Shown piece after piece: positions 1-64,000 of a stretch of DNA of 64,000 nt. The position numbers and the translations under genes were made by a program. The notes under the pieces were generated by a model that saw only the letters and a list, made by a program, of their open reading frames with translations, ran no database searches and was not told where the DNA came from. The stretch lies in IMG/VR virus record IMGVR_UViG_3300017700_000537, positions 1 to 64,000 of that record. The stretch is one strand, 5' to 3'. Positions within the stretch are counted from its first letter, which is position 1. The number at the start of each line of letters is the position of its first letter. The DNA is from a virus (taxonomy: Duplodnaviria > Caudoviricetes).

Positions 1-1141
1 CCAGTTCCTCTATCAGGCCGGGGAACTCTTGGGTCAAGGCAGACTTCACCCTTGATTTTGCCCTGTGGCTGGAATACAATGCCCTGAACGTGGCAATCTT
101 GGCCTCTGAACGGGTTTCAAGCCTTGCGATTTCCTGCACCAGTTCGTAGATTTCACCACTGCTGGCCTTCTCTGCAAAGCGTGTTTTTGAAAGTACCGCA
201 CTATTACCCCCAATCAACCTCTCATCTCTCATTAACCCTAGCGCCAGCATCTTCATCTGGCAGTTCTTAATGTCAATACTTGCCACTCTTTCTCCTTCAA
301 TCTTAACAAAATCCAAAAAAGGTCCAGGAAGGCTCGTCATGTTGGAGAACAGCCTGCCGTTCTTGCCAATCCTTGCGTAGATGTCCCCGTTTTTAAGCTC
401 GTCCAGTGAGCGTGTCCAGGTTTCTCGGATGTCAAGCTCTTTTTCTGCGTGGAACTGTTCTTCCCGGCAAATCCGCACCCGTTTGTCCTTGTGGAACATT
501 TTTTGGCCATTGCGCTTTGCTATCTCCCGTTGCTTGTCCAAGCTCATCACCTTTCCAGTCGGGCTGTTGCCTATCCTGCACTTTGCGGCCATGAGGTCTG
601 CCGAGATTTTTCCGTCAACCGCTATCTTGGCCATGTATTCTTGGTTGGCTATCCACTGCTCCATCCTGAGCATAGCGCCGGTTCTGTCTATTTCGAGGTT
701 CTTGATGACTTTGAGCGTCCCTTCCTCCACAAACAAGAGCGGTGCCTCATCCCCGTACTCGACCAGTTCGATGGCGTCGTCGCCAAACATTGTTTGGTTT
801 ATTTTATACCTTTTGCATTTGCCTTTTCGTCCGTCCGTGTAGAAGAAATAGTAGTCGTCCACTTCGAGGATGCCGAGTTTTTTCATCGAGTTCACCACCA
901 GATGGTAGTTGTTGCCGAGCATTTTCTTCAGGTAGTTTTGGGACAACGGGACGTACTCGTGGATGTTCCGGCCAGTTTTTATCTGGTTTCGGATGATGGT
1001 GAAGGAAAAAATCACCGTCTTTGCCTTTATTTTACCCCTGTACTTATTGGAATTTATGCAGTCCGCCAAGTTTTTTGGCAGTGCGGCCCTTTTTCTGGTT
1101 GAAAAAGTCGGCGGATGTTGTATTTTTGTAGCTGATAACAT
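1..1141 (-). CDS. A-family (PolA / T7-RNAP-like) polymerase-fold protein, truncated by the window start
   Basis: Translated by hand (not in the ORF track): open from ATG 1141 to base 1, MLSATKIQHPP...YVPLSQNYLKKMLG...GRLFSNMTSLP...SIDIKNCQMKML (motif A-like)...SGEIYEL...RSEAKIATFRALYS (Rx3Kx7Y, motif B). Confidence 0.65.
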   Translation of the reverse strand, partial: MLSATKIQHPPTFSTRKRAALPKNLADCINSNKYRGKIKAKTVIFSFTIIRNQIKTGRNIHEYVPLSQNYLKKMLGNNYHLVVNSMKKLGILEVDDYYFFYTDGRKGKCKRYKINQTMFGDDAIELVEYGDEAPLLFVEEGTLKVIKNLEIDRTGAMLRMEQWIANQEYMAKIAVDGKISADLMAAKCRIGNSPTGKVMSLDKQREIAKRNGQKMFHKDKRVRICREEQFHAEKELDIRETWTRSLDELKNGDIYARIGKNGRLFSNMTSLPGPFLDFVKIEGERVASIDIKNCQMKMLALGLMRDERLIGGNSAVLSKTRFAEKASSGEIYELVQEIARLETRSEAKIATFRALYSSHRAKSRVKSALTQEFPGLIEEL

Positions 1142-1200
1142 AGAACCGTAAAGTTAGCACATCTGACGATATTTCCAAAGAAATCGCTAATTTTTTACGC

Positions 1201-1234
1201 AATACCCAAGAAGTCAGCTTGGGTATTTTTTTTG
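1201..1234 (+). terminator. Hairpin AATACCCAAG/CTTGGGTATT followed by a T-run
   Basis: Perfect 10-bp inverted repeat with a 7-nt loop; the T-tract is on the + side, so it faces antisense to the local genes. Confidence 0.4.
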
Positions 1235-1286
1235 GATACCAAGGCCACCACATTTCTGTGGCGACCAAGGCAATCCAAAGAAATCT

Positions 1287-1766
1287 TTACTCATCATCCC
1301 CATCCGGGTCACTCTTCTTCATGTCGGCCAGATAATCCTCTTCGCTTGGCAGCTTGTCCAATGGATATATCGTGTGTTGGCCATGAAACTCGGAGATGAA
1401 AACATTCTCCTTGAAATCAATGGTGTAAAAGCCTTCGCACCATTGAAGTGCTTCATCTTCGTCGGTGTGAACCACGAACTTCACTTCTCCGTCCTCAATC
1501 ATTTTGTGGATTCGAGAGCCACAGTCACGGCTAAGGTACGGGTAAACTTTCGTCCATTCTGGCGTTTCGTCAACCAGCTTCCGTTGCTCGTCATTGATGA
1601 GCGGAACCTTGTCAAGCTCCGATTGGTACTTGGTGAGGTCGCCGGATTTCAGGTATTCAAGGATTGATTTGCCCTGTCCGTCAGGATAGCCGTCCCATTG
1701 TCCGTACTGTGCGATTTTCACTTCACCTTCCTTGTTGATTACTGTTTGGAAATGTCTCGTTCCCAT
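1287..1766 (-). CDS. Hypothetical early phage protein
   Basis: ORF 1287..1862; likely start MGTRHFQTV at 1766 after an A-rich leader. Confidence 0.7.
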   Translation of the reverse strand: MGTRHFQTVINKEGEVKIAQYGQWDGYPDGQGKSILEYLKSGDLTKYQSELDKVPLINDEQRKLVDETPEWTKVYPYLSRDCGSRIHKMIEDGEVKFVVHTDEDEALQWCEGFYTIDFKENVFISEFHGQHTIYPLDKLPSEEDYLADMKKSDPDGDDE

Positions 1767-1868
1767 GATTGATATTTTTTTTGATTGTTGAAAAATTAGT
1801 TTAAAAAATCCCGGCAACCCACCAAGAATCCATTTCGCTGGAGGGTAAAAATGGGCTGCCATGGATTG

Positions 1869-2585
1869 TTATTTGATTAGTTTGCGAGGGGCTAACACCT
1901 TGATAGCCTCACCATTAAGTTTATTACCGATGCTTGATTCGCTGAACGGCCAGTAATTGTCGTCTATGTTAATGTACTGGTCGCCTTCCTCTATCACATC
2001 CCCCTCCACGAAGGGGCGGTAACGGGGTTCTGCCGATATTTTTCGGCGAAGTAGTTTGTCTTGCGCAGCCATTGGCCCCAAAATATTCCCAATGTCATCG
2101 GTATTCACTTCCCATCTTCCTGGCCAAATCTGTTCCTCATCACCCTCTTGGATTGTTTCACCCGCTTCAAGGTATCGGTATTCGCCGATTGGTTCCGTTG
2201 GTTCATCCTCAGCCGGTACTTCCTCGTCCTCCTTCGTGTTTTCCCAGTCAATGTTGTCGCCGAAGTCGTTCATGTACTGCTGGTGTTCGTGGCAATGTTT
2301 CGCTTTTGCTGCCTCGGCCAGTTTATCATCAATTTGTTCGTCGGTAAGCCCTGTTGTGTCAATTATCACCCTTATCAGGGGCGAATAGTTCACAAGGAAG
2401 GCTACCCTGCCTGTAAATTGGATTTCACGGCGAAACTCATTACTTAACTCCTCCATCCTCGTAATTGCTTCATCGCCATTTACTTTGCTTATCTTTCGCC
2501 ATGTTCCGCCATTGAAATCTTCGTCGAAGCATTCATCGCCAGCTTGTACGGTTTCGCCTTCTGTCAAAAATCTGTACTTTTTCAT
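1869..2585 (-). CDS. Hypothetical protein with three YRxLxxGExIxxGD repeats
   Basis: Likely start MKKYRF at 2585 (the track's start lies in the tRNA-like element); repeats YRFLTEGETVQAGDE, YRYLEAGETIQEGDE, YRPFVEGDVIEEGDQ. Confidence 0.7.
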   Translation of the reverse strand: MKKYRFLTEGETVQAGDECFDEDFNGGTWRKISKVNGDEAITRMEELSNEFRREIQFTGRVAFLVNYSPLIRVIIDTTGLTDEQIDDKLAEAAKAKHCHEHQQYMNDFGDNIDWENTKEDEEVPAEDEPTEPIGEYRYLEAGETIQEGDEEQIWPGRWEVNTDDIGNILGPMAAQDKLLRRKISAEPRYRPFVEGDVIEEGDQYINIDDNYWPFSESSIGNKLNGEAIKVLAPRKLIK

Positions 2586-2617
2586 AATTGATAAATTTTT
2601 AAGTGTGAATTGATTAG

Positions 2618-2692
2618 TTGCTGCGACGGGATTTGAACCCGCATACATCAGGACATGACCCCGACTCTTTCGGCCAATTAAGTTACGCAGCA
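2618..2692 (-). tRNA. tRNA-like gene, anticodon CAT (Met/Ile2), atypical
   Basis: Cloverleaf folded by hand: acceptor TGCTGCG/CGCAGCA, anticodon stem TCGGG/CCTGA with loop GTCATGT, T-arm GCGGG-TTCAAAT-CCCGT; no encoded CCA; G32/T38 are non-canonical. Confidence 0.6.
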
Positions 2693-2784
2693 TTGTTAAA
2701 AAATCCCGGCAAATCCCAAGTGAAAGTTCAGGGGCGAAGCAACCTTCCTACCCCTGCTTATCATTCACTCAAAAATTACCATGT

Positions 2785-3135
2785 TTATTCGTAAATCCTA
2801 TCCGCTCCCACATTTGACCGCAGATAGACCTTTTTGACAGTCCCCTTTTCCAGAATCAGAAGATAGTGCCCTGCCGAAGTCTCCACTTCGCAGCTATCCA
2901 CCGACTTTGACTGAAAAAGGATTTGTTCCAGCCATTCCTGGCCATTCTCCGACACTTTGAGCTTTCCGGGGAGCAGTTGGATGGCCGATGGGCAAATGCG
3001 CTCCTCTGTGCCGTCCCTGTCCTTTAAGATTAGTTTGTCGAAGCTCCCGCTTTGGCACCTCACTTTTACAGTGAAAAGCAGTCCGGCAATGATTAGCAGG
3101 ATGATGGGCCAAAGGCTTTTGATGTTGTCTTTCAT
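2785..3135 (-). CDS. Exported hypothetical protein (signal peptide followed by Gln)
   Basis: MKDNIKSLWPIILLIIAGLLFTVKVRC-Q N-terminus. Confidence 0.65.
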   Translation of the reverse strand: MKDNIKSLWPIILLIIAGLLFTVKVRCQSGSFDKLILKDRDGTEERICPSAIQLLPGKLKVSENGQEWLEQILFQSKSVDSCEVETSAGHYLLILEKGTVKKVYLRSNVGADRIYE

Positions 3136-3175
3136 GTGATATTGATTTTAGTTGTGATTGGATTGCCGGGATTTT

Positions 3176-3385
3176 TCAACCTTCATCTTCCATCAAATCA
3201 TCAGTTAGATTTTCAAGATATTTCAACTTCTCCTCTCTTGTCATACCTTCTCTTGGCCATTCGACCTTTAAGATGGCGTCCCTTACTTTTTCGTCCTTAG
3301 CTTGAGCTGCCTTTTTGTCAAGTTTGTAGCCCTTTCGGCTGTTTAGCCTTTTGATGATTTCTTCGTCGTGGTTGTGGAAACTCAT
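3176..3385 (-). CDS. Small hypothetical protein
   Basis: ORF 3176..3415; likely start MSFHNH. Confidence 0.5.
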   Translation of the reverse strand: MSFHNHDEEIIKRLNSRKGYKLDKKAAQAKDEKVRDAILKVEWPREGMTREEKLKYLENLTDDLMEDEG

Positions 3386-3429
3386 TTTATTGGTATTTAG
3401 TGGATGTACTTGCATCCGTGATTGATTTT

Positions 3430-3636
3430 TTACCTACTCCAGTCATTGAAGCCTGACATAAACCCAATGGGGTCTTTCCTCCTTGTCAGCGTTCCAAGCT
3501 CCCGCCTGTTGTAGGCGTTTCTAACCACTTTGTCGCTGGCAAGGTAACAAAGGTCATCTAATGCGCTTTCTTCGCTGTGGATGTCATTGAGTAGTTCGTT
3601 GAGATGTTTTTCGTAATTCTTTTTAGTCTTTAGCAT
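3430..3636 (-). CDS. Small hypothetical protein
   Basis: ORF 3430..3660; likely start MLKTKK after an A-rich leader. Confidence 0.55.
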   Translation of the reverse strand: MLKTKKNYEKHLNELLNDIHSEESALDDLCYLASDKVVRNAYNRRELGTLTRRKDPIGFMSGFNDWSR

Positions 3637-3704
3637 GGCAATTTTAAGTTTTCCCACCAAAAAATCCCGGCAAACACCAGTATTTATTGATAGTTTGTTA
3701 AGAA

Positions 3705-3778
3705 AAGAACCACCAGCGGCGAAGCACTAAGAACGTGCAAGGTAGTGGCCGCTGGGGTGTTGGTTCCGATTACGTTAC
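3705..3778 (-). terminator. Long bulged hairpin with U-tract (terminator or small structured RNA)
   Basis: On the minus strand GAACCA..CCAGCGGC pairs with GCCGCTGG-TGGTTC and is followed by TTTT; inner GCAC/GTGC stem. Confidence 0.4.
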
Positions 3779-3794
3779 GTCTTTGGTTTTGGTG

Positions 3795-4070
3795 TTAATG
3801 ATAAACGAGTTTGTCAATCTCGCTCGGTTCCACTTCTTTGAAGCCGTGAGACTTGAGATAGTTTTCTGTTTCGTAGCCTATCTCTTGAAAGTCTGGGAAC
3901 TGCCTGAAAATCTTGGCCACATTTTCTATTGGCGAGTTTATCCAAGTTCCAGGATAAGTCCCCGAAAGTGTAATGTAGGGCATTTCCAGTTTTACTTTGT
4001 TGCCGTTGGCGTTTACAAGGAAAACGATGTCCTTGTTTTCTTTTTTGATTTTTGAATATTCGTATGGCAT
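3795..4070 (-). CDS. Hypothetical protein
   Basis: 91-aa ORF in the leftward early arm with the shared ..TACC-ATG leader. Confidence 0.6.
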   Translation of the reverse strand: MPYEYSKIKKENKDIVFLVNANGNKVKLEMPYITLSGTYPGTWINSPIENVAKIFRQFPDFQEIGYETENYLKSHGFKEVEPSEIDKLVYH

Positions 4071-4082
4071 GGTATTTACTTT

Positions 4083-4547
4083 TTAGCGGCGGTAAAATTT
4101 AATGAAGGTCAAATCTTGGTTGTAGGTAACTCGCAACTCAGGGCCAATGCCCCAGTATGCCCCGCCTTTGTCGTACCCTTCGCAAAGCTGCACCTTGCGG
4201 TCAAATGTTTTGCCTGTGTCGTACCACTTTCCGTTTTCATGGAAGTATTCACCTTTGTACTTGGTGGCGATGGGGCATTCATTCACGTTACCCCTACCCA
4301 TTGGCGCACCCCGTTTGCAGTCCAGCTTTTCAACTACCAGTTTAAAAAGCCCTGCACTGGTCGCAATTGTCGAGGCTGGCAACGTTGCGAATTCATGGTC
4401 AAACACCCTCACAACGGCGCAAATTGCGCTCGGTGGGCAATTCAGCGTTCCCGGTAGCGTCTCCAAAAGTGTTTGCTTGTCGGTGGATGTTGTTTTTAGG
4501 TAGTCGAAGCCGTTGTCGTGCTTGACTTTTACAAAAAAGTTTTGCAT
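4083..4547 (-). CDS. Hypothetical protein, paralog of 6596..6886
   Basis: Shares GAPMGRxN...FDRKVxL..GYDKGGAYWG...LRVxY..DLTFIKFYR with the paralog. Confidence 0.75.
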   Translation of the reverse strand: MQNFFVKVKHDNGFDYLKTTSTDKQTLLETLPGTLNCPPSAICAVVRVFDHEFATLPASTIATSAGLFKLVVEKLDCKRGAPMGRGNVNECPIATKYKGEYFHENGKWYDTGKTFDRKVQLCEGYDKGGAYWGIGPELRVTYNQDLTFIKFYRR

Positions 4548-4610
4548 GGTATTTAAAATTTAAGTGTGAAAAAATTAGTTTACTAAAAAATCCCGGCAAA
4601 ATCAAAGGTA

Positions 4611-4640
4611 AAAACGGGGCAAACAAAAACGCTTGCCCCA
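4611..4640 (-). terminator. Intrinsic terminator after 4659..5252
   Basis: GGGGCAA/TTGCCCC stem with a T-run on the minus strand. Confidence 0.45.
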
Positions 4641-4658
4641 CTATTCTACCATGTGCAA

Positions 4659-5252
4659 TTATACCTGTTTGCCGTCTTCGTCGAATTCGTATTCGTTGGC
4701 TTCGCAAGCATCTTTGAAATATTCCATGCTTGACTGCCATTCGGAATCGGCGTCCAATGCCTCCTCCCATGCGTTCCCGCATTCGTTCATCAAATCCATA
4801 AAGTCGGTGTTTTTGTTTGGCTTTTTGAGGAAGGCGTAGATAGGGGCAAGGATAGAATCGTCCATGCAATATCCGGTCATTACGCAAGATGTTTCAAGCT
4901 GAATTTTGGAATACCTTTTTTTGTAGTGGTATTTCCTGTTTTCATCATAACGACCACTAGTTGAGTAGTATTTGCCTTTGAACAAGTCCATTTTGTAGTT
5001 ATTCCAAATGTAGGTCGCAAGTCGTTGTCCGGTCAAGTTCTCCACCGATTCCTCGCCCGTGAACGTTATATCGTTCCAGTTCCTACCGTTGTTTTTTACC
5101 GGAAAAATGTCAAGGAATTTTTTCCAGCTATCCAAATTTTCCTCGCTCCAGTCGTTCGGATAACCTTTTGACAAGTATTCGTTGTGGGCGTTCTCTTTTG
5201 CTTTGTCGCTTAGTTCAGCGAATTGATAGGCTTTGATTTCAATTGTGCGCAT
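4659..5252 (-). CDS. Early-region protein resembling the 'MRTIExxxYxFxELSDxAKE...YEFxEDG' family of phage/plasmid leading regions
   Basis: N-terminal MRTIEIKAYQFAELSDKAKE and C-terminal NEYEFDEDGK; family recognised from memory, function uncertain. Confidence 0.6.
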   Translation of the reverse strand: MRTIEIKAYQFAELSDKAKENAHNEYLSKGYPNDWSEENLDSWKKFLDIFPVKNNGRNWNDITFTGEESVENLTGQRLATYIWNNYKMDLFKGKYYSTSGRYDENRKYHYKKRYSKIQLETSCVMTGYCMDDSILAPIYAFLKKPNKNTDFMDLMNECGNAWEEALDADSEWQSSMEYFKDACEANEYEFDEDGKQV

Positions 5253-5486
5253 GGTTGATAAGTTTTAAAATGTTATGGTAAATTGTGCCTGTTGTCGGTA
5301 CTGCCCCGACTTTTCCACTGTTAAGGCGTCCTATTGATACTATCTCTTAGACGAAAATTACCCGGTCGTGGCGTCCTCTCATTTATAGACGAAACAGGTT
5401 AAAAAATCTCGGCAAAACCTAAGCCCTGCCTAGTTTGTGCGGCCAAAGGCTTGCACCAGTGGCGTTAACCTTTGGCCGCTTGGGTG

Positions 5487-6020
5487 TTACTGAATTTCCT
5501 GCAATTGTTCAATTTCGCTATCCGTCCAAATTGAAGACACATTCAGCCATTCCTTGCAAACTGCCTTGTAAGTCTTTTTTGCCGTCCGGCTGTCTGTGTC
5601 ATAGCCAAGGTCGCTGCAAAAGTTTTCAAACGTTCCCGGATCGTATTTTGTGAGGCAAGCTAAAATACTGTATGCGTCCGGGGCTTTTGGATAGTGGATA
5701 ATATCACTTTTGCCGTTGTTCAGAAATTGCCCCGAACTTTCACGTCTTACAAATGCGAGAAGGTTTGAGCGCTCCCAATCCAGTTTTTTACGGTCAATTT
5801 CGACCTTGCGCCGCCCCATCGTGTAGTAAAATCCGCTATCATTCAATGAATTGCCAAATTTTAGCTTAAACTCGCGGCTGCCCCGCTTAACGGTGACGTC
5901 GTAAATATCCCGCCTTTCTTTGTCTCCAGCGAAATGATAGTCGTTTGCGGAGAAAACTATTTCGATAGTTGTGTCGGTAGCGGCCAAAAAGTCGGCGGCC
6001 TGTTTTTGATAGTCTTGCAT
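5487..6020 (-). CDS. Conserved hypothetical early phage protein
   Basis: 177-aa ORF with PDAYSILACLTKYDPGTFENFCSDLGYDTDS; followed by a CGGCCAAAGG/CCTTTGGCCG hairpin (about 5440-5478). Confidence 0.7.
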   Translation of the reverse strand: MQDYQKQAADFLAATDTTIEIVFSANDYHFAGDKERRDIYDVTVKRGSREFKLKFGNSLNDSGFYYTMGRRKVEIDRKKLDWERSNLLAFVRRESSGQFLNNGKSDIIHYPKAPDAYSILACLTKYDPGTFENFCSDLGYDTDSRTAKKTYKAVCKEWLNVSSIWTDSEIEQLQEIQ

Positions 6021-6107
6021 GGTAAGATTAATTTTAGAATGTGATTAAAAAAGTTTGCCCCGTTGTCGGTATTGCTCCGGTTGTCATTCGCTGCAACGGG
6101 TGAAAAG

Positions 6108-6479
6108 TTAAGCGCAAAATTTCGGCTGTGTCCAATTTGCGGCCTGTTCCTGTGAGATTTGCCGGGATTTTTGAAGCATATCAACGAAACAGTTCCACTC
6201 AAAGCGCAAAAGTGGTTTATCGGTCTTGTCTAGGCTTGGTAGAAACTCCGCTTTAAACTGTTTCTCAGCCGTTGTTTTTGTAATTGCGTCCGGTATGTAG
6301 TCGGGGTTTTCAACCTTGCGGCCCTTTATCCTGTATGGGATATGTGGCACATTTTCTTTGTAGCACTTTATTTGCGCCCTTGCTTCTCTCAATGTGGCAT
6401 CGGTTGTTTCGTCCTCCCAAATGCCGTAATAGTAGCCTTGTATGGCATATTCTTTGATGAATTTTGGATTGTAACGCAT
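6108..6479 (-). CDS. Hypothetical protein
   Basis: 123-aa ORF with the shared leader. Confidence 0.6.
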   Translation of the reverse strand: MRYNPKFIKEYAIQGYYYGIWEDETTDATLREARAQIKCYKENVPHIPYRIKGRKVENPDYIPDAITKTTAEKQFKAEFLPSLDKTDKPLLRFEWNCFVDMLQKSRQISQEQAANWTQPKFCA

Positions 6480-6535
6480 GGTAAAAGTTATTTTAAGTGT
6501 TAATAGGTCAAAATTCCCGGCAAAAGAAAAGTTTT

Positions 6536-6566
6536 AAAAGAGTAGGGCGCAAAGAATCGCCCTACT
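6536..6566 (-). terminator. Intrinsic terminator after 6596..6886
   Basis: AGTAGGGCG/CGCCCTACT 9-bp stem, then CTTTT on the minus strand. Confidence 0.55.
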
Positions 6567-6595
6567 GCCTAAAAATCTATCTCTCATGCAAAAAT

Positions 6596-6886
6596 TTAGG
6601 TTATTGGTTCGTTGCGGTAGAATTTGATGAAGGTCAAGTCTTCGCTATATTTTACCCGTAAATTATCAGGGAATCCCCAGTATGCCCCTCCTTTATCGTA
6701 CCCGCCACTGTCAAGCGGTACTTTTCGGTCAAAAATCCTACCTTTTACGTTGTAGTATTTTGTTCCGTTGTGAAATTCTTGTACAACATCCGGCAAGGTG
6801 TTAAACCTTCCCATCGGAGCGCCGTATTGAGTATTGCATTTTTTGATTATCATTTTGAACAGTTCGGAGCTTTTTACTTTTTGCAT
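6596..6886 (-). CDS. Hypothetical protein, paralog of 4083..4547
   Basis: Shared GYDKGGAYWG motif and DNA similarity (ccccagtatgccc..cctttrtcgtaccc). Confidence 0.75.
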   Translation of the reverse strand: MQKVKSSELFKMIIKKCNTQYGAPMGRFNTLPDVVQEFHNGTKYYNVKGRIFDRKVPLDSGGYDKGGAYWGFPDNLRVKYSEDLTFIKFYRNEPIT

Positions 6887-6930
6887 GGAATGAATATTGA
6901 AAAGGTGAAAGGTTGAAAAATCCCGGAAAA

Positions 6931-7113
6931 TCAAAAATGGCCGATAGGTTGGTGCATCTCAATGCAAGCGATACCGTGCGAAGTATCACGGCAAGCGAAT
7001 GCAATGTAGTTATCTTGCGAAGGCCTACCAAATGCGTACCAGTATTGGCCTTTTGCGTCTGAATAGACAAAGCCAAGTATTTTTCTGCCGTTTTTTACTA
7101 ATGTCTTTTTCAT
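6931..7113 (-). CDS. Small hypothetical protein
   Basis: 60-aa ORF MKKTLVKNGRK, co-oriented with the early arm. Confidence 0.55.
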   Translation of the reverse strand: MKKTLVKNGRKILGFVYSDAKGQYWYAFGRPSQDNYIAFACRDTSHGIACIEMHQPIGHF

Positions 7114-7201
7114 GTTGAGAAGATTTTAATTGTTTGCACCTTGTTTGCATCGAAGTACGGGCGCAAAGCCAAGTTAGGCAGTCCCGCAAGGTGTTTGAAT
7201 G

Positions 7202-7441
7202 TTAGGCTATTTCAAAAATTTCTGGCATGTATTCAATTGGCATTCCTGTATTATTCCAATCGGTTATGCCAATCGTCCCATCGTCCAATTTAAACCTAAT
7301 TTGTCCAGCATTTTTTACCGTTCCAGCTATCAGGTGTGCGGCTTCTTTTTTTGTGAGACGTTGAAAGTCGCAACCATAAGCGTATTTATTAAGTCTCCAA
7401 AAACCAGTTCCAATTGGTAGAATTACTAATGTAACTTGCAT
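7202..7441 (-). CDS. Small hypothetical protein
   Basis: 79-aa ORF preceded by the TCACACTTAAA..TTACC-ATG leader. Confidence 0.6.
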   Translation of the reverse strand: MQVTLVILPIGTGFWRLNKYAYGCDFQRLTKKEAAHLIAGTVKNAGQIRFKLDDGTIGITDWNNTGMPIEYMPEIFEIA

Positions 7442-8060
7442 GGTAAGTTAAATTTAAGTGTGAGAAATTGCACCTTGTTAACATCAAAGTTCACGGTAGA
7501 TCCGCAAGGTGTATTATAAGCGTTCAGTCGCTTCTACGATTTGCAACGGTTGAACATCCCCGTATTAAGTAGAAAGACTATCTACTGCAAATCGGTATCG
7601 TTTATTTTAGTTTGTTTGGACGATAACCACCAAACAAACAGGGCAAAAAATCCCGGCAAACAAACTAATTGCTAGTAAGTTTGTGGCCGTTGAGCGGAAT
7701 ACTTTTGCCCAAAGAATGTCAACGTCTTGACTGTTATCAGCCGCAAGACACATTTTCAAGTCAATGAATACGGTAGTTGATAGCGTAGGCATTCGCCGTC
7801 TTGCAAACTCAATTGCATCAATCACAGCTCGGCCAGGCCGGTAAAAAATCCCGGCAAACAAGTGATAAAAACAGTTGTACTTTGTAACGTCTAAAATCGA
7901 AGAAACGAATGTGAAAACCATTTAGGCACTGTTCGCAAGGTCGCTAGTAATGTGCCGTATTTTCACCCACATTGAAAGGCTTAGAATCTGGTCGAAATTG
8001 TAGGGATGTTTAAGCCCTGTTAATCTGTCCGTATCGCTGCGCTTTCGCTGTTTGATGATG

Positions 8061-8092
8061 CAAAGATGGGGTAAGAAATTGGATTTGTCAAG
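8061..8092 (-). promoter_or_regulatory. Leftward Bacteroidota sigma-A-type promoter for the early arm
   Basis: Minus strand TTGACAAA...CATCTTTGCA, a near match to TTTG / TAnnTTTG. Confidence 0.5.
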
Positions 8093-8564
8093 CCTTTGAG
8101 AATAAAATATTTACTTGGTAACGATATGAAATCGCATAACTCATTGATACTCTAAGCATAACAAGTAAAATGGAAAAATGTAAGCAATGGTAAAAAATCC
8201 CGGCAAACAACAAGCCATCCTAAAGAATCAGCACTAAGAAGGACTACCAATACAAGGAACACACAAGAAAGTAGCACAGAACGCAGCAAATAGGGCAAGG
8301 ATAGGCAGCAACAACTCAAAGCAGGGGCAGCAATAGCCAAGAGGTGCAAGATAGGGCGAACAATGGCCAAATGTGGGAGGAACAAAGCCAAGAACCAGGC
8401 AATAGTGGGAGAAAATAGCAGGAAAACAGGCTTAATTGGTGGCTAGGTGTAGATTGTAGGACGATATTTAGGCGGTTTGTGGGGTGTGGTGGGAATGAGA
8501 GGCGAGGAAGGGGAGGATGGGAGGGGGTGGGGTTGTTCCACTACGCCAACACTACGTCACTTAG

Positions 8565-8669
8565 AAGTGTGTGTTCTACACTTATAACCTGACCTCCGAA
8601 CAAGTGTAGAATACACACTTATCTAACACCTAAATTGCGCTACTGTGATTAATCACATTAATCACAGTA
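8565..8669. repeat. Two adjacent long inverted repeats
   Basis: AAGTGTGTGTTCTACACTT (8565-8583) vs AAGTGTAGAATACACACTT (8602-8620), 18/19 match; TACTGTGATTAAT (8641-8653) vs ATTAATCACAGTA (8657-8669), perfect. Confidence 0.9.
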
Positions 8670-9036
8670 AGCGTTTCACTCTCACGCTAATACAGTAGAT
8701 AAGGTGTTCATTATCAATTAGTTACAACATTTCACGCCTGATTGAGCAAAGAGGTATTTAGACGCTGCATTGCATTCAGCCGCAAGGTTTTACGCTAATG
8801 GAGAAAAAGCAGGCAATTTGGCATGAAAAAAGAGACCCCACCCGGTATTGAATCCCGCATTTCTTTTGTTGAGCCGTTTCTGAAATCGTAGGGATAACCC
8901 CCACTCCCTCCCCACACCCAAAAATTTTTACGATGGCTGCACAAAAAACTCCAATGTAGTAGCCCAAAATCCACCCCCACCCCATTTTTTATACAAACTT
9001 TTTTCACCCACCTATTTCATTACGCCAAAACATTCG

Positions 9037-9044
9037 TACCTTTG
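9037..9044 (+). promoter_or_regulatory. Bacteroidota -7 element TACCTTTG
   Basis: Exact TAnnTTTG 28 nt upstream of the HTH gene. Confidence 0.6.
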
Positions 9045-9071
9045 TGGGGTCCAAACGACACAACGGTATAA

Positions 9072-9323
9072 ATGAGGCAAAAAGTACAGAAATTCGACAT
9101 CAAGAAGCTCAGAAAGGCGCTCGGGATGACCCAAGCAGAGGCAGCGTCGTCTTTGGAGATGTCCACTAGGAACTATCAGCGGGTGGAATCCGAGTCTGTC
9201 AGGCTCCCGGTTTTGACCCAATTCATTCTGGCGAACGGCGGCAAGTTTAAGGTGCCCCAGAATCCATTTGAGGTTTTTGAGGTTGGTGAAGCTATTTTCT
9301 CACAAAAAGACTTTTTGGTATGA
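9072..9323 (+). CDS. XRE-family (Cro-like) HTH regulator
   Basis: IKKLRKALGMTQAEAASSLEMSTRNYQRVESE. Confidence 0.85.
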   Translation: MRQKVQKFDIKKLRKALGMTQAEAASSLEMSTRNYQRVESESVRLPVLTQFILANGGKFKVPQNPFEVFEVGEAIFSQKDFLV

Positions 9324-10153
9324 ATGGAATTATCGGCAATAGAAGGCTTTCGGATTCTCCGCACACTGGAGCTGGCGTGTACTTCCTTTTTGACAGGGAC
9401 AACGAGCTGCTGTATGTCGGGATGTCAGAGAGTAATTGCATGGGCAGGGTATTGTCGCACGATAGAGAGGGTGTGATACTGTATTCTAGCTACTTTATCA
9501 TCCCACTTCCGGTCGCCTTGGTTAAGCAAGTTGAGGCTTACCTGATAGCTTCACTGAAGCCTCGGATGAATAGGCTTGGGGTTGATGATGGCAGGAACTT
9601 GGGGTTGATAAAAGAGTATTGGACTGGGCTTGCGAACAGGGCTGGACTTTTTTTAGACTTCTTTTGTGACGGCACAATAGACGGGTTCATCTATCCCTGT
9701 GACATTCCTGTCACAGATAATATGTGGGTTAGGTCTGGTAATTCGTATGTAGTGGGGCGGGCAGGTGGCCGCAGCTTTACCGCAATGACGGAGGGTGGGA
9801 ATGACGTTTTAGTTGTACATGCTCCGTGTGAAAGAATAGAGCGGGACATCTGTTTAGTCTCGATAGATGGATCGGCCAACAGGGCTCTTAGTGGAAGTAT
9901 ATCTAATGTAGCCACATTGACTGTACTCGAATACTTGTCCATGAAGAGTATCGAAGAAATCAGGGCGTCCGGCTTACTGTTCGGCTCAAATTCTGAATTC
10001 AATGAGTGGTCAGCTCACTCTATGTTGTTTGAATTTGAGCTTGATTGGTTACTTTCTGAGTTCAGGGCTGGTAATGTACTTAATGCTGACAATGTGTATG
10101 ATTTGGTAGCCTTCCACTCAAAGAGGAGTTCTATGCCGGCAACAGGATGGTGA
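9320..10153 (+). CDS. GIY-YIG nuclease-domain protein
   Basis: AGVYFLFDRDNELLYVGMSESNCMGRVLSH...VEAYLIASLKPRMN. Confidence 0.75.
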   Translation: MNGIIGNRRLSDSPHTGAGVYFLFDRDNELLYVGMSESNCMGRVLSHDREGVILYSSYFIIPLPVALVKQVEAYLIASLKPRMNRLGVDDGRNLGLIKEYWTGLANRAGLFLDFFCDGTIDGFIYPCDIPVTDNMWVRSGNSYVVGRAGGRSFTAMTEGGNDVLVVHAPCERIERDICLVSIDGSANRALSGSISNVATLTVLEYLSMKSIEEIRASGLLFGSNSEFNEWSAHSMLFEFELDWLLSEFRAGNVLNADNVYDLVAFHSKRSSMPATGW

Positions 10154-10233
10154 AGTTCTCGGAGCTTGTGTTGCTTCCTTCGGCTTTCTAGGTTTTACCG
10201 GCGTTTTGCCGGGATTTTTCAATAATAATCAAA

Positions 10234-10452
10234 ATGTACAAATCAACCAAAATACTTTTCATAGCCTTTTTGATAGGGCAGTCTAGTTTGATAGCAATAA
10301 AGGTTCTCTGGCCTACTGAGATGTCCTGGCTGACCACTTTTGCGCCTACACTAGGCGTGCTGGGCGGGTTCATTGTGGCCTGCATAGCGCTGTCTTTCGT
10401 CACTGGTTTTTGGAAGTGGGTTTTCAACTGTAAAAACGACAATAATGGATAA
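10234..10452 (+). CDS. Small membrane protein (2 TM)
   Basis: Two hydrophobic stretches. Confidence 0.55.
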   Translation: MYKSTKILFIAFLIGQSSLIAIKVLWPTEMSWLTTFAPTLGVLGGFIVACIALSFVTGFWKWVFNCKNDNNG

Positions 10453-10993
10453 TCAAATCAAGTCCCGTTTCTTCGGCAGCTATATTGGCTGCAAATACCA
10501 GTACATTAACCCGGACTTTCCCAAAATGACCCCTGCAATTTTCACCAATTGCGGATTAATTGAAGATGATGGGAATTACAGGGTTAGAAATGAAAACGGG
10601 TTTAACAAACAGGCTTTTGAAGATTGCCAACTAATCCTTCGCCCCCTTCCCTCAATCACCGATGAAGAAGCGATTGCAGCCCTTACTAAAGCAACTGGGC
10701 TATACTTGTGCGATGTTGATAGAAACGAAGATAGGATTGTTGCAGTTGGCGTAAACCATTCTTCATGTGCTGTAATTTGGCTTAAAATATCAGTAAATCA
10801 ATCTGGAACATTCATTCAGGCTTGGAATGATATTAAGGGGCATTCACAACCTGATTGCCACGATTACTTGGCTGTGGACTACTTACGCTCCCTCAATTTC
10901 TGCCTCCCATTCAACTCGATAGACCCAATCGAAGCTGGTTGGGCAATCCTAGAAACAGTTAACCAGCCTACGGGCGCAAACAATCAGGAATGA
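10445..10993 (+). CDS. Hypothetical phage protein
   Basis: 182-aa ORF containing QLILRPLPSITDEEA and DYLRSLNFCLPF. Confidence 0.65.
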   Translation: MDNQIKSRFFGSYIGCKYQYINPDFPKMTPAIFTNCGLIEDDGNYRVRNENGFNKQAFEDCQLILRPLPSITDEEAIAALTKATGLYLCDVDRNEDRIVAVGVNHSSCAVIWLKISVNQSGTFIQAWNDIKGHSQPDCHDYLAVDYLRSLNFCLPFNSIDPIEAGWAILETVNQPTGANNQE

Positions 10994-11265
10994 GCGACAT
11001 AGAAAAACATGGTTCAACTTGGCTTGGTAGATTGCTGGACAAAAAAGCAAAATACAAGGCTGACAAGGAAATGAACGACAAGATTATTAATGAATCCTGC
11101 ACCTGCACTGGCAGCTATCAAGTAATTGGATGCACTGCATACGATAGCGGAAAGTGCATCTGGCATCCTGGTAACGACCCCTACGGTTTGAAGGATAGGG
11201 AATGGGTGAACGGCTTTTTCGTGAAAAAATCTAACCAGCCGCAAGGCGAAACACCAACCCAATGA
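10990..11265 (+). CDS. Hypothetical Cys-containing protein
   Basis: ATGA-coupled ORF. Confidence 0.55.
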   Translation: MSDIEKHGSTWLGRLLDKKAKYKADKEMNDKIINESCTCTGSYQVIGCTAYDSGKCIWHPGNDPYGLKDREWVNGFFVKKSNQPQGETPTQ

Positions 11266-11459
11266 CAGAATCAAATCCAACCTGCCAATCCAATTGCATC
11301 CGTGATACAATGGAATCCGGCCTCTGTGATTGCTACAACAACGACGAACACCCAGCTTGCAGGGAAGAAAAATGGTCAAACGGCAGATGCTTTCTGGTCA
11401 TAGCTGGACTGGTTGGTGTAAGCTGGGGGATTATTTTCTGGCTTGCCGGGATTTTTTGA
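11262..11459 (+). CDS. Small Cys-rich protein with C-terminal TM
   Basis: ATGA-coupled; ends ...GIIFWLAGIF. Confidence 0.5.
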   Translation: MTESNPTCQSNCIRDTMESGLCDCYNNDEHPACREEKWSNGRCFLVIAGLVGVSWGIIFWLAGIF

Positions 11460-11713
11460 CTAAATGTAAAAGAAATGAGTAAATTCAAAATTGGGGACAA
11501 GGTGAAACATCCATGCGATTCAAGCGCTTTCGAGGTTGTTGGAGTCAGGGAAGCCGAAATTGAAATAAAGGGGATTGGTCCGGCGGGACACAACCGTGCA
11601 ATCAGGCTGGATGGGTTCCGACCGAAACAGTGAAGCCTTACGATGAGACAAAGGTTGTTTATTACATAAACGGGAAGCCTCACAAAAATGGAGTTCCGAT
11701 TTAATCCACCACA

Positions 11714-11818
11714 ATGGAACAGAAATTCTCAAACAGGGTGTGCGCAGCCATAATCGTGTCGCTTGTTGTGGCCGTGGCCGCATGGGCTGCTATCTTCTTT
11801 TTTGCCGGGATTCTTTGA
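11714..11818 (+). CDS. 34-aa membrane peptide
   Basis: Hand translation: MEQKFSNRVCAAIIVSLVVAVAAWAAIFFFAGIL. Confidence 0.4.
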   Translation: MEQKFSNRVCAAIIVSLVVAVAAWAAIFFFAGIL

Positions 11819-12013
11819 CAAATGACCCGCCACCGCCCCATACCCCCTAAAAAATCAAAGATAATGAAACCGTGCGCCGTCTGCGGGCTGGAATTTTCGA
11901 TAGACGACCTTACTATCGACTGGAAAAACTTCCGCTTGGTGTGCAAAAAATGTAAACTACTGGCAGTTCAGGACGAAGAGGGCTGAGTTTGCCGGGATTT
12001 TTTAAGAAATAAC

Positions 12014-12313
12014 ATGCGAAACGTATCGGAATTAACGACAAAAGAAGGTGCTGGCCTCTGGAACGCCTGTATGCCGAAACGTTATTGCCCGTTCAACGGC
12101 AATTCCTTTCATCATCCGGCAAATGACAGGACGCCAGAAAGATTTTGCTTCATGTACGGCGTTGAGCGGCTTGGCGTACACTTTGACGGGTACATCTGGG
12201 CAGATTGCGACCTTACCAGTAGGATTGAGGTTGACGAACAGTCTGCGACGGACTACCTGACCAGCATTGGTATTGAAAGGTTTTCACCAAAAAATCCAGG
12301 CAATGACAAATAA
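12014..12313 (+). CDS. Hypothetical protein
   Basis: 99-aa ORF after a motif copy and A-rich leader. Confidence 0.55.
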   Translation: MRNVSELTTKEGAGLWNACMPKRYCPFNGNSFHHPANDRTPERFCFMYGVERLGVHFDGYIWADCDLTSRIEVDEQSATDYLTSIGIERFSPKNPGNDK

Positions 12314-12695
12314 CCTCCACGGACGCAATTTCTCCGCAGAAATCTACGGCATACCAGTCCTTGGCACCATATCGGTGGGCAAGCTGGGCGGAATCTACCT
12401 CTGTCAGGATAGGCTTGCCGGCGGTGGCTTTAACTGTGACGATAAATTCGGCTACGAATACACTTGGTACGTCACGGAAGGCGGACTATGTGACGAAATC
12501 ACCAACCTCAAAATCCTCCCATCCGCCCTAGAATACCACGCCCTGTTCACCAAAATCCTGTCCAATACCGGCACTGCCTGGCAGGACGACGGCAGTTACT
12601 GGGTGGTGCCGGACGAAGTGGCGGCAGAGATTACGGCTTTTATGGACAAAATAGAGGCTGTGGATGTTGAAAATCTTGGAGAATCTAAAAATTAA
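12303..12695 (+). CDS. Hypothetical protein
   Basis: ORF 12267..12695; likely start MTNNLHG. Confidence 0.55.
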   Translation: MTNNLHGRNFSAEIYGIPVLGTISVGKLGGIYLCQDRLAGGGFNCDDKFGYEYTWYVTEGGLCDEITNLKILPSALEYHALFTKILSNTGTAWQDDGSYWVVPDEVAAEITAFMDKIEAVDVENLGESKN

Positions 12696-12700
12696 TAAAA

Positions 12701-13033
12701 ATGAACGCAGAAGAATTTATATCAAAGACACAGGAAGGGAGGCATGACACTGGAGCTGACCCCAGCGGATTTTCGTATAGCCATAGCCTCGTTGTGAAAT
12801 TATTGGACAACTATGCCGCCCACTGCGAGGAGTCTGCTTGGGTCGATGTGAATGATTCCTTGCCAGAACGCTGGGACGGCTATCCATTATCAAGGAATTG
12901 TTTTTTGTTTAATGGGAAGGAATATCTGATGGGATTTTACAGCTATGCGCATTCCCAGTGGGAGTCGGACGAGTACGCTCCGATTGAAGGAGTCACCCAC
13001 TGGCGACCCCTCCCAAAAAATCCCGGCAAATGA
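12701..13033 (+). CDS. DUF551-like phage protein
   Basis: WVDVNDSLPE...GVTHWRPLPKNP. Confidence 0.75.
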   Translation: MNAEEFISKTQEGRHDTGADPSGFSYSHSLVVKLLDNYAAHCEESAWVDVNDSLPERWDGYPLSRNCFLFNGKEYLMGFYSYAHSQWESDEYAPIEGVTHWRPLPKNPGK

Positions 13034-13133
13034 CCCTCCCCGAAGCCAGAACTATTTTCAAGAACATGCAGGCCCAGAACCCGTTGGTGAACGAACTCCA
13101 CAAACGGTTCGAGCTTGCGCAACCAATTTCAGG

Positions 13134-13943
13134 ATGTCAGAACTTAGAATCAAGCTCCTCGAGCTCGCCATCCAGGGTGGCGCAACAATCGACAACGCCG
13201 AGCGTGTCGCAACCGACTGGGAAAACTGGGCAGCAGATGCTCACCCTTTGAAGCTGGGTACGCCGAGCCCAAAACCCTGTGAGCATGAATTTGAATGGGA
13301 TTGCCTGATGGTTGGCTGCGAGTGCGCTCCAAAGCCTGTTGAGCCCGAAATCGACTGGGATTTCAAGGGCGACCAATACTTGACGCACACCCCATCTGGG
13401 ATTACCTTCGCCTATGCTGGCAAGCATGAGGAAGGCGGATTTTACGGAACAAGGTTGGGGTCAGGGTGTTGGGGATGGGTATCGAAAAATGGATTCCGAC
13501 GAGGGGCTGGCCTGCATGACGAATCAAAAAATCCCGGCAACTCTGAACGGGAAATCGACTGGTCCCGCCCACAACTTGTGACTTGTAGTTCAGGAATGGT
13601 TGTGCAGACAACCGGCAAACACGCAGGGTGTAGTTTCGAGGGGGTAGTAGTTGGTAGTGGCCGTTTTCGTGAAGTCGGAGAATTTATTACTGGGCTTACG
13701 AAATTAAACTTTACCTACCACGGAGAAATCCCGGCAGAACCAAAGACCACCGGCCTGAACTTCTTGGAGGCAATGGAGGCGACCCTAAATGGGTTTACAG
13801 TTAGAAGGCCCGACAATGCGTGGTACTTATTTGACCCCGAGCAATTGTGCGTCAAGATGTCAACTGGCCGGGGTGGGCTTATTTTTCCCGTAATCTATCA
13901 AGATGACATCCTCGCCACCGACTGGCAAATCATCCCAAAATGA
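13134..13943 (+). CDS. Modular hypothetical protein with DUF2829-like C-terminus
   Basis: Likely start MSELRIKLL; C-terminal LNFLEAMEATLNGFTVRR...DILATDWQI. Confidence 0.6.
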   Translation: MSELRIKLLELAIQGGATIDNAERVATDWENWAADAHPLKLGTPSPKPCEHEFEWDCLMVGCECAPKPVEPEIDWDFKGDQYLTHTPSGITFAYAGKHEEGGFYGTRLGSGCWGWVSKNGFRRGAGLHDESKNPGNSEREIDWSRPQLVTCSSGMVVQTTGKHAGCSFEGVVVGSGRFREVGEFITGLTKLNFTYHGEIPAEPKTTGLNFLEAMEATLNGFTVRRPDNAWYLFDPEQLCVKMSTGRGGLIFPVIYQDDILATDWQIIPK

Positions 13944-14329
13944 AAATCCAAATCCTAAAGAAAACGAACAAAGCCCTCTTCGCAAGGCGCCAGAAGGGCT
14001 TCAACGGCAGGGCTTTCGTCCTTGGCCTCGACGACAGGTTCATCGTGCTCCAGAACGCCAAAAAGAAGGATAAATCCACCGCCGTCCTCACTCACTGCGA
14101 CATCGGCCTGTTCGCTCCGGCCAACGGCACAGAGCTGGTGCTTGATGCTGTCCAGCGCCATTATCTGAAAAAATACGGCAAGGAGTTGCTATTGATTAAA
14201 TCTTTCGTATCTTTGCAAAGATTTACGGAGAACGGGAAAGTTTACGAACTGAATCTGGCTCCAATCAGCAAACAAAAAGAACTGGATTTAGATGAGAATA
14301 CTGAGGATATTGAAGGCGAGAAGGGTTAG
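13940..14329 (+). CDS. Hypothetical protein
   Basis: ATGA-coupled 129-aa ORF. Confidence 0.6.
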   Translation: MKIQILKKTNKALFARRQKGFNGRAFVLGLDDRFIVLQNAKKKDKSTAVLTHCDIGLFAPANGTELVLDAVQRHYLKKYGKELLLIKSFVSLQRFTENGKVYELNLAPISKQKELDLDENTEDIEGEKG

Positions 14330-14801
14330 GATGGGTTTCCTGCAAAAAGACCTTGCAAAAAAATGCGGTGTTTCAAAGCAGGTCATCTGCGAGATAGAGA
14401 CCGGCAAGCAAAGGCCTTGGAGATACACATTGGTTCGCATCTGTGATGAGCTTTCGATGCCAGACATCGACAGGGCTTCATTGTTTCGTCACTTCAAGCA
14501 TGAAGATGTTTCAGGCCTGAATGACCCTATCATCATCGTCCGGTCAATCCGTAAAAAGATAGGAATGACGCAGGACGACCTGGCGGCAAGGGTCGGGTCA
14601 AATAGGGGTGTTATCAGTAAATTCGAGAAGGGGGAACTTATTAATTTGGAACTGGCCGAGCTGATATGCGATGCGCTTGGCATCAAGGGGAAAAAGAAAT
14701 CCAAAATTCTAAAATCTCTCCATGAGGATAACGAACATCAAGAACCTGAGACAGGCGTTCACGCCGGGATGCCGTGTGAACCGGCACACGATACGAATTA
14801 A
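14292..14801 (+). CDS. Tandem XRE-family HTH regulator
   Basis: Two HTH_3-type units: LKARRVRMGFLQKDLAKKCGVSKQVICEIETG and IRKKIGMTQDDLAARVGSNRGVISKFEKG. Confidence 0.85.
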   Translation: MRILRILKARRVRMGFLQKDLAKKCGVSKQVICEIETGKQRPWRYTLVRICDELSMPDIDRASLFRHFKHEDVSGLNDPIIIVRSIRKKIGMTQDDLAARVGSNRGVISKFEKGELINLELAELICDALGIKGKKKSKILKSLHEDNEHQEPETGVHAGMPCEPAHDTN

Positions 14802-15060
14802 GGATAAGGATGTCGGAGTCTGCATTAAGGAAATCGACATCCCCACCGGAAAAGCCTTTCTTTGGTACGTTATCTGCATGGAGGTACAGACTTCCGGCTC
14901 CCTTCGGATAGGGGAGCGGATAAAAGTAGGTGATGCAGAGTTCGAAGTGTGTGCCATAAAGGATGGCTGGTACGAACTGAGCACATCCGAAATCAAGGCC
15001 GACAAGTTTGAAATGTGGGGCGTTGAAATGTTGATTCAAAAAATTAATTGTAGGATATGA
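14722..15060 (+). CDS. Hypothetical protein
   Basis: 112-aa ORF coupled to the next gene. Confidence 0.55.
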   Translation: MRITNIKNLRQAFTPGCRVNRHTIRIKDKDVGVCIKEIDIPTGKAFLWYVICMEVQTSGSLRIGERIKVGDAEFEVCAIKDGWYELSTSEIKADKFEMWGVEMLIQKINCRI

Positions 15061-15350
15061 CAAAAATCAATAAAAATAAAGAAGCAAGAAAGCCAATCGT
15101 CGCCAAGGTTGACCTGAAATTCATCAGGACTATCGGCAAGATGGCTGGAAAGCTCACCGCTGGCACGACCACAGCCTATTTGCTGCCGTTCATGTTCAGC
15201 CGGAACGTTGAAATGCCGGTCGGGATGTACCAAGTGACGGAACTACGGGACCTGCCCGACAATGTGCTGGCCAGCTTTGGACTGCAAAGAATCCAAGTTC
15301 CAGTCCCCGCAGAAATTGTTGACCAAAAAATCCCGGCAAATGAGGAATAA
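15057..15350 (+). CDS. Hypothetical protein
   Basis: 97-aa ORF. Confidence 0.55.
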   Translation: MTKINKNKEARKPIVAKVDLKFIRTIGKMAGKLTAGTTTAYLLPFMFSRNVEMPVGMYQVTELRDLPDNVLASFGLQRIQVPVPAEIVDQKIPANEE

Positions 15351-15930
15351 CAAATCCGGCACCTACGCCAAGGCCCCGCTTAACTACGAAGAGCTGCGCA
15401 CCTTCATCGACACCATCATTAACCCAGAGTACCGCCTGATGGTAGCCATCATCACAGCGGGCTTCATGCGGGTAGGAGAGGTGGTGAAGATGCGGAAGGG
15501 CGACATCGCCAACGGCAAGATAATGGTCAGAAAGACCAAAGTCCGCCATGACAAGAACCATCGCCCCATAAAACCCTACCGTGAGGTCCCTATGCCAGAA
15601 TGGGTTCAGGAAATCGCCAACGAAGTATTGCCACTCCTAAAAAGGCAGAAGGACGAGCTGTTGTTTCAGAAACAACGTGGAGGTGGAGGGCTAACTGTGA
15701 ACGGCGTGAATGACAGGCTTGACAGGATTTTCGCAAAGACCGAGACCACTCAAAAGGTCACTTGCCACTCCCTGCGCCGCACGGCAGCCGTCAGGATTCA
15801 CGACAACAGCGGGAACGACCTTCGCATGGTGCAGATAGCCTGCGACCACAAGTCCATCGCCACATCCGGCATCTACGTGATGAAGGGTAGGGCGGATTTC
15901 GAGGAAAAATACAAAGCAGCATTCGGATGA
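15340..15930 (+). CDS. Tyrosine recombinase, catalytic domain only (about 196 aa)
   Basis: Catalytic residues R (GFMRVGEV), K (RKTK), HxxR (HSLRR), H...Y (DHKSIATSGIY); likely start MRNNKSG. Confidence 0.85.
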   Translation: MRNNKSGTYAKAPLNYEELRTFIDTIINPEYRLMVAIITAGFMRVGEVVKMRKGDIANGKIMVRKTKVRHDKNHRPIKPYREVPMPEWVQEIANEVLPLLKRQKDELLFQKQRGGGGLTVNGVNDRLDRIFAKTETTQKVTCHSLRRTAAVRIHDNSGNDLRMVQIACDHKSIATSGIYVMKGRADFEEKYKAAFG

Positions 15931-16496
15931 AGGCGAAAAGACACCAAGTATTGGTAAGCATCGAATCTCGGATAAAGGAGACTGTCACCGCCCCGGGCGG
16001 CATGGAATTCTTCATCCAGACAGATGAACTGCATTCCACTGAGCAGGTCACACAGACCGGTGTTGCAGTGGCTGTTGGGGAGGATGTGAAGGGCGTGAAC
16101 GTGGGGGATGAAGTGTTCTTCCGCTGGACCGTCACGCACGACACCGACTACAACATCCTGTACGGTGATGTCAATGTCTGGATAATCAACTGCATCATCA
16201 AGCACGGCATCCCAGACCTGTTCGCTGTCATCACTGGCGGGGAGATAAAACCGGTCTGCGGGTTCGCATTCGTGGAGCCGCAGGAAGATGAAGTCGGGTT
16301 TGGAGAATACAAGGAAACGAAGCTCAACGAGAAGTGGGGCATTATGCGGTTCATGGAAGAAGGCCATGGTCTATCTCCCGGCGACAAGGTGTTCTTCGGA
16401 ACCAGAAACGACGACGATGCAGACCTAAACACGGTTCTCGGCAAAAAATACTACATCATGGAGGCCAGCCGCATCCAAATGAAACTAGAAGCATGA
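15927..16496 (+). CDS. Tandem GroES-like co-chaperonin-domain protein
   Basis: GVAVAVGEDVKGVNVGDEVFF and KPVCGFAFVEP...LSPGDKVFF...KKYYIMEASRI. Confidence 0.7.
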   Translation: MKAKRHQVLVSIESRIKETVTAPGGMEFFIQTDELHSTEQVTQTGVAVAVGEDVKGVNVGDEVFFRWTVTHDTDYNILYGDVNVWIINCIIKHGIPDLFAVITGGEIKPVCGFAFVEPQEDEVGFGEYKETKLNEKWGIMRFMEEGHGLSPGDKVFFGTRNDDDADLNTVLGKKYYIMEASRIQMKLEA

Positions 16497-17185
16497 TATA
16501 CGAAGGAAGGCCAGGCAGCAACAGGTTCGACAGGGACCAGTTCCGGCACATGAAGTGCTTTGACCTGATAAAGTGGACCGACCACAATGACGTGAGCAGG
16601 GAAATGCGGAAGTTCTACGACCGTCGCATCCCATCCGTGCTTGCCCTCATCAAGAAGAACAAGCCCTATGGCCTAGCGCAGGCGAAGTACATCGCCCTCG
16701 TCTATGACAAGCAGAGCCCATTCATCCCCGAGCATCCCATCATCACCGACAGGAAGAAGGCCGTGGCATCATTTTTGGGGATGAACGAATCGAAGTACGA
16801 GACCGTAAAGCTGGCCTGCATCGACCTGTCGAACGAGGCGGTCGTCGATGCCCTATCTGATTACCTGAAATGGCAGGACGACTACGTTTGGGCCATGATA
16901 GTGCAGAACGAGGAGGTGTTCTATGGCAATCAGCGCCAGATTTTGCAGGGCGTGAACATCGAGGGCAAGGACACCGACCGCTTCAAGGCGGCAGAGTACC
17001 AGTCCAAGCTACTGTCCATCAACAACAGCATCCAGAAGACCGTGAAGGCGCTCTGGGCAGAGTTCACCGGCAACGACCCGTTCGCAGAGGCAAAACTAAA
17101 AGAGCGGAAGCCTGTTTCCCCGGAGACTATGGCGGAATACGATGTTGAAGGGGTGGTGTACGAGCTGGGCGAAGAAGAAGAGTAA
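16493..17185 (+). CDS. Conserved phage protein upstream of TerL (small terminase candidate)
   Basis: Position and size; likely start MIYEGRP, ATGA-coupled. Confidence 0.55.
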   Translation: MIYEGRPGSNRFDRDQFRHMKCFDLIKWTDHNDVSREMRKFYDRRIPSVLALIKKNKPYGLAQAKYIALVYDKQSPFIPEHPIITDRKKAVASFLGMNESKYETVKLACIDLSNEAVVDALSDYLKWQDDYVWAMIVQNEEVFYGNQRQILQGVNIEGKDTDRFKAAEYQSKLLSINNSIQKTVKALWAEFTGNDPFAEAKLKERKPVSPETMAEYDVEGVVYELGEEEE

Positions 17186-17205
17186 TCAATTAAAATTTCA
17201 ATAAA

Positions 17206-17373
17206 ATGTACGAAAAACAAAGATTGGCTGAAATCGAATTGGAAAAGATTAGGTTCAAAGCGCAACTTAGGCAGTTTGCATTGGATGTAGTCAGGCAGAA
17301 CTCAGGCGGTGTGCTATCAACTGAGGGAATGATAGCTGATGCAAAATTGGTAGTTGAGTTTTTGGAATCTTAA
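17206..17373 (+). CDS. 55-aa hypothetical protein
   Basis: Hand translation: MYEKQRLAEIELEKIRFKAQLRQFALDVVRQ... Confidence 0.45.
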   Translation: MYEKQRLAEIELEKIRFKAQLRQFALDVVRQNSGGVLSTEGMIADAKLVVEFLES

Positions 17374-17415
17374 CAGCATAATTTGTACTACCAACGAAGT
17401 AAGAAAGACACGAAA

Positions 17416-19374
17416 ATGACAATCCAGGATGTGGTATGCTACGTACCGCCTCCTGGATTTGTATTTGACAGGTTCACCGGAGAAGTGGTGGAGGCCGAAA
17501 TCTACCAGCGCTCACCAATCCAGAAAGAGCAGAAATGGGAAATCCCGCCTGCCCCAAAGGACTATGACGACAAAAGGCTGGAAGAGGAGGAGAAACAGGA
17601 CTCCAACCCCAACTACGTTGACAATGAACTGGAATCCTACCGGAAACAGGAATGGTTCCGTAGGATGAACGGGTTCTGGTTTATGAACAACGGTGTGCCG
17701 ACCTACATCACAGGTGCCCACTATTATTACCTCGCCCACTGGAAAATCGACATCGGCCCACCGCACTTCTGGTATTCAGACCTTCAATCGTTCTATTTCT
17801 GGCAGTGCTGTGTGGAAGACCCGAGGTGTGGCGGAATGCTTGCGTTTGACCGAAGGCGTGCAGGCAAAAGCTGGAAGGCTTCATCCATACTCACAGAAGC
17901 CGTCAGTCGCCGCAAACGGGCCCTTGGCGGCATACAGTCCAAGAACTCCAATGACGCAAGGGACTTCTTTCAGTTGTTCGTCATAGAGGGGTTCCGGCAG
18001 CTCCCGCACTTCTTTAAGCCAGAGTACGACCGAAGCCAGGGTGACATTCCCAAGGCAGAGCTTCGTTTTTTCCCGACCACCGAGCGCGGCAGGCAAGCGA
18101 GGGGCAAGAAGAAGGTAGATGCCCTCAACTCCCGTATCAACTTCAAGGATGCCAGCGAAAGGGCCTATGATGGCAAGAAAATCCTGATAGGGGTGATGGA
18201 CGAGTTCGGAAAGCTGGAGGATGCCGACCTTGAGGAAAGGCACAGGGTATTGAAGTTCTGTATCTCGGACGGCCCGGCCATTATCGGCAAGCTGCTGTAC
18301 ATCACCACAGTGGAGGACATCAAGAACTCCAACTGCCTTGCCAAGGCCCAGAAACTATTCCAGGAGTCCGACCCCACCAAGCGGGACGGCAACGGCAGGA
18401 CAGAATCCTGGCTGTACCGCTTCAGGCTCCCGTTCTACGAATCCTACGAGATGGACGAGTACGGTATGCCAAAGCGTGAGGAATCCAAGCGCAAGGTGCA
18501 GAACACACTCGATGGCCTCATCGCAAAGGGTGACTTCGTTTCCATCGCCTCCGAGCGCCGCAAGAACCCGTGGAACGACGACGACATCTTCCGGGTGTCG
18601 GCCAACGCCCCTATCTTCGACATCATCAAGATTGCCGACCAGATTTCGCTCCTTTCGTGGAAGAAGCCGAGCGACCTCTACCGGCGTGGCAACTTCGTCT
18701 GGGAAGGTGGGCAGCGGGACACAAGGGTGAAGTTTGTTGAGATAGCCAACGGCAGGTTCCTACTAAGGACGAGAGAGATGGACGGGGTGCGCCAAAATTT
18801 GCAAAGACCAATAAATAAGCATAGATTTGCAATCGGTTGCGACCCTTTCGAGCACAGGGCGTCGTTCGAGCCGTCCAACGGGGCGGCGCACGTACTGAAG
18901 AAGTACGACCCGACCAGCCCGGACATGCAGAACGAGTACGTGATGGAATACTGCGCAAGGCCGCAACCAAACGTTTTCTTTGAGGACATGGTGCGGATGT
19001 GCGTGTACTTTGGCGCTCCGATGCTCTGTGAGGCGAACAGGATAGGCTTGATAAACTATTTCTCCGACAGGGGATACCACAGCTTCCTCACCTGGCTACC
19101 GGGGCAAAAAAATCCCGGCATATTCGCAGGGGAGAAGTCGAAGCAGCACGGAGCGGAGCGGATGGACAACTACGTGCAGGACCACTGCCACACGATAATG
19201 TTCCCGCTGTTGCTCAAAGACCTCTCGATGTTCGACCTGTCCGACTCCACCAAGTACGACCGGGCCATGTCGGCAATCTGGACGTTGGTGGCAGCAGGGG
19301 AGATAGCGCTGGAGGAGGAAACGCAGAAAGTAGAAGAAATAACTGACTTTTTTACGCCACATAGGATAAGATGA
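17416..19374 (+). CDS. terL: Terminase large subunit
   Basis: Walker A RRAGKSW, Walker B IGVMDEFGK, RNase H-like IGCDPF and D-x-A-M-S end motif. Confidence 0.9.
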   Translation: MTIQDVVCYVPPPGFVFDRFTGEVVEAEIYQRSPIQKEQKWEIPPAPKDYDDKRLEEEEKQDSNPNYVDNELESYRKQEWFRRMNGFWFMNNGVPTYITGAHYYYLAHWKIDIGPPHFWYSDLQSFYFWQCCVEDPRCGGMLAFDRRRAGKSWKASSILTEAVSRRKRALGGIQSKNSNDARDFFQLFVIEGFRQLPHFFKPEYDRSQGDIPKAELRFFPTTERGRQARGKKKVDALNSRINFKDASERAYDGKKILIGVMDEFGKLEDADLEERHRVLKFCISDGPAIIGKLLYITTVEDIKNSNCLAKAQKLFQESDPTKRDGNGRTESWLYRFRLPFYESYEMDEYGMPKREESKRKVQNTLDGLIAKGDFVSIASERRKNPWNDDDIFRVSANAPIFDIIKIADQISLLSWKKPSDLYRRGNFVWEGGQRDTRVKFVEIANGRFLLRTREMDGVRQNLQRPINKHRFAIGCDPFEHRASFEPSNGAAHVLKKYDPTSPDMQNEYVMEYCARPQPNVFFEDMVRMCVYFGAPMLCEANRIGLINYFSDRGYHSFLTWLPGQKNPGIFAGEKSKQHGAERMDNYVQDHCHTIMFPLLLKDLSMFDLSDSTKYDRAMSAIWTLVAAGEIALEEETQKVEEITDFFTPHRIR

Positions 19375-21629
19375 TAAACCAACATACATTTCCCGACGAC
19401 TTTGAGCCTATAAAAGGAAAGGAATGGCACCTGAAATACGCCAAGGCCGCCTGGGACGAGTTCAATGCGAGCGACTTCACCTGTCTGCACAAGGGTACTA
19501 CCACTGTCAGCACCGGGTACGGCAGCAGCGTCTATGATGTTATCGCCATGTACATGCAGGGCAGGCAGCGGATAGACCAGTACAAGCCGTTGATGGGCAT
19601 TGATGCCAACGCCACGGACACATGGATGAACCTCGACTGGACCATCCTTCCCATTATGCCAAAGCAGCTCCGGGTCTGCAACGGTATCCTCAACAAGATA
19701 AAGTACAAGGTAGGGTTCCAGCCATTGGACCAGCTTGCCGTGGACGCCAAGAACAAGTTCTTTGCGGAACTGAAGGCAAGGATGGAGCTACGGGCGCAGA
19801 TTACGGAGCAGGACCCACAGAACGCAGAGGCCATCATCAAGCAGCTCGGGCTGGAAAAGTCCACAGAGGAGCCGGGCGACATGGAAGAGCTGGAGATGAT
19901 GTCCCGCTACACGTATAAGTTCTATGCAGCGGAGGAGATGGAAGAGGATGTATCAGCAGTGCTGTCGATGAACAAGATAGAGTGGCTAAGGAAGGAAATA
20001 AGGAAGAACCTGCTGTACTATGGTGTGGCAGGCTACAAGGACTACATAGACACGAATGGGGCCCTAAAGGTGCGCTCCGTTGACCCACGCTCACTGGTTA
20101 TCTCTCCCTGCGAAAAATCCGACTTCTCGGACGCAAGGTACATAGGTGAGGTAGTTCAGATGAACCTAACGGACTTCGCACAGTCCAACCAAGGAATCCC
20201 TGAAAGGACACTGATAGACATTGCCAACCAGTTCATAGGCAAGTATGGCAACCCAGCCGTGGCCTGCTCGGCATACAACGACATCAAGAAGTTCACCATC
20301 CCAGTGCTCGACCTCGAACTTTACACGATAGAGGACAGGAACTGGGAGGTATCAATGACCAAGTACGGCGACAAGGCCGTAGTGCGGGCCCCAATCTCCA
20401 AGAGCGGGGAATCGTTCGTCAGGAACCGCATGAAGCTGCTGCACAAGCTGAAGTGGGTGATAGGAACGGAAGAAATCTGGGAATACGGCCTTTCCACCGA
20501 CATCAAGCGGGCGAAGGAGCAGCTTTCCGAGCTTATCCCGAACTATCATGTCATTGCGCCTATGATGAGCAACATGCGGGTGCAGAGCATCGGGCAGTTG
20601 GTGCAGCCGGTGCTTGACCAGATTCAGCTTTCTTGGCTTAAATACCAGAAGGCAAAAAGCGAGGCAAAGTCGCAGGGTCTCCATATCGAGATGGGGTCTT
20701 TAGAAGATGTTGGATACGGAAAGGGCGGAAAGACCATGAAGCCCAATGAGCTTGTTGACCTGTTCGAGCAGAAGAACATCCTCCTCTGGAGGCGCAAGGG
20801 ACGCTTCGGGGACGCCGACAACGGCAAGCCAATAGAAGTAGTGCCAGGCACGGGACTTGACGACGTACTGAACTGGTTCCAGGCGCTTCAGAACGAGATA
20901 CAGATACTGAAGGACATCATCGGCCTGAACGACTTCACGGACGCCTCCACACCGGATGCTAGGGCATTGGGAGCCACTGTCGCCACGGCACAGCAGTCCA
21001 CCAACAACTCGCTGTTCGACATCATAGACACGGACGTAGAGCTGTTGAAGCGGCTCTCGGAGTCCATCGTCATCAGGTTGCAGGACATGGCCGAGCTTGG
21101 ACTGTTGGACAGGTACGCTATGGCCATCGGGGACAACTCTGTGGACTTTATGAAGCGCATGGAGCATGTGAGCAACCATGACTTCGCAATAGACATCAGG
21201 GAGCTGCCCACGGAGGACGAACGGATGCGGATGATGGAGGACGCCAAGGCCATGGCTGGGAATGACCTCATCTCCTACGAAGACCTTGTGCTCATCCGCA
21301 ACACGGACGACATGAAGGAGGCGGAAAGGATACTGGCTTGGCGGATAAACCGCAGGAAGCGGGAGAAAATCAAGGAATCGCTCATGCTCCAGCAGCAGAA
21401 CGGCGACGTGCAGGCACAGTCCGGCATTGCTGTCGAGAAGGAGCGGCAGGCAACGGTCAAGACAGAGGGCGATATTAAGATAGAGGTGGCAAGGATTCAG
21501 GCGGATGCCGCCATACAGGTGGCGAAGATAAACGCAGGTGCCACGACCATCTCAAAAGCGATGGCACACGAAGCTGCGGACGAGGAAGAAGATATGGCCG
21601 AAGAAGGCCAAATGGCGGAAGCTGCGTGA
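19371..21629 (+). CDS. Portal protein (crAss-like size and position)
   Basis: 752 aa, directly after TerL, helical with a coiled-coil C-terminus. Confidence 0.8.
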   Translation: MINQHTFPDDFEPIKGKEWHLKYAKAAWDEFNASDFTCLHKGTTTVSTGYGSSVYDVIAMYMQGRQRIDQYKPLMGIDANATDTWMNLDWTILPIMPKQLRVCNGILNKIKYKVGFQPLDQLAVDAKNKFFAELKARMELRAQITEQDPQNAEAIIKQLGLEKSTEEPGDMEELEMMSRYTYKFYAAEEMEEDVSAVLSMNKIEWLRKEIRKNLLYYGVAGYKDYIDTNGALKVRSVDPRSLVISPCEKSDFSDARYIGEVVQMNLTDFAQSNQGIPERTLIDIANQFIGKYGNPAVACSAYNDIKKFTIPVLDLELYTIEDRNWEVSMTKYGDKAVVRAPISKSGESFVRNRMKLLHKLKWVIGTEEIWEYGLSTDIKRAKEQLSELIPNYHVIAPMMSNMRVQSIGQLVQPVLDQIQLSWLKYQKAKSEAKSQGLHIEMGSLEDVGYGKGGKTMKPNELVDLFEQKNILLWRRKGRFGDADNGKPIEVVPGTGLDDVLNWFQALQNEIQILKDIIGLNDFTDASTPDARALGATVATAQQSTNNSLFDIIDTDVELLKRLSESIVIRLQDMAELGLLDRYAMAIGDNSVDFMKRMEHVSNHDFAIDIRELPTEDERMRMMEDAKAMAGNDLISYEDLVLIRNTDDMKEAERILAWRINRRKREKIKESLMLQQQNGDVQAQSGIAVEKERQATVKTEGDIKIEVARIQADAAIQVAKINAGATTISKAMAHEAADEEEDMAEEGQMAEAA

Positions 21630-21659
21630 CCAAAACTTTCAATTTTTTCTGAAAGTACG

Positions 21660-21696
21660 ATACATTTGGAAGTTTCGGAAGTTTCCGTTAATTTTG
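21660..21696 (+). promoter_or_regulatory. Tandem Bacteroidota -7 elements (TACATTTG, TAATTTTG) before the head operon
   Basis: Two TAnnTTTG matches upstream of 21720. Confidence 0.45.
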
Positions 21697-21719
21697 CGAC
21701 AGCATCAATATAAATCAAT

Positions 21720-22751
21720 ATGCCAGAAGAAAATTTCAAGCTCTGGAAGGACGAAGACTTTCCAGAACCCCAGCCAACGGCTGAGATGACAACAGACGCT
21801 CCGGCTACCCCGGAAGCAGTCGAAATCCCGGCAGACCCCGCTCCAGTAGCAGAGGTGCCGGAAACTCAGCCAGAAGTGGCTGCCCCATCATTTGACATTG
21901 ACAAGGAGATAGAGACTAGGTTCGGACGCCCGTTGTCCGAAGTGCAGAAGGACCTCGAAAGGGTGCAGGAGCTGGAACGGCTTTCCCTGCCGGATGACGA
22001 GATAAGGGAACTTATCAAGTCGGACGAGTTCCTTCAGAACTTCGCAAGGGCGTATGGACGTGGCGGAAAGAAAGTAGCGGAGGAATACGTAGAGGCCCTG
22101 ACGAAGGACTTCTCGAAGTTCACTGCCGAACAGCTAGTGGAACACAGCGTTCAGCGGAGGATGCCAGGCGCACCAAAGTCCGTCCTAGAGGCAGAGTTCA
22201 AGAAGGAACTTGCGAGCATGGGGCTTACGGAAGACCTAGAGCCTGGGACGCCAGAGCACCAACGGTATTCCGAGTACCTTGCGTGGAAGGCCGGTGAGCT
22301 GAGGGAGAAGTTCTCGAAAGAGCAGGAATCCTTCAAAATCCCGGAAAGACAGAAGCAGGAGCCTTCGGCAGCACAGCCAATCGACCAAGAGGCGATCACG
22401 AAGTACGAACAGTCGTTGAAGTCAAGCCCTGACACATTGGGGCTTGTTGCATCAAAGAGTGTGTCGTTCGGGGATTTCACCCTTGCCGTCGAGCCCGAAG
22501 AACTTGTCAACCAGGCCATAGACACTACGGCCTTCTTCAAACAATTTTCAAAAAACGACGGAACACCGGATTACAAGAAGTTTTACGAGATGGCAGCCAT
22601 AGCCAAGGTGGGGCCGCAGAGGTTCGCAGAGATGGTCGCAAAGGCGGCAGAGGCGAAAGAGCGGTTGAAATGGGTGAAGGACATCAAGAACCCTTCGTCC
22701 GAACCAAAGGCGGCAATACCAGCGGCAGGCTTCACGGTAAGGGTCATGTAA
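21720..22751 (+). CDS. Putative scaffolding / head assembly protein
   Basis: Acidic, Pro-rich N-terminus; lies between portal and capsid. Confidence 0.65.
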   Translation: MPEENFKLWKDEDFPEPQPTAEMTTDAPATPEAVEIPADPAPVAEVPETQPEVAAPSFDIDKEIETRFGRPLSEVQKDLERVQELERLSLPDDEIRELIKSDEFLQNFARAYGRGGKKVAEEYVEALTKDFSKFTAEQLVEHSVQRRMPGAPKSVLEAEFKKELASMGLTEDLEPGTPEHQRYSEYLAWKAGELREKFSKEQESFKIPERQKQEPSAAQPIDQEAITKYEQSLKSSPDTLGLVASKSVSFGDFTLAVEPEELVNQAIDTTAFFKQFSKNDGTPDYKKFYEMAAIAKVGPQRFAEMVAKAAEAKERLKWVKDIKNPSSEPKAAIPAAGFTVRVM

Positions 22752-22778
22752 CCGGTTCCAGATTAAAGACTAATCAAA

Positions 22779-24134
22779 ATGGCCACATTCGGCGCAACTA
22801 CCAAACGGAACGTCTCCGCTGTCGATTTCCTCGACAACCGTGAGATTTTCAAGCAAATCATCGACATTACGAATGAGAAAGCCTCGTTCGCACGTATGAT
22901 GAACATCTGGGGACGATACACTATCACTTCCCAGCCAAACTACCACAACTTCGTCAACACGGAGCTGTTCAGCACAGAGACCATCTCGGACCCAGCAGTT
23001 ACCGTTCACACTGCCAACACCGACATCACTGTCCGTGTTTCCAGCGCAGACGGAACCAGCTTCTTCCGTGAGAACGAAATCCTCCAGATTCCAGGCGCAA
23101 ACCGCCGCACTGGCCGGGTAGTGTCAAAGACAGCGGATGCTGGCGGCGACCTTATCCGTATCCAGTCAATCACCGGCCTTTCATTGGAACTTGCCAACGG
23201 CCAAGTGCTTTCCGTTACCGGCTCCACAGCGGGTGAAGGCGGTACGTTCGTTGAGCACCGCAAGCACTTCCCTACGAAGCGCGTGAACAACGTCCAGGAA
23301 TTTGCCGAGAAGATTGCGAAAATCACCGACATCCAGAACGCTTCCAAGTTGGAGGTGTCCCCGGATTCCTACCTGTACTATGATGAGGCCCAGGGATTCT
23401 TGACAATGGAGAAGAACATCTCGAACCAGCTCCTTTTTGGAGAAGGAACAGGCGACAACTTCATCATTGCCAACCCTACGCACACCGACAGTGCTGGCCG
23501 TGCGATTTCCACCACACGTGGCCTCAACAGCCACATTGCAGCAGAGGGCATCAACTTTGACGGCGTTACGATGGGAGAGACAGTGCTGAACAGCCTGAAG
23601 CGCCAGTACGCTAAGAAGCGTGTACCGATGGAGTTTATGATGTTGGGCGGTGCTGAGATGAGCATCCAGAACAGTCAATACTGGTTCAACCTTCCAGGTG
23701 GCGCAGGCGGCGTATCCGATTCTGCCCGCTGGATGACAGGCGACGATGTGAACATCGGCGTTGAAGGCTGGAAGTACAACGGCATGAAGTTCAAGGTAAT
23801 GGAACTTGCTGCGTTCGACGAGCAGGCCATCACCAACTTCACAGGCTCGGCTGGCTACCAGAACATGGTGTACATCGTGCCTACTGCAAACGTGCCGCTT
23901 GTTGGCGGCGGAGCAGCCCCTGGCCTACGGGTACGCTACATGCAGGTGCCTGCCGGTAACGGTGCAAATGCCTCTTCTAACGGTATCTACCGTACCACGA
24001 AACTTGGCAACCTTGCCGACACGCCGACCAGCGATGAGCGGGTGTTGGAGGTCAACTGCCACACAATCCAAGGCTTGGAGTGCCTGAATGCGCCTCACTG
24101 CGCACGATTGATTCTCCAGTCCAGCGGAAGCTAA
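22779..24134 (+). CDS. Major capsid protein
   Basis: 451 aa, strong codon bias, follows the scaffold and is followed by a strong terminator. Confidence 0.8.
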   Translation: MATFGATTKRNVSAVDFLDNREIFKQIIDITNEKASFARMMNIWGRYTITSQPNYHNFVNTELFSTETISDPAVTVHTANTDITVRVSSADGTSFFRENEILQIPGANRRTGRVVSKTADAGGDLIRIQSITGLSLELANGQVLSVTGSTAGEGGTFVEHRKHFPTKRVNNVQEFAEKIAKITDIQNASKLEVSPDSYLYYDEAQGFLTMEKNISNQLLFGEGTGDNFIIANPTHTDSAGRAISTTRGLNSHIAAEGINFDGVTMGETVLNSLKRQYAKKRVPMEFMMLGGAEMSIQNSQYWFNLPGGAGGVSDSARWMTGDDVNIGVEGWKYNGMKFKVMELAAFDEQAITNFTGSAGYQNMVYIVPTANVPLVGGGAAPGLRVRYMQVPAGNGANASSNGIYRTTKLGNLADTPTSDERVLEVNCHTIQGLECLNAPHCARLILQSSGS

Positions 24135-24145
24135 ACAAAACCACG

Positions 24146-24173
24146 GCATGGGGCTTCGGCCCTATGCTTTTTT
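24146..24173 (+). terminator. Intrinsic terminator after the major capsid gene
   Basis: GCATGGGGC-TTCG-GCCCTATGC then a T-run. Confidence 0.85.
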
Positions 24174-24199
24174 CTTTTTTCAGCACCAATCAATAAAAA

Positions 24200-25006
24200 A
24201 TGATAAAGACAAAACAGTTCAACAAACTGCCGGACGGCTTCGAAATGCCGAAGCTGGGCAGGGACGAAGTGGCGGTGTTCGTATCGCTACACAACAGTAA
24301 GGGGCCGGACCAGACCCCACTCTACCCGACCTACGGTATCTCCAACAAGGCAACCATCATCACCGACGATGGTCCGGTCGAGATAGCCTACGTCACGCAG
24401 GATGCGCCAGATGGCAAGTCCCCGCAGCTTGGCGATGTCATCTTCGAGTCCTCGCAGAAGGGCACGATAATCTGCAAGGGTTCTTCGCCGTCCGACATCA
24501 GGAAGTTCGAATACCTCATGCTCCACCCGGCCAACGAGGCCAACGGGGGCAGCACGTACCGCAGGGAAACGCCTGGCGCCAAGACAAAGAGCGAACTTGA
24601 CAAACAGAAACTGGTGGCAGCAGCCGTAAACTTTGCCACAGATACCCCGCTTGATTCACTGAAATCACTGCTCGCAGAGCGCAGTATTGACACAAAGGGC
24701 AAGACCGAGGACGATGTGCGCTTACTGGCCCTTGAAGAAGGGAAAAAGAAGGCATTTGAGGTAGCAGTATCGCTGATAAACGCAGCAGATGCCGCCCTGC
24801 TCCGGGAAATGTACGAGGCAGGGGCCCTGAAGTGGAACGGCCAGAAGAAAATGGTCGTCTCGGCATTGACCGATACGGAATTCGGCGCAGCGGGGGTCCG
24901 TCAGACAGACTCTGACAAGGTAGGCAAGCTGCTGGATGCCGCATCAAAGAACACAGAACTGGCTTCACTGCTGCTTGCAGAGGTGGAACTGTTTAGAGAG
25001 CCATAA
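24200..25006 (+). CDS. Conserved phage protein following the capsid gene
   Basis: 268-aa ORF in the structural operon. Confidence 0.65.
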   Translation: MIKTKQFNKLPDGFEMPKLGRDEVAVFVSLHNSKGPDQTPLYPTYGISNKATIITDDGPVEIAYVTQDAPDGKSPQLGDVIFESSQKGTIICKGSSPSDIRKFEYLMLHPANEANGGSTYRRETPGAKTKSELDKQKLVAAAVNFATDTPLDSLKSLLAERSIDTKGKTEDDVRLLALEEGKKKAFEVAVSLINAADAALLREMYEAGALKWNGQKKMVVSALTDTEFGAAGVRQTDSDKVGKLLDAASKNTELASLLLAEVELFREP

Positions 25007-25007
25007 T

Positions 25008-26375
25008 ATGAACAATCTCCGGGTAACATTCGACAAGACGGACACCCAACTGCTTCTCAGCGACTCGCTGGAGACCGGCGAATGCCGTGTTGTCATCACC
25101 TACCCGGATGGGATTGTCCAGGACTTGGGCAAGATACTGAAATTGAGCAATGACTGGGCGTATTCTCTCGCCAGTAGGACCGATTTGTTCGGCAACTACA
25201 TGGAGGGTGAATACGCCTTTCTTTTTGAGAGGTACGATGTTGGCGGGACCACCCCGACATCCACAGATTCCGGCACGTTCACGCTTTCCGTGGACGCAGT
25301 GACGCCCGAGGTCACAGTGACGAACGATTCGCTCACGCCATCATTGAGGCTCACAGATTCCACTGATTGGAATGCAGAGATTGACGGCGTGTGGACGATA
25401 GACACACTGTTGAGGATTTGGAACGCACAGAACGGGTTACACTACTTCGGGCCCAGCTCGCAGGCAACCTTGAGCCTGTTCGATTCCGGCTATTTTACCG
25501 GAACCTACACCTACACCATCACGGCGGACACCGCCTATAACCACGAAAACGGCTGGGTGAGCGTAAAGCTGTCCAGTGAAACAAGCGGAGAATTCATTGT
25601 AAAACAACCTGTTATGCTACCAGAAATATTGGCATTGCTTAATTGCCTATACGCAAAAATCATCGCCAAGCAGTGCTGCAAGGATGCGACCTACGACGAG
25701 ATGCAGTCCGACTACATCAAGGCGAGCGCCATGTTCAGCTCTTTTGTGCTGAACGGCCAGGCCGATATAACTTCGAGCCAGGCGTCACTGTTGTTCGGCT
25801 CAGACTGCGAGCTCGGCATCCTCGGCATCCTCAGGAAGTGGGGATGCTACGATGACACGCTCACCGAGGCGCAACTTGCTTCCTACGACTATTGTCTGTG
25901 CGATACAGGTGGTGGTGGCGGAACGGTAGCATCAAGAGAGGGGTATGATGCCGGAAACGGCTGCTTCCTAACCTCTGATGCCACAGATGACGATGACCGT
26001 TGGACATTCGCAGTAGCATCAGGTATCGGTTCGTTCACGCAGAACCTTGCTGGTAGCCGTATTTTCGGTGGCACCGTCCGTGGTGACGATTCAACTGCCA
26101 CGCACACATCGAACTCTGCGACAAACAGCTTCAAGCTGAACGTTCCAGTCCCAGGTGAACTCGCCAACCTCGGATACGCATCTGCATTGTTGGCCAGCAC
26201 GAGCGTGTGGTCATCCCCAAACTCCGACCCAACAGCGGCAGCTCCTTGGGTGTTGGATGAGGGCAGTGTGCAGAAGCGCATTGTCGGCATAGCTTCCGGG
26301 GTAATTTCATTTGTCTTTGCCGGGATTGGGGCAACCTATCCAGACGGCTGGGCGATTACATTCGAAACACCATGA
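25008..26375 (+). CDS. Putative virion protein (beta-rich N-terminus, Cys-rich helix, Gly linker)
   Basis: Likely start MNNLRVTF; Thr/Ser-rich with a GGGGG linker. Confidence 0.6.
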   Translation: MNNLRVTFDKTDTQLLLSDSLETGECRVVITYPDGIVQDLGKILKLSNDWAYSLASRTDLFGNYMEGEYAFLFERYDVGGTTPTSTDSGTFTLSVDAVTPEVTVTNDSLTPSLRLTDSTDWNAEIDGVWTIDTLLRIWNAQNGLHYFGPSSQATLSLFDSGYFTGTYTYTITADTAYNHENGWVSVKLSSETSGEFIVKQPVMLPEILALLNCLYAKIIAKQCCKDATYDEMQSDYIKASAMFSSFVLNGQADITSSQASLLFGSDCELGILGILRKWGCYDDTLTEAQLASYDYCLCDTGGGGGTVASREGYDAGNGCFLTSDATDDDDRWTFAVASGIGSFTQNLAGSRIFGGTVRGDDSTATHTSNSATNSFKLNVPVPGELANLGYASALLASTSVWSSPNSDPTAAAPWVLDEGSVQKRIVGIASGVISFVFAGIGATYPDGWAITFETP

Positions 26376-29300
26376 TGAAAAGAGTATTTTTATTGATTTT
26401 TTTGGTGCTGTGGGGACTTGCTTCGTTTGGTCAAACAAATGAGCTTGTGGGTACGTTCTCTGTGGTTTCATCCACAGGCTCGGACCCTACTCCCACAGTA
26501 ACGGGCAACTTCAACTCCACTGCTGGCTTTTTGCCACAAAATGTCGATACTGGCGATGTAATGCTGGTCAGGCAGGTATTTGCTGGCAACCACCGGCGCA
26601 AGCTGTACCGGATTACTGGAATCACCGGCAACAGCCCGCTGGTGCTCACGATGACACTGATTGAAGGCACCACTGGCGGGCCATTTCCGGCAGGCACACA
26701 GGAAATCTTCCGCAGGACAGCCAAGGGCGCACTGCTCGACGTTCCGAACGTCTCTCAAGAGCTGGAATCCTACACCTATAACTACAATGTCCAGCATTTT
26801 GAGGATGCTGACGTTGATACTACGATAATCAGGAACGATAGCAGCTTTGTGCTTCTTAACGACGGCACAGAGTTCTATCTAGGCCCAAGTACGGCAAACG
26901 GCATCTCAGACTCCTACCAGATTGGAGATTCCATTTATGTCGTCACTGGCATGGACACCATTTTCACAGGGATCGCCTATGCGAACCCTGAAATTGATAC
27001 AATCTACAACGACGGCACCAACTACTACATGGTGACTGTCGAGGGCGATACTATCGAAATAGGGGCAGTGGCCCAGGTCGTGGCAAATGGGGCACACCCA
27101 ACTAACCCACCAGCCTACTTAATCCATATCGACACGCTCGGAACGGATACAATCTATTTCGATAATGGAGGCGTGTGGGTAAGATTCAATGTGGGGGGGA
27201 GCTCAATCGGAGCTCCACTATTTACTGCGCTCAACGCTACCCTGACATCTTTCCATCCGGCAGGGGTGCCGCCAATCGGGGCCATCATCTGGAACCCATT
27301 CCGAGGGGTGCTTATGCGGAAGTATGGTCCGGTCGGGATATTCACCATTGGAGAGCCGAACGGGAAGAACGTTTATGTCACCGAACGATACTACCAAGCA
27401 GATACATTGGATGGCTGGAACATCTCTACACATGCTTCAGCGACATTCGCCCTTGATGTGGTGAACGGCTACGCCGATGACCCGCTCGGGCTTTCTTCCT
27501 CGCAAAGAGGTGGTTCTCGGACAATGGTAGTCACCAACAGTTCCGGCAGCCCACTGACTGTGACGTTCAGCACCAAATATCGGAACACGCTCGGAACTAC
27601 GCCATTATCACCAATCACCATAACCGAAAACTCGGAACTCACACTTGACTTCACGGTGGATGTCAACGACACGGAGACGATAATGCGGCTCAGTGCGCCA
27701 TTGTCGTCCGGCAGTTCATATGCGTTCCAGAACTTGGCAAACGGGATTGACCTACTTGAATCAGGTGGAACAGTAACTGTCGCACCGAACATCACCGAGC
27801 TTGTGTACGCCGCAGTGGCTGCCGCAGACTCCGTAATGATTTGGGACAGTTCGTTGAATGCCCACAGGCGGTCCAGTGTGGCCGAGATAGTGGCCCTTGC
27901 AAGTGCAGGCACGGTGACTGTAACGAACTTGGCCAATGGATTGGACATCTTTATGACCGGAAGCGACATCACAATCGCCCCGGACTTCGGAGAGCTACCA
28001 AACGCAGCCGTGGCAAATGCTGATAGCGTAATGGTGTACGACGTGAGCGCAGCGGCTTACCGGCGGGTGTCGGCAGCCTCAATAGCCGCTCTTTTTGCTG
28101 GCAGTGGGCTTACTGGTGTCACAGACCAAGCGAATGGCCTTGACATCGCTGCTGGCGGTGGGTTGGTAACAATTGACTACGATTTCGATGAACTCCCAAC
28201 CGATGTCACATACAACGGCACGGAGCAGTTCATCTTCAAGGACCTCATAGATGGGGTCTATAAAAAAGCTACTACCTCTTTCCTTGCTGGCGGATACCTT
28301 GACCTCACAACCGACCAAACAGTAAGCGCAGGGGTGAAGAAATTCGCAGGTGGGCTACAATGGGGTACGGGCACGATGCCTACTGGCATACCGTTCGGCT
28401 CTGCCACGCAGACAGTGTTCGGATTGAAGGGAGGTTCAACGCTACCGCTATCCGAATCAGCTTGGGCGAACTACGGCGGATTGGTTATCGAGAACAACTT
28501 GGTGCCAAATACCGTCACCACAAGGTTCATCGCAACCGGAGATGACTCTGGCACCCCAGATAACTCCGTCATGTCGTTCTTCACGCGCCCAGCAGGGGCT
28601 TCACAGAACGTTGTTGAGAACTTCCGGCTGACATCGGCTGGCGCATTCTTTGGCAATTCTTCTGGGCTTTCATCTGGAACCGCTGGCGGGGTAGCGAACG
28701 TACCGATTCAAGGCATTGGATGGGATGGTGGGCAAAGTCTCTGGAGATTGGCTTCTGGCCAGCCAGGCGGGTTTCTTTTGCTGGAAAACGGCAACCTGAA
28801 TATGCAGGTGCCAGTAGGCCAGCAGACATGGCAGCCAGCTTCGGACATCAGGCTGAAGCACGACACAGTTCGGCTTGACATCACCCCGGCCAACATCCGG
28901 GACTTCAAGTCTTACACCTATAAATGGAATACCTCGGACAGTGCCACTATCGGCGTGATAGCCCAGCAGATTGAGGCTGATTTCCCGGAAATCGTTCACT
29001 TGATGGCGGGGACTGTCGATACGATGGGTGTTGATTACTATGCGCTCGCGGCAATCGCCTACGCTGCCTGTGAAGAGCTTCAGCGACAGATTGATTCGTT
29101 GTCCACCGGCAGAGGCGTTGACACCACGGCATCGGCAGGAAATCTACTGATAGATATAGAAACCAATTTCGCAAACATAACCGGCAGTACCACAACAAAT
29201 GCCATCTATACAACCGATAGAAGGGCAGGAAGCGAGGTGACACTGTTGTTTACCACAGGGACCCCAACAATCAAGCATAATACATCGGGTGGGGCAGGTA

Positions 29301-29416
29301 CGGCAGCAATGCTGTTGGCCGGAGCTGTCGATTTCACACCAAGCGGGCCATCTACCTTGACGCTCATTTATGACGGGTCAAGGTGGCATGAAAAATGTAG
29401 GTCAATCAATCATTAA
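26372..29416 (+). CDS. Tail fibre/spike-like protein with peptidase-S74 chaperone domain and N-terminal signal peptide
   Basis: SDIRLKHD...YTYKW...IGVIAQQIEADFPEIV...VDYYAL...EELQRQIDSL; three internal repeats of about 65 aa; MMKRVFLLIFLVLWGLASFG-Q. Confidence 0.75.
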   Translation: MMKRVFLLIFLVLWGLASFGQTNELVGTFSVVSSTGSDPTPTVTGNFNSTAGFLPQNVDTGDVMLVRQVFAGNHRRKLYRITGITGNSPLVLTMTLIEGTTGGPFPAGTQEIFRRTAKGALLDVPNVSQELESYTYNYNVQHFEDADVDTTIIRNDSSFVLLNDGTEFYLGPSTANGISDSYQIGDSIYVVTGMDTIFTGIAYANPEIDTIYNDGTNYYMVTVEGDTIEIGAVAQVVANGAHPTNPPAYLIHIDTLGTDTIYFDNGGVWVRFNVGGSSIGAPLFTALNATLTSFHPAGVPPIGAIIWNPFRGVLMRKYGPVGIFTIGEPNGKNVYVTERYYQADTLDGWNISTHASATFALDVVNGYADDPLGLSSSQRGGSRTMVVTNSSGSPLTVTFSTKYRNTLGTTPLSPITITENSELTLDFTVDVNDTETIMRLSAPLSSGSSYAFQNLANGIDLLESGGTVTVAPNITELVYAAVAAADSVMIWDSSLNAHRRSSVAEIVALASAGTVTVTNLANGLDIFMTGSDITIAPDFGELPNAAVANADSVMVYDVSAAAYRRVSAASIAALFAGSGLTGVTDQANGLDIAAGGGLVTIDYDFDELPTDVTYNGTEQFIFKDLIDGVYKKATTSFLAGGYLDLTTDQTVSAGVKKFAGGLQWGTGTMPTGIPFGSATQTVFGLKGGSTLPLSESAWANYGGLVIENNLVPNTVTTRFIATGDDSGTPDNSVMSFFTRPAGASQNVVENFRLTSAGAFFGNSSGLSSGTAGGVANVPIQGIGWDGGQSLWRLASGQPGGFLLLENGNLNMQVPVGQQTWQPASDIRLKHDTVRLDITPANIRDFKSYTYKWNTSDSATIGVIAQQIEADFPEIVHLMAGTVDTMGVDYYALAAIAYAACEELQRQIDSLSTGRGVDTTASAGNLLIDIETNFANITGSTTTNAIYTTDRRAGSEVTLLFTTGTPTIKHNTSGGAGTAAMLLAGAVDFTPSGPSTLTLIYDGSRWHEKCRSINH

Positions 29417-29417
29417 C

Positions 29418-30674
29418 ATGAAGAACATATTTTTAGCAATATTTTTGTTGGTTTCGGCTGTTGCTTTTGCGCAGCCAGTATCGAACACCATCACCTCCGA
29501 TGGGAGTGTGGTCACAGTTGCAACTCCTGTCAACTCGAAATCTATCCCAGTTTGTAGCTTTAACTGGATAATCGTTGATGGATACTTGCGTATCTGGATA
29601 ACAGGATCCAATGAGCAGGTCCCAGGCGGCAGACTAAAGTTCTTCACCATCAATGGGGTGACGGACAACAGTTTAAAGGCTGGTGCGCTTGGGGCTATCA
29701 CGGATGAGTGCTCGGCAGGCGGCAGCGGTGGTGGACTTGACTCATTATATTATGGCACCTCGCTGCTTGCAAATGGTGATACGATTGCTGTGAGTGGTAA
29801 CACCATTTACACTGCTTCGGATAGTGTGGCTAATAATGACCAGCAAGTTAAAATAAAAGACGACAGCACGTTTTCAATAAGTTATGGATTGCCATACGAA
29901 CAATTTTGGAATGATTACGCTAACAGCACTAGGTTTTCAGGTATGTTTAATTCGGAAGGTTATTGGGGAGCAAATGGTTTTGCGCTTTTGGAAAAAAATG
30001 GAGATTCACTAACAATTGAAAGCTACATTAATATTAAAAGTGATGGTGAGGTTTATATTTCCTCAAAAAAATCTGGAACAAATAAACAGGCGTCATTTGC
30101 ATTATCAGAAAATGGGCCAAGTTTTTCAGGGTCTAATCCAACCTATACATATAAACTTCCATCTTCGTCCCCTTCCATCACAAACCTAGCAAAATCCATA
30201 ATAACTTGGACGGGGGATGGTTCTACAACTACTCCGGCTTTTGAAGCATACTTATTTGGCACAACAACAAATGACAACGCTAGTGCTGGCTATATTGGCG
30301 AATACATTTCATCCACATTAGCTAGTGGCTCTGCCCTGTCTTTTACTACTGCCACCGCCAGGAATATTGATACGCTCGTTCTTGCGGCAGGAGATTGGGA
30401 TGTTGACGCAAACTTGATATTTGGGGAGGGTTCCGCAACTGTCACTAGCCGCAGTGCTGCAATAACCACAACCAGTGCGACACTGCCTAGTAACGGAACA
30501 GAGTGCCCGCTTGATATTCCAACCACACTTACAAGCGGCAGGAATAGTATTTCAGTCAAGACGACTAGGATTTCTATTGCAAGCACGACGAATGTCTATT
30601 TAGTGGGCAGTGCAACATTTTCGGCTGGAACTGTTTCTGGCTATGGAAGTTTTTCCGCAAGGAGAGTAAGGTAG
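29418..30674 (+). CDS. Second tail/receptor-binding-like protein with signal peptide
   Basis: MKNIFLAIFLLVSAVAFA-Q; beta-rich C-terminus ending ...GYGSFSARRVR. Confidence 0.6.
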   Translation: MKNIFLAIFLLVSAVAFAQPVSNTITSDGSVVTVATPVNSKSIPVCSFNWIIVDGYLRIWITGSNEQVPGGRLKFFTINGVTDNSLKAGALGAITDECSAGGSGGGLDSLYYGTSLLANGDTIAVSGNTIYTASDSVANNDQQVKIKDDSTFSISYGLPYEQFWNDYANSTRFSGMFNSEGYWGANGFALLEKNGDSLTIESYINIKSDGEVYISSKKSGTNKQASFALSENGPSFSGSNPTYTYKLPSSSPSITNLAKSIITWTGDGSTTTPAFEAYLFGTTTNDNASAGYIGEYISSTLASGSALSFTTATARNIDTLVLAAGDWDVDANLIFGEGSATVTSRSAAITTTSATLPSNGTECPLDIPTTLTSGRNSISVKTTRISIASTTNVYLVGSATFSAGTVSGYGSFSARRVR

Positions 30675-30711
30675 GTAATGGGACAGTATTTTAGAACAAA
30701 TTTTATAACTA

Positions 30712-31311
30712 ATGAATTTAAGGCAAAAAATCGGACTGAATATTGTCAAGGCAAGTTTTTTGAGACTAGCCTTGTCATTAGTCTGGCCAGTATTGGTCGG
30801 CGCACGGGTTTTGGTTACTATTTTTTGTATTGGGATATTACTCCTCGTTCCGGGTAAGGTGGTAGCACAAGAACCTTATTTGCCTAAGACAGAAAAAGTG
30901 CAGTACGGCTTCACGCCTGGTAAGATTATTGGGTGGGCTTCATTGGCTATTGGCGGTTTCGCAGATGGGGCATTGGAGGGTTATCAATTTGATTCAAGGA
31001 AGTCCTTTGAGCGAAAATGGAACAGTGACCCGTATGGGTTTTGGGGCAGCCAAAGCTGGCGGATGATTTATAATGAGGGCAATCCGCAGATGGGGGTTAA
31101 ATCTAAAATCCATAACTGGCTAGGGGCTGTTGATTTTTACCACGTAGCGGATGACACCCGAAAAATTGGGTACATCGGCGGTGGAATTACGCTTGGAATT
31201 TCTGGGTGTAAGGCAAACAAGAAGTGGTGGCACTGGGCGCTGGATATTGGAATATCGTCAATCATTTCATCTTCCGCCAAATCGCTTGGGATGAAATGGG
31301 TAAGGAGTTGA
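30712..31311 (+). CDS. Membrane/exported hypothetical protein
   Basis: Long hydrophobic N-terminus ending VVA-Q plus further hydrophobic helices. Confidence 0.55.
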   Translation: MNLRQKIGLNIVKASFLRLALSLVWPVLVGARVLVTIFCIGILLLVPGKVVAQEPYLPKTEKVQYGFTPGKIIGWASLAIGGFADGALEGYQFDSRKSFERKWNSDPYGFWGSQSWRMIYNEGNPQMGVKSKIHNWLGAVDFYHVADDTRKIGYIGGGITLGISGCKANKKWWHWALDIGISSIISSSAKSLGMKWVRS

Positions 31312-31334
31312 AACATTTTAAACAGCATCAAAAT

Positions 31335-31898
31335 ATGAAGAAGATTTTATTGTTCGCATTCCTAGTCACCTTCCTGGCAAACCCGTTTGCGCAGACGAAG
31401 CCATTAGTTAAGAAATCAGCGCCACAGGCTGAAAGGCCAATCCAGATTGACACCACTGCTCCAGAAGTAGTATTCGCAGACCTCTGCATCCAGCTTGAAG
31501 GAGACAGCATCTGTGTGCCGACCAATGACGCCAAGGTAGCATCTGACATCATTATCGAGTTCTATCGGAAGCATGAAGGCAATCTGCCTACTTCTGCCGG
31601 TGGATGGGTATTATTAGTGTTCGGGTTCCTGACCAGCGCGGCAGGGACGGTATTCGTTGGGAGCACAAAGAAAATCGTTGCCTTCCTAAAGCTGTTCTTG
31701 AAGAAAAAGGCCAACGTGGTTGCTTTCGTTGCAGGCATCCTAGCCCTGTTCGTCACGCTGTTGATAGGTCAGTGGAAGTTTGACGGCACCACCTTTATAG
31801 GCATCTGGGGCGTACTCTCCGCTGCATCGTGGCTGGTGTACGAGAATGTTCTTGCGAAGAAAGATACTCCGAAGGTTGACCCAGTAGCTACTGCGTAA
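31335..31898 (+). CDS. Signal-peptide membrane protein (3 C-terminal TMs)
   Basis: MKKILLFAFLVTFLANPFA-Q, a short soluble domain, then TM segments. Confidence 0.65.
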   Translation: MKKILLFAFLVTFLANPFAQTKPLVKKSAPQAERPIQIDTTAPEVVFADLCIQLEGDSICVPTNDAKVASDIIIEFYRKHEGNLPTSAGGWVLLVFGFLTSAAGTVFVGSTKKIVAFLKLFLKKKANVVAFVAGILALFVTLLIGQWKFDGTTFIGIWGVLSAASWLVYENVLAKKDTPKVDPVATA

Positions 31899-31899
31899 T

Positions 31900-33417
31900 A
31901 TGCAGATTTCGTTCAGCAAGTTGGGGAACATGGGGAGATTGGCGAACCAATGCTTCCAAGTAGCATCTATGAAAGGGCTAGCTCGCAGCAAAGGTTGTGA
32001 GCTAGCCCTTCCTGCATGGAGGTACAGCAAATACTTCGTAGGGAAACACCCAGAAGGCCATTGCCGTGGAATACAGGTAAGTGAACCAGCCTTCCACTAC
32101 TGCGGTGACTTCATCCCGAACGACGAAAGAGGGGTTGACGTGGTGGGCTACCTTCAATCACCCAAATACTGGCAGGCTATCGAACCGGAAATCAAAAAGC
32201 ATTTTGAGTGGGAGCCAAATTTCTTGGCACAAATACGTCAAAAGTACGTCCACACACTTAGTAAGCCAACCGTGGCGATACACATCCGCCGTGGAGATTA
32301 CGTTAACAACAAAGCATACGTCAACCTCCCACCACTCTACTACCTCCGGGCAATCATCGAAAAAATCCCGGACTGGCGCAACTGCCACCTGGTATTCTTC
32401 AGCGATGACCAATCGTATGCAAAAATGCACTTCGGGTGCTTTGAGAACGCACAGTTCCCGGACGGCGACGAGATGGACAACCTCTGTTTGATGACCCAGT
32501 GCGACCACTTTGTAATCGCAAACAGTAGCTACTCCTGGTGGGGAGCGTACTTAGGCGAGAAACCGCACAGTATTATCGTCCGCCCGGAACGGCACTTCTC
32601 CGGCAGCCTCGCAGGAACCTCGATAGCCGACCTATACCCTGAACATTGGACGAAGCTCAATGAGCTGAACAGAAAAATAGACCTCAACGACATCACCTTT
32701 GTGGTGCCAATGAGCTATGACCACCCGGACAGGTTTGAAAACCTTACCTTGATGGTCGGTCTTTTGAAAGCCAACTTTGACACGAAGTTCTCATTCGTCG
32801 AACAAGGAGGGAGAAAGTTGGGCGCTTTTACGCCTTGGCGGTTCTTTGAAGGGAAGCACTTTCACCGGACAAAGATGCTTAACGATGCCATCAGAGATGC
32901 CAAGACCCCGTTCGCAGCGAACTACGACAGTGATGTGGCATTGCCGCCTGCGCAGATATTCGAGGCCGTGGAAAGGCTAAGAAATGGCGCAGACATAGTG
33001 TACCCCTACACTGGAGACTTCTGGCACGTCACAAGGAATCCCGGATATGAGAACCTTAAAAACAGCATGGATGTCGGGATATTCTCGCAGCTAAGTTTCA
33101 GGAAAACAGAAAACTCAAGGGGCGGGGCGGTGTTTATGAACATCAAGTCATTCTTCAAGGCAGGCGGGGAAAACGAGAACTTTATCTCCCACGGCCCAGA
33201 AGATGCAGAAAGGTGGATTCGGTTCACAAGACTTGGCCTGGTTGTTGATTTCATAAAGGGCTGCATCCTGCACATGGAACACTGGCGGGGGAACAACTCG
33301 CATTCAATGAAGCACCCGAATGGGCAGCGAAACCAGGATGAATATCACAAGGTGATGGCGATGGACAAGGAGCAGTTAAAAGCGTACATAAAAACGTGGT
33401 CATGGGCGGCAACGTGA
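31900..33417 (+). CDS. GT11 (alpha-1,2-fucosyltransferase-type) fused to a GT-A/GT7-like glycosyltransferase domain
   Basis: MGRLANQCFQ, HIRRGDY, FVIANSSYSWWGAYL; second domain YDSDV (DxD) and GGENENFISHGPEDAE. Confidence 0.85.
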   Translation: MQISFSKLGNMGRLANQCFQVASMKGLARSKGCELALPAWRYSKYFVGKHPEGHCRGIQVSEPAFHYCGDFIPNDERGVDVVGYLQSPKYWQAIEPEIKKHFEWEPNFLAQIRQKYVHTLSKPTVAIHIRRGDYVNNKAYVNLPPLYYLRAIIEKIPDWRNCHLVFFSDDQSYAKMHFGCFENAQFPDGDEMDNLCLMTQCDHFVIANSSYSWWGAYLGEKPHSIIVRPERHFSGSLAGTSIADLYPEHWTKLNELNRKIDLNDITFVVPMSYDHPDRFENLTLMVGLLKANFDTKFSFVEQGGRKLGAFTPWRFFEGKHFHRTKMLNDAIRDAKTPFAANYDSDVALPPAQIFEAVERLRNGADIVYPYTGDFWHVTRNPGYENLKNSMDVGIFSQLSFRKTENSRGGAVFMNIKSFFKAGGENENFISHGPEDAERWIRFTRLGLVVDFIKGCILHMEHWRGNNSHSMKHPNGQRNQDEYHKVMAMDKEQLKAYIKTWSWAAT

Positions 33418-33910
33418 GGCTTGGACATAGGAGCTACGGGGAGCCGATAGTCCGTGGTGACATCTCGGACGTGATTATCGGCAAGTATTGCTCGATAGCG
33501 CAGAACGTCATTGTTGACTGTGGCTGGCACCACAACGTTGATTGGGTGACTACCTATCCGTTGAATGCAATCCTGACCAGTCTGCGACACATCACCGGCC
33601 ATCCAAAGTCAAACGGAAACATAGTCATCGGAAATGATGTTTGGATAGGTGAAGGTGCTGTCATAATGGGCGGGGTGACGATAGGGGATGGGGCTGTGGT
33701 CGGCAGCAACGCCGTGGTGACAAAGGATGTAGACCCATACGCCATAGTCGGCGGAATCCCGGCAAAAAGATAAGGATGAGGTTCGACAGCCAGACGATAG
33801 CCGAACTGATAGAAATAGCTTGGTGGGACTGGAGCGACGAGAAGGTTGTCGAAGCTGGTCCGCTTCTTCTTCAAAACGACATTAAAAAATTCATAGAAAA
33901 ATATGGTTAA
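33402..33910 (+). CDS. CatB/Vat-type hexapeptide O-acetyltransferase, split by a 1-nt frameshift at about 33764-33770
   Basis: IGKYCSIA...IGNDVWIGEGAVIMGGVTIGDGAVVGSNAVVTKDVDPYAIVGGIPAK, then in the -1 frame IRMRFDSQTIAELIEIAWWDW (33776..33910). Confidence 0.8.
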
Positions 33911-34472
33911 ACAGAAATACGCAGACATCGTGACTCCAGAGCTTCTGGAAGGCGCAATCGAGAATTTGGAATACGTTGGCTTCCGGGAAGACTACCATGT
34001 CCTCCATTGCCTGCTCAAGATTCACAAGCCGAAATCCCTATTGGAAATCGGCACGAACATGGGCCGTGGCACGAAGATAATCAAGAATGCGCTTGGTCCA
34101 GAAAGTGATGTGTACAGCCTGGATTTACCAACAGACCTTGCACACATCAGCCTGCAACATCCAATCAATGAAGGGCATGGAGATAGGGTTGGGCATCTTT
34201 GCAGCCTTCCGTTCACGCAGTTGAGGGGAGACAGCATGGAGTTTGATTTCAAGCAGTATCCTTGCGAAGCCTACTATATTGATGGCGAGCACGACTTCAG
34301 TCACCCATACCGTGAAACATCTGAAATCGTAAAGAATAAGCCACATATTATAATTTGGCACGATAGCGATATTGATGTCGTTTATAATGCAATCACCGCT
34401 GCGATGAAGGATAAGCCATACGAACTGTATCGGGTCGTTGATACTCGCATCGCATACGCAATCAGGAAATGA
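33903..34472 (+). CDS. Class I SAM-dependent methyltransferase (Methyltransf_24-like)
   Basis: LLEIGTNMGRGT, LRGDS, YYIDGEH, IIIWHD. Confidence 0.75.
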   Translation: MVKQKYADIVTPELLEGAIENLEYVGFREDYHVLHCLLKIHKPKSLLEIGTNMGRGTKIIKNALGPESDVYSLDLPTDLAHISLQHPINEGHGDRVGHLCSLPFTQLRGDSMEFDFKQYPCEAYYIDGEHDFSHPYRETSEIVKNKPHIIIWHDSDIDVVYNAITAAMKDKPYELYRVVDTRIAYAIRK

Positions 34473-35227
34473 CGGGAATCGTAATCGTAACATACAATCG
34501 TGCCGACCTGCTCCCGCTACAACTGGAAGCGATAAGGCTGTTCTGTGCGGACAAGCATGAAGTTGTCATTATCGACAACTCAACGGATGAAGAATCTTCC
34601 GCCATGATAGCGTTCATTGCCTCCGATAACAGGGTGTACAGAACGTCGTCGAACAGCAGGAACAGCAGCGACAGTCATGCTTTTGCTGCCAATTTCGCTT
34701 TCAATAAGCTGAGGAACGACTACGAGCACTTCCTGTTCTTGGACCACGATATTTTCCCTACTAAGCCATTCTCTGTGGCAGAAATGCTGCGGGACAGGTT
34801 TATTGGTGGCCTTGGGCAAATAAAGCACAAGACCTATCTTTGGCCGGGGTTTGTGTTCTGGCGGAACGACAAAATCGAATCACTTGACTTCTCCACATCA
34901 CCGGGGCTTGACACCGGCGGTAACACATGGAAAGAGGTGGAGAGGATTGGCATCGAGGGGGTTGTCTGGCAGCCGGAAGTTTACCATGAAAACCCATACT
35001 TCAAGGAACCTCCGTACAATTTCTATTCGGTCATCGGGGATGGCTGGATGCACTTCATAAACTCGTCGAATTGGAACGGACAGCCCAACCACAACGAAAG
35101 GCTGGACTCCCTGACGACGATACTAAGAGAAAAAATCAATGAAAGTATCGCTTTGCATCATAGCAACCAACAAGTACACGAAGTACCTCCCGAAACTCTT
35201 ATCGTCACTGGCGACTTTCTTCCTTAA
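34469..35227 (+). CDS. GT2-like glycosyltransferase
   Basis: IVIVTYNR, VIIDNS, FLFLDHDIF. Confidence 0.75.
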   Translation: MTGIVIVTYNRADLLPLQLEAIRLFCADKHEVVIIDNSTDEESSAMIAFIASDNRVYRTSSNSRNSSDSHAFAANFAFNKLRNDYEHFLFLDHDIFPTKPFSVAEMLRDRFIGGLGQIKHKTYLWPGFVFWRNDKIESLDFSTSPGLDTGGNTWKEVERIGIEGVVWQPEVYHENPYFKEPPYNFYSVIGDGWMHFINSSNWNGQPNHNERLDSLTTILREKINESIALHHSNQQVHEVPPETLIVTGDFLP

Positions 35228-35858
35228 CGGCCATGATGTGGAATACTGCATCTTCACGGATAAAACAGCCGACGTGTTCAAAGAAAACAAGCGCCACAAG
35301 GACAAGCCGAAGATATTCAACGTCCCGCACTTGCCCTGGCCGAACTCTACCCTGAAACGGTTTCACTTTTTCAACGAAAATAAAGAATACATCACCGGAG
35401 ACTACGTGTTCTACATAGATGCCGACACAAGGCTCGTGGACTACGTGGGCGACGAAATCCTTTCCGACTTGGTGGCAGTCCAGCACTGCGGGTATGTCGG
35501 CGAACGTGGCACCTACGAAACGAGAGAGCTTTCGATGGCCTATATAGCCCCGAATGAGGGTAAGATGTATTTCGGTGGCGGATTCCTTGGCGGGAAGGCA
35601 GAGAATTTCTGGCAGGCATCCGAGACGATGGCCAATTCGATAGACGTGGATGCCCACAATGGCATTACTGCCATTTACCATGACGAAAGCCATTGGAACC
35701 GATACTTGGTTGACAATCCGCCAACAAAAGTGCTGTCGCCAAGCTACCACTTCCCGGAAAACCATCCGCACATTTATTCGAAATGGCAGAAGGCCGGGGT
35801 GTCCTACAAGCCAAAGATTCTTCTCTTGAAGAAGGACCACAAAGAAATGAGAAAATGA
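35139..35858 (+). CDS. GT6 (ABO/alpha-1,3-Gal/GalNAc transferase-type) glycosyltransferase
   Basis: IIATNKY, IFTD, LPWP..TLKRF, YIDAD (DxD), YFGGGFLGG, YHDESHWNRY. Confidence 0.85.
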   Translation: MKVSLCIIATNKYTKYLPKLLSSLATFFLNGHDVEYCIFTDKTADVFKENKRHKDKPKIFNVPHLPWPNSTLKRFHFFNENKEYITGDYVFYIDADTRLVDYVGDEILSDLVAVQHCGYVGERGTYETRELSMAYIAPNEGKMYFGGGFLGGKAENFWQASETMANSIDVDAHNGITAIYHDESHWNRYLVDNPPTKVLSPSYHFPENHPHIYSKWQKAGVSYKPKILLLKKDHKEMRK

Positions 35859-36559
35859 CAATAGCCTACATCCTCGGAGACGGGTCGAAGCACGACAACC
35901 TAGAGTTGCGGCTATCGCTGCGTTCCATCGAGAAGAACCTGAATCCATCGGAGGTCATTGTTTGCGGCCATGACCCTGGATTTCTGTCCGACAAGGTGAA
36001 GTATATCCCGAATTTCCCAGAAAAGAAAGAGAATGATGCTGCGTGGGGAATCAAGGAGAACCTATTGGCACTGTGCAGACACCCAGATACGCCGGACGAG
36101 TTCACACTTTTTAACGACGATTATTTCATCCTCCAGCCAATGGCCAGCTTCCCGTACTACCACAAAGGTGAGCTTCGAGAGGCTATGGAGCGCATTGGGT
36201 CAGGCATTTTCTACGGCCACCTTCTCGCAACTGTAACCGTTTTGGAGAAGCAAAAGCTGCCCACAAAGCACTTTGATTGTCATTGGCCAATCATCTACGA
36301 CAAGAAAAAGCTCCAAAAAATCATAGAAGACCAAGACTGGGACGTCCCGCTTGGCCCGACCATCCGAAGCCTCTACTGCAACACGCTTGGCATCGATGGA
36401 GAGTTCGCCGACGACACCAAGCTGAATAGGCCGATAAAAGACTGGGAGCTGCATTGTTTCGGCAGGAAAATGATTTCTGTGGGCGACGAGTCATTTGATG
36501 GCAATTGTCGAAAATACTGGCTATCTTTGTTTCCAAATAAGTCTAGGTACGAAAAATGA
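35855..36559 (+). CDS. Stealth-family-like sugar-phosphate transferase
   Basis: ELRLSLRSIEKN, FTLFNDDYF, HWPIIYDK, RSLYCN resemble Stealth conserved regions. Confidence 0.55.
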   Translation: MTIAYILGDGSKHDNLELRLSLRSIEKNLNPSEVIVCGHDPGFLSDKVKYIPNFPEKKENDAAWGIKENLLALCRHPDTPDEFTLFNDDYFILQPMASFPYYHKGELREAMERIGSGIFYGHLLATVTVLEKQKLPTKHFDCHWPIIYDKKKLQKIIEDQDWDVPLGPTIRSLYCNTLGIDGEFADDTKLNRPIKDWELHCFGRKMISVGDESFDGNCRKYWLSLFPNKSRYEK

Positions 36560-37317
36560 CAATACTTGATTTCCATCTACTTTACAAGCTGGTTTCGGAC
36601 AAGAGCGGATCAGATTACACCTCCCATGAGGAGATAGACCGTCTTGCCAACATCGCACAGATGGAATATTTCGGCTTCCTGCTCGGCAACTACAAGCAGT
36701 ACCAGCCAGGTCGCCCAGTGCCACCGGTAGTGGTAGGCCAGACTTCCCGGACAACAGAGGAGCTCAACCCGTTCAAGGTTACGATTGATTTTCTCACACT
36801 CCCATACGACCCTACGACAGCACCATACGGCGTCACGAACGGCATTCTCGCAATCCCGTTGGACTTCGAGCACATGAGTTCACTGAACTCCATGTTCATC
36901 CAAGCTGGAGAAATCCGATACCGGCCAATCCAAGAACTTGATGATGAAGAATGGGCGGCAAGGGTGGATAGCGAACTCATCCCCGTATCCAAGAAGGACG
37001 CAATCTACCGATTTATCGGAAAGGGCGGAACACTGAACAGCATCAGTATCGGCGAAAAACAGAAGGTGGAATTCAGGCCAAAGGACATTTCCGGCCAGCT
37101 TGTTTATTACCGAACCCCAGCCAAGCCGAACTACGTTTACACGATAAACACAACGACAAGGGTGGAAACACACGACGCTGCTACTTCCACCGACCTAGAA
37201 TGGGGCGAAGTGGCGACGATGAACATCTTGGTACGGACATTGCAGCTTGGCGGCATCAAGCAGGCTGACCAGATGCTGTACCAGGCAATGGGACAAAACA
37301 AAGCAACAGAGGAATAA
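36556..37317 (+). CDS. Tail ring / head-tail connector protein 1 (crAss-like)
   Basis: Position and size (253 aa); first of three similar-sized genes before the muzzle-like gene. Confidence 0.6.
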   Translation: MTILDFHLLYKLVSDKSGSDYTSHEEIDRLANIAQMEYFGFLLGNYKQYQPGRPVPPVVVGQTSRTTEELNPFKVTIDFLTLPYDPTTAPYGVTNGILAIPLDFEHMSSLNSMFIQAGEIRYRPIQELDDEEWAARVDSELIPVSKKDAIYRFIGKGGTLNSISIGEKQKVEFRPKDISGQLVYYRTPAKPNYVYTINTTTRVETHDAATSTDLEWGEVATMNILVRTLQLGGIKQADQMLYQAMGQNKATEE

Positions 37318-37946
37318 TGGCATCCAAGAAATACCTTACCGAATCCATACTCAGGATACTGAAGGGGGGCAACATAAGGTCTTCCTCCAACATCCTTGAA
37401 CAGGACATCCATGCGAGCATCGGACGCCACATCAATGCTTTGCTGAAAATGGAGGCCGTGAACCTGACATACCCGTTCGGGACTAGCATCCCCACCCACC
37501 ACATGATTGCCACCTACGAGGATGTGCCGGTGGTGAATGGAGACTGCGACAGGTCTAGCGCAATACTCCCGGCAACTCCTGTCGCTCTGCCCATGCAGAT
37601 TGGCGTCTGGAGGATAAGCAACTGTGACTGCGACTTCTTTATCCCGTTGGAGCCCGGAATGCTCAACGTGGCGAGCGGGGTGAACCACACGGCAATGTCG
37701 GCGATGCTCGGCAGTGAGCTGATAGCCTACGAGGTATCCGGCAACAAAGTTACGTTCAATAGGAACAGCGATGCGCTTGGTGGGACTGTAAAGATTCAGT
37801 TGTTGACCACGGACATCGCTTCGCTGGACGATTACGCACTACTGCCGATACCTCCCGACATGGAAGCGATGATAGTTAACCTTGTTGTCAGGGATTTTCA
37901 GCCAAGGCCGCATGACGACAGCAACAATTCACAAGACCAACCATGA
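37317..37946 (+). CDS. Tail ring protein 2
   Basis: Coupled ORF; PIPPDMEAMIVNLV-type C-terminus. Confidence 0.55.
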   Translation: MASKKYLTESILRILKGGNIRSSSNILEQDIHASIGRHINALLKMEAVNLTYPFGTSIPTHHMIATYEDVPVVNGDCDRSSAILPATPVALPMQIGVWRISNCDCDFFIPLEPGMLNVASGVNHTAMSAMLGSELIAYEVSGNKVTFNRNSDALGGTVKIQLLTTDIASLDDYALLPIPPDMEAMIVNLVVRDFQPRPHDDSNNSQDQP

Positions 37947-38686
37947 CGGCAAAGACTAAAATAGATTCGATAATCCGCCAGGTTCTCCTCGAGAAAGGGC
38001 TTCCGGTGCATTTCTATATCAGGCTCCTATCTTGGGGCCTTGACTGTTTGAGCGAACTTGAACTCGACCTCATTGGCCGGGTGAAGACGGCAGAGCTTAC
38101 CGTGGACGAATTTTCCCGGATAAAACTGCCTTGTGACTACGTTGATTGGGTAAGGGTCGGCCAGACATACGGCCAGAACGTACTCAAGATGGGCGAGACG
38201 AACACTTTCGCCAGGAACCTCAACCAGAGCGACGGCATCTACACTCCCTACGGTGACGCAGAAGAAACTTCTTCTTACTACTGGGCGAGCTACTATGTAC
38301 AGGACTGGCTGGACAAGAACGGGGAGTTCCGTGGCCGGGGCTTTGGCGGGAATGGCACAAGAACTGACACTTTCATGGTGTTGGACGATGTGATGCAGCT
38401 CAACAACAACTACGCATACGGCGACATCATCAACCTTGACTACATTGCCTTCGACAAGCATTCTGCATCGAGCTATGTGGAGAGGTATGCGGTATCTACC
38501 ATCCGTGCGTACATGGAATACAAGTACATCTGCTCCATGCCAAAGACTGCCCCATACGACAAGAGTGTGGCTGCAAAGGCCTACGAGAACGAACAGCGGA
38601 AGCTGGCTGCCAGGATAAATCCATTGGACATCGAGGCGGTTGGTAGGATAAAACACAGGAGATTTTCACAAACACCGAAGTTCTAA
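37943..38686 (+). CDS. Tail ring protein 3
   Basis: LPCDYVDWVRVG; coupled ORF. Confidence 0.55.
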   Translation: MTAKTKIDSIIRQVLLEKGLPVHFYIRLLSWGLDCLSELELDLIGRVKTAELTVDEFSRIKLPCDYVDWVRVGQTYGQNVLKMGETNTFARNLNQSDGIYTPYGDAEETSSYYWASYYVQDWLDKNGEFRGRGFGGNGTRTDTFMVLDDVMQLNNNYAYGDIINLDYIAFDKHSASSYVERYAVSTIRAYMEYKYICSMPKTAPYDKSVAAKAYENEQRKLAARINPLDIEAVGRIKHRRFSQTPKF

Positions 38687-39003
38687 TGGCGTACAAACTG
38701 TTTTTAGACGATACAAGGGAGCCGCCAGACCCATCATGGGAAGTGGTGAGGTCGTTTGGGGATTTCAAGAAAATAATATCCAGCAACGGGCTCCCATCGC
38801 TTGTTTCGTTTGATTACGACCTGACCAATGATTTTAGGGACAAGACGACAAAAACAGGCTTGGCGTGCGCTACATGGATGAAGGAATACATTGTGTCAAA
38901 CAATTTTCGATGCCCGGATTTTAGGGTTCATTCCCAAAATACATCCGGGGCCAAGAAGTTGAGGGATTTTCTGGGCAATTTTATGAACCACTGGAATAGA
39001 TGA
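38686..39003 (+). CDS. Cyclic-phosphate-processing receiver-like domain protein
   Basis: LFLDDTREP...VSFDYDL...TGLACATW...VHSQNTSG. Confidence 0.7.
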   Translation: MAYKLFLDDTREPPDPSWEVVRSFGDFKKIISSNGLPSLVSFDYDLTNDFRDKTTKTGLACATWMKEYIVSNNFRCPDFRVHSQNTSGAKKLRDFLGNFMNHWNR

Positions 39004-42000
39004 TAGAACGGAGAACCATAGACGGAGCGATAAACTGCGACGATGCAGCGGAATTTATCGGCAAGGGCGACTACCTGAATATGCACAACATGCGTGTGAC
39101 AAGAGATAGTGCTGGCCGTGGCATGGCTGGAAAGCCCGTGGCTGGAACCCAACAGCGCAGTACGGATGCAGCCACTGGGACAAAACAGACGATAGGCAGT
39201 ATCACGGACGAAGTAAAAGGCAGAATCTATCGGATAAACTACAACTCTCTCGGCACCCATAAAATAATCGCTTGGGATAGAAAGACCAATACCACCTATA
39301 CTATACTACAAGAATCCAACGTCACAGGCGGGCTCGGCCTGCTTTCTGCATACCAGATTACAGGTATTGCGCTGATTGGGGATTACCTATATTTCACTGA
39401 TAACCAGCGCCAACAGCGTCGCATTGACGTTGAGCGGGGAATCCGCACCAACCACCCAACCTACGTCAGCCAAAACGGTGACGTACCAGTACCGTACACA
39501 TTACCATTGGAGCAGTGGGACATCACGGTAGCCAGAAGGGTGCCAATGTACCCGCCAAAGGCCAGAAAGCTGATAAGTGCTGACGAATCCGACATCGAGG
39601 ACCGCCAGACAAACCTCATCCAGTTCAATTCATTCCAATTTGCGTACAGGTATGTCTATTCGACCGGAGAATATTCCACGGTCGGGCCGTACTCGCAAGT
39701 AGTGCCGCCAAACATAAGCAGGTATCTGTTTGCTTCCGGTTACAATGACGAGAGGGCATACGACACCATCCGAGTGGAACTGGACAAGGATGAACCAATC
39801 GACCCAGAAGTAAGGATAGTGGAAATACTCGTTCGCCGTGGGAACACTGGCCCGTGGAACATCATAAAGACGTTCGATAGGACAGTGGATTCGGCGCTGT
39901 ACGTTGACCACAACACCTATGGCAGCGACGCTCTCGGCATCTATTTCTTCAATGAGATTACGGGGACAGCTATACCAGACTCCGAGTCATATCTGCCGTA
40001 CTTTGATGTGCCATTGCTATCCAATGCCCTTGAAATTGCCGACAACCGGCTGTTCCTTGGCAACAACGAAAAAGGGTATGACTACATCTATAACTCGGAC
40101 ATCGAGCTTGAGCTTATCAACCTTGGGGCAGCAACCCCTGAACTCTGGCGGGTCACTGGCGCATACTACCTAATAGAGTGGCAGTGTGGCACAGGATTGG
40201 CTGAAGTGGTGGTAATGAGGATACGGGATGCCTTCGGGGCATTCGCTGGCTGGTACGAGACGCCATATACATCGGCGGACTTCAACTCGAACTCTCTTGA
40301 CTTGAATCCAGCGGCAGAGGCGTACACCAGGTATCCGATAATGGATTCCGATGAAATTCCAACAGAGCTAATACAATACCTAAACCCCACCTGTCAGACG
40401 TGGACGATAACGCCATACACAGCAGGGCCGGACAACGTGGTGATTGACGAGGACTGGGAGCACTTTGTTAATGCGGCAAGGGCTTTCAGGGAAGGCTACA
40501 CCTACAAGGTGCAGACGATATTTTACGACTTTGCCGGACGAAACGCAGGCATGACGCACGAGTCTGCCGAGGTAACAATCCCTGGGCCAAAGTACCAGCA
40601 GGATTTTTTTACCACAGGAATACGCTGGACGCTGGATTCATCCCCATCGGCAGTGCCGCTCTGGGCCCACAGCTATGCGATAGCCCGTAGCAGGGTGATA
40701 GAGCCATTCTTAGCAGGCTATGCGGATATTGTCCGCTACGGTGACAGACAGGCTGACGGGAGCTACGACCTGACGGAGACGGTGTATTCATCAGCATGGG
40801 AAGTGGTTGGCGTTGATTTTGAGAAAATGATTTCACTAGGGTTCGGCTACACGTTTTCCGAAGGCGATGTGATGATGCTCATAAATTCAGCGCAGGAGAA
40901 GTTCTATTTGGAGGTCGTTGGAACGCAGGGCAACTTCATCCTATTGCAGCCAGAGGACATCGGAGATACATCCACTGCCACCTTTTACTTCGAGCTAAAG
41001 ACTCCTACACAGGATAATGGAAAGACATATTGGGAAATTGGAAGGAACTACAAGATAAACGACCCCGGAGAGCCAACAAGAACATTTTCGGTATTGACGG
41101 ATGTCATCTACGGCGATACGTACTTCGGGAAAAGGCTGGTGTTCAATACGAACCAACCGGTTCAGTGCATGAACCCGAACAACAAGGTGTGGACAGAGTG
41201 GCCACAAGACACTGGCCGGCCATCGATGTTGTTATTTTCGAAAGAAAAGAGATTTGAAACGGAAGTAGCGTGGTCATCCACCTACTTCCCCGGAACAGAA
41301 ACCAACCAGCTAAACCAGTTCGTCTCCGGCGACATCAGGACATTGGATTCTGGCCTTGGCCAGATACAGATTCTGAAGCTCACATCCCGGACGCAGGATT
41401 ATGGAACGGTGATGCTGGCAGTTGGTCAGACAGAGGTGGCGAGCATGTACCTTGGAAGGACGGAGTTCTACAACGCAGCCGAAACACCTTCACTCATCAA
41501 TACAGTGGATGTCATCGGCACCATCAACATCCTACGGGGAGGGTTCGGTACGCTGAACCCAGAATCCTTCGTGGAGAACGATGGAGATGCCTATTGGTTC
41601 TCGGCCATCAAGTCAGCGTTCACAAGATACTCAAAAGCAGGCGTGGAGCCTGTAAGTGACAGGAAGTTCTCATCCTTCGCAGCTTGGCTCGGCAATGCAA
41701 TCATGCTGGCAGCGAGTGATGTTCCGGGGATTTCTCCGATCAAGATACCAGCAGGATACGATGAATTCAACAAGGAAGCAGTCTGGTCAATCCCACCAAT
41801 CGGGACATGGCCGATAAGCTACCCAGTGCTGGATGTGGAAGAATCAGTCACGGCCACGGAATCAAGTCCGGTTGGGTCGGTGACAGCGGCATTGGTGGCT
41901 GGAAGCATTTACCGGTTCATGTTCACGGCCCCTGGTCCTACGCAGATTCAGGTGACTTGTGACGACCTTTTCCACGGCCCAAAGACATTTATTTCGGTCG

Positions 42001-42671
42001 GTACATTGGTATCGTTCGTCTTTGTGGCGGCAAGCACCGGCAACTACACGTTCAATGTGGTCACAGTGCCAACGCTGTCAACGGTAGTGCATACGTTCAC
42101 CATCACAAAGCTCAGGATTAACCCCTACACGACCATCAATCTTTTCCCGAAAACAGTCGTGTTCTCCGAAGAAAAAGGACGGTTTTCTTGGTTTATGAAC
42201 GCCGTACCTGAATGGTGGGGCAGGGCCGGGGACAAACTTTTCTGTATGAAGCTGGGCAACCTTTTTTCATTGGATTCCGTGTCCACGAACAATTTCTTCG
42301 GCGTGCGGTTCCCTAGCTGGGCAGCGATGGCATTCAATCAAGCGCCGAGCGAAGTCAAGAGGCTGCAAGGTACTTCAATGGAGACCACTGGCGCTCCGGC
42401 ATACGCCCATTTCCGTACAGAGGACGATTTTGTGCAGTCATCAGACCTTGTGGCGGCGGACTTTCGGAAGCAGGAGGGTATCTGGTCGGCAAGTGCCTAC
42501 CGTGACCGTCTTTCCCCTAACACCTCCGGCACGGTTGTTGACAAACTGCTGAAAGGGGACGAGATGCGGGGACGCAGTTTCAAGGTCTTGTATGAATGGT
42601 CAAGTTTGACTACCTTTGTTGCAAAGATTTTGAATATCATCTACCGGAGTTCAACCGGTAACAAAACGTAA
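39000..42671 (+). CDS. Tail stabilisation / muzzle protein (P22 gp10-like, crAss-like)
   Basis: 1223 aa, beta-propeller-like; DYLNMHNMR N-terminus; precedes the cargo genes. Confidence 0.7.
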   Translation: MIERRTIDGAINCDDAAEFIGKGDYLNMHNMRVTRDSAGRGMAGKPVAGTQQRSTDAATGTKQTIGSITDEVKGRIYRINYNSLGTHKIIAWDRKTNTTYTILQESNVTGGLGLLSAYQITGIALIGDYLYFTDNQRQQRRIDVERGIRTNHPTYVSQNGDVPVPYTLPLEQWDITVARRVPMYPPKARKLISADESDIEDRQTNLIQFNSFQFAYRYVYSTGEYSTVGPYSQVVPPNISRYLFASGYNDERAYDTIRVELDKDEPIDPEVRIVEILVRRGNTGPWNIIKTFDRTVDSALYVDHNTYGSDALGIYFFNEITGTAIPDSESYLPYFDVPLLSNALEIADNRLFLGNNEKGYDYIYNSDIELELINLGAATPELWRVTGAYYLIEWQCGTGLAEVVVMRIRDAFGAFAGWYETPYTSADFNSNSLDLNPAAEAYTRYPIMDSDEIPTELIQYLNPTCQTWTITPYTAGPDNVVIDEDWEHFVNAARAFREGYTYKVQTIFYDFAGRNAGMTHESAEVTIPGPKYQQDFFTTGIRWTLDSSPSAVPLWAHSYAIARSRVIEPFLAGYADIVRYGDRQADGSYDLTETVYSSAWEVVGVDFEKMISLGFGYTFSEGDVMMLINSAQEKFYLEVVGTQGNFILLQPEDIGDTSTATFYFELKTPTQDNGKTYWEIGRNYKINDPGEPTRTFSVLTDVIYGDTYFGKRLVFNTNQPVQCMNPNNKVWTEWPQDTGRPSMLLFSKEKRFETEVAWSSTYFPGTETNQLNQFVSGDIRTLDSGLGQIQILKLTSRTQDYGTVMLAVGQTEVASMYLGRTEFYNAAETPSLINTVDVIGTINILRGGFGTLNPESFVENDGDAYWFSAIKSAFTRYSKAGVEPVSDRKFSSFAAWLGNAIMLAASDVPGISPIKIPAGYDEFNKEAVWSIPPIGTWPISYPVLDVEESVTATESSPVGSVTAALVAGSIYRFMFTAPGPTQIQVTCDDLFHGPKTFISVGTLVSFVFVAASTGNYTFNVVTVPTLSTVVHTFTITKLRINPYTTINLFPKTVVFSEEKGRFSWFMNAVPEWWGRAGDKLFCMKLGNLFSLDSVSTNNFFGVRFPSWAAMAFNQAPSEVKRLQGTSMETTGAPAYAHFRTEDDFVQSSDLVAADFRKQEGIWSASAYRDRLSPNTSGTVVDKLLKGDEMRGRSFKVLYEWSSLTTFVAKILNIIYRSSTGNKT

Positions 42672-42676
42672 CCAAT

Positions 42677-43354
42677 ATGTTACCACTCGCAGCGATGGCA
42701 ATTCCAGGAGTAATTCAAGGCGCATTGGGCCTTGGCCAGCTCATCGGAGGCATGGGAATGAAACCCAAGCGCCCCGAATATGAAATACCAGAGGCTCAAC
42801 AAGAAGCTATGGCCGCCGCCCGGATGCAGCAGAATGCCCGTATGCCTGGCATCAACTACGCCAATGCCAGGGTTGACCAGAATGCGGCCAACTCACAATA
42901 CCGTTTACAGAAAGGAGCAACGAACAGCTCGCAGCTTCTCTCTGGCTTGGCAGGCATCCAGATGAACAGCAACATCGCCGCCCGTGGCCTTATGGGAGCC
43001 GAAGCTGGCGACCAGATGCGCAGGGACGATATTTTCCGCCGCTCATTGGGCGTGATGGCTGGGTATCAGGACAAGAAATGGGAGCTGAACAAGATGCAGC
43101 CATACCAAGATGCAGCCCGGACAAAGGCAGCCCTGATTCAGGGTGGCCTCACAAACCTTGCTGGCGGGGTGAACCAATCATTGTCTGGCATCATGGCTGG
43201 ACAGATGATGCAGGGTCCACAAGCTGGAGCGCCTATGGCTCCTGCGGCAAAAACAACCCCACAGGTCCCGATGTGGATGCGAATCCTGCAAATGGGGCAG
43301 TATCCCGGAATGCAACCGGAAGGCTATGGCTACGATAAAAGCATGATAGGATAA
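42677..43354 (+). CDS. Putative ejection/cargo protein 1
   Basis: Gly/Ala/Met-rich hydrophobic termini typical of pilot proteins. Confidence 0.6.
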   Translation: MLPLAAMAIPGVIQGALGLGQLIGGMGMKPKRPEYEIPEAQQEAMAAARMQQNARMPGINYANARVDQNAANSQYRLQKGATNSSQLLSGLAGIQMNSNIAARGLMGAEAGDQMRRDDIFRRSLGVMAGYQDKKWELNKMQPYQDAARTKAALIQGGLTNLAGGVNQSLSGIMAGQMMQGPQAGAPMAPAAKTTPQVPMWMRILQMGQYPGMQPEGYGYDKSMIG

Positions 43355-44868
43355 TGACAGCAGACGCCAAAGGCATATACAATTCCCCATCCGAAAAAGG
43401 CTGGGCGACCATCCTTCCGAGCGGTCCAAACTTCATGGGCCTTGCCATGCAGCAGGAGCAGATGAAGGCCCGTAGGGAGCAGCTTGCACTTGCCGCCCAA
43501 CAGAAGGCCGATGCCGAACGGGAGAAACAGGTGGCGAAGATTGTCGGAGACCTCGGCAAGCCAGTTCCAACAGCCTTCCCATATCAGGAAGCTGTCACCG
43601 AAAAAAAGACCAAACTATTGGAAGAAGTGCAGAAGATGTACTTCGACAACGCCGATGCCTCTGAAATCCGTTTCAAAGCCGCTGCTGGCGTTCAAGAGTT
43701 GATGGCCTATGCCAATTCCGGCAAACAGGTGTATGAAGGGATTCTGTCGCAGACCAAGCAGCTTGACCAAAAGAAATACCGAATAGAAGAAATCAACCGT
43801 GGGCTCGCCGATAAAATCATCGGCACCGACGGCAAGCCTCTTGACCCAAGCAAGGTTGACCCCAGAGACCTTTCAGCCACCGATTTGGTGTATGAATCCG
43901 ATACCCCCTGGAAGTATCTCAACGAACCAGTGGTGGTGAAGGATTTTTTGAAGAACGATGCCTTCAAACAGGTTGCTATGGAGGTGCAGAGAAACCTGGA
44001 TTCTGGCAAATTAGGCAGGTTCACTAGGGTAGATTCTGGCACTACAATATCCAAGGCGGCAGGGAAGATTTACCACATCGACCCTGTTTCCGGCAAGATA
44101 ACAATCAACGACCCAGATACGCTGATAGAGAATGGGGCCTTCCAATTGATGCTTGCCGACCGGGACATGGCGGCAGTGGTCGAGGGCCACGTAGCGGAAC
44201 TCACCGCTGACCGCTCCACTCCATTAAACGAGGAGGCCAAAGATTTGCTCAGGGCGAGCGTATTGCGGGATTTGTTGGTCAACAACACGCCTGGGCCACA
44301 GACCGTGGAACGGGTGAACTCTCGGTACATGCCGACCTACGCAAGCTCTGGTGGCGGAATATCTATGGGCCGTCAAGCAATAGCCGAGTATGTCGCTGGC
44401 ACCGATGAGTGGGTCGCTGATGCCACAAGCGGGGATATAAACAAAGTCAAGGAAGCATTTTTATTTGCCTCCAAGGCGAGAGGCATCGGGGAGAAATCCA
44501 CAAGCGTCCTGTCGGAACTTGTCGGGGTTGACCCAGAGCTTGATTTCAGTGGTGTGAGCACACAGCCGCCAGCCGATAAAAGGAAGATAGTTCCGTTCAG
44601 CAAAATGGACCCCACAAAGCCTTGGCCAGCCATGGAGGCCGACAATACGAGCGACATAATCTGGGTGTCTTTTACAGATGGCGAAGAAACTACATGGGCT
44701 CCGGTTGACAGGGCCAAGCTCGACACCGAACTATCAAGGGGTGCGCTGTACGACGTACAGGACATGCTGAAGTATGGCTATAAGCAAAAAGGAGGCGGCA
44801 GAGGTGCAGCTATGCAGGCACCGTCCGCTTCCCCAACAGCTAAGGGATTCTCAATCAAGAAAAAATAA
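43354..44868 (+). CDS. Putative ejection/cargo protein 2
   Basis: 504-aa helical protein between cargo genes. Confidence 0.55.
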   Translation: MTADAKGIYNSPSEKGWATILPSGPNFMGLAMQQEQMKARREQLALAAQQKADAEREKQVAKIVGDLGKPVPTAFPYQEAVTEKKTKLLEEVQKMYFDNADASEIRFKAAAGVQELMAYANSGKQVYEGILSQTKQLDQKKYRIEEINRGLADKIIGTDGKPLDPSKVDPRDLSATDLVYESDTPWKYLNEPVVVKDFLKNDAFKQVAMEVQRNLDSGKLGRFTRVDSGTTISKAAGKIYHIDPVSGKITINDPDTLIENGAFQLMLADRDMAAVVEGHVAELTADRSTPLNEEAKDLLRASVLRDLLVNNTPGPQTVERVNSRYMPTYASSGGGISMGRQAIAEYVAGTDEWVADATSGDINKVKEAFLFASKARGIGEKSTSVLSELVGVDPELDFSGVSTQPPADKRKIVPFSKMDPTKPWPAMEADNTSDIIWVSFTDGEETTWAPVDRAKLDTELSRGALYDVQDMLKYGYKQKGGGRGAAMQAPSASPTAKGFSIKKK

Positions 44869-47800
44869 TGGACGAACAGAAAGTACAGGAACTCTGGGAA
44901 GCCTTCCGTGAAGGGAATGACCTTGGCACACTTGGCGAGTTCAAGTCGTGGATTGGCGACCCCAACAACAGGGCCGAATTCCATAAGGCATTTCGGGATG
45001 GCAATGACCTGGGCACCATCCAGGAGTTTGACGCCTATCTCGGCGTAAAAAAAAAGCCTTCTTCAAAAGGTTCTGCATTCAATTGGTCAACTGGCGAAAT
45101 CGACTCCAAAAAACTTTCTTCTACCCAACCTGCTGCCCCCACTGCGGGGAGAAAATCTGATATAGTAACCAAGGATGGCGTTGAAATGAATTGGGGCACC
45201 GGCGAGGTGACTCCCAAATCTGCATTTGCAAAGAACGCAGATTCCATTTATCAACTTACCGTTACCAATCAAGCCAATCAGCCATTTCAGGAAGAAACAC
45301 AGCCAATAGATTCTGATGTCACTGACGTAACTATGGCGCAGGCCGGGATGCTTGGCGTGGAAGCCATGAACAGGGGTGTAATCGAGCAAGGGATAGCTGG
45401 TGGCCTCAAAGGTGCTGGCGAATTGATGTTGAAGGGCGTCAAGGTGTTTGATGAATCTGCAAAGCCGGAAGACATATACTTGTGGAAGCTCGGCAATGGG
45501 ATAGAGAAAATGTTTGAAAAAGGAGGTATTGCAGAGTACACTTCGTCGCCCGAACTGCTAAATTCTACCGAGGGAGAAATAATCTCCGGCCTTGGGCAAG
45601 CAGTTGCCGGCATCCTCACCGGCGGAACAAGCAAGGCTGCCTCGGCGATGTCAGCCATTCCGAAATCCAAGGCCATGCTTGAGATGATGGGCAGGGGCCT
45701 GTTTTCAAGGGCATCAATGATGGCGACAATGAACATCGTCGGTGAGGGTTCCGAAAGATTACGTGAGGAGAAATCCATGGTTGACCAGCTTCCGAGGGAT
45801 GGCTATGTAAAACTTGGCATAGAGGCTGGGCTGGACGAGAAAGAGGTGGGGGCCAAGTATGACAGGTTGAAATCTTCTAACGTGGATGACCTTATCTCTG
45901 AAATGTTGCCCACTTGGTTTATGGAGGGTAGCACAGAGGGCTTGATGGTCGGCGAATGGTTCAAGCGTTTCAACAAGGCCACTGATGGGTCGTTTGGCAA
46001 AGTGTTCATGGAGAAGGCCAAGGATGTCACCATTGGTACATTCGAGGGGGCTACGCAAGAAGCGTTACAACAATGGATGGAGAACGCCACGGCAAAAGAA
46101 GTCTATGACTACACACTGAAAACTACGGAAGGATTGGAGAAGTCGGCTGAAGTAGGCGGCGCTGTACAATTCATACTGGAAACGATGTCAGCCGCCCTTG
46201 GAGTAAAAAACCGTGGGACTACTGGCGAGGATAGCGATTTTATCAAAAAAGCGCAGGAAGAGATAGAAAGTAAGAAAGAGGTGCTTGCCAAAAACCTCGA
46301 CAACGCCTTGGTTGAAAAAGTGGACATCAAGGATGTAAAGGCTGAACTGGACACTAAGGTGCAAGCTGGCGAAATTACACAAGAGCAGGCCGATGAACAG
46401 CTCAAAGAAATCGAGGTCAAGAAACTGGCCATCGAAAAAATCCCGGAAGACCTCAAGATGAACCCTGACGTGGTGGATGCTACTACCGAAAAGACGAAAG
46501 TTGACAGCGAAACAGATGCGCTAAAGGAGTCCATCAAGGAAAAAGACCCAGCGTTCACAGCAAAAGAACAGGCGCAAATAAAAGAAAACGAACTGAAGTC
46601 TGCGGAGCTTTCCGTAAAGACCAGCGAGGCTGCCAATCTTCCGCCAGACCCGAAGGCCGTTAAGCTGATAGAGGCGAGCAAAGAAGAAACAGGAGAACCC
46701 GCAAAAACTACTGCTAAAGAGGATGTTAGCAGTGCCGAGCCGAAAGTTTCGACCCCTACGGCCACCCCACTAAAGGAGCCGCAGGTTCAAGAGGAAAAAC
46801 CACCTACTCCGGCCCAGGCAAAAAAACTGGCAGAAGAAAAGATTGACGAGTTCGCCGTACAGCCAGAAGCCGACCTGTCCAACATGCCGGACGAGGATGT
46901 GACGAGAAAGATATTGGCAGATGGTAACACTGCACAAGTCGGCCAAGCATGGGCGGCGGAACCAGATGTTGTTCAGGGCGAGATATTCACTAAGGAATCA
47001 GCCATCGAGGATGCAGTGACGAACAGCACTTTTGATGTAATGGCCTTGGAAGGAATCCCTGACTTGTCCAGCAAGTATCTACCGAAAGGCGATGCAGGGC
47101 CAAATGTGTACAACTTACAAGAACTCGCAGAAGAGCTTTCTGACCAGACTGGCATGAACATCACGGAAGCGGACATTGCAGACTACATCAGCTCCAACCC
47201 AGAAAAAAAGAAACCAAAGAAGATTTCGGCCAATCCAAATAAAAGACTACTTGCTCAGAGGTTCAAGGAGCTTGCTGGCATTGCGCCAAACAAAGAGTAT
47301 ATCGACAAGCTATCGGAGCGCAGTTCGTTCCTAAAAGAGAAGCAGGCCGTGGAGCAGGAGTTCCCGGAAGCAGCTGTGGTGAAGCCGGTACAGCCCGCCA
47401 GCGACAGGATGAAGAAATCCTTGATGAACAGGGTGGCGGAAGACCCACTCGTGCCGCTTGAAGTCAGGGAATTGGCCAAGGCTGGGAAATTGGACTATGA
47501 TTCGCTGAAGGATGAGCATGTAAACGCTGTTGCTGATTTTGAGATAGCCGAGAACATGAAATCACTTGATGCCAAGGATGGGCTTGACGCCTCTGTAAAA
47601 ACAGCGAAGGACTTGCTGAAAGAGGCAGTGGACACGGACGATACGAATACTCGTGAAACGAACGGCGCTATCGCTACAACTATCCTGCTAAAAACCGCCT
47701 ACCATTACGCCGAACAGGGCATGATGGCTGAGGCATTGTCCGTTTACGACTTCTTGGATTCATATAGTAGGGGTGCGGGCCGCCAGATAAGCTCGTTGCG

Positions 47801-50800
47801 GGGCAGTGCAAGCCCAGAAGGCATAGCTGGGTCCACAGCGGTGAAAGTATTTGAATCACAGGTTAGGGAGCTTTCCAAGAAAGGGAAGAACGCCACCTTG
47901 GAGCAGATGCTGAGGGGATTGAAGGATGAGATTGAGAAAGCGAGGAGCAAGACCAATCTACAAGAAGCCAAGGTAGCTGTGGCCAAATCCATGAAAGTGA
48001 AGGATGTGGCCAATAAAAAAGTGGAAGCTGCCAAGAAAGGGGTTGACGAAGCAAGGGCGAAGCTCGCCAGGGCTGTACAGGGGCAATTGAGCGCAGGTAT
48101 AAACCCAGAGGTGCTGATAGCCCTCAAGGACTTGTTCGTGGCGTACAAGAACCTGTTTGGTGCCAACATGAGCCTTATCAAGGCTGCGTACATGCAATCG
48201 GCCAGCGACATGGGGTTGGATGCCGACGAGGCGTGGAATGCTGTTTCGGATGAAGCTGCTGCTGTAACGGAAGAGGAGCTACAAATCCCGGCAGACATCC
48301 CGATGGGTACGGCGCAGCCGCTTATTCAAGGCCAATCAGAAATCGACAAGATAGTTGACGAGCATTACAAAAAGAACGATGGCATGTCGCTTTGGGCCAA
48401 GCTGAAAGAAGCTGGAATGAGCGAGAAGGATGCCAGGGCTTACGAGAACAAACTTGCCAGCGAACTTGAGAAGCGTGAAAAAGCGGCAATACTGCGGGCA
48501 ATAAACAACTTCAAGAAGCAGATTCAGGAAGAGGAAATCGAGGGCATCATGGTCCACGAAAAGAAGTGGAACGGGTCGGTGGATAAGCTGGCCAATGCCG
48601 CATACCACGGACTGCTGAATGACCAGAACCTTGCGGCTGCCGTATCCGGCTACTTCGGATACCAGTCATTGTCAGCGCAGGACGTGAAGGACATCAAGGA
48701 TATTTCGTCCAAGATGATAAATGGACTGCAGTCGAATGCCGTGGTGAATACTGCAGGTCAAACGATAGGATACCAACCAATTGGCCAGCCAGCTCCTGCA
48801 GGAACAACGCTGCAGTTAGTGGACCAGAAAAGCCCAGAGCTGATGGCCCGTGCGCAGAAAGAAATGAAGAACAAGCTGCTGGAACTTGAAAAGCGTAATG
48901 TGGGCATCATGCCGATACTTGCCGACGAGCTGAATACGGCGATGCACATGGGAGCGCTTGCCAATACTGGTACTTGGCTCAATATCATCGTTGGAACAAT
49001 CTCAAAATTAGCACCCGACCTAATCTCGATAGCTGCATCCAACCCTGTGGCAGCCGTCAGGGCCATGCAGAAGATAAGCGAATCCAAGGCCAACAACTGG
49101 AAGATGGGGTTCGGCGTGTTCAGGTCGGCGTTCAAGGACAACTTCAGCCATTTAGACAACCCGAAGATACAATTGGATGGCCAGTACGTCACTGCCGCTT
49201 CATTGGTGGAAGTGGCTATGGTTCGTGGCATAGCCAAGTATTCCAAGATGTACGCCGACGCCACGGGCATTGACAAGGCAAAATCATTCGGTAAACTGGT
49301 TGGCGCCATACTCTCGCAGGCATACAGGATAGCGATAGCACCAAAGGCCATCGACGCCCAGTTCACGCACCCGGTCACAGAGTTTGTACGGTTCATCGAG
49401 GCTTGGAACAAACTTGAGCAAGGCGTAAAGTTCAGTGAGCTTGTCACACCAGACTTTGCAAACAGGGTGGCAGAATACGGGATGTTCACCAAGAACGCAT
49501 GGGACACCGCCAAGTCGCAGGCAAGCGCTGAGGTGGCTGGGATGAAGATGAATGGACAGGAAGTTCCGCTTGGCTTTGAGGACAGGCGGGCGAAGGAAAT
49601 CATACAACAGCAGGTGCGTCGGAGTGAGATAGAGTCAGCGCAACTGTTTATGGACCAAGCATCGCTCAGGGGTGAGATGTCTGGCTTCCTTGGCGTGGCG
49701 TTCGATAAGTGGCAGAACAGTGGGCAAAAAGAAACCAAGGCAGCGCCTATCCTCCAATTGAGCAGAACTATTCTACGTGCAGCTCTTACGATGTTCATGC
49801 GGGTGGCGATACACGGTACGAACGTGGTGCAAAAAACAGTTCCACTGCTTGGGCCAACCATGAACGCAGCGGCTCACATCGCAGTAAACAGGTCATTGGC
49901 CGGTGCGATGTCCAGCAAGTATGTTGGCGAGAAGGTGATGGAACAATATCCCGCCGATAGGCAGATTGGCAATGGCTACGTGAAGAAGTCAAAAACAGAG
50001 ATGGCCAAGGACATGGGCGCTCAAGTAATGGCCACAACACTGTTCGCGGGGCTTTTCATGGCCATGTTCGATAGGGACGATGAAGACAATCTCGTTCTTG
50101 ACCCTGATCGCTGGATAGATATTTCTGCATCATTGGATAACGACCCGTTCACCAGCGAAGTGGGTGGAATGACAAGATATTCTGTCAGGTTCAAGCAGTC
50201 GGATGGTACTTGGGGCAAGCCCAAGAAGTTCTCGCTGTGGTTGCCGTTTTTAGCACCGCTGTCTATACTTGGGGGAGTGAGGGACGACATCATCTTCCGG
50301 GAGCAGGATTTTAGGAACAAGTCTATTTGGGCAAGGGGCGGGGCTGGCATTCAGGACATCATAGGTGTGTTCAGCGAGGTCTCATTCAACAGCCTTGCGC
50401 AGACATGGGATAGATACCAGAAGGCCGGTGCAGCCGCTGCAAAGAGCGATACGCCTATGCCTTGGGTGGATGTCACCTTTCAGACAGCCCTGCGGCCCGC
50501 AAAAGCGGTCATGCCGGGGGTTTACCGGGATTTGTTGGTGAACGAGCTGGGTGTGATGCTGGACAAGCCTGCCACCAAGCCCGACAAATGGTACGAAAGG
50601 ATAGCCAAGGACATCCCCTGGATAGACTACTATGTCAAGGGCGACAGGTATGATGAATATGGGAACATCATTTATAGGGATTCAAGGACCGGAAAAATAG
50701 TTGAGCGTATCTCTATGGGATACCTTGATTTCGTGATGAAAAACGAGGAAACGAGAGAGAGGCCGGAGTGGATATTGTCATCTAAATTTGACGGGTTACT

Positions 50801-51062
50801 AACCCCTGGGCAGTTTTTCTCGGCAAAATCGTTGATTTCCAAGAAGGATTCCGACTGGGCGAAGAAGGGCGAAACAATCTCGGACGACGTTCGGGAAGAG
50901 ATGTCAAAGCGTGTCGCTGAACGCAAGGGCTTGATAGTCAATAAGTATTACGAGCAGCTTGACAAGCTCAATAAGCAGGAACTTGAGCAAATGTTGTTAA
51001 AAGTACATAACTTTGCTTCGGATATAATAAAATACGAGATGGGATTCTCCTCGGACAAGTAA
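44868..51062 (+). CDS. Large putative ejection/cargo protein 3 (2064 aa)
   Basis: Helical, with hydrophobic segments near the N- and C-regions; no catalytic motif recognised. Confidence 0.6.
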   Translation: MDEQKVQELWEAFREGNDLGTLGEFKSWIGDPNNRAEFHKAFRDGNDLGTIQEFDAYLGVKKKPSSKGSAFNWSTGEIDSKKLSSTQPAAPTAGRKSDIVTKDGVEMNWGTGEVTPKSAFAKNADSIYQLTVTNQANQPFQEETQPIDSDVTDVTMAQAGMLGVEAMNRGVIEQGIAGGLKGAGELMLKGVKVFDESAKPEDIYLWKLGNGIEKMFEKGGIAEYTSSPELLNSTEGEIISGLGQAVAGILTGGTSKAASAMSAIPKSKAMLEMMGRGLFSRASMMATMNIVGEGSERLREEKSMVDQLPRDGYVKLGIEAGLDEKEVGAKYDRLKSSNVDDLISEMLPTWFMEGSTEGLMVGEWFKRFNKATDGSFGKVFMEKAKDVTIGTFEGATQEALQQWMENATAKEVYDYTLKTTEGLEKSAEVGGAVQFILETMSAALGVKNRGTTGEDSDFIKKAQEEIESKKEVLAKNLDNALVEKVDIKDVKAELDTKVQAGEITQEQADEQLKEIEVKKLAIEKIPEDLKMNPDVVDATTEKTKVDSETDALKESIKEKDPAFTAKEQAQIKENELKSAELSVKTSEAANLPPDPKAVKLIEASKEETGEPAKTTAKEDVSSAEPKVSTPTATPLKEPQVQEEKPPTPAQAKKLAEEKIDEFAVQPEADLSNMPDEDVTRKILADGNTAQVGQAWAAEPDVVQGEIFTKESAIEDAVTNSTFDVMALEGIPDLSSKYLPKGDAGPNVYNLQELAEELSDQTGMNITEADIADYISSNPEKKKPKKISANPNKRLLAQRFKELAGIAPNKEYIDKLSERSSFLKEKQAVEQEFPEAAVVKPVQPASDRMKKSLMNRVAEDPLVPLEVRELAKAGKLDYDSLKDEHVNAVADFEIAENMKSLDAKDGLDASVKTAKDLLKEAVDTDDTNTRETNGAIATTILLKTAYHYAEQGMMAEALSVYDFLDSYSRGAGRQISSLRGSASPEGIAGSTAVKVFESQVRELSKKGKNATLEQMLRGLKDEIEKARSKTNLQEAKVAVAKSMKVKDVANKKVEAAKKGVDEARAKLARAVQGQLSAGINPEVLIALKDLFVAYKNLFGANMSLIKAAYMQSASDMGLDADEAWNAVSDEAAAVTEEELQIPADIPMGTAQPLIQGQSEIDKIVDEHYKKNDGMSLWAKLKEAGMSEKDARAYENKLASELEKREKAAILRAINNFKKQIQEEEIEGIMVHEKKWNGSVDKLANAAYHGLLNDQNLAAAVSGYFGYQSLSAQDVKDIKDISSKMINGLQSNAVVNTAGQTIGYQPIGQPAPAGTTLQLVDQKSPELMARAQKEMKNKLLELEKRNVGIMPILADELNTAMHMGALANTGTWLNIIVGTISKLAPDLISIAASNPVAAVRAMQKISESKANNWKMGFGVFRSAFKDNFSHLDNPKIQLDGQYVTAASLVEVAMVRGIAKYSKMYADATGIDKAKSFGKLVGAILSQAYRIAIAPKAIDAQFTHPVTEFVRFIEAWNKLEQGVKFSELVTPDFANRVAEYGMFTKNAWDTAKSQASAEVAGMKMNGQEVPLGFEDRRAKEIIQQQVRRSEIESAQLFMDQASLRGEMSGFLGVAFDKWQNSGQKETKAAPILQLSRTILRAALTMFMRVAIHGTNVVQKTVPLLGPTMNAAAHIAVNRSLAGAMSSKYVGEKVMEQYPADRQIGNGYVKKSKTEMAKDMGAQVMATTLFAGLFMAMFDRDDEDNLVLDPDRWIDISASLDNDPFTSEVGGMTRYSVRFKQSDGTWGKPKKFSLWLPFLAPLSILGGVRDDIIFREQDFRNKSIWARGGAGIQDIIGVFSEVSFNSLAQTWDRYQKAGAAAAKSDTPMPWVDVTFQTALRPAKAVMPGVYRDLLVNELGVMLDKPATKPDKWYERIAKDIPWIDYYVKGDRYDEYGNIIYRDSRTGKIVERISMGYLDFVMKNEETRERPEWILSSKFDGLLTPGQFFSAKSLISKKDSDWAKKGETISDDVREEMSKRVAERKGLIVNKYYEQLDKLNKQELEQMLLKVHNFASDIIKYEMGFSSDK

Positions 51063-51124
51063 AAACCGGAATTTGATTTTGGTGACACGAAGAAATCCAT
51101 CAAGGAAAAAATCAAAAAAGAAGA

Positions 51125-51790
51125 ATGAAAAAACTTCCAGCACTAATAACGATCGCAGCCTTGGCACTTATTGCAATACTGGCCATCCAGCGTTGTTCCT
51201 TTCACAAGCAGAAGGATAAGGATTCAACCGCCCTTCTCGACCTGAACGAGAAGAAATTCACGCAGTTCAAAACTGAATCCGGCAAGAACGCAGGTATGGC
51301 CGATGCCCGCATCATGGACTTGCAGACGCTGCTTGCGCTAGAGAAGACAAAGGTCGCCAGGCTGGCCAAAGAACTGAACCTAACCGTGAAGGATATTAAA
51401 CGGATAGTTGACGTACAGCTAGAGGGAAAGGACACCATCAAGTTGACGCAGGTGGATACGATATATTACCCGGAAACAAAAGAGCCTGACGAACCACGGC
51501 CTTATTTTGCAGTAAGGCCGTATGTGTTTGAGGATCGCTGGAACTATTTCGAGGCATACCTTAATGATGGTGAAATTGACATAAATTACTCCATCACTGA
51601 TAGTATCCAAATAGTAGAGACAAAATCCGGCAATACAAGGACTTTCACGGCCTTCAACAGCAATCCTGCCATACGAATTAAAGGTATGCAGGCAATAGTA
51701 ATTGAGGAGCCAAAGGCACGTAAAAAGAGATTATGGTGGACAATACCAGTGGCCGTTGCTGCTGGCGTAGTATTAGGTAGTAGATTATAG
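51125..51790 (+). CDS. Putative spanin-like lysis protein
   Basis: N-terminal TM/signal, coiled coil, hydrophobic C-terminus. Confidence 0.5.
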   Translation: MKKLPALITIAALALIAILAIQRCSFHKQKDKDSTALLDLNEKKFTQFKTESGKNAGMADARIMDLQTLLALEKTKVARLAKELNLTVKDIKRIVDVQLEGKDTIKLTQVDTIYYPETKEPDEPRPYFAVRPYVFEDRWNYFEAYLNDGEIDINYSITDSIQIVETKSGNTRTFTAFNSNPAIRIKGMQAIVIEEPKARKKRLWWTIPVAVAAGVVLGSRL

Positions 51791-51809
51791 GCAAGGTTTT
51801 TGGTATGAT

Positions 51810-53018
51810 GTGGCCATTATGGCCGACCCACACACGAACGCAAATTATAATCCAATGACAATACATCCTCTGATTAGCTACTTGGTGGCTTCTGGAGGCT
51901 TTGATGGCACGGACGAGTCCTGGCCTGAGCTTGCAGCGAAATTTGATTTGGTGAGTGGGGAGGCCGCTTTTGGCAGATGGAAAAGATTTTTGGGCAGCGA
52001 CCGCTCACTAGAGTTCAAGAAGGCGAACGTCAACCCCAAAACAGGAGAGCTTCTATCCGTCACTATGGGGCGGGCGATGGAGCCCAAAGAAATCCCGGAT
52101 TTTGAAGGCAGCACCGTAAAGTTCATCACCACCACCCCAAACGGAGGGGCCTTTGTGAGGCGAGAGTTCAAGGATTCAGGTCCACCGCCTATCACCGACC
52201 AGCAACGTGCCGACATCGAGCGGAAGGTCTCGGAGAAACCAATTCAGAGACCTTCCGCATCCTTCCACCAGAACATCCTCATCATCGGCTGTGTACACCG
52301 GCCATTCCACGACAAGAAAATCTGGGCCGCACTCCTTTCTTTCATCTACGACAACAGGGATGGAATCCACGGCATTGTCATCAATGGGGACTACCTTGAC
52401 ATGAAATCCCTTTCAAGCCATGACGAGAAGAAGTTGTTGCCGTTCGGCATTGACCTCGGCGTGGAGTATCAGGATGGCTATGAAGGCATACAAGAGCTGA
52501 AGCAAGCGTTTGGTGTCAGGTGGAACATCATAAGCAAGGATTACACCTATGGGAACCACGAGGCAAGGTATTTTAAGCACATCGGGCAGTTTGACCACTC
52601 GAAGTACGGAACAGCGCTAATGTCCCCGCACGAGGCCATGAAGCTGGAGGAGGAGGGGTTCAACCTGCAACTTGACTGGGAGAATGGCAGGGTGTTTATC
52701 GGGGATGACCTAGAAGCGTTCCACGGGTTCTATCTAGGGCCGAACGCTGTAAAAAAGCACTTGGAGAAAAGCGACAGGAACATCTTGATGAACCACACCC
52801 ACGCTGTTGCTGAATTTAAGCTGAACGGTCGTCGTGGCTACAACATAGGCTGGATGGGCGACGAGAACTCGCCTGGATTTACCTACGCCAACAGGTTCAT
52901 GGTATCTGGCTGGGAGAAATGCTTTGCTATTGCCACCGTTCTGGAGACTGGGAAGACGATAGTGAACAGGACAATCTGTGAAAACGGAGGGTTTATTTTT
53001 GGAAACAAGCGGTATTGA
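51810..53018 (+). CDS. Calcineurin-like metallophosphoesterase
   Basis: GCVHRP, INGDYLD, YGNHE, LEAFHG, MNHTH. Confidence 0.85.
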   Translation: MAIMADPHTNANYNPMTIHPLISYLVASGGFDGTDESWPELAAKFDLVSGEAAFGRWKRFLGSDRSLEFKKANVNPKTGELLSVTMGRAMEPKEIPDFEGSTVKFITTTPNGGAFVRREFKDSGPPPITDQQRADIERKVSEKPIQRPSASFHQNILIIGCVHRPFHDKKIWAALLSFIYDNRDGIHGIVINGDYLDMKSLSSHDEKKLLPFGIDLGVEYQDGYEGIQELKQAFGVRWNIISKDYTYGNHEARYFKHIGQFDHSKYGTALMSPHEAMKLEEEGFNLQLDWENGRVFIGDDLEAFHGFYLGPNAVKKHLEKSDRNILMNHTHAVAEFKLNGRRGYNIGWMGDENSPGFTYANRFMVSGWEKCFAIATVLETGKTIVNRTICENGGFIFGNKRY

Positions 53019-53075
53019 CCAGTTAAACAATAATGCGTAACTTTGCTATCCAACACACAAGTAAAACTTAGTGAG

Positions 53076-53378
53076 ATGGATGCAATAATAAGAGATGACA
53101 AGATGAGCCACTTCATATACCAGTTCTTAAATCAGTACGCTGGGCCAGGAATATTCGGGACCATCATACTGACAATCACACTCCAGGACATTACACTGGC
53201 GGTGCCGATAATTTCGGCATTCTGCGTTCTTGCTGGCCAAGGGGTTGTATGGATACGCACAGACAGGCGGAAACAGGCCCGTCACGAGCTGTTTATGAAG
53301 ATTGGCCAGCAGATGGTTGACGGCAAGCGGGATTTCGACAAGGAGTTCATGGAAAAGTTGGACGAGACGGCTGACTAG
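53076..53378 (+). CDS. Putative holin
   Basis: Small protein with TM segments and a charged C-terminus; -7 element TAACTTTG at 53038-53045. Confidence 0.45.
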   Translation: MDAIIRDDKMSHFIYQFLNQYAGPGIFGTIILTITLQDITLAVPIISAFCVLAGQGVVWIRTDRRKQARHELFMKIGQQMVDGKRDFDKEFMEKLDETAD

Positions 53379-53611
53379 CCTTTGAACTTCCCGAAAAACA
53401 TCTCAAAGATAGACGCCCCATCCATCTGCTTAATGTTCGACTGCCTCGCATCCGGCCTGACAACAGGGCTTGGAGTCACCGACACAACCTTCAAACTGCG
53501 TTCCGCCCTTGTCTTGGCTTTTGTGCAGGCATCTTCCATTGTTTCGGCAGGGATGTCCTTGTAGAAAAACGTTTTGCCGTGGAGTTCTATTTTTACGTCA
53601 AATTTTGGCAT
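53375..53611 (-). CDS. Small hypothetical protein
   Basis: 78-aa ORF. Confidence 0.5.
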   Translation of the reverse strand: MPKFDVKIELHGKTFFYKDIPAETMEDACTKAKTRAERSLKVVSVTPSPVVRPDARQSNIKQMDGASIFEMFFGKFKG

Positions 53612-53816
53612 TTTCGGGATTTTTTGCTTGCTGAATCTTAACGATAGACCGCTTCAAATAATTTGCTTGATCAAGGCACTCCTCGTAGGCGTGTTGTAGC
53701 CAATCTTCAAGACTCAAGTCATTCCTATCCAGCGTAACACCGTATTTTATCGTGCCAATCCTTGAACGCTCAAGAATGTCGTTTGCCACGGATTCTGCTA
53801 TTGAACACTTTTCCAT
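53598..53816 (-). CDS. All-alpha NTP-pyrophosphohydrolase-like small phage protein
   Basis: KYGVTLDRNDLSLEDWLQHAYEECLDQANY. Confidence 0.5.
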   Translation of the reverse strand: MEKCSIAESVANDILERSRIGTIKYGVTLDRNDLSLEDWLQHAYEECLDQANYLKRSIVKIQQAKNPENAKI

Positions 53817-53827
53817 TTTTGTTGATT

Positions 53828-54541
53828 TTATATCGAAATTCTCTTTTGCCTCATAGGTGTTGTAATTGCTCTTTCGATTGACCACCCTATCTTGAGCCTA
53901 GAACGAAGCGTTACTGGATTCATTCCAAGTTCTCGCTCCCACTGTGAAATTGTTTGCGTTTTCCCACCGTATGTCAAGTAAATATTATTTCGGCGGTTAT
54001 TTGCTTGCTCAACGTCCGTCGCCCAGCGGCAGTTATCCTTGTAGTAGCCTAAGTTGTTTTCTATCCGGTCAATAGTATTCCCCTCTGGCCGCTCTCCCAT
54101 ATCTTCTAAAAAGTTTGAAAACTTTTTCCATCTTTCGCAGACGGTTATCCCTCTGCCGCCATAATTTTCAAAATTACTATCATTAGGGTTCTGACATCGA
54201 GATGACATGGACTGCCAAGTCTTGTAAGTTTTGGATGACTTCCCATCACTTTTGTGCCCATGTGTGACATTGCATTTTTTCGCCTTGTCTATTTTGAAGC
54301 ATCCACAAGAAGTAGTTTTACCACTTTTTAGGCCAGAAGAAGAAAAAATTGAAACATTCCCGCAATCACACTTGCAATACCAAAGCGACTTTTTGTTATG
54401 CGTTTGGCCCGCAAATCTGATTACCGCCAACCTGCTAAATTTTTGGCCAGTCAAATCCTTGAAATTTTTACATTTTGGATGCCCTAAAAAGATTATTTCA
54501 CTTTCGTTGATAAATTTTTTCACGTCAAATAAAAAAGCCAT
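53828..54541 (-). CDS. HNH-family homing endonuclease
   Basis: DLTGQKFSRL, CKCDCG, SCGC, YGGRGITVCERW, TIDRIENNLGYYKDNCRWAT..EQANN. Confidence 0.85.
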   Translation of the reverse strand: MAFLFDVKKFINESEIIFLGHPKCKNFKDLTGQKFSRLAVIRFAGQTHNKKSLWYCKCDCGNVSIFSSSGLKSGKTTSCGCFKIDKAKKCNVTHGHKSDGKSSKTYKTWQSMSSRCQNPNDSNFENYGGRGITVCERWKKFSNFLEDMGERPEGNTIDRIENNLGYYKDNCRWATDVEQANNRRNNIYLTYGGKTQTISQWERELGMNPVTLRSRLKIGWSIERAITTPMRQKRISI

Positions 54542-54666
54542 TGCTGGATGCCACCTTGGAACGTGCGAACGATTACTATCAAAAGTTATCCAAGAAGAAC
54601 ACCCAGCAATGGCCGATAGTAATTAAAAGTTCGCAATGCAAATATACGACCATTTAATTAAAGTTT

Positions 54667-55038
54667 TCAGATTTTTGAAAAACACTCCAGCGGATTTGTA
54701 AAAAAGCCACAGTACGTCTTCATCGATGTCTGTGACCTCTTCACCCCATCCCTCCACCAGAATACCGTGCAGGCGATGTAATTGGTGCCGCCCATCTTGT
54801 ACTCCACAGACCCGTTCAGCGGCAGGAAGTTGGACTCAAAAGCGCCCGTCTTGGGGCAGATGACCGAAATCCTGATGGATACGCTGTCCGGCTTCGGATA
54901 GCTGTAATTGAACGGCTGCTGGTCAACGGAGAGCCGGTATCGGTCGCCGAGGTTCTGGATTTTCAGCGTTCCTGCCGAGATTTGGGCCTCCATCGTTATA
55001 GTGGCCAGTAAAAGTGTGAAAAGGATTACAATTTTCAT
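54667..55038 (-). CDS. Exported protein (signal peptide followed by Gln)
   Basis: MKIVILFTLLLATITMEA-Q. Confidence 0.7.
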   Translation of the reverse strand: MKIVILFTLLLATITMEAQISAGTLKIQNLGDRYRLSVDQQPFNYSYPKPDSVSIRISVICPKTGAFESNFLPLNGSVEYKMGGTNYIACTVFWWRDGVKRSQTSMKTYCGFFTNPLECFSKI

Positions 55039-55100
55039 AAGTATGCTAGTTTAAAATGTGACTAGCGCTGTTCAGTGTTGTTTTTTGCTTCGTCCCGCAA

Positions 55101-55598
55101 TTAAAATGCCATAAAATACTTCCCATCCCTAGTTCTGAAAAGCATTGCCATGACGCCAATGGTTCTTACCCCAATTTTAGAATATGCCGTGATAGTTCCG
55201 TCGTCAGATATAAAGCGATGCCCGCCGAACTCGCCGTACACATAGCCTGTGAGATTCCCAATTATTGAATCCATCTCATAAACAATCAACCCGTTATCGT
55301 ATTCAATATCCGTGACAGTTCCTGTTTTTACCCCACTAACGGGGCCTACGTATTCAAGGGTTGTTTCTTTCCGCATCAATAGCTCATAGTCATCAATGAT
55401 GGATTGAAGCGAATCAATCACATGGATGTAACCAGAACAGGCATCAGCAAGTGTTGTTTTTTTAATGCTTGATTGGCTATCCATCCATACAACAGGAGTT
55501 GTATCTACAACGCCTCCTATTGATTGAACCCCAATTTCTATTTGCCCGAAGGCGTTCGTCAGCGCAAACAGCGCCAGAATCGTCATTAATTTTTTCAT
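55101..55598 (-). CDS. Exported protein (signal peptide followed by Gln)
   Basis: MKKLMTILALFALTNAFG-Q. Confidence 0.7.
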   Translation of the reverse strand: MKKLMTILALFALTNAFGQIEIGVQSIGGVVDTTPVVWMDSQSSIKKTTLADACSGYIHVIDSLQSIIDDYELLMRKETTLEYVGPVSGVKTGTVTDIEYDNGLIVYEMDSIIGNLTGYVYGEFGGHRFISDDGTITAYSKIGVRTIGVMAMLFRTRDGKYFMAF

Positions 55599-55619
55599 GT
55601 TGAATTTATTGATTGAAAA

Positions 55620-55817
55620 TTATTGCTTCAGCGCCTCTGCCTCGATAGCAGCTTGTATCGCCTGCCATTTCTGCGCCTTGATGTACCACCTTTCAAAAAG
55701 ATGTGCTTTCTTCGGGATTGCCTGGTACAGTGCGGCAGTGGCAAAACATGCTTCCGCTTTCTTGGATACCTCTGCAAGAAGCATTCCCATTTGTTCGTCC
55801 GTGAATGTAGGGTTCAT
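55620..55817 (-). CDS. Small hypothetical protein
   Basis: Likely start MNPTFTDEQ, ATGA-coupled to the 35-aa peptide. Confidence 0.5.
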   Translation of the reverse strand: MNPTFTDEQMGMLLAEVSKKAEACFATAALYQAIPKKAHLFERWYIKAQKWQAIQAAIEAEALKQ

Positions 55818-55921
55818 TGTTTCTTTTTTAGATTTCTGTTCGCCTTCCAAATCAACAACTCTAGCCTTATTTTACCGGCAATTGAGTCGAATATTTTGAA
55901 AAGAATTGAGAAGAATTTCAT
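55814..55921 (-). CDS. 35-aa amphipathic cationic peptide, copy A
   Basis: MKFFSILFKIFDSIAGKIRLELLIWKANRNLKKKQ; near-identical to copy B. Confidence 0.7.
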   Translation of the reverse strand: MKFFSILFKIFDSIAGKIRLELLIWKANRNLKKKQ

Positions 55922-56358
55922 TTATTTGCCGGGATTTTTACATAAGGGGTAAACAATAGCCACCAATCCATCCGCTCCAATTTGTATTGCATGAACCCGG
56001 CGAATGTCGGAGTTCGTCTTTCTGTCAATACTTCACTGCCTGTGTACCCTTGATAAAATCCTGGGTCAATTCCCGGTAATTGGTATATTTCCTTGCCGCC
56101 TATCAAATAAACGGCATATTCAGTCTGGATAGAGTCAAGGTAGCATTCTATCTTATACCCACACCACTCCCCAAGTCCCCTGAATTTTGCCATTTCTGCC
56201 GGGGAGTAGTTAGCATCTGTGCGATAATAGTCCCACTGCTCCCACACGTAGTTGTATTGGCGATATAGTGAATCCCTGTCTTCAAATTGCCACTCCGAGT
56301 ATTGAGCCTGGCAGGTTAATGTGAAAAACAGCGCAATGATTGTGAAAAGATTTTTCAT
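55918..56358 (-). CDS. Exported protein (signal peptide followed by Gln)
   Basis: MKNLFTIIALFFTLTCQA-Q. Confidence 0.7.
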   Translation of the reverse strand: MKNLFTIIALFFTLTCQAQYSEWQFEDRDSLYRQYNYVWEQWDYYRTDANYSPAEMAKFRGLGEWCGYKIECYLDSIQTEYAVYLIGGKEIYQLPGIDPGFYQGYTGSEVLTERRTPTFAGFMQYKLERMDWWLLFTPYVKIPANK

Positions 56359-56370
56359 TGTTGGAAATTA

Positions 56371-56802
56371 TTATTGTTTGATAAATTCAGAATCTTCCCA
56401 TTCGTCGGCTTCGGTGACTACCTCGACCTTTCGTTCCTGCTTCTTCTTTTCGGTTTTCAATACCAATGGTATCTGTTCGGCAGTACGCAGGTCATAAAGC
56501 CCAATCAATTCACCTTCATTTAGCCTCACTTTTTTCACCTTGTCGTCCGACATGCCCCATTCTGGACTGTTCAGCCAATCGAAAGCAGCTTGTTCAGATT
56601 CAAAAAGTGCGGTCTTTGTTTCCCACCTCCTTGATGGTGAGGCAAGCCCGCCACTTATCCGTGTATAAGATTCTAATGTTTGGTAGATGACAAGATGTGT
56701 GTAGTGCCTTTCTGGTTTATCTGGTGATTCACCAAGCCAGATTTGCGCTGAAAGATTTAACCCAAAAAACAGTAACGCCAAAATCGTCATTAATTTTTTC
56801 AT
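56371..56802 (-). CDS. Exported protein (signal peptide followed by Gln)
   Basis: Likely start MKKLMTILALLFFGLNLSA-Q at 56802. Confidence 0.7.
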   Translation of the reverse strand: MKKLMTILALLFFGLNLSAQIWLGESPDKPERHYTHLVIYQTLESYTRISGGLASPSRRWETKTALFESEQAAFDWLNSPEWGMSDDKVKKVRLNEGELIGLYDLRTAEQIPLVLKTEKKKQERKVEVVTEADEWEDSEFIKQ

Positions 56803-56906
56803 CGTTTCTTTTTTAGATTCCTGTTCGCCTTCCAAATTAACAACTCTAGCCGGATTTTACCGGCAATCGAGTCGAATATTTTGAAAAGAATTGAGAAGAA
56901 TTTCAT
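56799..56906 (-). CDS. 35-aa amphipathic cationic peptide, copy B
   Basis: MKFFSILFKIFDSIAGKIRLELLIWKANRNLKKKR; -7 element TAGATTTG (minus strand, 56950-56957) upstream. Confidence 0.7.
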   Translation of the reverse strand: MKFFSILFKIFDSIAGKIRLELLIWKANRNLKKKR

Positions 56907-57003
56907 TTTTAATTTGTTTCTTTCATTTATTCAATTCATCTTTGTGCTGCAAATCTAAGGGAGTTATTTTTAACAAACAAGTTTTTACTAAATAATTATT
57001 TTC

Positions 57004-57579
57004 ATGGCGTTGAAAAACTTTGATGAGATGTATAGATTGGACATCTCGGATTTGACCAAAAAGGTTGACGGGTTCGATTACCTGAGCTGGCTGGACTGCG
57101 AAATGTCATTGAGGGCGGCAGGTGCGGAACACATCTCCTATGATTGCAAGAAGGTAATTTGGACTCCCGGCGGCAAGTATGCGCTAGTGAAAGTCTGGGT
57201 GAAGATAGATGGCATCAAGCATTCCATCACGCATCCAGTGGCGAACGGTGACACAGCGATAGAGAACCCAACTTCTAGCCAAATAGCATTTGCCATCCAG
57301 AGGGCATTTGTGAAGTGTGTGGCGATATTCTGGGGCCTTGGACTGTCACTGTGGAAGGGAGTTGATACGGATGTGGTGAGTTCACCAAAAGACACCAGCC
57401 TAGCTATCAAAATACCCATCGAGTTTGGCAAGGCAGTTCCGCACCTCGGGACTGCTGACGAGGTACACGAAAGGATAGGCACTACGAAAGCCTCCCTCTC
57501 CAAGGTAATCTCGGAAGGAACAGACGCTGAGCGCCAAGAAATCCTGGCAAAAATCCTCGAAATCACCACTGCATTTTGA
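57004..57579 (+). CDS. Sak/Rad52-like single-strand annealing protein (DUF1071-like)
   Basis: GFDYLSW...QRAFVKCVAIFWGLGLSLW. Confidence 0.75.
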   Translation: MALKNFDEMYRLDISDLTKKVDGFDYLSWLDCEMSLRAAGAEHISYDCKKVIWTPGGKYALVKVWVKIDGIKHSITHPVANGDTAIENPTSSQIAFAIQRAFVKCVAIFWGLGLSLWKGVDTDVVSSPKDTSLAIKIPIEFGKAVPHLGTADEVHERIGTTKASLSKVISEGTDAERQEILAKILEITTAF

Positions 57580-58208
57580 TAGGCACCGAACGGGAAATAC
57601 AAGGGTATATCGGAGGCAGCGATGCCGTCCGTGTCCACGGTTCGTGGGAGACTGCCACGTTCCAGAAGTTCTGGCGGGAGCGGCTGACAGGGTTTAGGGA
57701 GTCACAGAACTTCGACACCATCCACACGTCGGCGGGGAACATCATGGAAGCGGAGATATTGAGGGCTGTCGGAATCCCGGAAATAAGCTGGAACGTGTAC
57801 TTTAAGCCATCAAAGACAATCGCTGGCATCAACACGGATGCGTTCTATTCTGGGGTGTACCACGAAATCAAGACAGTGCTGTGGGATACCGGCTCGAAGT
57901 GGATAATCGGCGGAGCAATCTCGGCAAACTACATCTACCAGATTCAGCACGGATTGCTCGTAACCGAGGCGGACGAAGCCAAGCTGCACATCTGCCTGAT
58001 GACCGAGGAGGAGAAGTACAACCCGTTCTCTATAAACGACGTTTCTAGCCGTGTGCACACGTTTTCGTTCAACAGGCCGTACTTCGACACCACTAAGACG
58101 ACTATGGCGCAGTACGGCGCTCTCATAGAGCATCTGACGCAATGCTACCGCAATGGTGTGTTTCCGACAGATGCGAAAAGGAAGGAAATCATTAATTCAT
58201 TTTCATAA
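57576..58208 (+). CDS. YqaJ/lambda-exonuclease-like protein
   Basis: YIGGSDA, GNIMEAEIL, NTDAF, HEIKT, YQIQHGL. Confidence 0.75.
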   Translation: MIGTEREIQGYIGGSDAVRVHGSWETATFQKFWRERLTGFRESQNFDTIHTSAGNIMEAEILRAVGIPEISWNVYFKPSKTIAGINTDAFYSGVYHEIKTVLWDTGSKWIIGGAISANYIYQIQHGLLVTEADEAKLHICLMTEEEKYNPFSINDVSSRVHTFSFNRPYFDTTKTTMAQYGALIEHLTQCYRNGVFPTDAKRKEIINSFS

Positions 58209-58223
58209 TTAAACTTTAATTTT

Positions 58224-58952
58224 ATGGCCTTACGAGAAAGAGAGGATTCGATGACCTACGTTGGCGTTTACGACGGCAAACTGGAGGTCAGGGTGGACAA
58301 AAAGACACCCGGCGCTATTGAGCGTGAAAAAACAAAAGCTGGCAAGGCGACAGGTGATGTCATCCATGTCAAGAACTATGGGTCACTGGAGGGGACCATC
58401 AAGGACATTAAAAAGGATGTCAAGGAATTCCCTGACGGCACAAAGTTCTCGTCGCTCAAGATTTTCATCGACGACATGGGCGACAAGTATGTACTGAACT
58501 GGCCGTACAACTCCGACCTGACCACGGCGTTCAATTCTATGGTCGAGAACATCGACCTGGATTCTCCGCTGGAGTTTTCGGTCGGGAAGGGAAAGAACAA
58601 GAAAGGCAAGGAGAAAACCTCACTATTCCTGAAGCAGAACGGCGCAAACATCAAGTGGAGGTACACAAGAGAGTACCAGTACGCCGATGGCGAGGAGAGG
58701 AAGCCGGAATGGGAACAGGTGATGCGGAAGGGCGAGCTTGAGTGGGACAACAGCAAGGAAATTATCTTCTTTGAGAAAATCTTGAAAGAGAAAATCATCC
58801 CGAAGCTACGCAACAAATCTGCCGCCACCTCACGGATGCCCGCCTCGCAAGAAAGCCTCGTGCAAGATGATGGCTGGATACCGGATGCAAGCCACATGCC
58901 TGCCGAGCCGGACGAAGTGAAGCCGCCGGATGATTCGGATTTGCCATTCTGA
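58224..58952 (+). CDS. Phage single-stranded DNA-binding protein
   Basis: Acidic tail DDSDLPF; third gene of the recombination module. Confidence 0.7.
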   Translation: MALREREDSMTYVGVYDGKLEVRVDKKTPGAIEREKTKAGKATGDVIHVKNYGSLEGTIKDIKKDVKEFPDGTKFSSLKIFIDDMGDKYVLNWPYNSDLTTAFNSMVENIDLDSPLEFSVGKGKNKKGKEKTSLFLKQNGANIKWRYTREYQYADGEERKPEWEQVMRKGELEWDNSKEIIFFEKILKEKIIPKLRNKSAATSRMPASQESLVQDDGWIPDASHMPAEPDEVKPPDDSDLPF

Positions 58953-58985
58953 CATTGATTTTACAGAAGTGTAGTTTTCATAGTG

Positions 58986-59015
58986 AGGGTCGAGGAGAAA
59001 TCTTCGGCCTTTTTT
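58986..59015 (+). terminator. Intrinsic terminator after the SSB gene
   Basis: AGGGTCGAGGA-GAAA-TCTTCGGCCT then a T-run. Confidence 0.75.
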
Positions 59016-59083
59016 ATTTTACACTTGTTTTATTCATTTATTTAGTACATCTTTGCATCTCACAATGATAGTTGGACACGGTG

Positions 59084-59137
59084 CCACCGGCGTTGAAAAT
59101 GGAGAACACTAGACTAGACGCCGGTGGAGCTTTTTTT
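59084..59137 (+). terminator. Promoter-proximal hairpin/attenuator
   Basis: CCACCGGCGT/ACGCCGGTGG perfect 10-bp stem, 24-nt loop, then T7; just downstream of a CATCTTTGCA -7-like element. Confidence 0.45.
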
Positions 59138-59327
59138 GAAGAAGATTATGGAAAGTATCGAAGAAGCAAATCAAGAGCTTTCAGCCATGCACAATGCAGA
59201 GCTTGGATTCTTCATAATTGATGGTAAAATGACTTGGAGCGATTATTTTAGCTACTGGACATTGCAAGATGAAATTGATTTTATAATTGACTCTTTTCTC
59301 TAAAAAATCTCGGCAAAAACGAATAAA

Positions 59328-59498
59328 ATGGCTAAAGTAAAGTGCATGAAATGCGGGAAGCGCCCCGCCACAATCAACAATATCTGCCTGACCTGCGACA
59401 CCCTGTGGGACGTAAAAAAGGTTGAGATAAAGGAGAAGAAGGGCCGGAAGTGGAAATGGAAGGACTTCTACAAATGGGTGATGAAAAAAAGTTATTAA
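59328..59498 (+). CDS. Small CxxC...CxxC zinc-finger-like protein
   Basis: Hand translation: MAKVKCMKCGKRPATINNICLTCDTLW... Confidence 0.5.
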   Translation: MAKVKCMKCGKRPATINNICLTCDTLWDVKKVEIKEKKGRKWKWKDFYKWVMKKSY

Positions 59499-59501
59499 CA
59501 A

Positions 59502-59708
59502 TTGTTGAAAATGCACCAACCCAGCACATTCATCGACTCCTTCTGCCAGACGCTTCCCGACAGGCACAACCTGCTGGCATGGAACGCAATCATGTACAGG
59601 GATGGAGAGGTGTTTTTGCACCCAGAAGGGCTGATGTACCAAATCCTGCTGTTCGACCACGGGAGTGTTTTCCCGCAGCATCATGTGATGGTGATTGGGT
59701 TGAATTGA
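59502..59708 (+). CDS. Small hypothetical protein
   Basis: 68-aa ORF. Confidence 0.45.
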   Translation: MLKMHQPSTFIDSFCQTLPDRHNLLAWNAIMYRDGEVFLHPEGLMYQILLFDHGSVFPQHHVMVIGLN

Positions 59709-59724
59709 GAAAAATAAACTAAGG

Positions 59725-59943
59725 ATGAAAATAAACCCAGCACTTATTTTGAACTCACTAAGATGGGATGTTGACTCATTGGTGTATTTATATGAGTATG
59801 ACTCCTATGGGTGGCTCGGCCCGTGTTTTGATAAAAACGGCAATCGGAATGGAATCACTCGTTGCTGTGAGTATGATTACGAATGTCAACACCACAAAGA
59901 ACTTAGGGGAAAACTTGAAGCGCAAAATACAATCAACAATTAA
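59725..59943 (+). CDS. Small hypothetical protein
   Basis: 72-aa ORF after an A-rich leader. Confidence 0.45.
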   Translation: MKINPALILNSLRWDVDSLVYLYEYDSYGWLGPCFDKNGNRNGITRCCEYDYECQHHKELRGKLEAQNTINN

Positions 59944-59955
59944 AAAAAAACAAAA

Positions 59956-60276
59956 ATGACCTTAATCTGGATTTTGCTAATCATCAACGCCTATTACTTT
60001 GGCCGTGCATGGGACGAAATGCCAAGCAGACCATTCAAGAAGGACGACATCTTTTTCTTTCTCATCCCGTTCATCGGATTCCTGTTTATTTTCATCTTGG
60101 CATGGATCGCGCTTGACAAGAAGTTCCGCATAGTGACACACTTGCAGGCGTACACCACAAGGGTATCGCCAGAAGACCTCGAAAAACTGATAGCGAGATA
60201 CAAGAGGGGCAAAAACAAGGATATTGCTATATTCTTGCGGGTGAATGGGGTGGATGTAAAAAATCTCGGCAGATAA
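59956..60276 (+). CDS. Small membrane protein
   Basis: Two hydrophobic segments. Confidence 0.55.
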   Translation: MTLIWILLIINAYYFGRAWDEMPSRPFKKDDIFFFLIPFIGFLFIFILAWIALDKKFRIVTHLQAYTTRVSPEDLEKLIARYKRGKNKDIAIFLRVNGVDVKNLGR

Positions 60277-60288
60277 AAATAAAATAAA

Positions 60289-60561
60289 ATGGGTATCAAA
60301 AAAGTAGCAAGTCCAGTAAACAAAGCCAAGAATCTGTTCTTAAAGTGGCTAAAGGACAGGGAAGCGACATACATTGAGGAGTTCGAAGGAGAGAATGACG
60401 GAGAATGGGATTATTACAGGCATGTGGATGGTTTTATAGGTGACAGGCTATACGTGGCCTGTTTTCACGTCTGGCGTGGCAAGGTTTCGATTGACTACTC
60501 TGATGAAGAAAATAGGTACAATGGCATGAGCGTAGAAGAATTCTTACAGTTGATTTCTTGA
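60289..60561 (+). CDS. Hypothetical protein
   Basis: 90-aa ORF. Confidence 0.6.
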   Translation: MGIKKVASPVNKAKNLFLKWLKDREATYIEEFEGENDGEWDYYRHVDGFIGDRLYVACFHVWRGKVSIDYSDEENRYNGMSVEEFLQLIS

Positions 60562-60620
60562 AAAATCTCGGCAAACAATAAAGTTTTTCCGAGATTTTTT
60601 GGAATAACGGAAGAAGGTTG

Positions 60621-60837
60621 TAGATTTGTGAATCGTTAAGACGGTCGAAGGGGGTGACGCCCTGGGTGGAAATCTGAACAGAAAAGAAAATATTGATGTA
60701 AGTTTCATCGAAGAAGCCTCATCATTGAGTATCGGGAAGGTGTGTAGTGGTTTTCCATTTCATACTTTTCTGTTCAGCCCGGCTGCCTGTCACGCAGCCC
60801 ACACCGCCTGATACTCAATGCTGAGGCTTTTTTTATG
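60621..60837 (+). ncRNA. Structured leader / antisense-switch-like RNA with crossing stems
   Basis: -7 element TAGATTTG at 60621; 60674-60686 pairs with 60765-60777 (13 bp); 60714-60733 pairs with 60810-60829 (19/20); T-run follows. Confidence 0.6.
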
Positions 60838-60847
60838 TCCATGAACG

Positions 60848-61654
60848 ATGGCCAAGTCAAAGATTAATCAACTAAAACTTCTGCTGTCAAAAGACGGAAG
60901 AAGTTTTATAGACCCAACTACGAAGAAAGAAATACCTCATGTTCGGATGTTCCCACTCAACACAAGGTATGCTGTAAATGTTAGCGGGATGATTTACGAC
61001 TCATTCTCTAGTTATGAATTGGTGAATCAATACAAGGTGGATGGTCATTATTTTGTGGACATAGAGTTTAAGGGTAAGCCGGGTGGAATCCCGTTTCTTG
61101 CCGGAGAGGTTGTATTGTCAACATTCAACGACAAGTATCTAGTAGGAGATAAATTCACTTACAATACTTCTTCGAGAAAATGCTGCCTAAAAAATCTAAA
61201 GCACCTCCCTGCTGGCAAGACCAAAAACTACTCTCAGGTAGAGCTATCTAACTGGGATTGCCAAAACAAGGCGAATTATGCGAACAATAGGGTTCTTGGC
61301 ATTAGTGCGACTAATTTCTCAATAACACAGCACGATGTATTTGATTGTCTGCAAAGGGCTTCGTTCAGGTGTGCCTATTGTGGGGAATCACTTTTTGGCC
61401 AGAAATGGCACCTTGACCACATAAACCCAATAAGTAAAAGAGGTGCGAATGACAGGATGAACATAACGCCTGCCTGTGTAGATTGCAACCTGATGAAGCA
61501 CAGCATGAATGTTGATAGCTTTTTTGCAAAAATACAGAAGATTGTAAAAAACATTAATTTAAGAAACACTGGCAGGTATGAACTCTTGAATTTGGATGGA
61601 GATGTAGATGCTTCATTCAACAGGGTGTATCTAATTCCTTCTGAAATACTATAA
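60848..61654 (+). CDS. HNH endonuclease-domain protein
   Basis: CAYCG...HLDHINPISKRGANDRMNITPACVDCNLMK. Confidence 0.85.
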   Translation: MAKSKINQLKLLLSKDGRSFIDPTTKKEIPHVRMFPLNTRYAVNVSGMIYDSFSSYELVNQYKVDGHYFVDIEFKGKPGGIPFLAGEVVLSTFNDKYLVGDKFTYNTSSRKCCLKNLKHLPAGKTKNYSQVELSNWDCQNKANYANNRVLGISATNFSITQHDVFDCLQRASFRCAYCGESLFGQKWHLDHINPISKRGANDRMNITPACVDCNLMKHSMNVDSFFAKIQKIVKNINLRNTGRYELLNLDGDVDASFNRVYLIPSEIL

Positions 61655-61656
61655 CT

Positions 61657-61800
61657 ATGCAAGAACTTGATTTCTTCCGAGATTTTTCAGTCTCAAATCC
61701 CATCCTCATGCAGGGCGACTGCCTTGAGCTTATGAAATCCATCCCAGATGAAAATATGCTATCGGATATTTGTGTTGCATATCTCAATGTAATACCATAG
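61657..61800 (+). pseudogene. Orphan N-terminal fragment of a DNA methyltransferase
   Basis: MQELDFFRDFSVSNPILMQGDCLELMKSIPDE, then diverges and stops. Confidence 0.6.
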
Positions 61801-61809
61801 ATTTGTGGC

Positions 61810-62331
61810 ATGAAAAATAAATTACGAGTTTTTACAAAGGAGCACAGAGAGAAGATAGGTAACTCAAGAAGGGCTTGGGTGGCTAATGGCGGTATTCCTT
61901 ACAATAAGGGTTTAAAAACATCCGAAAGAACTGATGGGCGGCGGCTACTATTATTGAACATGAAGGCCCACTTAAAGTACGAAGTTACGTTAGAGTGGCT
62001 TAACCAGTTTGATAATATAGAAAAACTGAAGTACCTTAACAAGTCTATATCAAGGAAGCGAGACTACCTCGGTTTTGACACGGAAATTTATAAGGCATTT
62101 ATCGAAAAGTTTTATTTTGATAAAAATTTCAATAGACTATTTGACGAATGGATTTCTACTGGAGACAAATGGATAAAGCCATCACTTGATCATATTGTTC
62201 CAAAAAGTTCTGGCGGTGTACTAATGATTGAAAATTTAAGATTTATTAGTTGGCTGGAGAATAGGTCTAAATCCGATATTCCAGAAAACGAATGGGTCTT
62301 GATAAAAAATAGAATTAATGAATATTTTTAA
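61810..62331 (+). CDS. NUMOD3/HNH-type homing endonuclease
   Basis: TKEHREKIG, PYNKG, KPSLDHIVPKSSGG..IENLRFISWLENRSK. Confidence 0.75.
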   Translation: MKNKLRVFTKEHREKIGNSRRAWVANGGIPYNKGLKTSERTDGRRLLLLNMKAHLKYEVTLEWLNQFDNIEKLKYLNKSISRKRDYLGFDTEIYKAFIEKFYFDKNFNRLFDEWISTGDKWIKPSLDHIVPKSSGGVLMIENLRFISWLENRSKSDIPENEWVLIKNRINEYF

Positions 62332-63106
62332 CAATTTAGACGAGGTTGCAAGCGTGGGGCTGCTTCCTGTAAATAGCCTAATCAATGCGGAATGCCTCGC
62401 TGCTATGAGTTTTATTGCAGACAACAGCATTGATATGATTTGTTGCGATCTCCCTTATGGCACGACAATTTGCAAGTGGGACGCAATAATCCCATTCGAG
62501 CCACTTTGGGAGCAATACGGAAGGATATGCAAACCAAATGCCGCAATAGTCCTGACCGCTTCACAGCCATTCACGTCAGCTTTGATTATGAGCAAGCCAA
62601 AATGGTTTAGGCACGAATGGATTTGGCAGAAAAACAGGGGCAGCAACTTTGCGCTCCTGAAATGGCAGCCATTCAAGGAGCATGAAAGTGTTTTGGTTTT
62701 TAGCAAGGATACGGCCAAGTATTACCCGATAAAAGAAGAAAGGAGTGAAAGTGGTAAAAGCCGATGCGCCTACACCTTCCATAACAAAGTCACAAGTGGG
62801 GTGATAAATAATGAAACATTCTACAATCAGGATGGAGACAGGAGGAAATTGGATGAAGGATTAAGAAATCCAAGTAGCATACAAAAGTTCAATACAGAAG
62901 TCGGCCTACACCCCACCCAAAAGCCCGTCGCCCTCTGCGAGTACTTAATCAAAACCTACACCAATGAGGGCGAAACGGTCCTGGATAATTGCATGGGCAG
63001 CGGCACCACAGGTGTTGCAGCGAAAAATCTCGGCAGAAACTTCATCGGCATCGAAAAGGACGAAACATATTTCAAAACAGCATCCGCGAGGGTGGCAAAA
63101 GCGTGA
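62318..63106 (+). CDS. N6-adenine/N4-cytosine DNA methyltransferase (beta class)
   Basis: CDLPYG, HPTQKPVAL, VLDNCMGSGTT, FIGIEKD. Confidence 0.9.
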   Translation: MNIFNNLDEVASVGLLPVNSLINAECLAAMSFIADNSIDMICCDLPYGTTICKWDAIIPFEPLWEQYGRICKPNAAIVLTASQPFTSALIMSKPKWFRHEWIWQKNRGSNFALLKWQPFKEHESVLVFSKDTAKYYPIKEERSESGKSRCAYTFHNKVTSGVINNETFYNQDGDRRKLDEGLRNPSSIQKFNTEVGLHPTQKPVALCEYLIKTYTNEGETVLDNCMGSGTTGVAAKNLGRNFIGIEKDETYFKTASARVAKA

Positions 63107-63110
63107 GACC

Positions 63111-64000
63111 ATGAAAGAGTTTTCCTTTATCAAAACATCTCTTTGGTCGGATGAAACATTCCGCCAAATGTCCCCAGAGCAAAAGTTGATAATGCTCTAT
63201 CTCCTACAAGGCACTCAGACTAACTGGTGTGGCATCTTCAAGCTAAATGTATCTATGATGGGGTTCTTCCTTGGGCTAAGGGAAGATAACGTCCAGAACG
63301 CATTTCAGGCTTTCTTGAAGCAGTTTTCGGATTTAGTTTCCTACGATGAAACCACCTCTGAAATTGCCATACTGAATTGGGGAGCCATGAACATTGCGAA
63401 CATGAATGGCAAGTCGCTTGGAGTCGCAGAAAAAGAATTGAGGTCGGTCGAAAGTGACCAATTGATACTCAAAGTCATCACTCAAAGCAAGGCGTCTAGG
63501 ATAGTAGAATTTTACACATCCGGCTTAAATTCAATCCGAGCTACACGTAGAAATTTAGCAAAAAAACGGGAGGCCATAATTTCACAGCACCCCGACTTAA
63601 CTGACTGTGAATCAGATAGTTCTGGACAAATAGAAAATGAAATAGAAAATGAAATAGAAAAGATATATAGTCCAGCTATCGCTGAACAGCCCACATCCAC
63701 GCAAGCAATTGCTACCCAAGAAAAAGAAAAGTGTACCGATGTCCCCCCGCCGCCCGGCTTCGACGAAATCTGGAACCTGTATGGCCATAAGCAGCAAAAG
63801 GCTGACGCTATCAAGGCGTACAGGGCTATGAAGTCTCAGCCTGATAGGGATGCCCTCGTTGAAGCGATACCGGCATACCTCACCTTCCTTTCACTTCCAG
63901 ACAACTCTTTTCGGCAGAAGAAGCTGCTTGGCGCATTTATCAGGGGCCGGATGTGGGAGGATGATTTTAATGCCAGGAAGGTGGAGCAGCCCACCGGAAT
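63111..64000 (+). CDS. Phage replication initiator (lambda O / replisome organiser-like), truncated by the window end
   Basis: Hand translation (not in the ORF track): MKEFSFIKTSLWSDETFRQMSPEQKLIMLYLL...TNWCGIFKL...FDEIWNLYGHKQQKADAIKAY; open to base 64000. Confidence 0.75.
   Translation, partial: MKEFSFIKTSLWSDETFRQMSPEQKLIMLYLLQGTQTNWCGIFKLNVSMMGFFLGLREDNVQNAFQAFLKQFSDLVSYDETTSEIAILNWGAMNIANMNGKSLGVAEKELRSVESDQLILKVITQSKASRIVEFYTSGLNSIRATRRNLAKKREAIISQHPDLTDCESDSSGQIENEIENEIEKIYSPAIAEQPTSTQAIATQEKEKCTDVPPPPGFDEIWNLYGHKQQKADAIKAYRAMKSQPDRDALVEAIPAYLTFLSLPDNSFRQKKLLGAFIRGRMWEDDFNARKVEQPTG
63629..63663 (+). repeat. Tandem 12-bp repeats (iteron-like) inside the initiator gene
   Basis: AAATAGAAAATG x2 plus AAATAGAAAAG. 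Confidence 0.6.

What the first reader, a model, noticed from the sequence alone, without database searches (positions are those of the whole stretch)
1803..19120. Dispersed asymmetric motif AAAAAATCCCGGCAAA selected at the DNA level
Seen: 17 exact 12-mer copies (chance expectation far below one) plus many one-base variants. 15 of the 17 lie between 1.8 and 15.4 kb; TCTCGG variants cluster at 59-63 kb; the motif is sparse in the virion genes. It occurs on both strands: intergenic (often 15-40 nt upstream of a start, and 5 nt before the tRNA), overlapping stop/start junctions (13015, 15325), and inside CDSs in several frames (KNPG/KNLG, KIPA/KISA, KSRQ, and FAGIF in reverse). Copies are mostly unpaired, so they are not terminator arms. 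Known: frame-independent embedding in coding DNA is the hallmark of DNA uptake sequences and Chi/KOPS-type signals. Inference: a protein-recognition signal concentrated in the early and replication arms, possibly for DNA entry or protection, a regulator, a recombinase, or a host-derived uptake-like sequence. The common CCCGG-to-CTCGG variant would fit deamination of a methylated inner C in CCNGG, but may simply be tolerated.
Basis: partly seen in the sequence, partly recalled or inferred. Interest (0 to 1): 0.8.

Follow-up and report, generated by a model that had tools for sequence, protein, structure and literature searches.

The report
Dispersed asymmetric regulator sites in phage
A 75-kb phage of a Bacteroidota host carries about 40-50 copies of one lopsided 16-18-base DNA word, placed mainly at gene junctions outside the virion genes. 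It is most likely the docking site of a phage regulator, possibly a protein with two DNA-reading domains encoded nearby, that controls many early genes at once.

Summary
AAAATCCCGGCA occurs 17 times in the window (0.05 expected) and 22 times in the 75,035-bp genome. A weight matrix finds 51 sites against about 2 in Markov nulls. The motif is YY-AAAAAATCCCGGCAAA, is asymmetric and has no conserved flanks.

The selection acts on nucleic acid. Of 10 coding sites whose peptide allows the word, 8 carry it, against 0.12 expected from codon usage. The terminase copy is made by synonymous codons only.

The copies are not scattered at random in coding DNA. They sit at gene junctions (p=3e-5) in the early and replication arms (36 of 39, p=7e-8), in both orientations and in blocks. 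Seven sense copies end exactly in the next gene's ATG. Several copies overlap the -33 box of host-type promoters.

No host-like enrichment appeared in 401 sampled Bacteroidota genomes, and there is no strand polarity. I found no phage RNA polymerase: the polymerase-like ORF matches family A DNA polymerases.

My best reading, at about 0.45, is an operator/stoperator-like network. The candidate reader is a 169-aa protein with two tandem XRE domains (14292-14801). Its only fetched homologue lies in the one relative that keeps the motif.

Closest known systems are mycobacteriophage L5 stoperators and P1 C1 operators. This scan has reported similar dispersed-site networks in other phages. Nothing here has been tested at the bench.

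The parts
1803..1818 (+). motif copy, antisense to the leftward genes (class B); 36 nt before the ATG at 1766
   Evidence: a TAATTTTT box lies 4 nt downstream
2698..2713 (+). perfect copy, class B; 5 nt upstream of tRNA-Met (2617-2692, minus strand)
3162..3177 (-). sense copy (class A); the stop codon of the upstream gene overlaps its 5' end, and the next ATG is 26 nt away
3659..3674 (+). perfect copy, class B; 22 nt before the ATG at 3636
4585..4600 (+). perfect copy, class B; follows a terminator hairpin, and its TTTG is spaced 19 nt from TAATTTTT (a host-type -33/-7 arrangement)
5401..5416 (+). TCTCGG variant, class B, in a 234-nt intergenic gap
6158..6173 (-). sense copy inside gene 6108-6479, read as QKSRQ, 50 nt before the stop
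6509..6524 (+). 2-mismatch copy, class B; follows a terminator hairpin, 29 nt before the ATG at 6479
6915..6930 (+). 2-mismatch copy, class B; abuts the stop of the 60-aa ORF 6931-7113 (minus strand), 28 nt before the ATG at 6886
7645..7660 (+). perfect copy, antisense, inside the 104-aa ORF 7607-7921 (minus strand), read as FAGIF
7843..7858 (+). perfect copy, antisense, inside the same ORF
8192..8207 (+). perfect copy, antisense; its TTTG is spaced 21 nt from TACATTTT (promoter-like, leftward)
10205..10220 (-). class B copy, intergenic, 13 nt before the ATG at 10234
11442..11457 (-). class B copy that encodes the C-terminus ...WLAGIF* of ORF 11262-11459; the next ATG is at 11475
11801..11816 (-). 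class B copy that encodes ...FFAGIL* of a 34-aa hydrophobic ORF; the next ATG is 5 nt away
11988..12003 (-). perfect class B copy filling the 27-nt junction before the ATG at 12014
12289..12304 (+). class A copy; the ATG of gene 12303-12695 is in register at its 3' end
13015..13030 (+). perfect class A copy at an ATGA stop/start overlap; the upstream gene ends ...KNPGK*
13526..13541 (+). sense copy inside a CDS
15325..15340 (+). perfect class A copy ending in the ATG of the tyrosine recombinase gene (15340-15930); conserved in relative L248 while the flanks have diverged
19107..19122 (+). sense copy inside TerL, made by synonymous codons over the conserved QKNPGI
53610..53625 (-). weaker copy (15.5 bits) ending in the ATG of gene 53375-53611
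55925..55940 (-). class A copy at a gene end (...KIPANK*), with ATGA just downstream
57536..57551 (+). 2-mismatch sense copy near the end of the Sak-like gene
59302..59317 (+). TCTCGG-variant class A copy; the upstream stop is formed at its 5' end, and the next ATG is 10 nt away
60258..60273 (+). TCTCGG-variant class A copy; the upstream gene ends ...KNLGR*, and the next ATG is 15 nt away
60560..60600 (.). the only inverted pair of copies (60560 plus strand, 60585 minus strand); forms a terminator-like hairpin, and the T-run of the second copy supplies the -33 TTTG of the consensus promoter at 60598-60628
14292..14801 (+). candidate reader P0121: 169 aa with two tandem XRE-type HTH domains
   Evidence: pLDDT 78; domains 2-67 and 79-148; homologue in L248
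14169..14215 (+). degenerate gapped copy (GAAAAAATACGGCAAG) that abuts a host-type promoter (TTG-N19-TATCTTTG) 77 nt upstream of P0121
9072..9323 (+). single-domain XRE protein, first gene of the rightward operon; the palindrome TGTGATTAATCACA at about 8650 is its likelier operator

Best explanation
The motif is the multi-copy operator of a phage-encoded DNA-binding regulator. The network resembles the operators and stoperators of mycobacteriophage L5 and the dispersed C1 operators of phage P1.

Shown:
- It is a 16-18-bp asymmetric word with about 40-50 copies.
- It is kept by selection on the DNA itself.
- It sits at gene junctions and next to some host-type promoters in the early and replication arms.
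- It is nearly absent from the virion operon.

Inferred:
- A monomer with two different DNA-reading heads recognises the two unlike halves of the word.
- The best candidate is the tandem-XRE protein at 14292-14801.
- Where the word overlaps a -33 box, binding would block initiation.
- At tight junctions inside operons, binding would act as a roadblock or local switch.
- One protein would therefore turn down most non-structural genes together, either as early shut-off or in a carrier or lysogenic state. The late operon, which has its own consensus promoter, would stay exempt.
For: - Over-representation and specificity: (51 sites against about 1.9 in nulls). Seventy-nine more distant relatives have 0.92 sites per 75 kb.
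- DNA-level selection: 8 of 10 sites against 0.12 expected; the TerL copy is synonymous-only.
- Junction placement: (p=3e-5 with automatic gene calls). Arm restriction: (36 of 39, p=7e-8).
- Asymmetry with all 16 positions informative and no spacer.
- Promoter overlap at 60598-60628, 4585 and 8192.
- Site conservation: the copy at the recombinase gene start is 15/16 identical in L248 while the upstream flank is about 40% identical.
- Candidate reader: two complete XRE domains in one 169-aa chain. Its only fetched homologue is in L248, the only relative that has the motif. The recognition helix of domain 1 is conserved. A degenerate copy abuts its own promoter.
- Precedent: a monomer with two DNA-binding domains reads an asymmetric 13-mer at more than 20 sites (PMC9283540). 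P1 has 22 dispersed asymmetric 17-bp C1 operators (PMC8546580).
Against: - There are no binding data.
- Orientation relative to transcription is not uniform as it is in L5. It comes in blocks: B B B B A A A A A along the rightward operon, and mostly B in the left arm.
- Seven sense copies are in exact register with the next ATG. A DNA roadblock does not require this, and it hints at an RNA or start-site role.
- The link to P0121 rests on two genomes.
- P0121 lies co-oriented inside a lytic operon, unlike a classical immunity repressor.
- Temperate lifestyle is unproven; the only sign is a 196-aa catalytic-domain tyrosine recombinase.
Confidence: 0.45

Rival explanations
1. The motif is a phage-specific promoter or promoter-proximal element. 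It would be read by host RNA polymerase carrying a phage sigma or appropriator, or by a phage polymerase. Sense copies would start leaderless or short-leader mRNAs at the motif's last A. Antisense copies in the early arms would fire antisense transcripts that silence early genes.
For: - Seven sense copies put the next ATG exactly at the motif's end, and others lie 3-26 nt upstream of a start.
- The block switch from antisense to sense copies at about 12.1 kb would mark an early/middle boundary.
- The size and asymmetry resemble T7-type promoters.
- The PolA-superfamily ORF has a T7-RNAP-like HDS motif C.
Against: - No RNA polymerase or sigma factor was found.
- The polymerase-like ORF matches only family A DNA polymerases by fold, and the phage otherwise lacks a DNA polymerase.
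- No -7 box lies at a fixed distance, and the motif differs from the host TTTG/TAnnTTTG promoters that the phage demonstrably uses.
- Half the copies point against the genes.
- The base after the motif shows no purine preference.
Confidence: 0.17
2. The motif is an RNA-level element. Sense copies in mRNA (AAAAAAUCCCGGCAAA at the translation start region) would be translational operators or nuclease sites. The antisense copies in early-gene leaders are perfectly complementary and could pair with them, forming a 16-bp duplex that cuts or silences one temporal class.
For: - Register with the ATG, and stop/start overlaps.
- Sense copies are predicted to be more accessible than controls (0.65 against 0.48 unpaired).
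- The one local A-B pair does form a hairpin.
- Sense and antisense copies are segregated by block.
Against: - There is no conserved local structure and no Rfam family.
- No RNA-binding protein candidate was found.
- Copies overlap the -33 boxes of promoters, which lie upstream of any transcript.
- The copy 5 nt before a tRNA has no translational role.
- Long-range mRNA-mRNA pairing of this kind has no precedent known to me.
Confidence: 0.12
3. The motif is a recombination signal. It could be a site for the small tyrosine recombinase (inversion or shuffling of gene cassettes), or short boundary homology that promotes exchange of accessory genes between phages.
For: - A conserved copy sits exactly at the recombinase gene start in both phages.
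- Copies bracket single small genes in inverted pairs, for example 11988/12289, 73536/73239 and 3659/3162.
- Homology with L248 starts exactly at the 13015 copy.
Against: - The site lacks the two inverted binding arms around a 6-8-bp spacer that tyrosine recombinases use.
- Gene order and strand are orderly, with no sign of scrambling.
- Gene starts are mosaic joints in phages anyway.
Confidence: 0.08
4. The motif is a host-derived or polar genome signal: a DNA uptake sequence, a Chi- or KOPS-type signal, or a DNA-entry or protection signal.
For: The motif appears in several reading frames and is kept by DNA-level selection.
Against: - At most 4 exact 14-mers occur per genome in 401 sampled Bacteroidota genomes, and about 2-3 per Mb at one mismatch in 5 others.
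- Single chance copies only were seen in the collection scans.
- There is no strand polarity.
- The copies are tied to junctions and excluded from half the genome.
- At 16-18 bp it is far longer than Chi or KOPS.
Confidence: 0.03

Closest known systems
Operator/stoperator network of cluster A mycobacteriophages (L5 gp71, Bxb1, TipsytheTRex repressor; PMC9283540)
   Same: An asymmetric site with dozens of copies spread over the genome. Sites lie in promoters and in short intergenic gaps or gene junctions. In L5 the site is read by a monomer with two DNA-binding domains; here a two-HTH protein is the candidate reader.
   Different: - The site is 16-18 bp rather than 13 bp.
- Orientation is mixed and comes in blocks, rather than uniform with transcription.
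- Sites are almost absent from the virion genes.
- The candidate reader is a tandem XRE protein, not a gp71 homologue.
- The host is Bacteroidota, not Actinobacteria.
- Lysogeny is not shown.
- Nothing has been tested experimentally.
Phage P1 C1 repressor operators (22 dispersed asymmetric 17-bp sites, ATTGCTCTAATAAATTT; PMC8546580)
   Same: An asymmetric site of about 17 bp with many dispersed copies that control many separate operons. From memory, the sites occur on either strand and some occur as inverted pairs.
   Different: P1 sites sit at promoters rather than at tight stop/start overlaps. No C1-like protein was recognised here. P1 is a plasmid prophage with a known immunity circuit.
DNA uptake sequences and Chi/KOPS signals
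   Same: A short word that is over-represented and written into genes in several frames by selection on the DNA.
   Different: Those signals are properties of the host chromosome, are strand-polar or position-free, and are 5-12 bp long. This word is phage-specific, is tied to junctions, has no polarity, and was not enriched in the sampled host-phylum genomes.

Membership tests
L5-type operator/stoperator network | Asymmetric binding site present in 20 or more dispersed copies | tested here: met
   Logo. There are 39 copies within 2 mismatches and 51 PWM sites against about 1.9 in nulls.
L5-type operator/stoperator network | Sites lie in promoter regions and in short intergenic spaces or gene junctions | tested here: met
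   (median distance to a gene boundary 36 nt against 122 nt, p=3e-5).
L5-type operator/stoperator network | All sites are oriented one way relative to transcription | tested here: not met
   About half are sense and half antisense, arranged in blocks.
L5-type operator/stoperator network | Repressor homologous to gp71 (HTH plus Stoperator domain) | tested here: not met
   The Pfam and PHROG scans of the roughly 70 ORFs tested returned no gp71-like match, though whether those libraries hold a gp71/Stoperator-domain profile was not checked. The analogue is a tandem XRE protein.
L5-type operator/stoperator network | Protein binding at the sites blocks initiation and elongation | not testable with these tools
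   Needs EMSA or footprinting and reporter assays.
P1 C1 operator network | Dispersed asymmetric operators of about 17 bp, on either strand, at many operons | tested here: met
   The P1 facts come from PMC8546580.
P1 C1 operator network | A C1-family repressor is encoded | tested here: inconclusive
   No annotated match in the Pfam and PHROG scans. Many small ORFs remain unassigned.
DNA uptake sequence / Chi / KOPS | The word is highly enriched in the host chromosome | tested here: not met
   At most 4 exact 14-mers per genome in the 401 Bacteroidota genomes searched. The true host is unknown, so this means 'not found in those searched'.
DNA uptake sequence / Chi / KOPS | Strand polarity relative to replication or packaging | tested here: not met
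   The strand alternates in short blocks.
T7-type single-subunit RNAP promoters | The phage encodes its own RNA polymerase | tested here: not met
   The only polymerase-like ORF gives family A DNA polymerases as all top fold matches. The model confidence is low (pLDDT 57), so this is not final.
T7-type single-subunit RNAP promoters | All copies are co-oriented with the genes they drive | tested here: not met
Bacteroidota primary-sigma promoter (-33 TTTG / -7 TAnnTTTG) | Both boxes present with a 19-21 nt spacer | tested here: not met
   Only 3-4 of 17 antisense copies have a -7-like box at the right distance. True consensus promoters elsewhere, for example 21665-21696, lack the motif.
Intrinsic terminator arms | An inverted partner forms a GC stem followed by a U-run | tested here: not met
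   Only 60560/60585 pair. No consistent structure appeared in folding.

The most novel reading that the evidence does not exclude
A Bacteroidota phage has independently evolved a genome-wide silencing network of the stoperator type. It would be read by a single-chain tandem-XRE protein, and site orientation would carry information: antisense copies mark immediate-early genes, and sense copies locked onto start codons mark middle genes. One protein, or a DNA-plus-RNA dual use of the same word, would thereby time the switch between gene classes.
Probability: 0.25. Interest if true: 0.7.

Novelty: new variant of a known kind. Interest (0 to 1): 0.5.

Why it matters
Gene regulation in phages of Bacteroidota is almost unstudied. 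A single word that marks nearly every early-gene junction gives a direct experimental handle: one oligonucleotide and one candidate protein. It would show how such a phage shuts genes off together.

It would also extend the 'one monomeric repressor, many asymmetric sites' design from actinobacteriophages and P1 to another phylum and another protein fold. The orientation blocks, if they prove meaningful, would add something not described for L5 or P1.

In practice, the motif also helps gene calling. It flags junctions and several very small ORFs that automatic calling missed.

Tried and rejected
- Host uptake-like sequence: rejected after pattern counts in 5 plus 401 Bacteroidota genomes.
- Terminator arms: rejected.
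- Canonical host promoter: rejected as a general reading.
- Phage RNA polymerase promoter: weakened by the fold search of the polymerase-like ORF.
- tRNA T-arm mimic: considered because AAATCCCGGC resembles a T-loop plus stem. Rejected because there is no 7-nt T-loop, no C56 and no 5' stem.
- Slippery-site frameshift: rejected because the frames vary.
- Rfam: only the tRNA.
- Literature string search for the word: primers only.
- Relatives: a megablast search of the phage database gave nothing. TerL scans found only one useful relative, L248 at 79%. The primase-helicase and P0121 scans found none.
- Closer relatives exist: TerL at 85% on a 40-kb contig, 79% on a 60.8-kb contig, and a 99% polymerase on a 26.6-kb contig.
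- Repeated 12-mers in distant relatives (L259, L322, L253, L304) turned out to be tRNA-like arrays, tandem repeats or iterons, not analogues.
- My first split, 'antisense copies are all intergenic, CDS copies are all sense', was an artefact of missed small ORFs. It was corrected.

Full report
**What the DNA is.** The window is the first 64 kb of a single-contig virus record of 75,159 bp. The ends of the record overlap by 124 bp, so the unit genome is 75,035 bp.

- It is a tailed phage. The large terminase is at 17416-19374 and the portal at 19371-21629. A virion block follows, down to about 53.4 kb.
- The host is almost certainly a member of Bacteroidota.
  - Start codons are preceded by A-rich sequence with no Shine-Dalgarno.
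  - The phage carries textbook TTTG-N19-TAnnTTTG promoters, for example at 21665-21696 and 60598-60628.
  - The nearest cultured terminase relatives are Flavobacterium, Cellulophaga and Tenacibaculum phages, at about 30% identity.
- The non-structural genes form two arms.
  - A leftward early arm runs from about 8.4 kb through the origin to about 72.7 kb. A rightward arm starts from the control region at 8.4-9.07 kb.
  - A replication arm at 57-72.6 kb encodes a Sak-like annealase, two HNH nucleases, a DnaD-like initiator, a primase-helicase, an SF2 helicase, an SMC-like ATPase, MazG and RusA.

- AAAATCCCGGCA occurs 17 times in the window against 0.05 in shuffles and 22 times in the genome. 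Markov expectations are 0.05 (order 3) and 0.63 (order 5).
- It is the most frequent word of the genome at every length from 8 to 16.
- The logo built from the 39 copies within two mismatches is YY-AAAAAATCCCGGCAAA. All 16 core positions are informative, there is no low-information spacer, and the flanks are not conserved.
- The inner eight bases are a quasi-palindrome (TSCCGGSA), but the A6 and AAA flanks make the site asymmetric.
- A weight matrix finds 51 sites at 12 bits or more, against about 1.9 in Markov-simulated genomes.
- TCTCGG variants are themselves over-represented (8 against 0.26 expected) and cluster at 59.3-63.0 kb.

**Selection is on the nucleic acid.** Among my called genes, ten sites encode a peptide that could be written with the sense 12-mer. 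Eight of them are written with it, where codon usage predicts 0.12. The copy inside the terminase gene covers the family-invariant QKNPGI. The relative L248 encodes the same residues with four different synonymous choices.

- The copies are tied to gene junctions. With purely automatic gene calls, the median distance from a copy to the nearest gene boundary is 36 nt, against 122 nt for random positions in the same arms (p=3e-5). After adding 15 small ORFs by hand, it is 20 nt against 99 nt.
- Thirty-six of 39 copies lie in the 52% of the genome outside the virion block (p=7e-8).
- Relative to local transcription there are two classes.
  - Sense copies (class A) overlap the end of the upstream gene. 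Its stop lies from 14 nt before to 15 nt after the end of the motif, and the T before the A-run often makes the TAA or TGA.
  - In seven sense copies the next gene's ATG is in exact register with the motif's last bases (12289, 13015, 15325, 53610, 66654, 73983, 74552).
  - Antisense copies (class B) read TTTGCCGGGATTTTTT on the coding strand. They lie 5-37 nt before the next start, and one lies 5 nt before tRNA-Met. They either abut the previous stop or encode the hydrophobic tail of a small ORF (...WLAGIF*...FFAGIL*).
- The classes come in blocks. The rightward operon reads B B B B then A A A A A, switching at about 12.1 kb. The left arm is mostly B near the control region and A at its far end. 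No model I considered explains this fully.

**What it is not.**

- *Not terminator arms.* Only 60560/60585 pair, and folding shows no shared structure.
- *Not the host promoter.* No -7 box lies at a fixed distance, and true consensus promoters lack the motif.
- *Probably not a phage RNA polymerase promoter.* I found no RNA polymerase or sigma factor.
  - That ORF does carry PolA-superfamily motifs.
  - A model built on nine homologues matches only family A DNA polymerases among its top 50 PDB hits.
  - The model confidence is low, so this weakens the promoter reading rather than closing it.
- *Not a host uptake, Chi or KOPS-type signal.* The 401 sampled Bacteroidota genomes hold at most four exact 14-mers each. 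Five others hold 2-3 per Mb at one mismatch, against roughly 400 per Mb in the phage. There is no strand polarity.
- Rfam finds only the tRNA.

**Relatives.** Only one usable relative could be fetched: L248, a 24-kb IMG/VR fragment with 79% terminase identity.

- It has four matrix hits in 16.6 kb, three of them in its 2.8 kb of non-structural DNA. Seventy-nine more distant terminase relatives (1.06 Mb) average 0.92 hits per 75 kb.
- The copy at the recombinase gene start is 15/16 identical in L248, while the upstream flank is unalignable.
- A second orthologous junction holds drifted versions in both phages. A third (13015) is degenerate in L248.
- So the sites are functional, partly conserved in position, and turning over.

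**A candidate reader.**

- Pfam shows that ORF 14292-14801 (P0121, 169 aa) has two XRE-type HTH_3 domains in tandem. PHROG repressor families match it twice.
- The AlphaFold model (pLDDT 78) gives two complete five-helix domains (residues 2-67 and 79-148), joined by an 11-residue flexible linker, plus an acidic tail.
- PDB matches each cover a single domain: 434 Cro and repressor, P22 c2, C-proteins and HigA.
- A single chain with two unlike heads is what an asymmetric site with no dyad calls for.
- Among all loci fetched, the only homologue is in L248. It lies in the syntenic position, just upstream of the conserved motif copy. The recognition helix of domain 1 (SKQxxCEIE) is conserved, while that of domain 2 varies.
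- P0121 appears to have its own host-type promoter (TTG-N19-TATCTTTG, 14186-14215). A gapped, degenerate copy of the motif abuts that promoter's -33 box.
- The other XRE protein (9072-9323, one domain) has a better partner in the perfect palindrome TGTGATTAATCACA in the control region.

**Mechanism I commit to.** The word is a multi-copy operator.

- Where it overlaps a -33 box, a bound protein would block initiation. Examples are the consensus promoter at 60598-60628, and the copies at 4585 and 8192, whose own TTTG is spaced 19-21 nt from a -7-like box.
- At tight junctions it would act as a roadblock or local switch inside operons.
- The virion operon, with its own consensus promoter and almost no sites, would be exempt.

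This design is known from mycobacteriophage L5 and TipsytheTRex. There, a monomer with two DNA-binding domains reads an asymmetric 13-mer at more than 20 operator and stoperator sites (PMC9283540). It is also known from P1, which has 22 dispersed asymmetric 17-bp C1 operators (PMC8546580).

Membership in the L5 family fails on two tested features: uniform orientation, and a gp71-type protein. I therefore call this 'works like', not 'is a member of'. Shown here are the motif, its selection, its placement, its conservation and the two-domain protein.

**Rivals.** Four keep real weight.

- A promoter-type reading (0.17) is kept alive by the ATG register and the block switch.
- An RNA-level reading (0.12) is kept alive by the ATG register, and by the fact that the two classes are perfectly complementary in mRNA.
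- A recombination reading (0.08) rests on a copy at the recombinase start and on inverted pairs that bracket single genes.
- A host-signal reading stands at 0.03.

**Novelty and interest.** This scan has already reported several dispersed binding-site networks in other phages, including a one-directional 16-base word in a Spirosoma prophage (unchecked notes). The phenomenon is therefore not unique. New here are the Bacteroidota setting, a concrete tandem-XRE candidate reader, the codon-level proof of DNA selection, the start-codon register and the orientation blocks. I rate it a new variant of a known kind, with interest 0.5.

**Limits.** The closer relatives seen in the protein searches could therefore not be examined, and the protein-motif link rests on two genomes.

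Noticed in passing
window 8440-9070: Control region between the divergent arms. It holds G-rich (8470-8540) and C-rich (8890-8990) tracts, a 19-bp inverted repeat (8563-8625), the perfect palindrome TGTGATTAATCACA with an overlapping repeat at about 8645-8680, and a -7 box TACCTTTG about 25 nt before the XRE gene at 9072. It looks like a classical switch or origin region.
   Followed up: partly
window 1-1252 (minus strand), continuing across the genome end to G000 74899: A compact PolA-superfamily polymerase, about 462 aa in homologues P0123-P0131. It has motif A DIKNCQMK (Q at the steric-gate position), motif B RSEAKVATFRALYSS and motif C KHDS (T7-RNAP-like HDS rather than HDE). The fold search gives only family A DNA polymerases, but the model is weak (pLDDT 57). 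Its sugar specificity deserves a test.
   Followed up: partly
window 7600-12000: Several very small hydrophobic ORFs of 34-104 aa that automatic calling missed. Some end in (F/L)AGI(F/L)*, encoded by the antisense motif.
   Followed up: partly
proteins P0008, P0009, P0019, P0038, P0067, P0097, P0101: Terminase homologues of about 1,020-1,060 aa carry Hint and homing-endonuclease domains. This indicates inteins inserted in TerL in several relatives; this phage's TerL has none.
   Followed up: no
L259:1-4400 and L322:1000-4400: Distant relatives carry 5-7 co-oriented copies of CCCCCGAACTGC, several of them (about five of the roughly fifteen copies listed in the two loci) followed by a T-arm-like GGTTCGATTCC and a complementary GCAGT. 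These could be arrays of tRNA-like minihelices or truncated tRNA genes.
   Followed up: no
L304:1380-1520: Five tandem iterons, GTACGGATTTTCCGGACA, at a spacing of about 31-33 bp in a distant relative. This looks like a replication origin.
   Followed up: no
window 15340-15930: A tyrosine recombinase of only 196 aa (catalytic domain alone), conserved in L248. It could be an integrase, a dimer resolvase or an invertase; that is unresolved, and with it the lifestyle of the phage.
   Followed up: partly
window 13134-13943: The C-terminus gives a faint hit to the Tad2-like (Thoeris anti-defence 2) domain (E=0.04, below the cut-off).
   Followed up: no

What the first reader, a model, noticed from the sequence alone, without database searches (positions are those of the whole stretch)
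26372..31898. Tail-fibre-type proteins with Sec signal peptides and dense Bacteroidota O-glycosylation sequons
Seen: the S74-chaperone tail protein (..LASFG-Q), the next tail-like protein (..AVAFA-Q) and the two following membrane ORFs (..VVA-Q, ..NPFA-Q) all start with hydrophobic leaders followed by Gln. In the 1014-aa protein 15 of 21 D-S/T sites match D-(S/T)-(A/I/L/V/M/T), seven of them within about 115 aa (26816-27154); in 29418..30674 all 6 match; the portal has 0 and TerL 1. Known: tailed-phage virion proteins normally assemble in the cytoplasm, whereas Bacteroidota glycosylate exported proteins at this sequon and cyclise an N-terminal Gln after signal cleavage. Inference: these proteins are exported, O-glycosylated in the periplasm (possibly elaborated by the adjacent cassette) and then join the particle at lysis, or are displayed on the infected cell. 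Caveat: the signal-less 25008..26375 protein also has about 7 sequons, so Ser/Thr/Asp richness explains part of the signal.
Basis: partly seen in the sequence, partly recalled or inferred. Interest (0 to 1): 0.85.

Follow-up and report, generated by a model that had tools for sequence, protein, structure and literature searches.

The report
Phage tail fibres with export signals
In this complete 75-kb phage of a Bacteroidota host, both tail-fibre genes begin with conserved secretion signals and are unusually rich in the host phylum's periplasmic sugar-attachment motif, so the fibres are probably made outside the cytoplasm, a route I found described for no tailed phage.

Summary
The 1014-aa S74 fibre has 15 D-S/T-(AILVMT) motifs against 5.2 expected (z 4.6), and only Asp at the first position is enriched. 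Its leader is kept in all 21 family members found among 1.84 billion protein clusters. In all of them it is 16-27 aa long, with a positive start, a hydrophobic core, a small residue at -1 and Gln at +1. The leader sequence drifts (25% identity) while the mature N-terminus stays at 57%.

Across eight related phage loci the motif excess goes with the signal, at about 2-3 times expectation with it and 0.55-1.0 without. This includes unrelated signal-bearing proteins in a distant relative. Host DNA from a Bacteroidota genome gives 1.57 against 1.01.

No outer-membrane sorting signal was found, so surface display is unlikely. Export and glycosylation are well supported. Joining the virion after lysis is plausible but untested: these are the only fibre genes and sit in the virion operon, yet the MS-verified fibres of a cultured relative carry no signal. 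A role for the neighbouring sugar-transferase genes is also untested.

This scan has noted signal peptides on tail fibres of other phages before. The Gln rule and the glycosylation-motif evidence are what is new here.

The parts
26372..29416 (+). P0001, a 1014-aa tail-fibre-type protein: signal peptide, conserved N-terminal module, fibre body, S74 intramolecular chaperone and a C-terminal beta-sandwich-like tail
   Evidence: PF13884 E 5.6e-9 (36.6 bits, cut-off 22) and phrog_1980 tail fiber E 1.3e-17. The start overlaps the upstream stop (ATGA).
26372..26431 (+). Signal peptide of P0001 (aa 1-20), with predicted cleavage SFG|Q
   Evidence: All 21 family members have a 16-27-aa leader with a +1/+2 n-region, a hydrophobic core, G/S/A at -1 and invariant Q at +1.
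26432..26830 (+). Conserved N-terminal module of the mature fibre (about 130 aa); its first ~95 residues model as a small beta-barrel
   Evidence: It is combined with swapped C-terminal modules in homologues. AF2 gives pLDDT 72-88 for residues 5-95, with only generic fold matches of Z 7-8.5.
26816..27154 (+). Sequon-dense stretch: 7 D-S/T-(AILVMT) sites in aa 149-259
   Evidence: Six of the seven are invariant in 8 orthologues.
28841..28996 (+). S74 chaperone core, with the catalytic motif S824-D-I-R-L-K829
   Evidence: Five of the 15 sequons lie after this autocleavage site.
29418..30674 (+). P0002, a 418-aa second fibre: signal peptide (nt 29418-29471, AFA|Q), its own conserved N-terminal module, and a C-terminal tail-fibre domain (aa ~279-418, nt 30252-30671)
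   Evidence: phrog_11393 tail fiber E 1.4e-17. The C-terminal domain matches fibres of cultured podophages BcepC6B, Kp2 and PPWS1. N-module homologues keep the signal and Q.
30712..31311 (+). P0003, a small membrane protein with two N-terminal hydrophobic segments followed by VVA|Q; its start is uncertain
   Evidence: No family hit.
31335..31898 (+). P0004: signal peptide (nt 31335-31391, PFA|Q), a ~70-aa periplasmic segment with 2 sequons, then 2-3 membrane helices
   Evidence: Homologues in L003 and L004 keep the signal and Q.
25008..26375 (+). Signal-less 455-aa structural-module protein directly upstream and translationally coupled; a possible fibre adaptor (inferred)
   Evidence: Conserved synteny in L003, L004, L005 and L038. 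The AF2 N-terminus gives two Ig-like sandwiches, which is generic.
31900..38686 (+). Adjacent glycan cassette (GT11 plus GT7C-like fusion, methyltransferase-like, GT2, GT6, Stealth-like and others); context only, link to the fibres untested
   Evidence: GT11 keeps the same position in L003 and L004.
51125..51790 (+). DUF6549 protein with N- and C-terminal membrane helices and 4 sequons (0.68 expected) in the part between them

Best explanation
The window belongs to a complete 75-kb podophage of a Bacteroidota host. Its two distal tail-fibre or receptor-binding proteins are made as Sec pre-proteins.

Inferred from sequence: the leader takes each chain through the inner membrane. Signal peptidase I cuts before an invariant Gln, which in this phylum is normally cyclised to pyroglutamate. 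The chains then fold and trimerise in the periplasm. For P0001 the ATP-independent S74 chaperone assists folding and then cuts itself off at Ser824.

Inferred from the motif excess and from published rules of the host system: the host's general O-glycosylation machinery loads glycans on many of the D-S/T-hydrophobic sites.

Least certain step: because these are the only fibre genes and sit inside the virion operon, the finished glycosylated fibres most likely dock by their conserved N-terminal modules onto fibre-less particles. That would happen once the holin opens the inner membrane and cytoplasm and periplasm mix.

My odds: export about 0.8; glycosylation about 0.6; virion attachment after export about 0.35.
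For: The record is a complete virus with terminal repeats. It carries TerL, a portal, an SU10-type capsid protein and a crAss-muzzle-like protein. The nearest isolates infect Flavobacteriia, and related contigs are mostly binned with Bacteroidota.

The leader is conserved in 21 of 21 family members, and Q at +1 is invariant. Leader identity is 25% against 57% for the mature start.

Sequon excess: P0001 has 15 against 5.2, specific to Asp. Orthologues have 15-21 each, with about 12 invariant sites. Distant family members pool to 34 against 15.4.

Signal-bearing proteins run at 2.2-2.9 times expectation and signal-less ones at 0.55-1.0 in five pooled loci; the signal-bearing fibre genes of L037, L038 and L040 show the same excess. 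The set includes a non-homologous 1082-aa signal protein (16 against 5.3) and a beta-helix tailspike-like ORF with a signal in a relative whose TerL is 39% identical.

Host calibration gives 1.57 times for signal proteins and 1.01 for the rest, with Q at +1 in 38% of signal calls. Sequons of P0004 and the DUF6549 protein lie only in their predicted periplasmic parts.

For a virion role: the start is coupled to the upstream structural gene, synteny is conserved, conserved N-modules carry swapped C-modules, and there is no signal-less paralogue.

Literature: PMC12871550, PMC8729774 and the exported S74 fibres of Bdellovibrio (PMC10769870).
Against: No experiment and no trained signal-peptide predictor were available. 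I found no precedent for a Sec-exported virion protein of a tailed phage.

Fibres gp085 and gp087 of the cultured relative Cellulophaga phi40:1 are virion proteins by MS, and they have no signal and no sequon excess.

About half of P0001's sequons sit in repeated G-D-T/S-I-Y/F-like or ADSVM contexts that could be structural. Five of the 15 lie in the part released by S74 autocleavage. The second fibre family shows only a modest, uneven excess. The window's signal-less 455-aa protein has 7 sequons.

Fold searches did not identify the N-module as a known tail-docking domain.
Confidence: 0.45

Rival explanations
1. The proteins are exported but are not virion parts. They would be periplasmic fibre-like binders or enzymes that act on the infected cell's own envelope. 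Possible roles are stripping or masking the receptor polysaccharide as it is made, which would block superinfection and keep progeny from sticking to debris, or helping release. The particle would then recognise hosts through another protein, such as the muzzle or an unannotated ORF.
For: The signal and sequon evidence holds as above. There is a weak Phage_depo_C hit. Homologues carry SGNH esterase modules on the same N-module (P0023). A beta-helix tailspike-like protein has a signal in the distant relative. The cultured relative builds its virion fibres without signals. Many large ORFs are unannotated.
Against: There is no signal-less fibre or paralogue in the 75-kb genome. The genes are translationally coupled inside the virion operon in all relatives. 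The layout of a conserved N-module with swapped C-modules is the hallmark of particle-docked receptor-binding proteins. P0002's C-domain is that of true virion fibres.
Confidence: 0.25
2. The pool is split. The leader is a real signal, but late in infection export is partial, so a cytoplasmic fraction assembles on particles in the ordinary way, perhaps with the leader uncleaved. The exported fraction would serve another purpose or be a by-product.
For: Fast-folding trimers are poor Sec substrates (general knowledge). In-frame TTG and GTG codons occur inside and just after the leader, but nothing marks them as starts.
Against: The Gln and the residues right after the cleavage site are invariant, and the family-wide sequon excess argues that the exported form is the one under selection.
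Confidence: 0.12
3. The leader is not an export signal. It would be a hydrophobic N-terminal helix used for membrane-associated assembly or trimer nucleation, or removed by a phage protease, and the sequon excess would be a structural by-product of beta-rich repeats.
For: Several sequons lie in repeated D-T-I-Y-like contexts. Porphyromonas phage capsid proteins with predicted signals have been read as protease-cleaved (PMC10367356).
Against: The n-, h- and c-region layout, the -3/-1 rule and invariant Q at +1 hold across 21 members while the sequence drifts. The excess is specific to Asp, not shared with Asn or Gly turns. It recurs in non-homologous signal proteins with dispersed contexts and is absent from signal-less fibres and from non-Q-rule homologues.
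Confidence: 0.1

Closest known systems
Podophage tail fibres and tailspikes with an S74 intramolecular chaperone (K1F endosialidase type); fibres gp085 and gp087 of Cellulophaga phage phi40:1 (Pervagoviridae)
   Same: An S74 domain with the SDxxxK motif, a place in the structural module, and a conserved N-module with variable distal modules. The phage backbone is distantly related (TerL about 29-31%, portal about 23% identity).
   Different: Those fibres start without any leader (MARIKNT...), are assembled in the cytoplasm, and show no sequon excess.
Bdellovibrio bacteriovorus MAT fibres (Caulton et al. 2024, PMC10769870)
   Same: [quoted passage not shown] They show that such fibres can be exported and mature outside the cytoplasm.
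   Different: They are bacterial proteins displayed on a predator cell, not encoded in a virion operon. Homology of the N-domains was not tested. They are not from a Bacteroidota host and have no sequon link.
Q-rule signal peptides on Porphyromonas gingivalis phage genes (Matrishin et al. 2023, PMC10367356)
   Same: Phage genes of Bacteroidota hosts whose predicted signal cleavage exposes Gln.
   Different: There they are genes of unknown function, read as envelope modifiers. No tail fibres and no glycosylation motif analysis are reported.
General O-glycosylation of noncytoplasmic Bacteroidota proteins (review PMC12871550; Veith et al. 2022, PMC8729774)
   Same: The same three-residue motif, the same restriction to exported proteins, and motif enrichment over chance in noncytoplasmic proteins.
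   Different: It has been described for host proteins only. No phage protein was mentioned in the review (0 occurrences of 'phage').
Mycobacteriophage virion glycosylation by phage glycosyltransferases (Freeman et al. 2023; cited from my own knowledge, paper not read here)
   Same: Glycans on virion proteins, and GT or methyltransferase genes beside structural genes.
   Different: That modification is cytoplasmic, acts on capsid and tail-tube C-termini, and involves no signal peptide or host periplasmic system.

Membership tests
Sec / signal peptidase I signal peptide (Bacteroidota type) | Positive n-region, uncharged hydrophobic h-region of about 10-15 aa, and small residues at -3 and -1 | tested here: met
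   Met for P0001, P0002 and all 21 members of the P0001 N-module family. P0004 has Pro at -3, which is atypical, but its homologues have S or T there. The scan is rule-based only.
Sec / signal peptidase I signal peptide (Bacteroidota type) | Gln at +1 (Bacteroidetes Q-rule) | tested here: met
   Q at +1 in 21 of 21 family members and in nearly all signal-bearing fibre-block proteins of the relatives. The host baseline is 38% of signal calls.
Sec / signal peptidase I signal peptide (Bacteroidota type) | Call by a trained predictor; experimental cleavage | not testable with these tools
   No SignalP or DeepTMHMM was available, and no proteomics.
Peptidase_S74 intramolecular-chaperone tail fibre | S74 domain above the curated cut-off, with the catalytic Ser-Lys motif SDxxxK | tested here: met
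   PF13884 scores 36.6 bits against a cut-off of 22, at aa 824-875. The motif is S824-DIRL-K829.
Bacteroidota O-glycoprotein | D-S/T-(A/I/L/V/M/T) motif in a noncytoplasmic, soluble region | tested here: met
   15 motifs in P0001, 6 in P0002, and 2 in the periplasmic segment of P0004. The noncytoplasmic location is itself inferred.
Bacteroidota O-glycoprotein | Glycan actually attached | not testable with these tools
   This needs glycoproteomics.
T9SS cargo or surface lipoprotein (route to the cell surface) | A C-terminal T9SS sorting domain, or a lipobox Cys at +1 | tested here: not met
   No NCBIfam hit at E <= 0.1 for P0001, P0002, P0003 or P0004. The +1 residue is Gln, not Cys. Divergent sorting domains could be missed.
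Known tail-docking N-domains of podophage fibres (T7 gp17 type and others) | Fold or sequence match of the N-module to a solved docking domain | tested here: inconclusive
   A profile search against PDB sequences gave no hit. The AF2 beta-barrel matches only generic barrels at Z 7-8.5, among them domains in JBD30, lambda and Chi tail tips.
Bdellovibrio MAT fibre family | Homology of the conserved post-signal ~130-aa domain | not tested
   Only the architecture was compared, from the paper. No MAT protein appeared among the 19 hits of the exhaustive search.

The most novel reading that the evidence does not exclude
A lineage of Bacteroidota podophages builds its receptor-binding fibres in the periplasm. 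The fibres would be Sec-exported, N-terminally pyroglutamylated and coated with the host's O-glycan (possibly remodelled by the phage's own GT cassette). They would be mounted on otherwise complete particles only after the inner membrane is breached. That would be a two-compartment assembly pathway yielding host-glycosylated virions.
Probability: 0.3. Interest if true: 0.9.

Novelty: new variant of a known kind. Interest (0 to 1): 0.7.

Why it matters
Tailed-phage assembly is taught as a cytoplasmic process. If receptor-binding proteins mature in the periplasm and carry host-type glycans, several things change:
- how host range is predicted and engineered for Bacteroidota phages, including gut crAss-like relatives;
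- how such fibres must be produced recombinantly, since they would need export and glycosylation;
- how virions are shielded from proteases or from immune and lectin recognition.

The sequon excess is also a second line of evidence for where the protein resides. It is sequence-based and independent of the signal peptide, and it can be applied to any Bacteroidota phage genome.

Tried and rejected
**Searches that gave nothing useful**
- tblastn of P0001 against 50,697 phage records found no match.
- PDB sequence searches with the P0001 profile, P0002 and the 455-aa neighbour found nothing meaningful.
- AF2 of the mature N-terminus gave only residues 1-95 with confidence, a generic small beta-barrel. 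Foldseek found nothing at E <= 0.001, and VIA gave Z of at most 8.5.
- AF2 of the 455-aa neighbour gave generic Ig-like sandwiches.
- The ESM Atlas search gave no lead.
- NCBIfam found no T9SS or other sorting domain.
- The search with P0004 found one near-identical protein only.
- Literature searches for exported or periplasmically glycosylated phage virion proteins found none. This covers only the held library.

**Explanations considered and set aside**
- Sequon excess from Ser/Thr/Asp richness: the shuffles keep composition.
- Sequon excess from a turn-plus-strand habit of fibres: Asn, Gly and Glu classes are not enriched.
- Sequon excess as a property of one repeat family: it recurs in non-homologous signal proteins, is absent from signal-less fibres, and is absent from the wide family sharing P0002's C-domain (ratios 0.8-1.0).
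- A signal-less paralogue supplying the virion copy: none was found.
- Downstream alternative starts: in-frame TTG and GTG codons exist, but nothing supports their use.
Full report
**What the window is.** The window is bases 1-64000 of a complete 75,159-bp virus record with direct terminal repeats. The plus-strand block from about 17 to 53 kb is a podophage virion module. In order it holds:
- TerL (phrog_6681) and portal (phrog_6547);
- a capsid protein with a weak SU10_MCP hit;
- the two fibre genes and two small membrane proteins;
- a glycosyltransferase cassette;
- a crAss-muzzle-like 1223-aa protein and a 2064-aa protein.

The nearest isolates by TerL and portal are podophages of Flavobacterium, Cellulophaga, Maribacter and Tenacibaculum, at 23-31% identity. 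Related contigs in genome bins are mostly labelled Saprospiraceae, Cyclobacteriaceae, Chitinophagaceae, Flavobacteriales or Bacteroidetes. A Bacteroidota host is therefore well supported, though indirectly.

P0001 has Peptidase_S74 above the Pfam cut-off, the catalytic S824-DIRL-K829 motif and tail-fibre PHROG hits. The C-terminal third of P0002 matches phrog_11393 and the tail fibres of cultured podophages BcepC6B, Kp2 and PPWS1. The P0001 start overlaps the stop of the upstream structural gene (ATGA), and P0002 starts two bases after the P0001 stop.

**Are the leaders real signals?** No trained predictor was available, so I used conservation.
- A word-indexed search and an exhaustive HMMER scan of 1.84 billion cluster representatives found a small family sharing the mature N-terminal module.
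- Every one of the 21 members that includes the N-terminus has a leader of 16-27 aa. Each leader has a +1/+2 n-region, an uncharged hydrophobic core, G/S/A at -1 and an invariant Gln at +1.
- The leaders are only 25% identical pairwise, while the first 40 mature residues are 57% identical. This is how signal peptides evolve.
- Homologues of the P0002 N-module and of P0004 likewise keep a leader and Gln.
- My rule-based caller flags only the two fibres among 34 ORFs of at least 120 aa on the structural arm. On 400 kb of a Bacteroidota genome it flags 77 of 280 ORFs, 38% of them with Gln at +1. It therefore recovers the known Q-rule (Bochtler et al. 2018, as cited in PMC10367356).

**Is the sequon excess real and meaningful?**
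- Composition-preserving shuffles give 5.2 for P0001 against 15 observed (z 4.6). Among all twenty first-position classes only Asp is enriched, which argues against a generic turn-plus-strand habit.
- The eight full-length orthologues (52-63% identical) have 15-21 sequons each. About twelve sites are invariant, and the third residue varies within the allowed set. There are also lineage-specific gains.
- More distant family members pool to 34 against 15.4.
- Across loci the excess follows the signal. Signal-bearing proteins run at 2.2-2.9 times expectation and signal-less ones at 0.55-1.0 in the window, L003, L004, L005 and the distant G004:C22. The signal-bearing fibre genes of L037, L038 and L040 show the same excess.
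- In C22 (TerL 39% identical) a 1082-aa signal protein with no detectable similarity to P0001 has 16 sequons against 5.3, in dispersed and varied contexts. A beta-helix tailspike-like ORF there has a TTG-started leader and also an excess.
- Host calibration gives 1.57 for signal proteins against 1.01 for the rest. This agrees with the published statement that the motif is enriched over chance in noncytoplasmic Bacteroidota proteins (PMC12871550).
- P0001's density of 1.5 sequons per 100 aa exceeds all 47 large host signal proteins sampled, whose maximum is 1.24.
- Three controls show no excess: the signal-less, MS-verified virion fibres of Cellulophaga phi40:1; the broad family sharing P0002's C-domain, with or without leaders (0.8-1.0); and the orthologues of the signal-less 455-aa neighbour (0-3 sequons each).
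- Sequons of P0004 and of the DUF6549 protein fall only in their predicted periplasmic segments.

**Caveats on the sequons.**
- About half of P0001's sequons lie in repeated G-D-S/T-I-Y/F or ADSVM contexts that may be structural.
- Five lie in the fragment released by S74 autocleavage.
- The second-fibre family is only mildly and unevenly enriched.
- The window's own 455-aa protein has 7.

**From export to glycosylation.** The review and glycoproteome papers state three things: motif sites in noncytoplasmic proteins are almost fully occupied, engineered motifs become glycosylated, and glycosylation works across species (PMC12871550; PMC8729774). If the fibres enter a Bacteroidota periplasm, glycosylation is therefore the expected outcome. 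The motif excess suggests it is selected.

**Where do the proteins end up?** No lipobox and no T9SS sorting domain were found, so display on the cell surface is unlikely.

Evidence for a virion role:
- The genes keep a conserved place in the virion operon in every relative examined.
- Translation is coupled to the upstream structural gene.
- Conserved N-modules carry swapped distal modules: S74, SGNH esterase and others.
- The 75-kb genome has no signal-less paralogue or other recognisable fibre.

Evidence against a virion role:
- I found no precedent.
- The fibres of the cultured relative are signal-less.
- I could not show that the N-module is a tail-docking domain.

Bdellovibrio MAT fibres show that fibres built as signal, then a ~130-aa beta-rich domain, then a mosaic fibre, then S74 can mature outside the cytoplasm (PMC10769870). 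I therefore rate export at about 0.8, glycosylation at about 0.6, and attachment to particles after lysis at about 0.35. A non-virion periplasmic role is the main rival.

**The glycan cassette.** GT11 plus a GT7C-like domain, GT2, GT6, a Stealth-like protein and a methyltransferase-like protein lie directly downstream. GT11 keeps that position in L003 and L004. Nothing here links the cassette to the fibres' glycans rather than to the host surface or to cytoplasmic virion glycosylation.

**Relation to earlier work.** This scan has repeatedly noted signal peptides on tail proteins of other uncultured phages, and later checks priced the exported-virion reading at 6-30%. Those notes led me to two papers that I read myself. 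This case adds the phylum-specific Gln rule and the glycosylation-motif excess, calibrated on host DNA and replicated in non-homologous proteins. Together these give evidence of periplasmic residence that is independent of the leader itself.

Noticed in passing
window 54667-56802, minus strand: Four consecutive small ORFs (123-165 aa) all start with signal-peptide-like leaders followed by Gln (..MEA|Q..AFG|Q..CQA|Q..LSA|Q). Two share nearly the same leader. None has a Pfam hit. They are probably exported accessory proteins.
   Followed up: partly
window 51125-51790 (+); L002 8180-8779 (Cellulophaga phi40:1 gp084): The DUF6549 protein has membrane helices at both ends and 4 sequons against 0.68 expected. 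The membrane-anchored gp084 next to the amidase of phi40:1 has 3 against 0.3. Envelope-spanning, possibly spanin-like phage proteins thus also carry the motif.
   Followed up: partly
window 14292-14801 and 15262-15930 (+): A double-HTH repressor-like protein and a short (222-aa) Phage_integrase-family protein lie upstream of the packaging genes. The phage may be temperate, although the record has terminal repeats.
   Followed up: no
G004:C22 about 8100-14160 (reverse strand; in my reversed copy 23474-29531): A distant relative (TerL 39% identical) has a 1082-aa signal protein unrelated to P0001 with 16 sequons. It also has a 668-codon beta-helix tailspike-like ORF whose leader needs a TTG start, so ATG-based gene calling truncates it.
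   Followed up: yes
proteins P0025-P0143 (homologues of the P0002 C-terminal domain): About 34 of 119 proteins sharing this tail-fibre C-domain have signal-like N-termini. They come from many environments and include one named Paraburkholderia protein. They show no sequon excess. Leaders on fibre-like proteins are therefore not confined to Bacteroidota phages.
   Followed up: partly
G000 72831-73238 (+), outside the window: A 135-aa ORF has a motif reminiscent of SleB-type cell-wall hydrolases (..ILYSECRGEP..). It may be the endolysin. No endolysin was recognised inside the window, and this ORF was not run against family libraries.
   Followed up: no
window 2785-3135, minus strand: A 116-aa ORF has a strongly hydrophobic leader. 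Its function is unknown.
   Followed up: no
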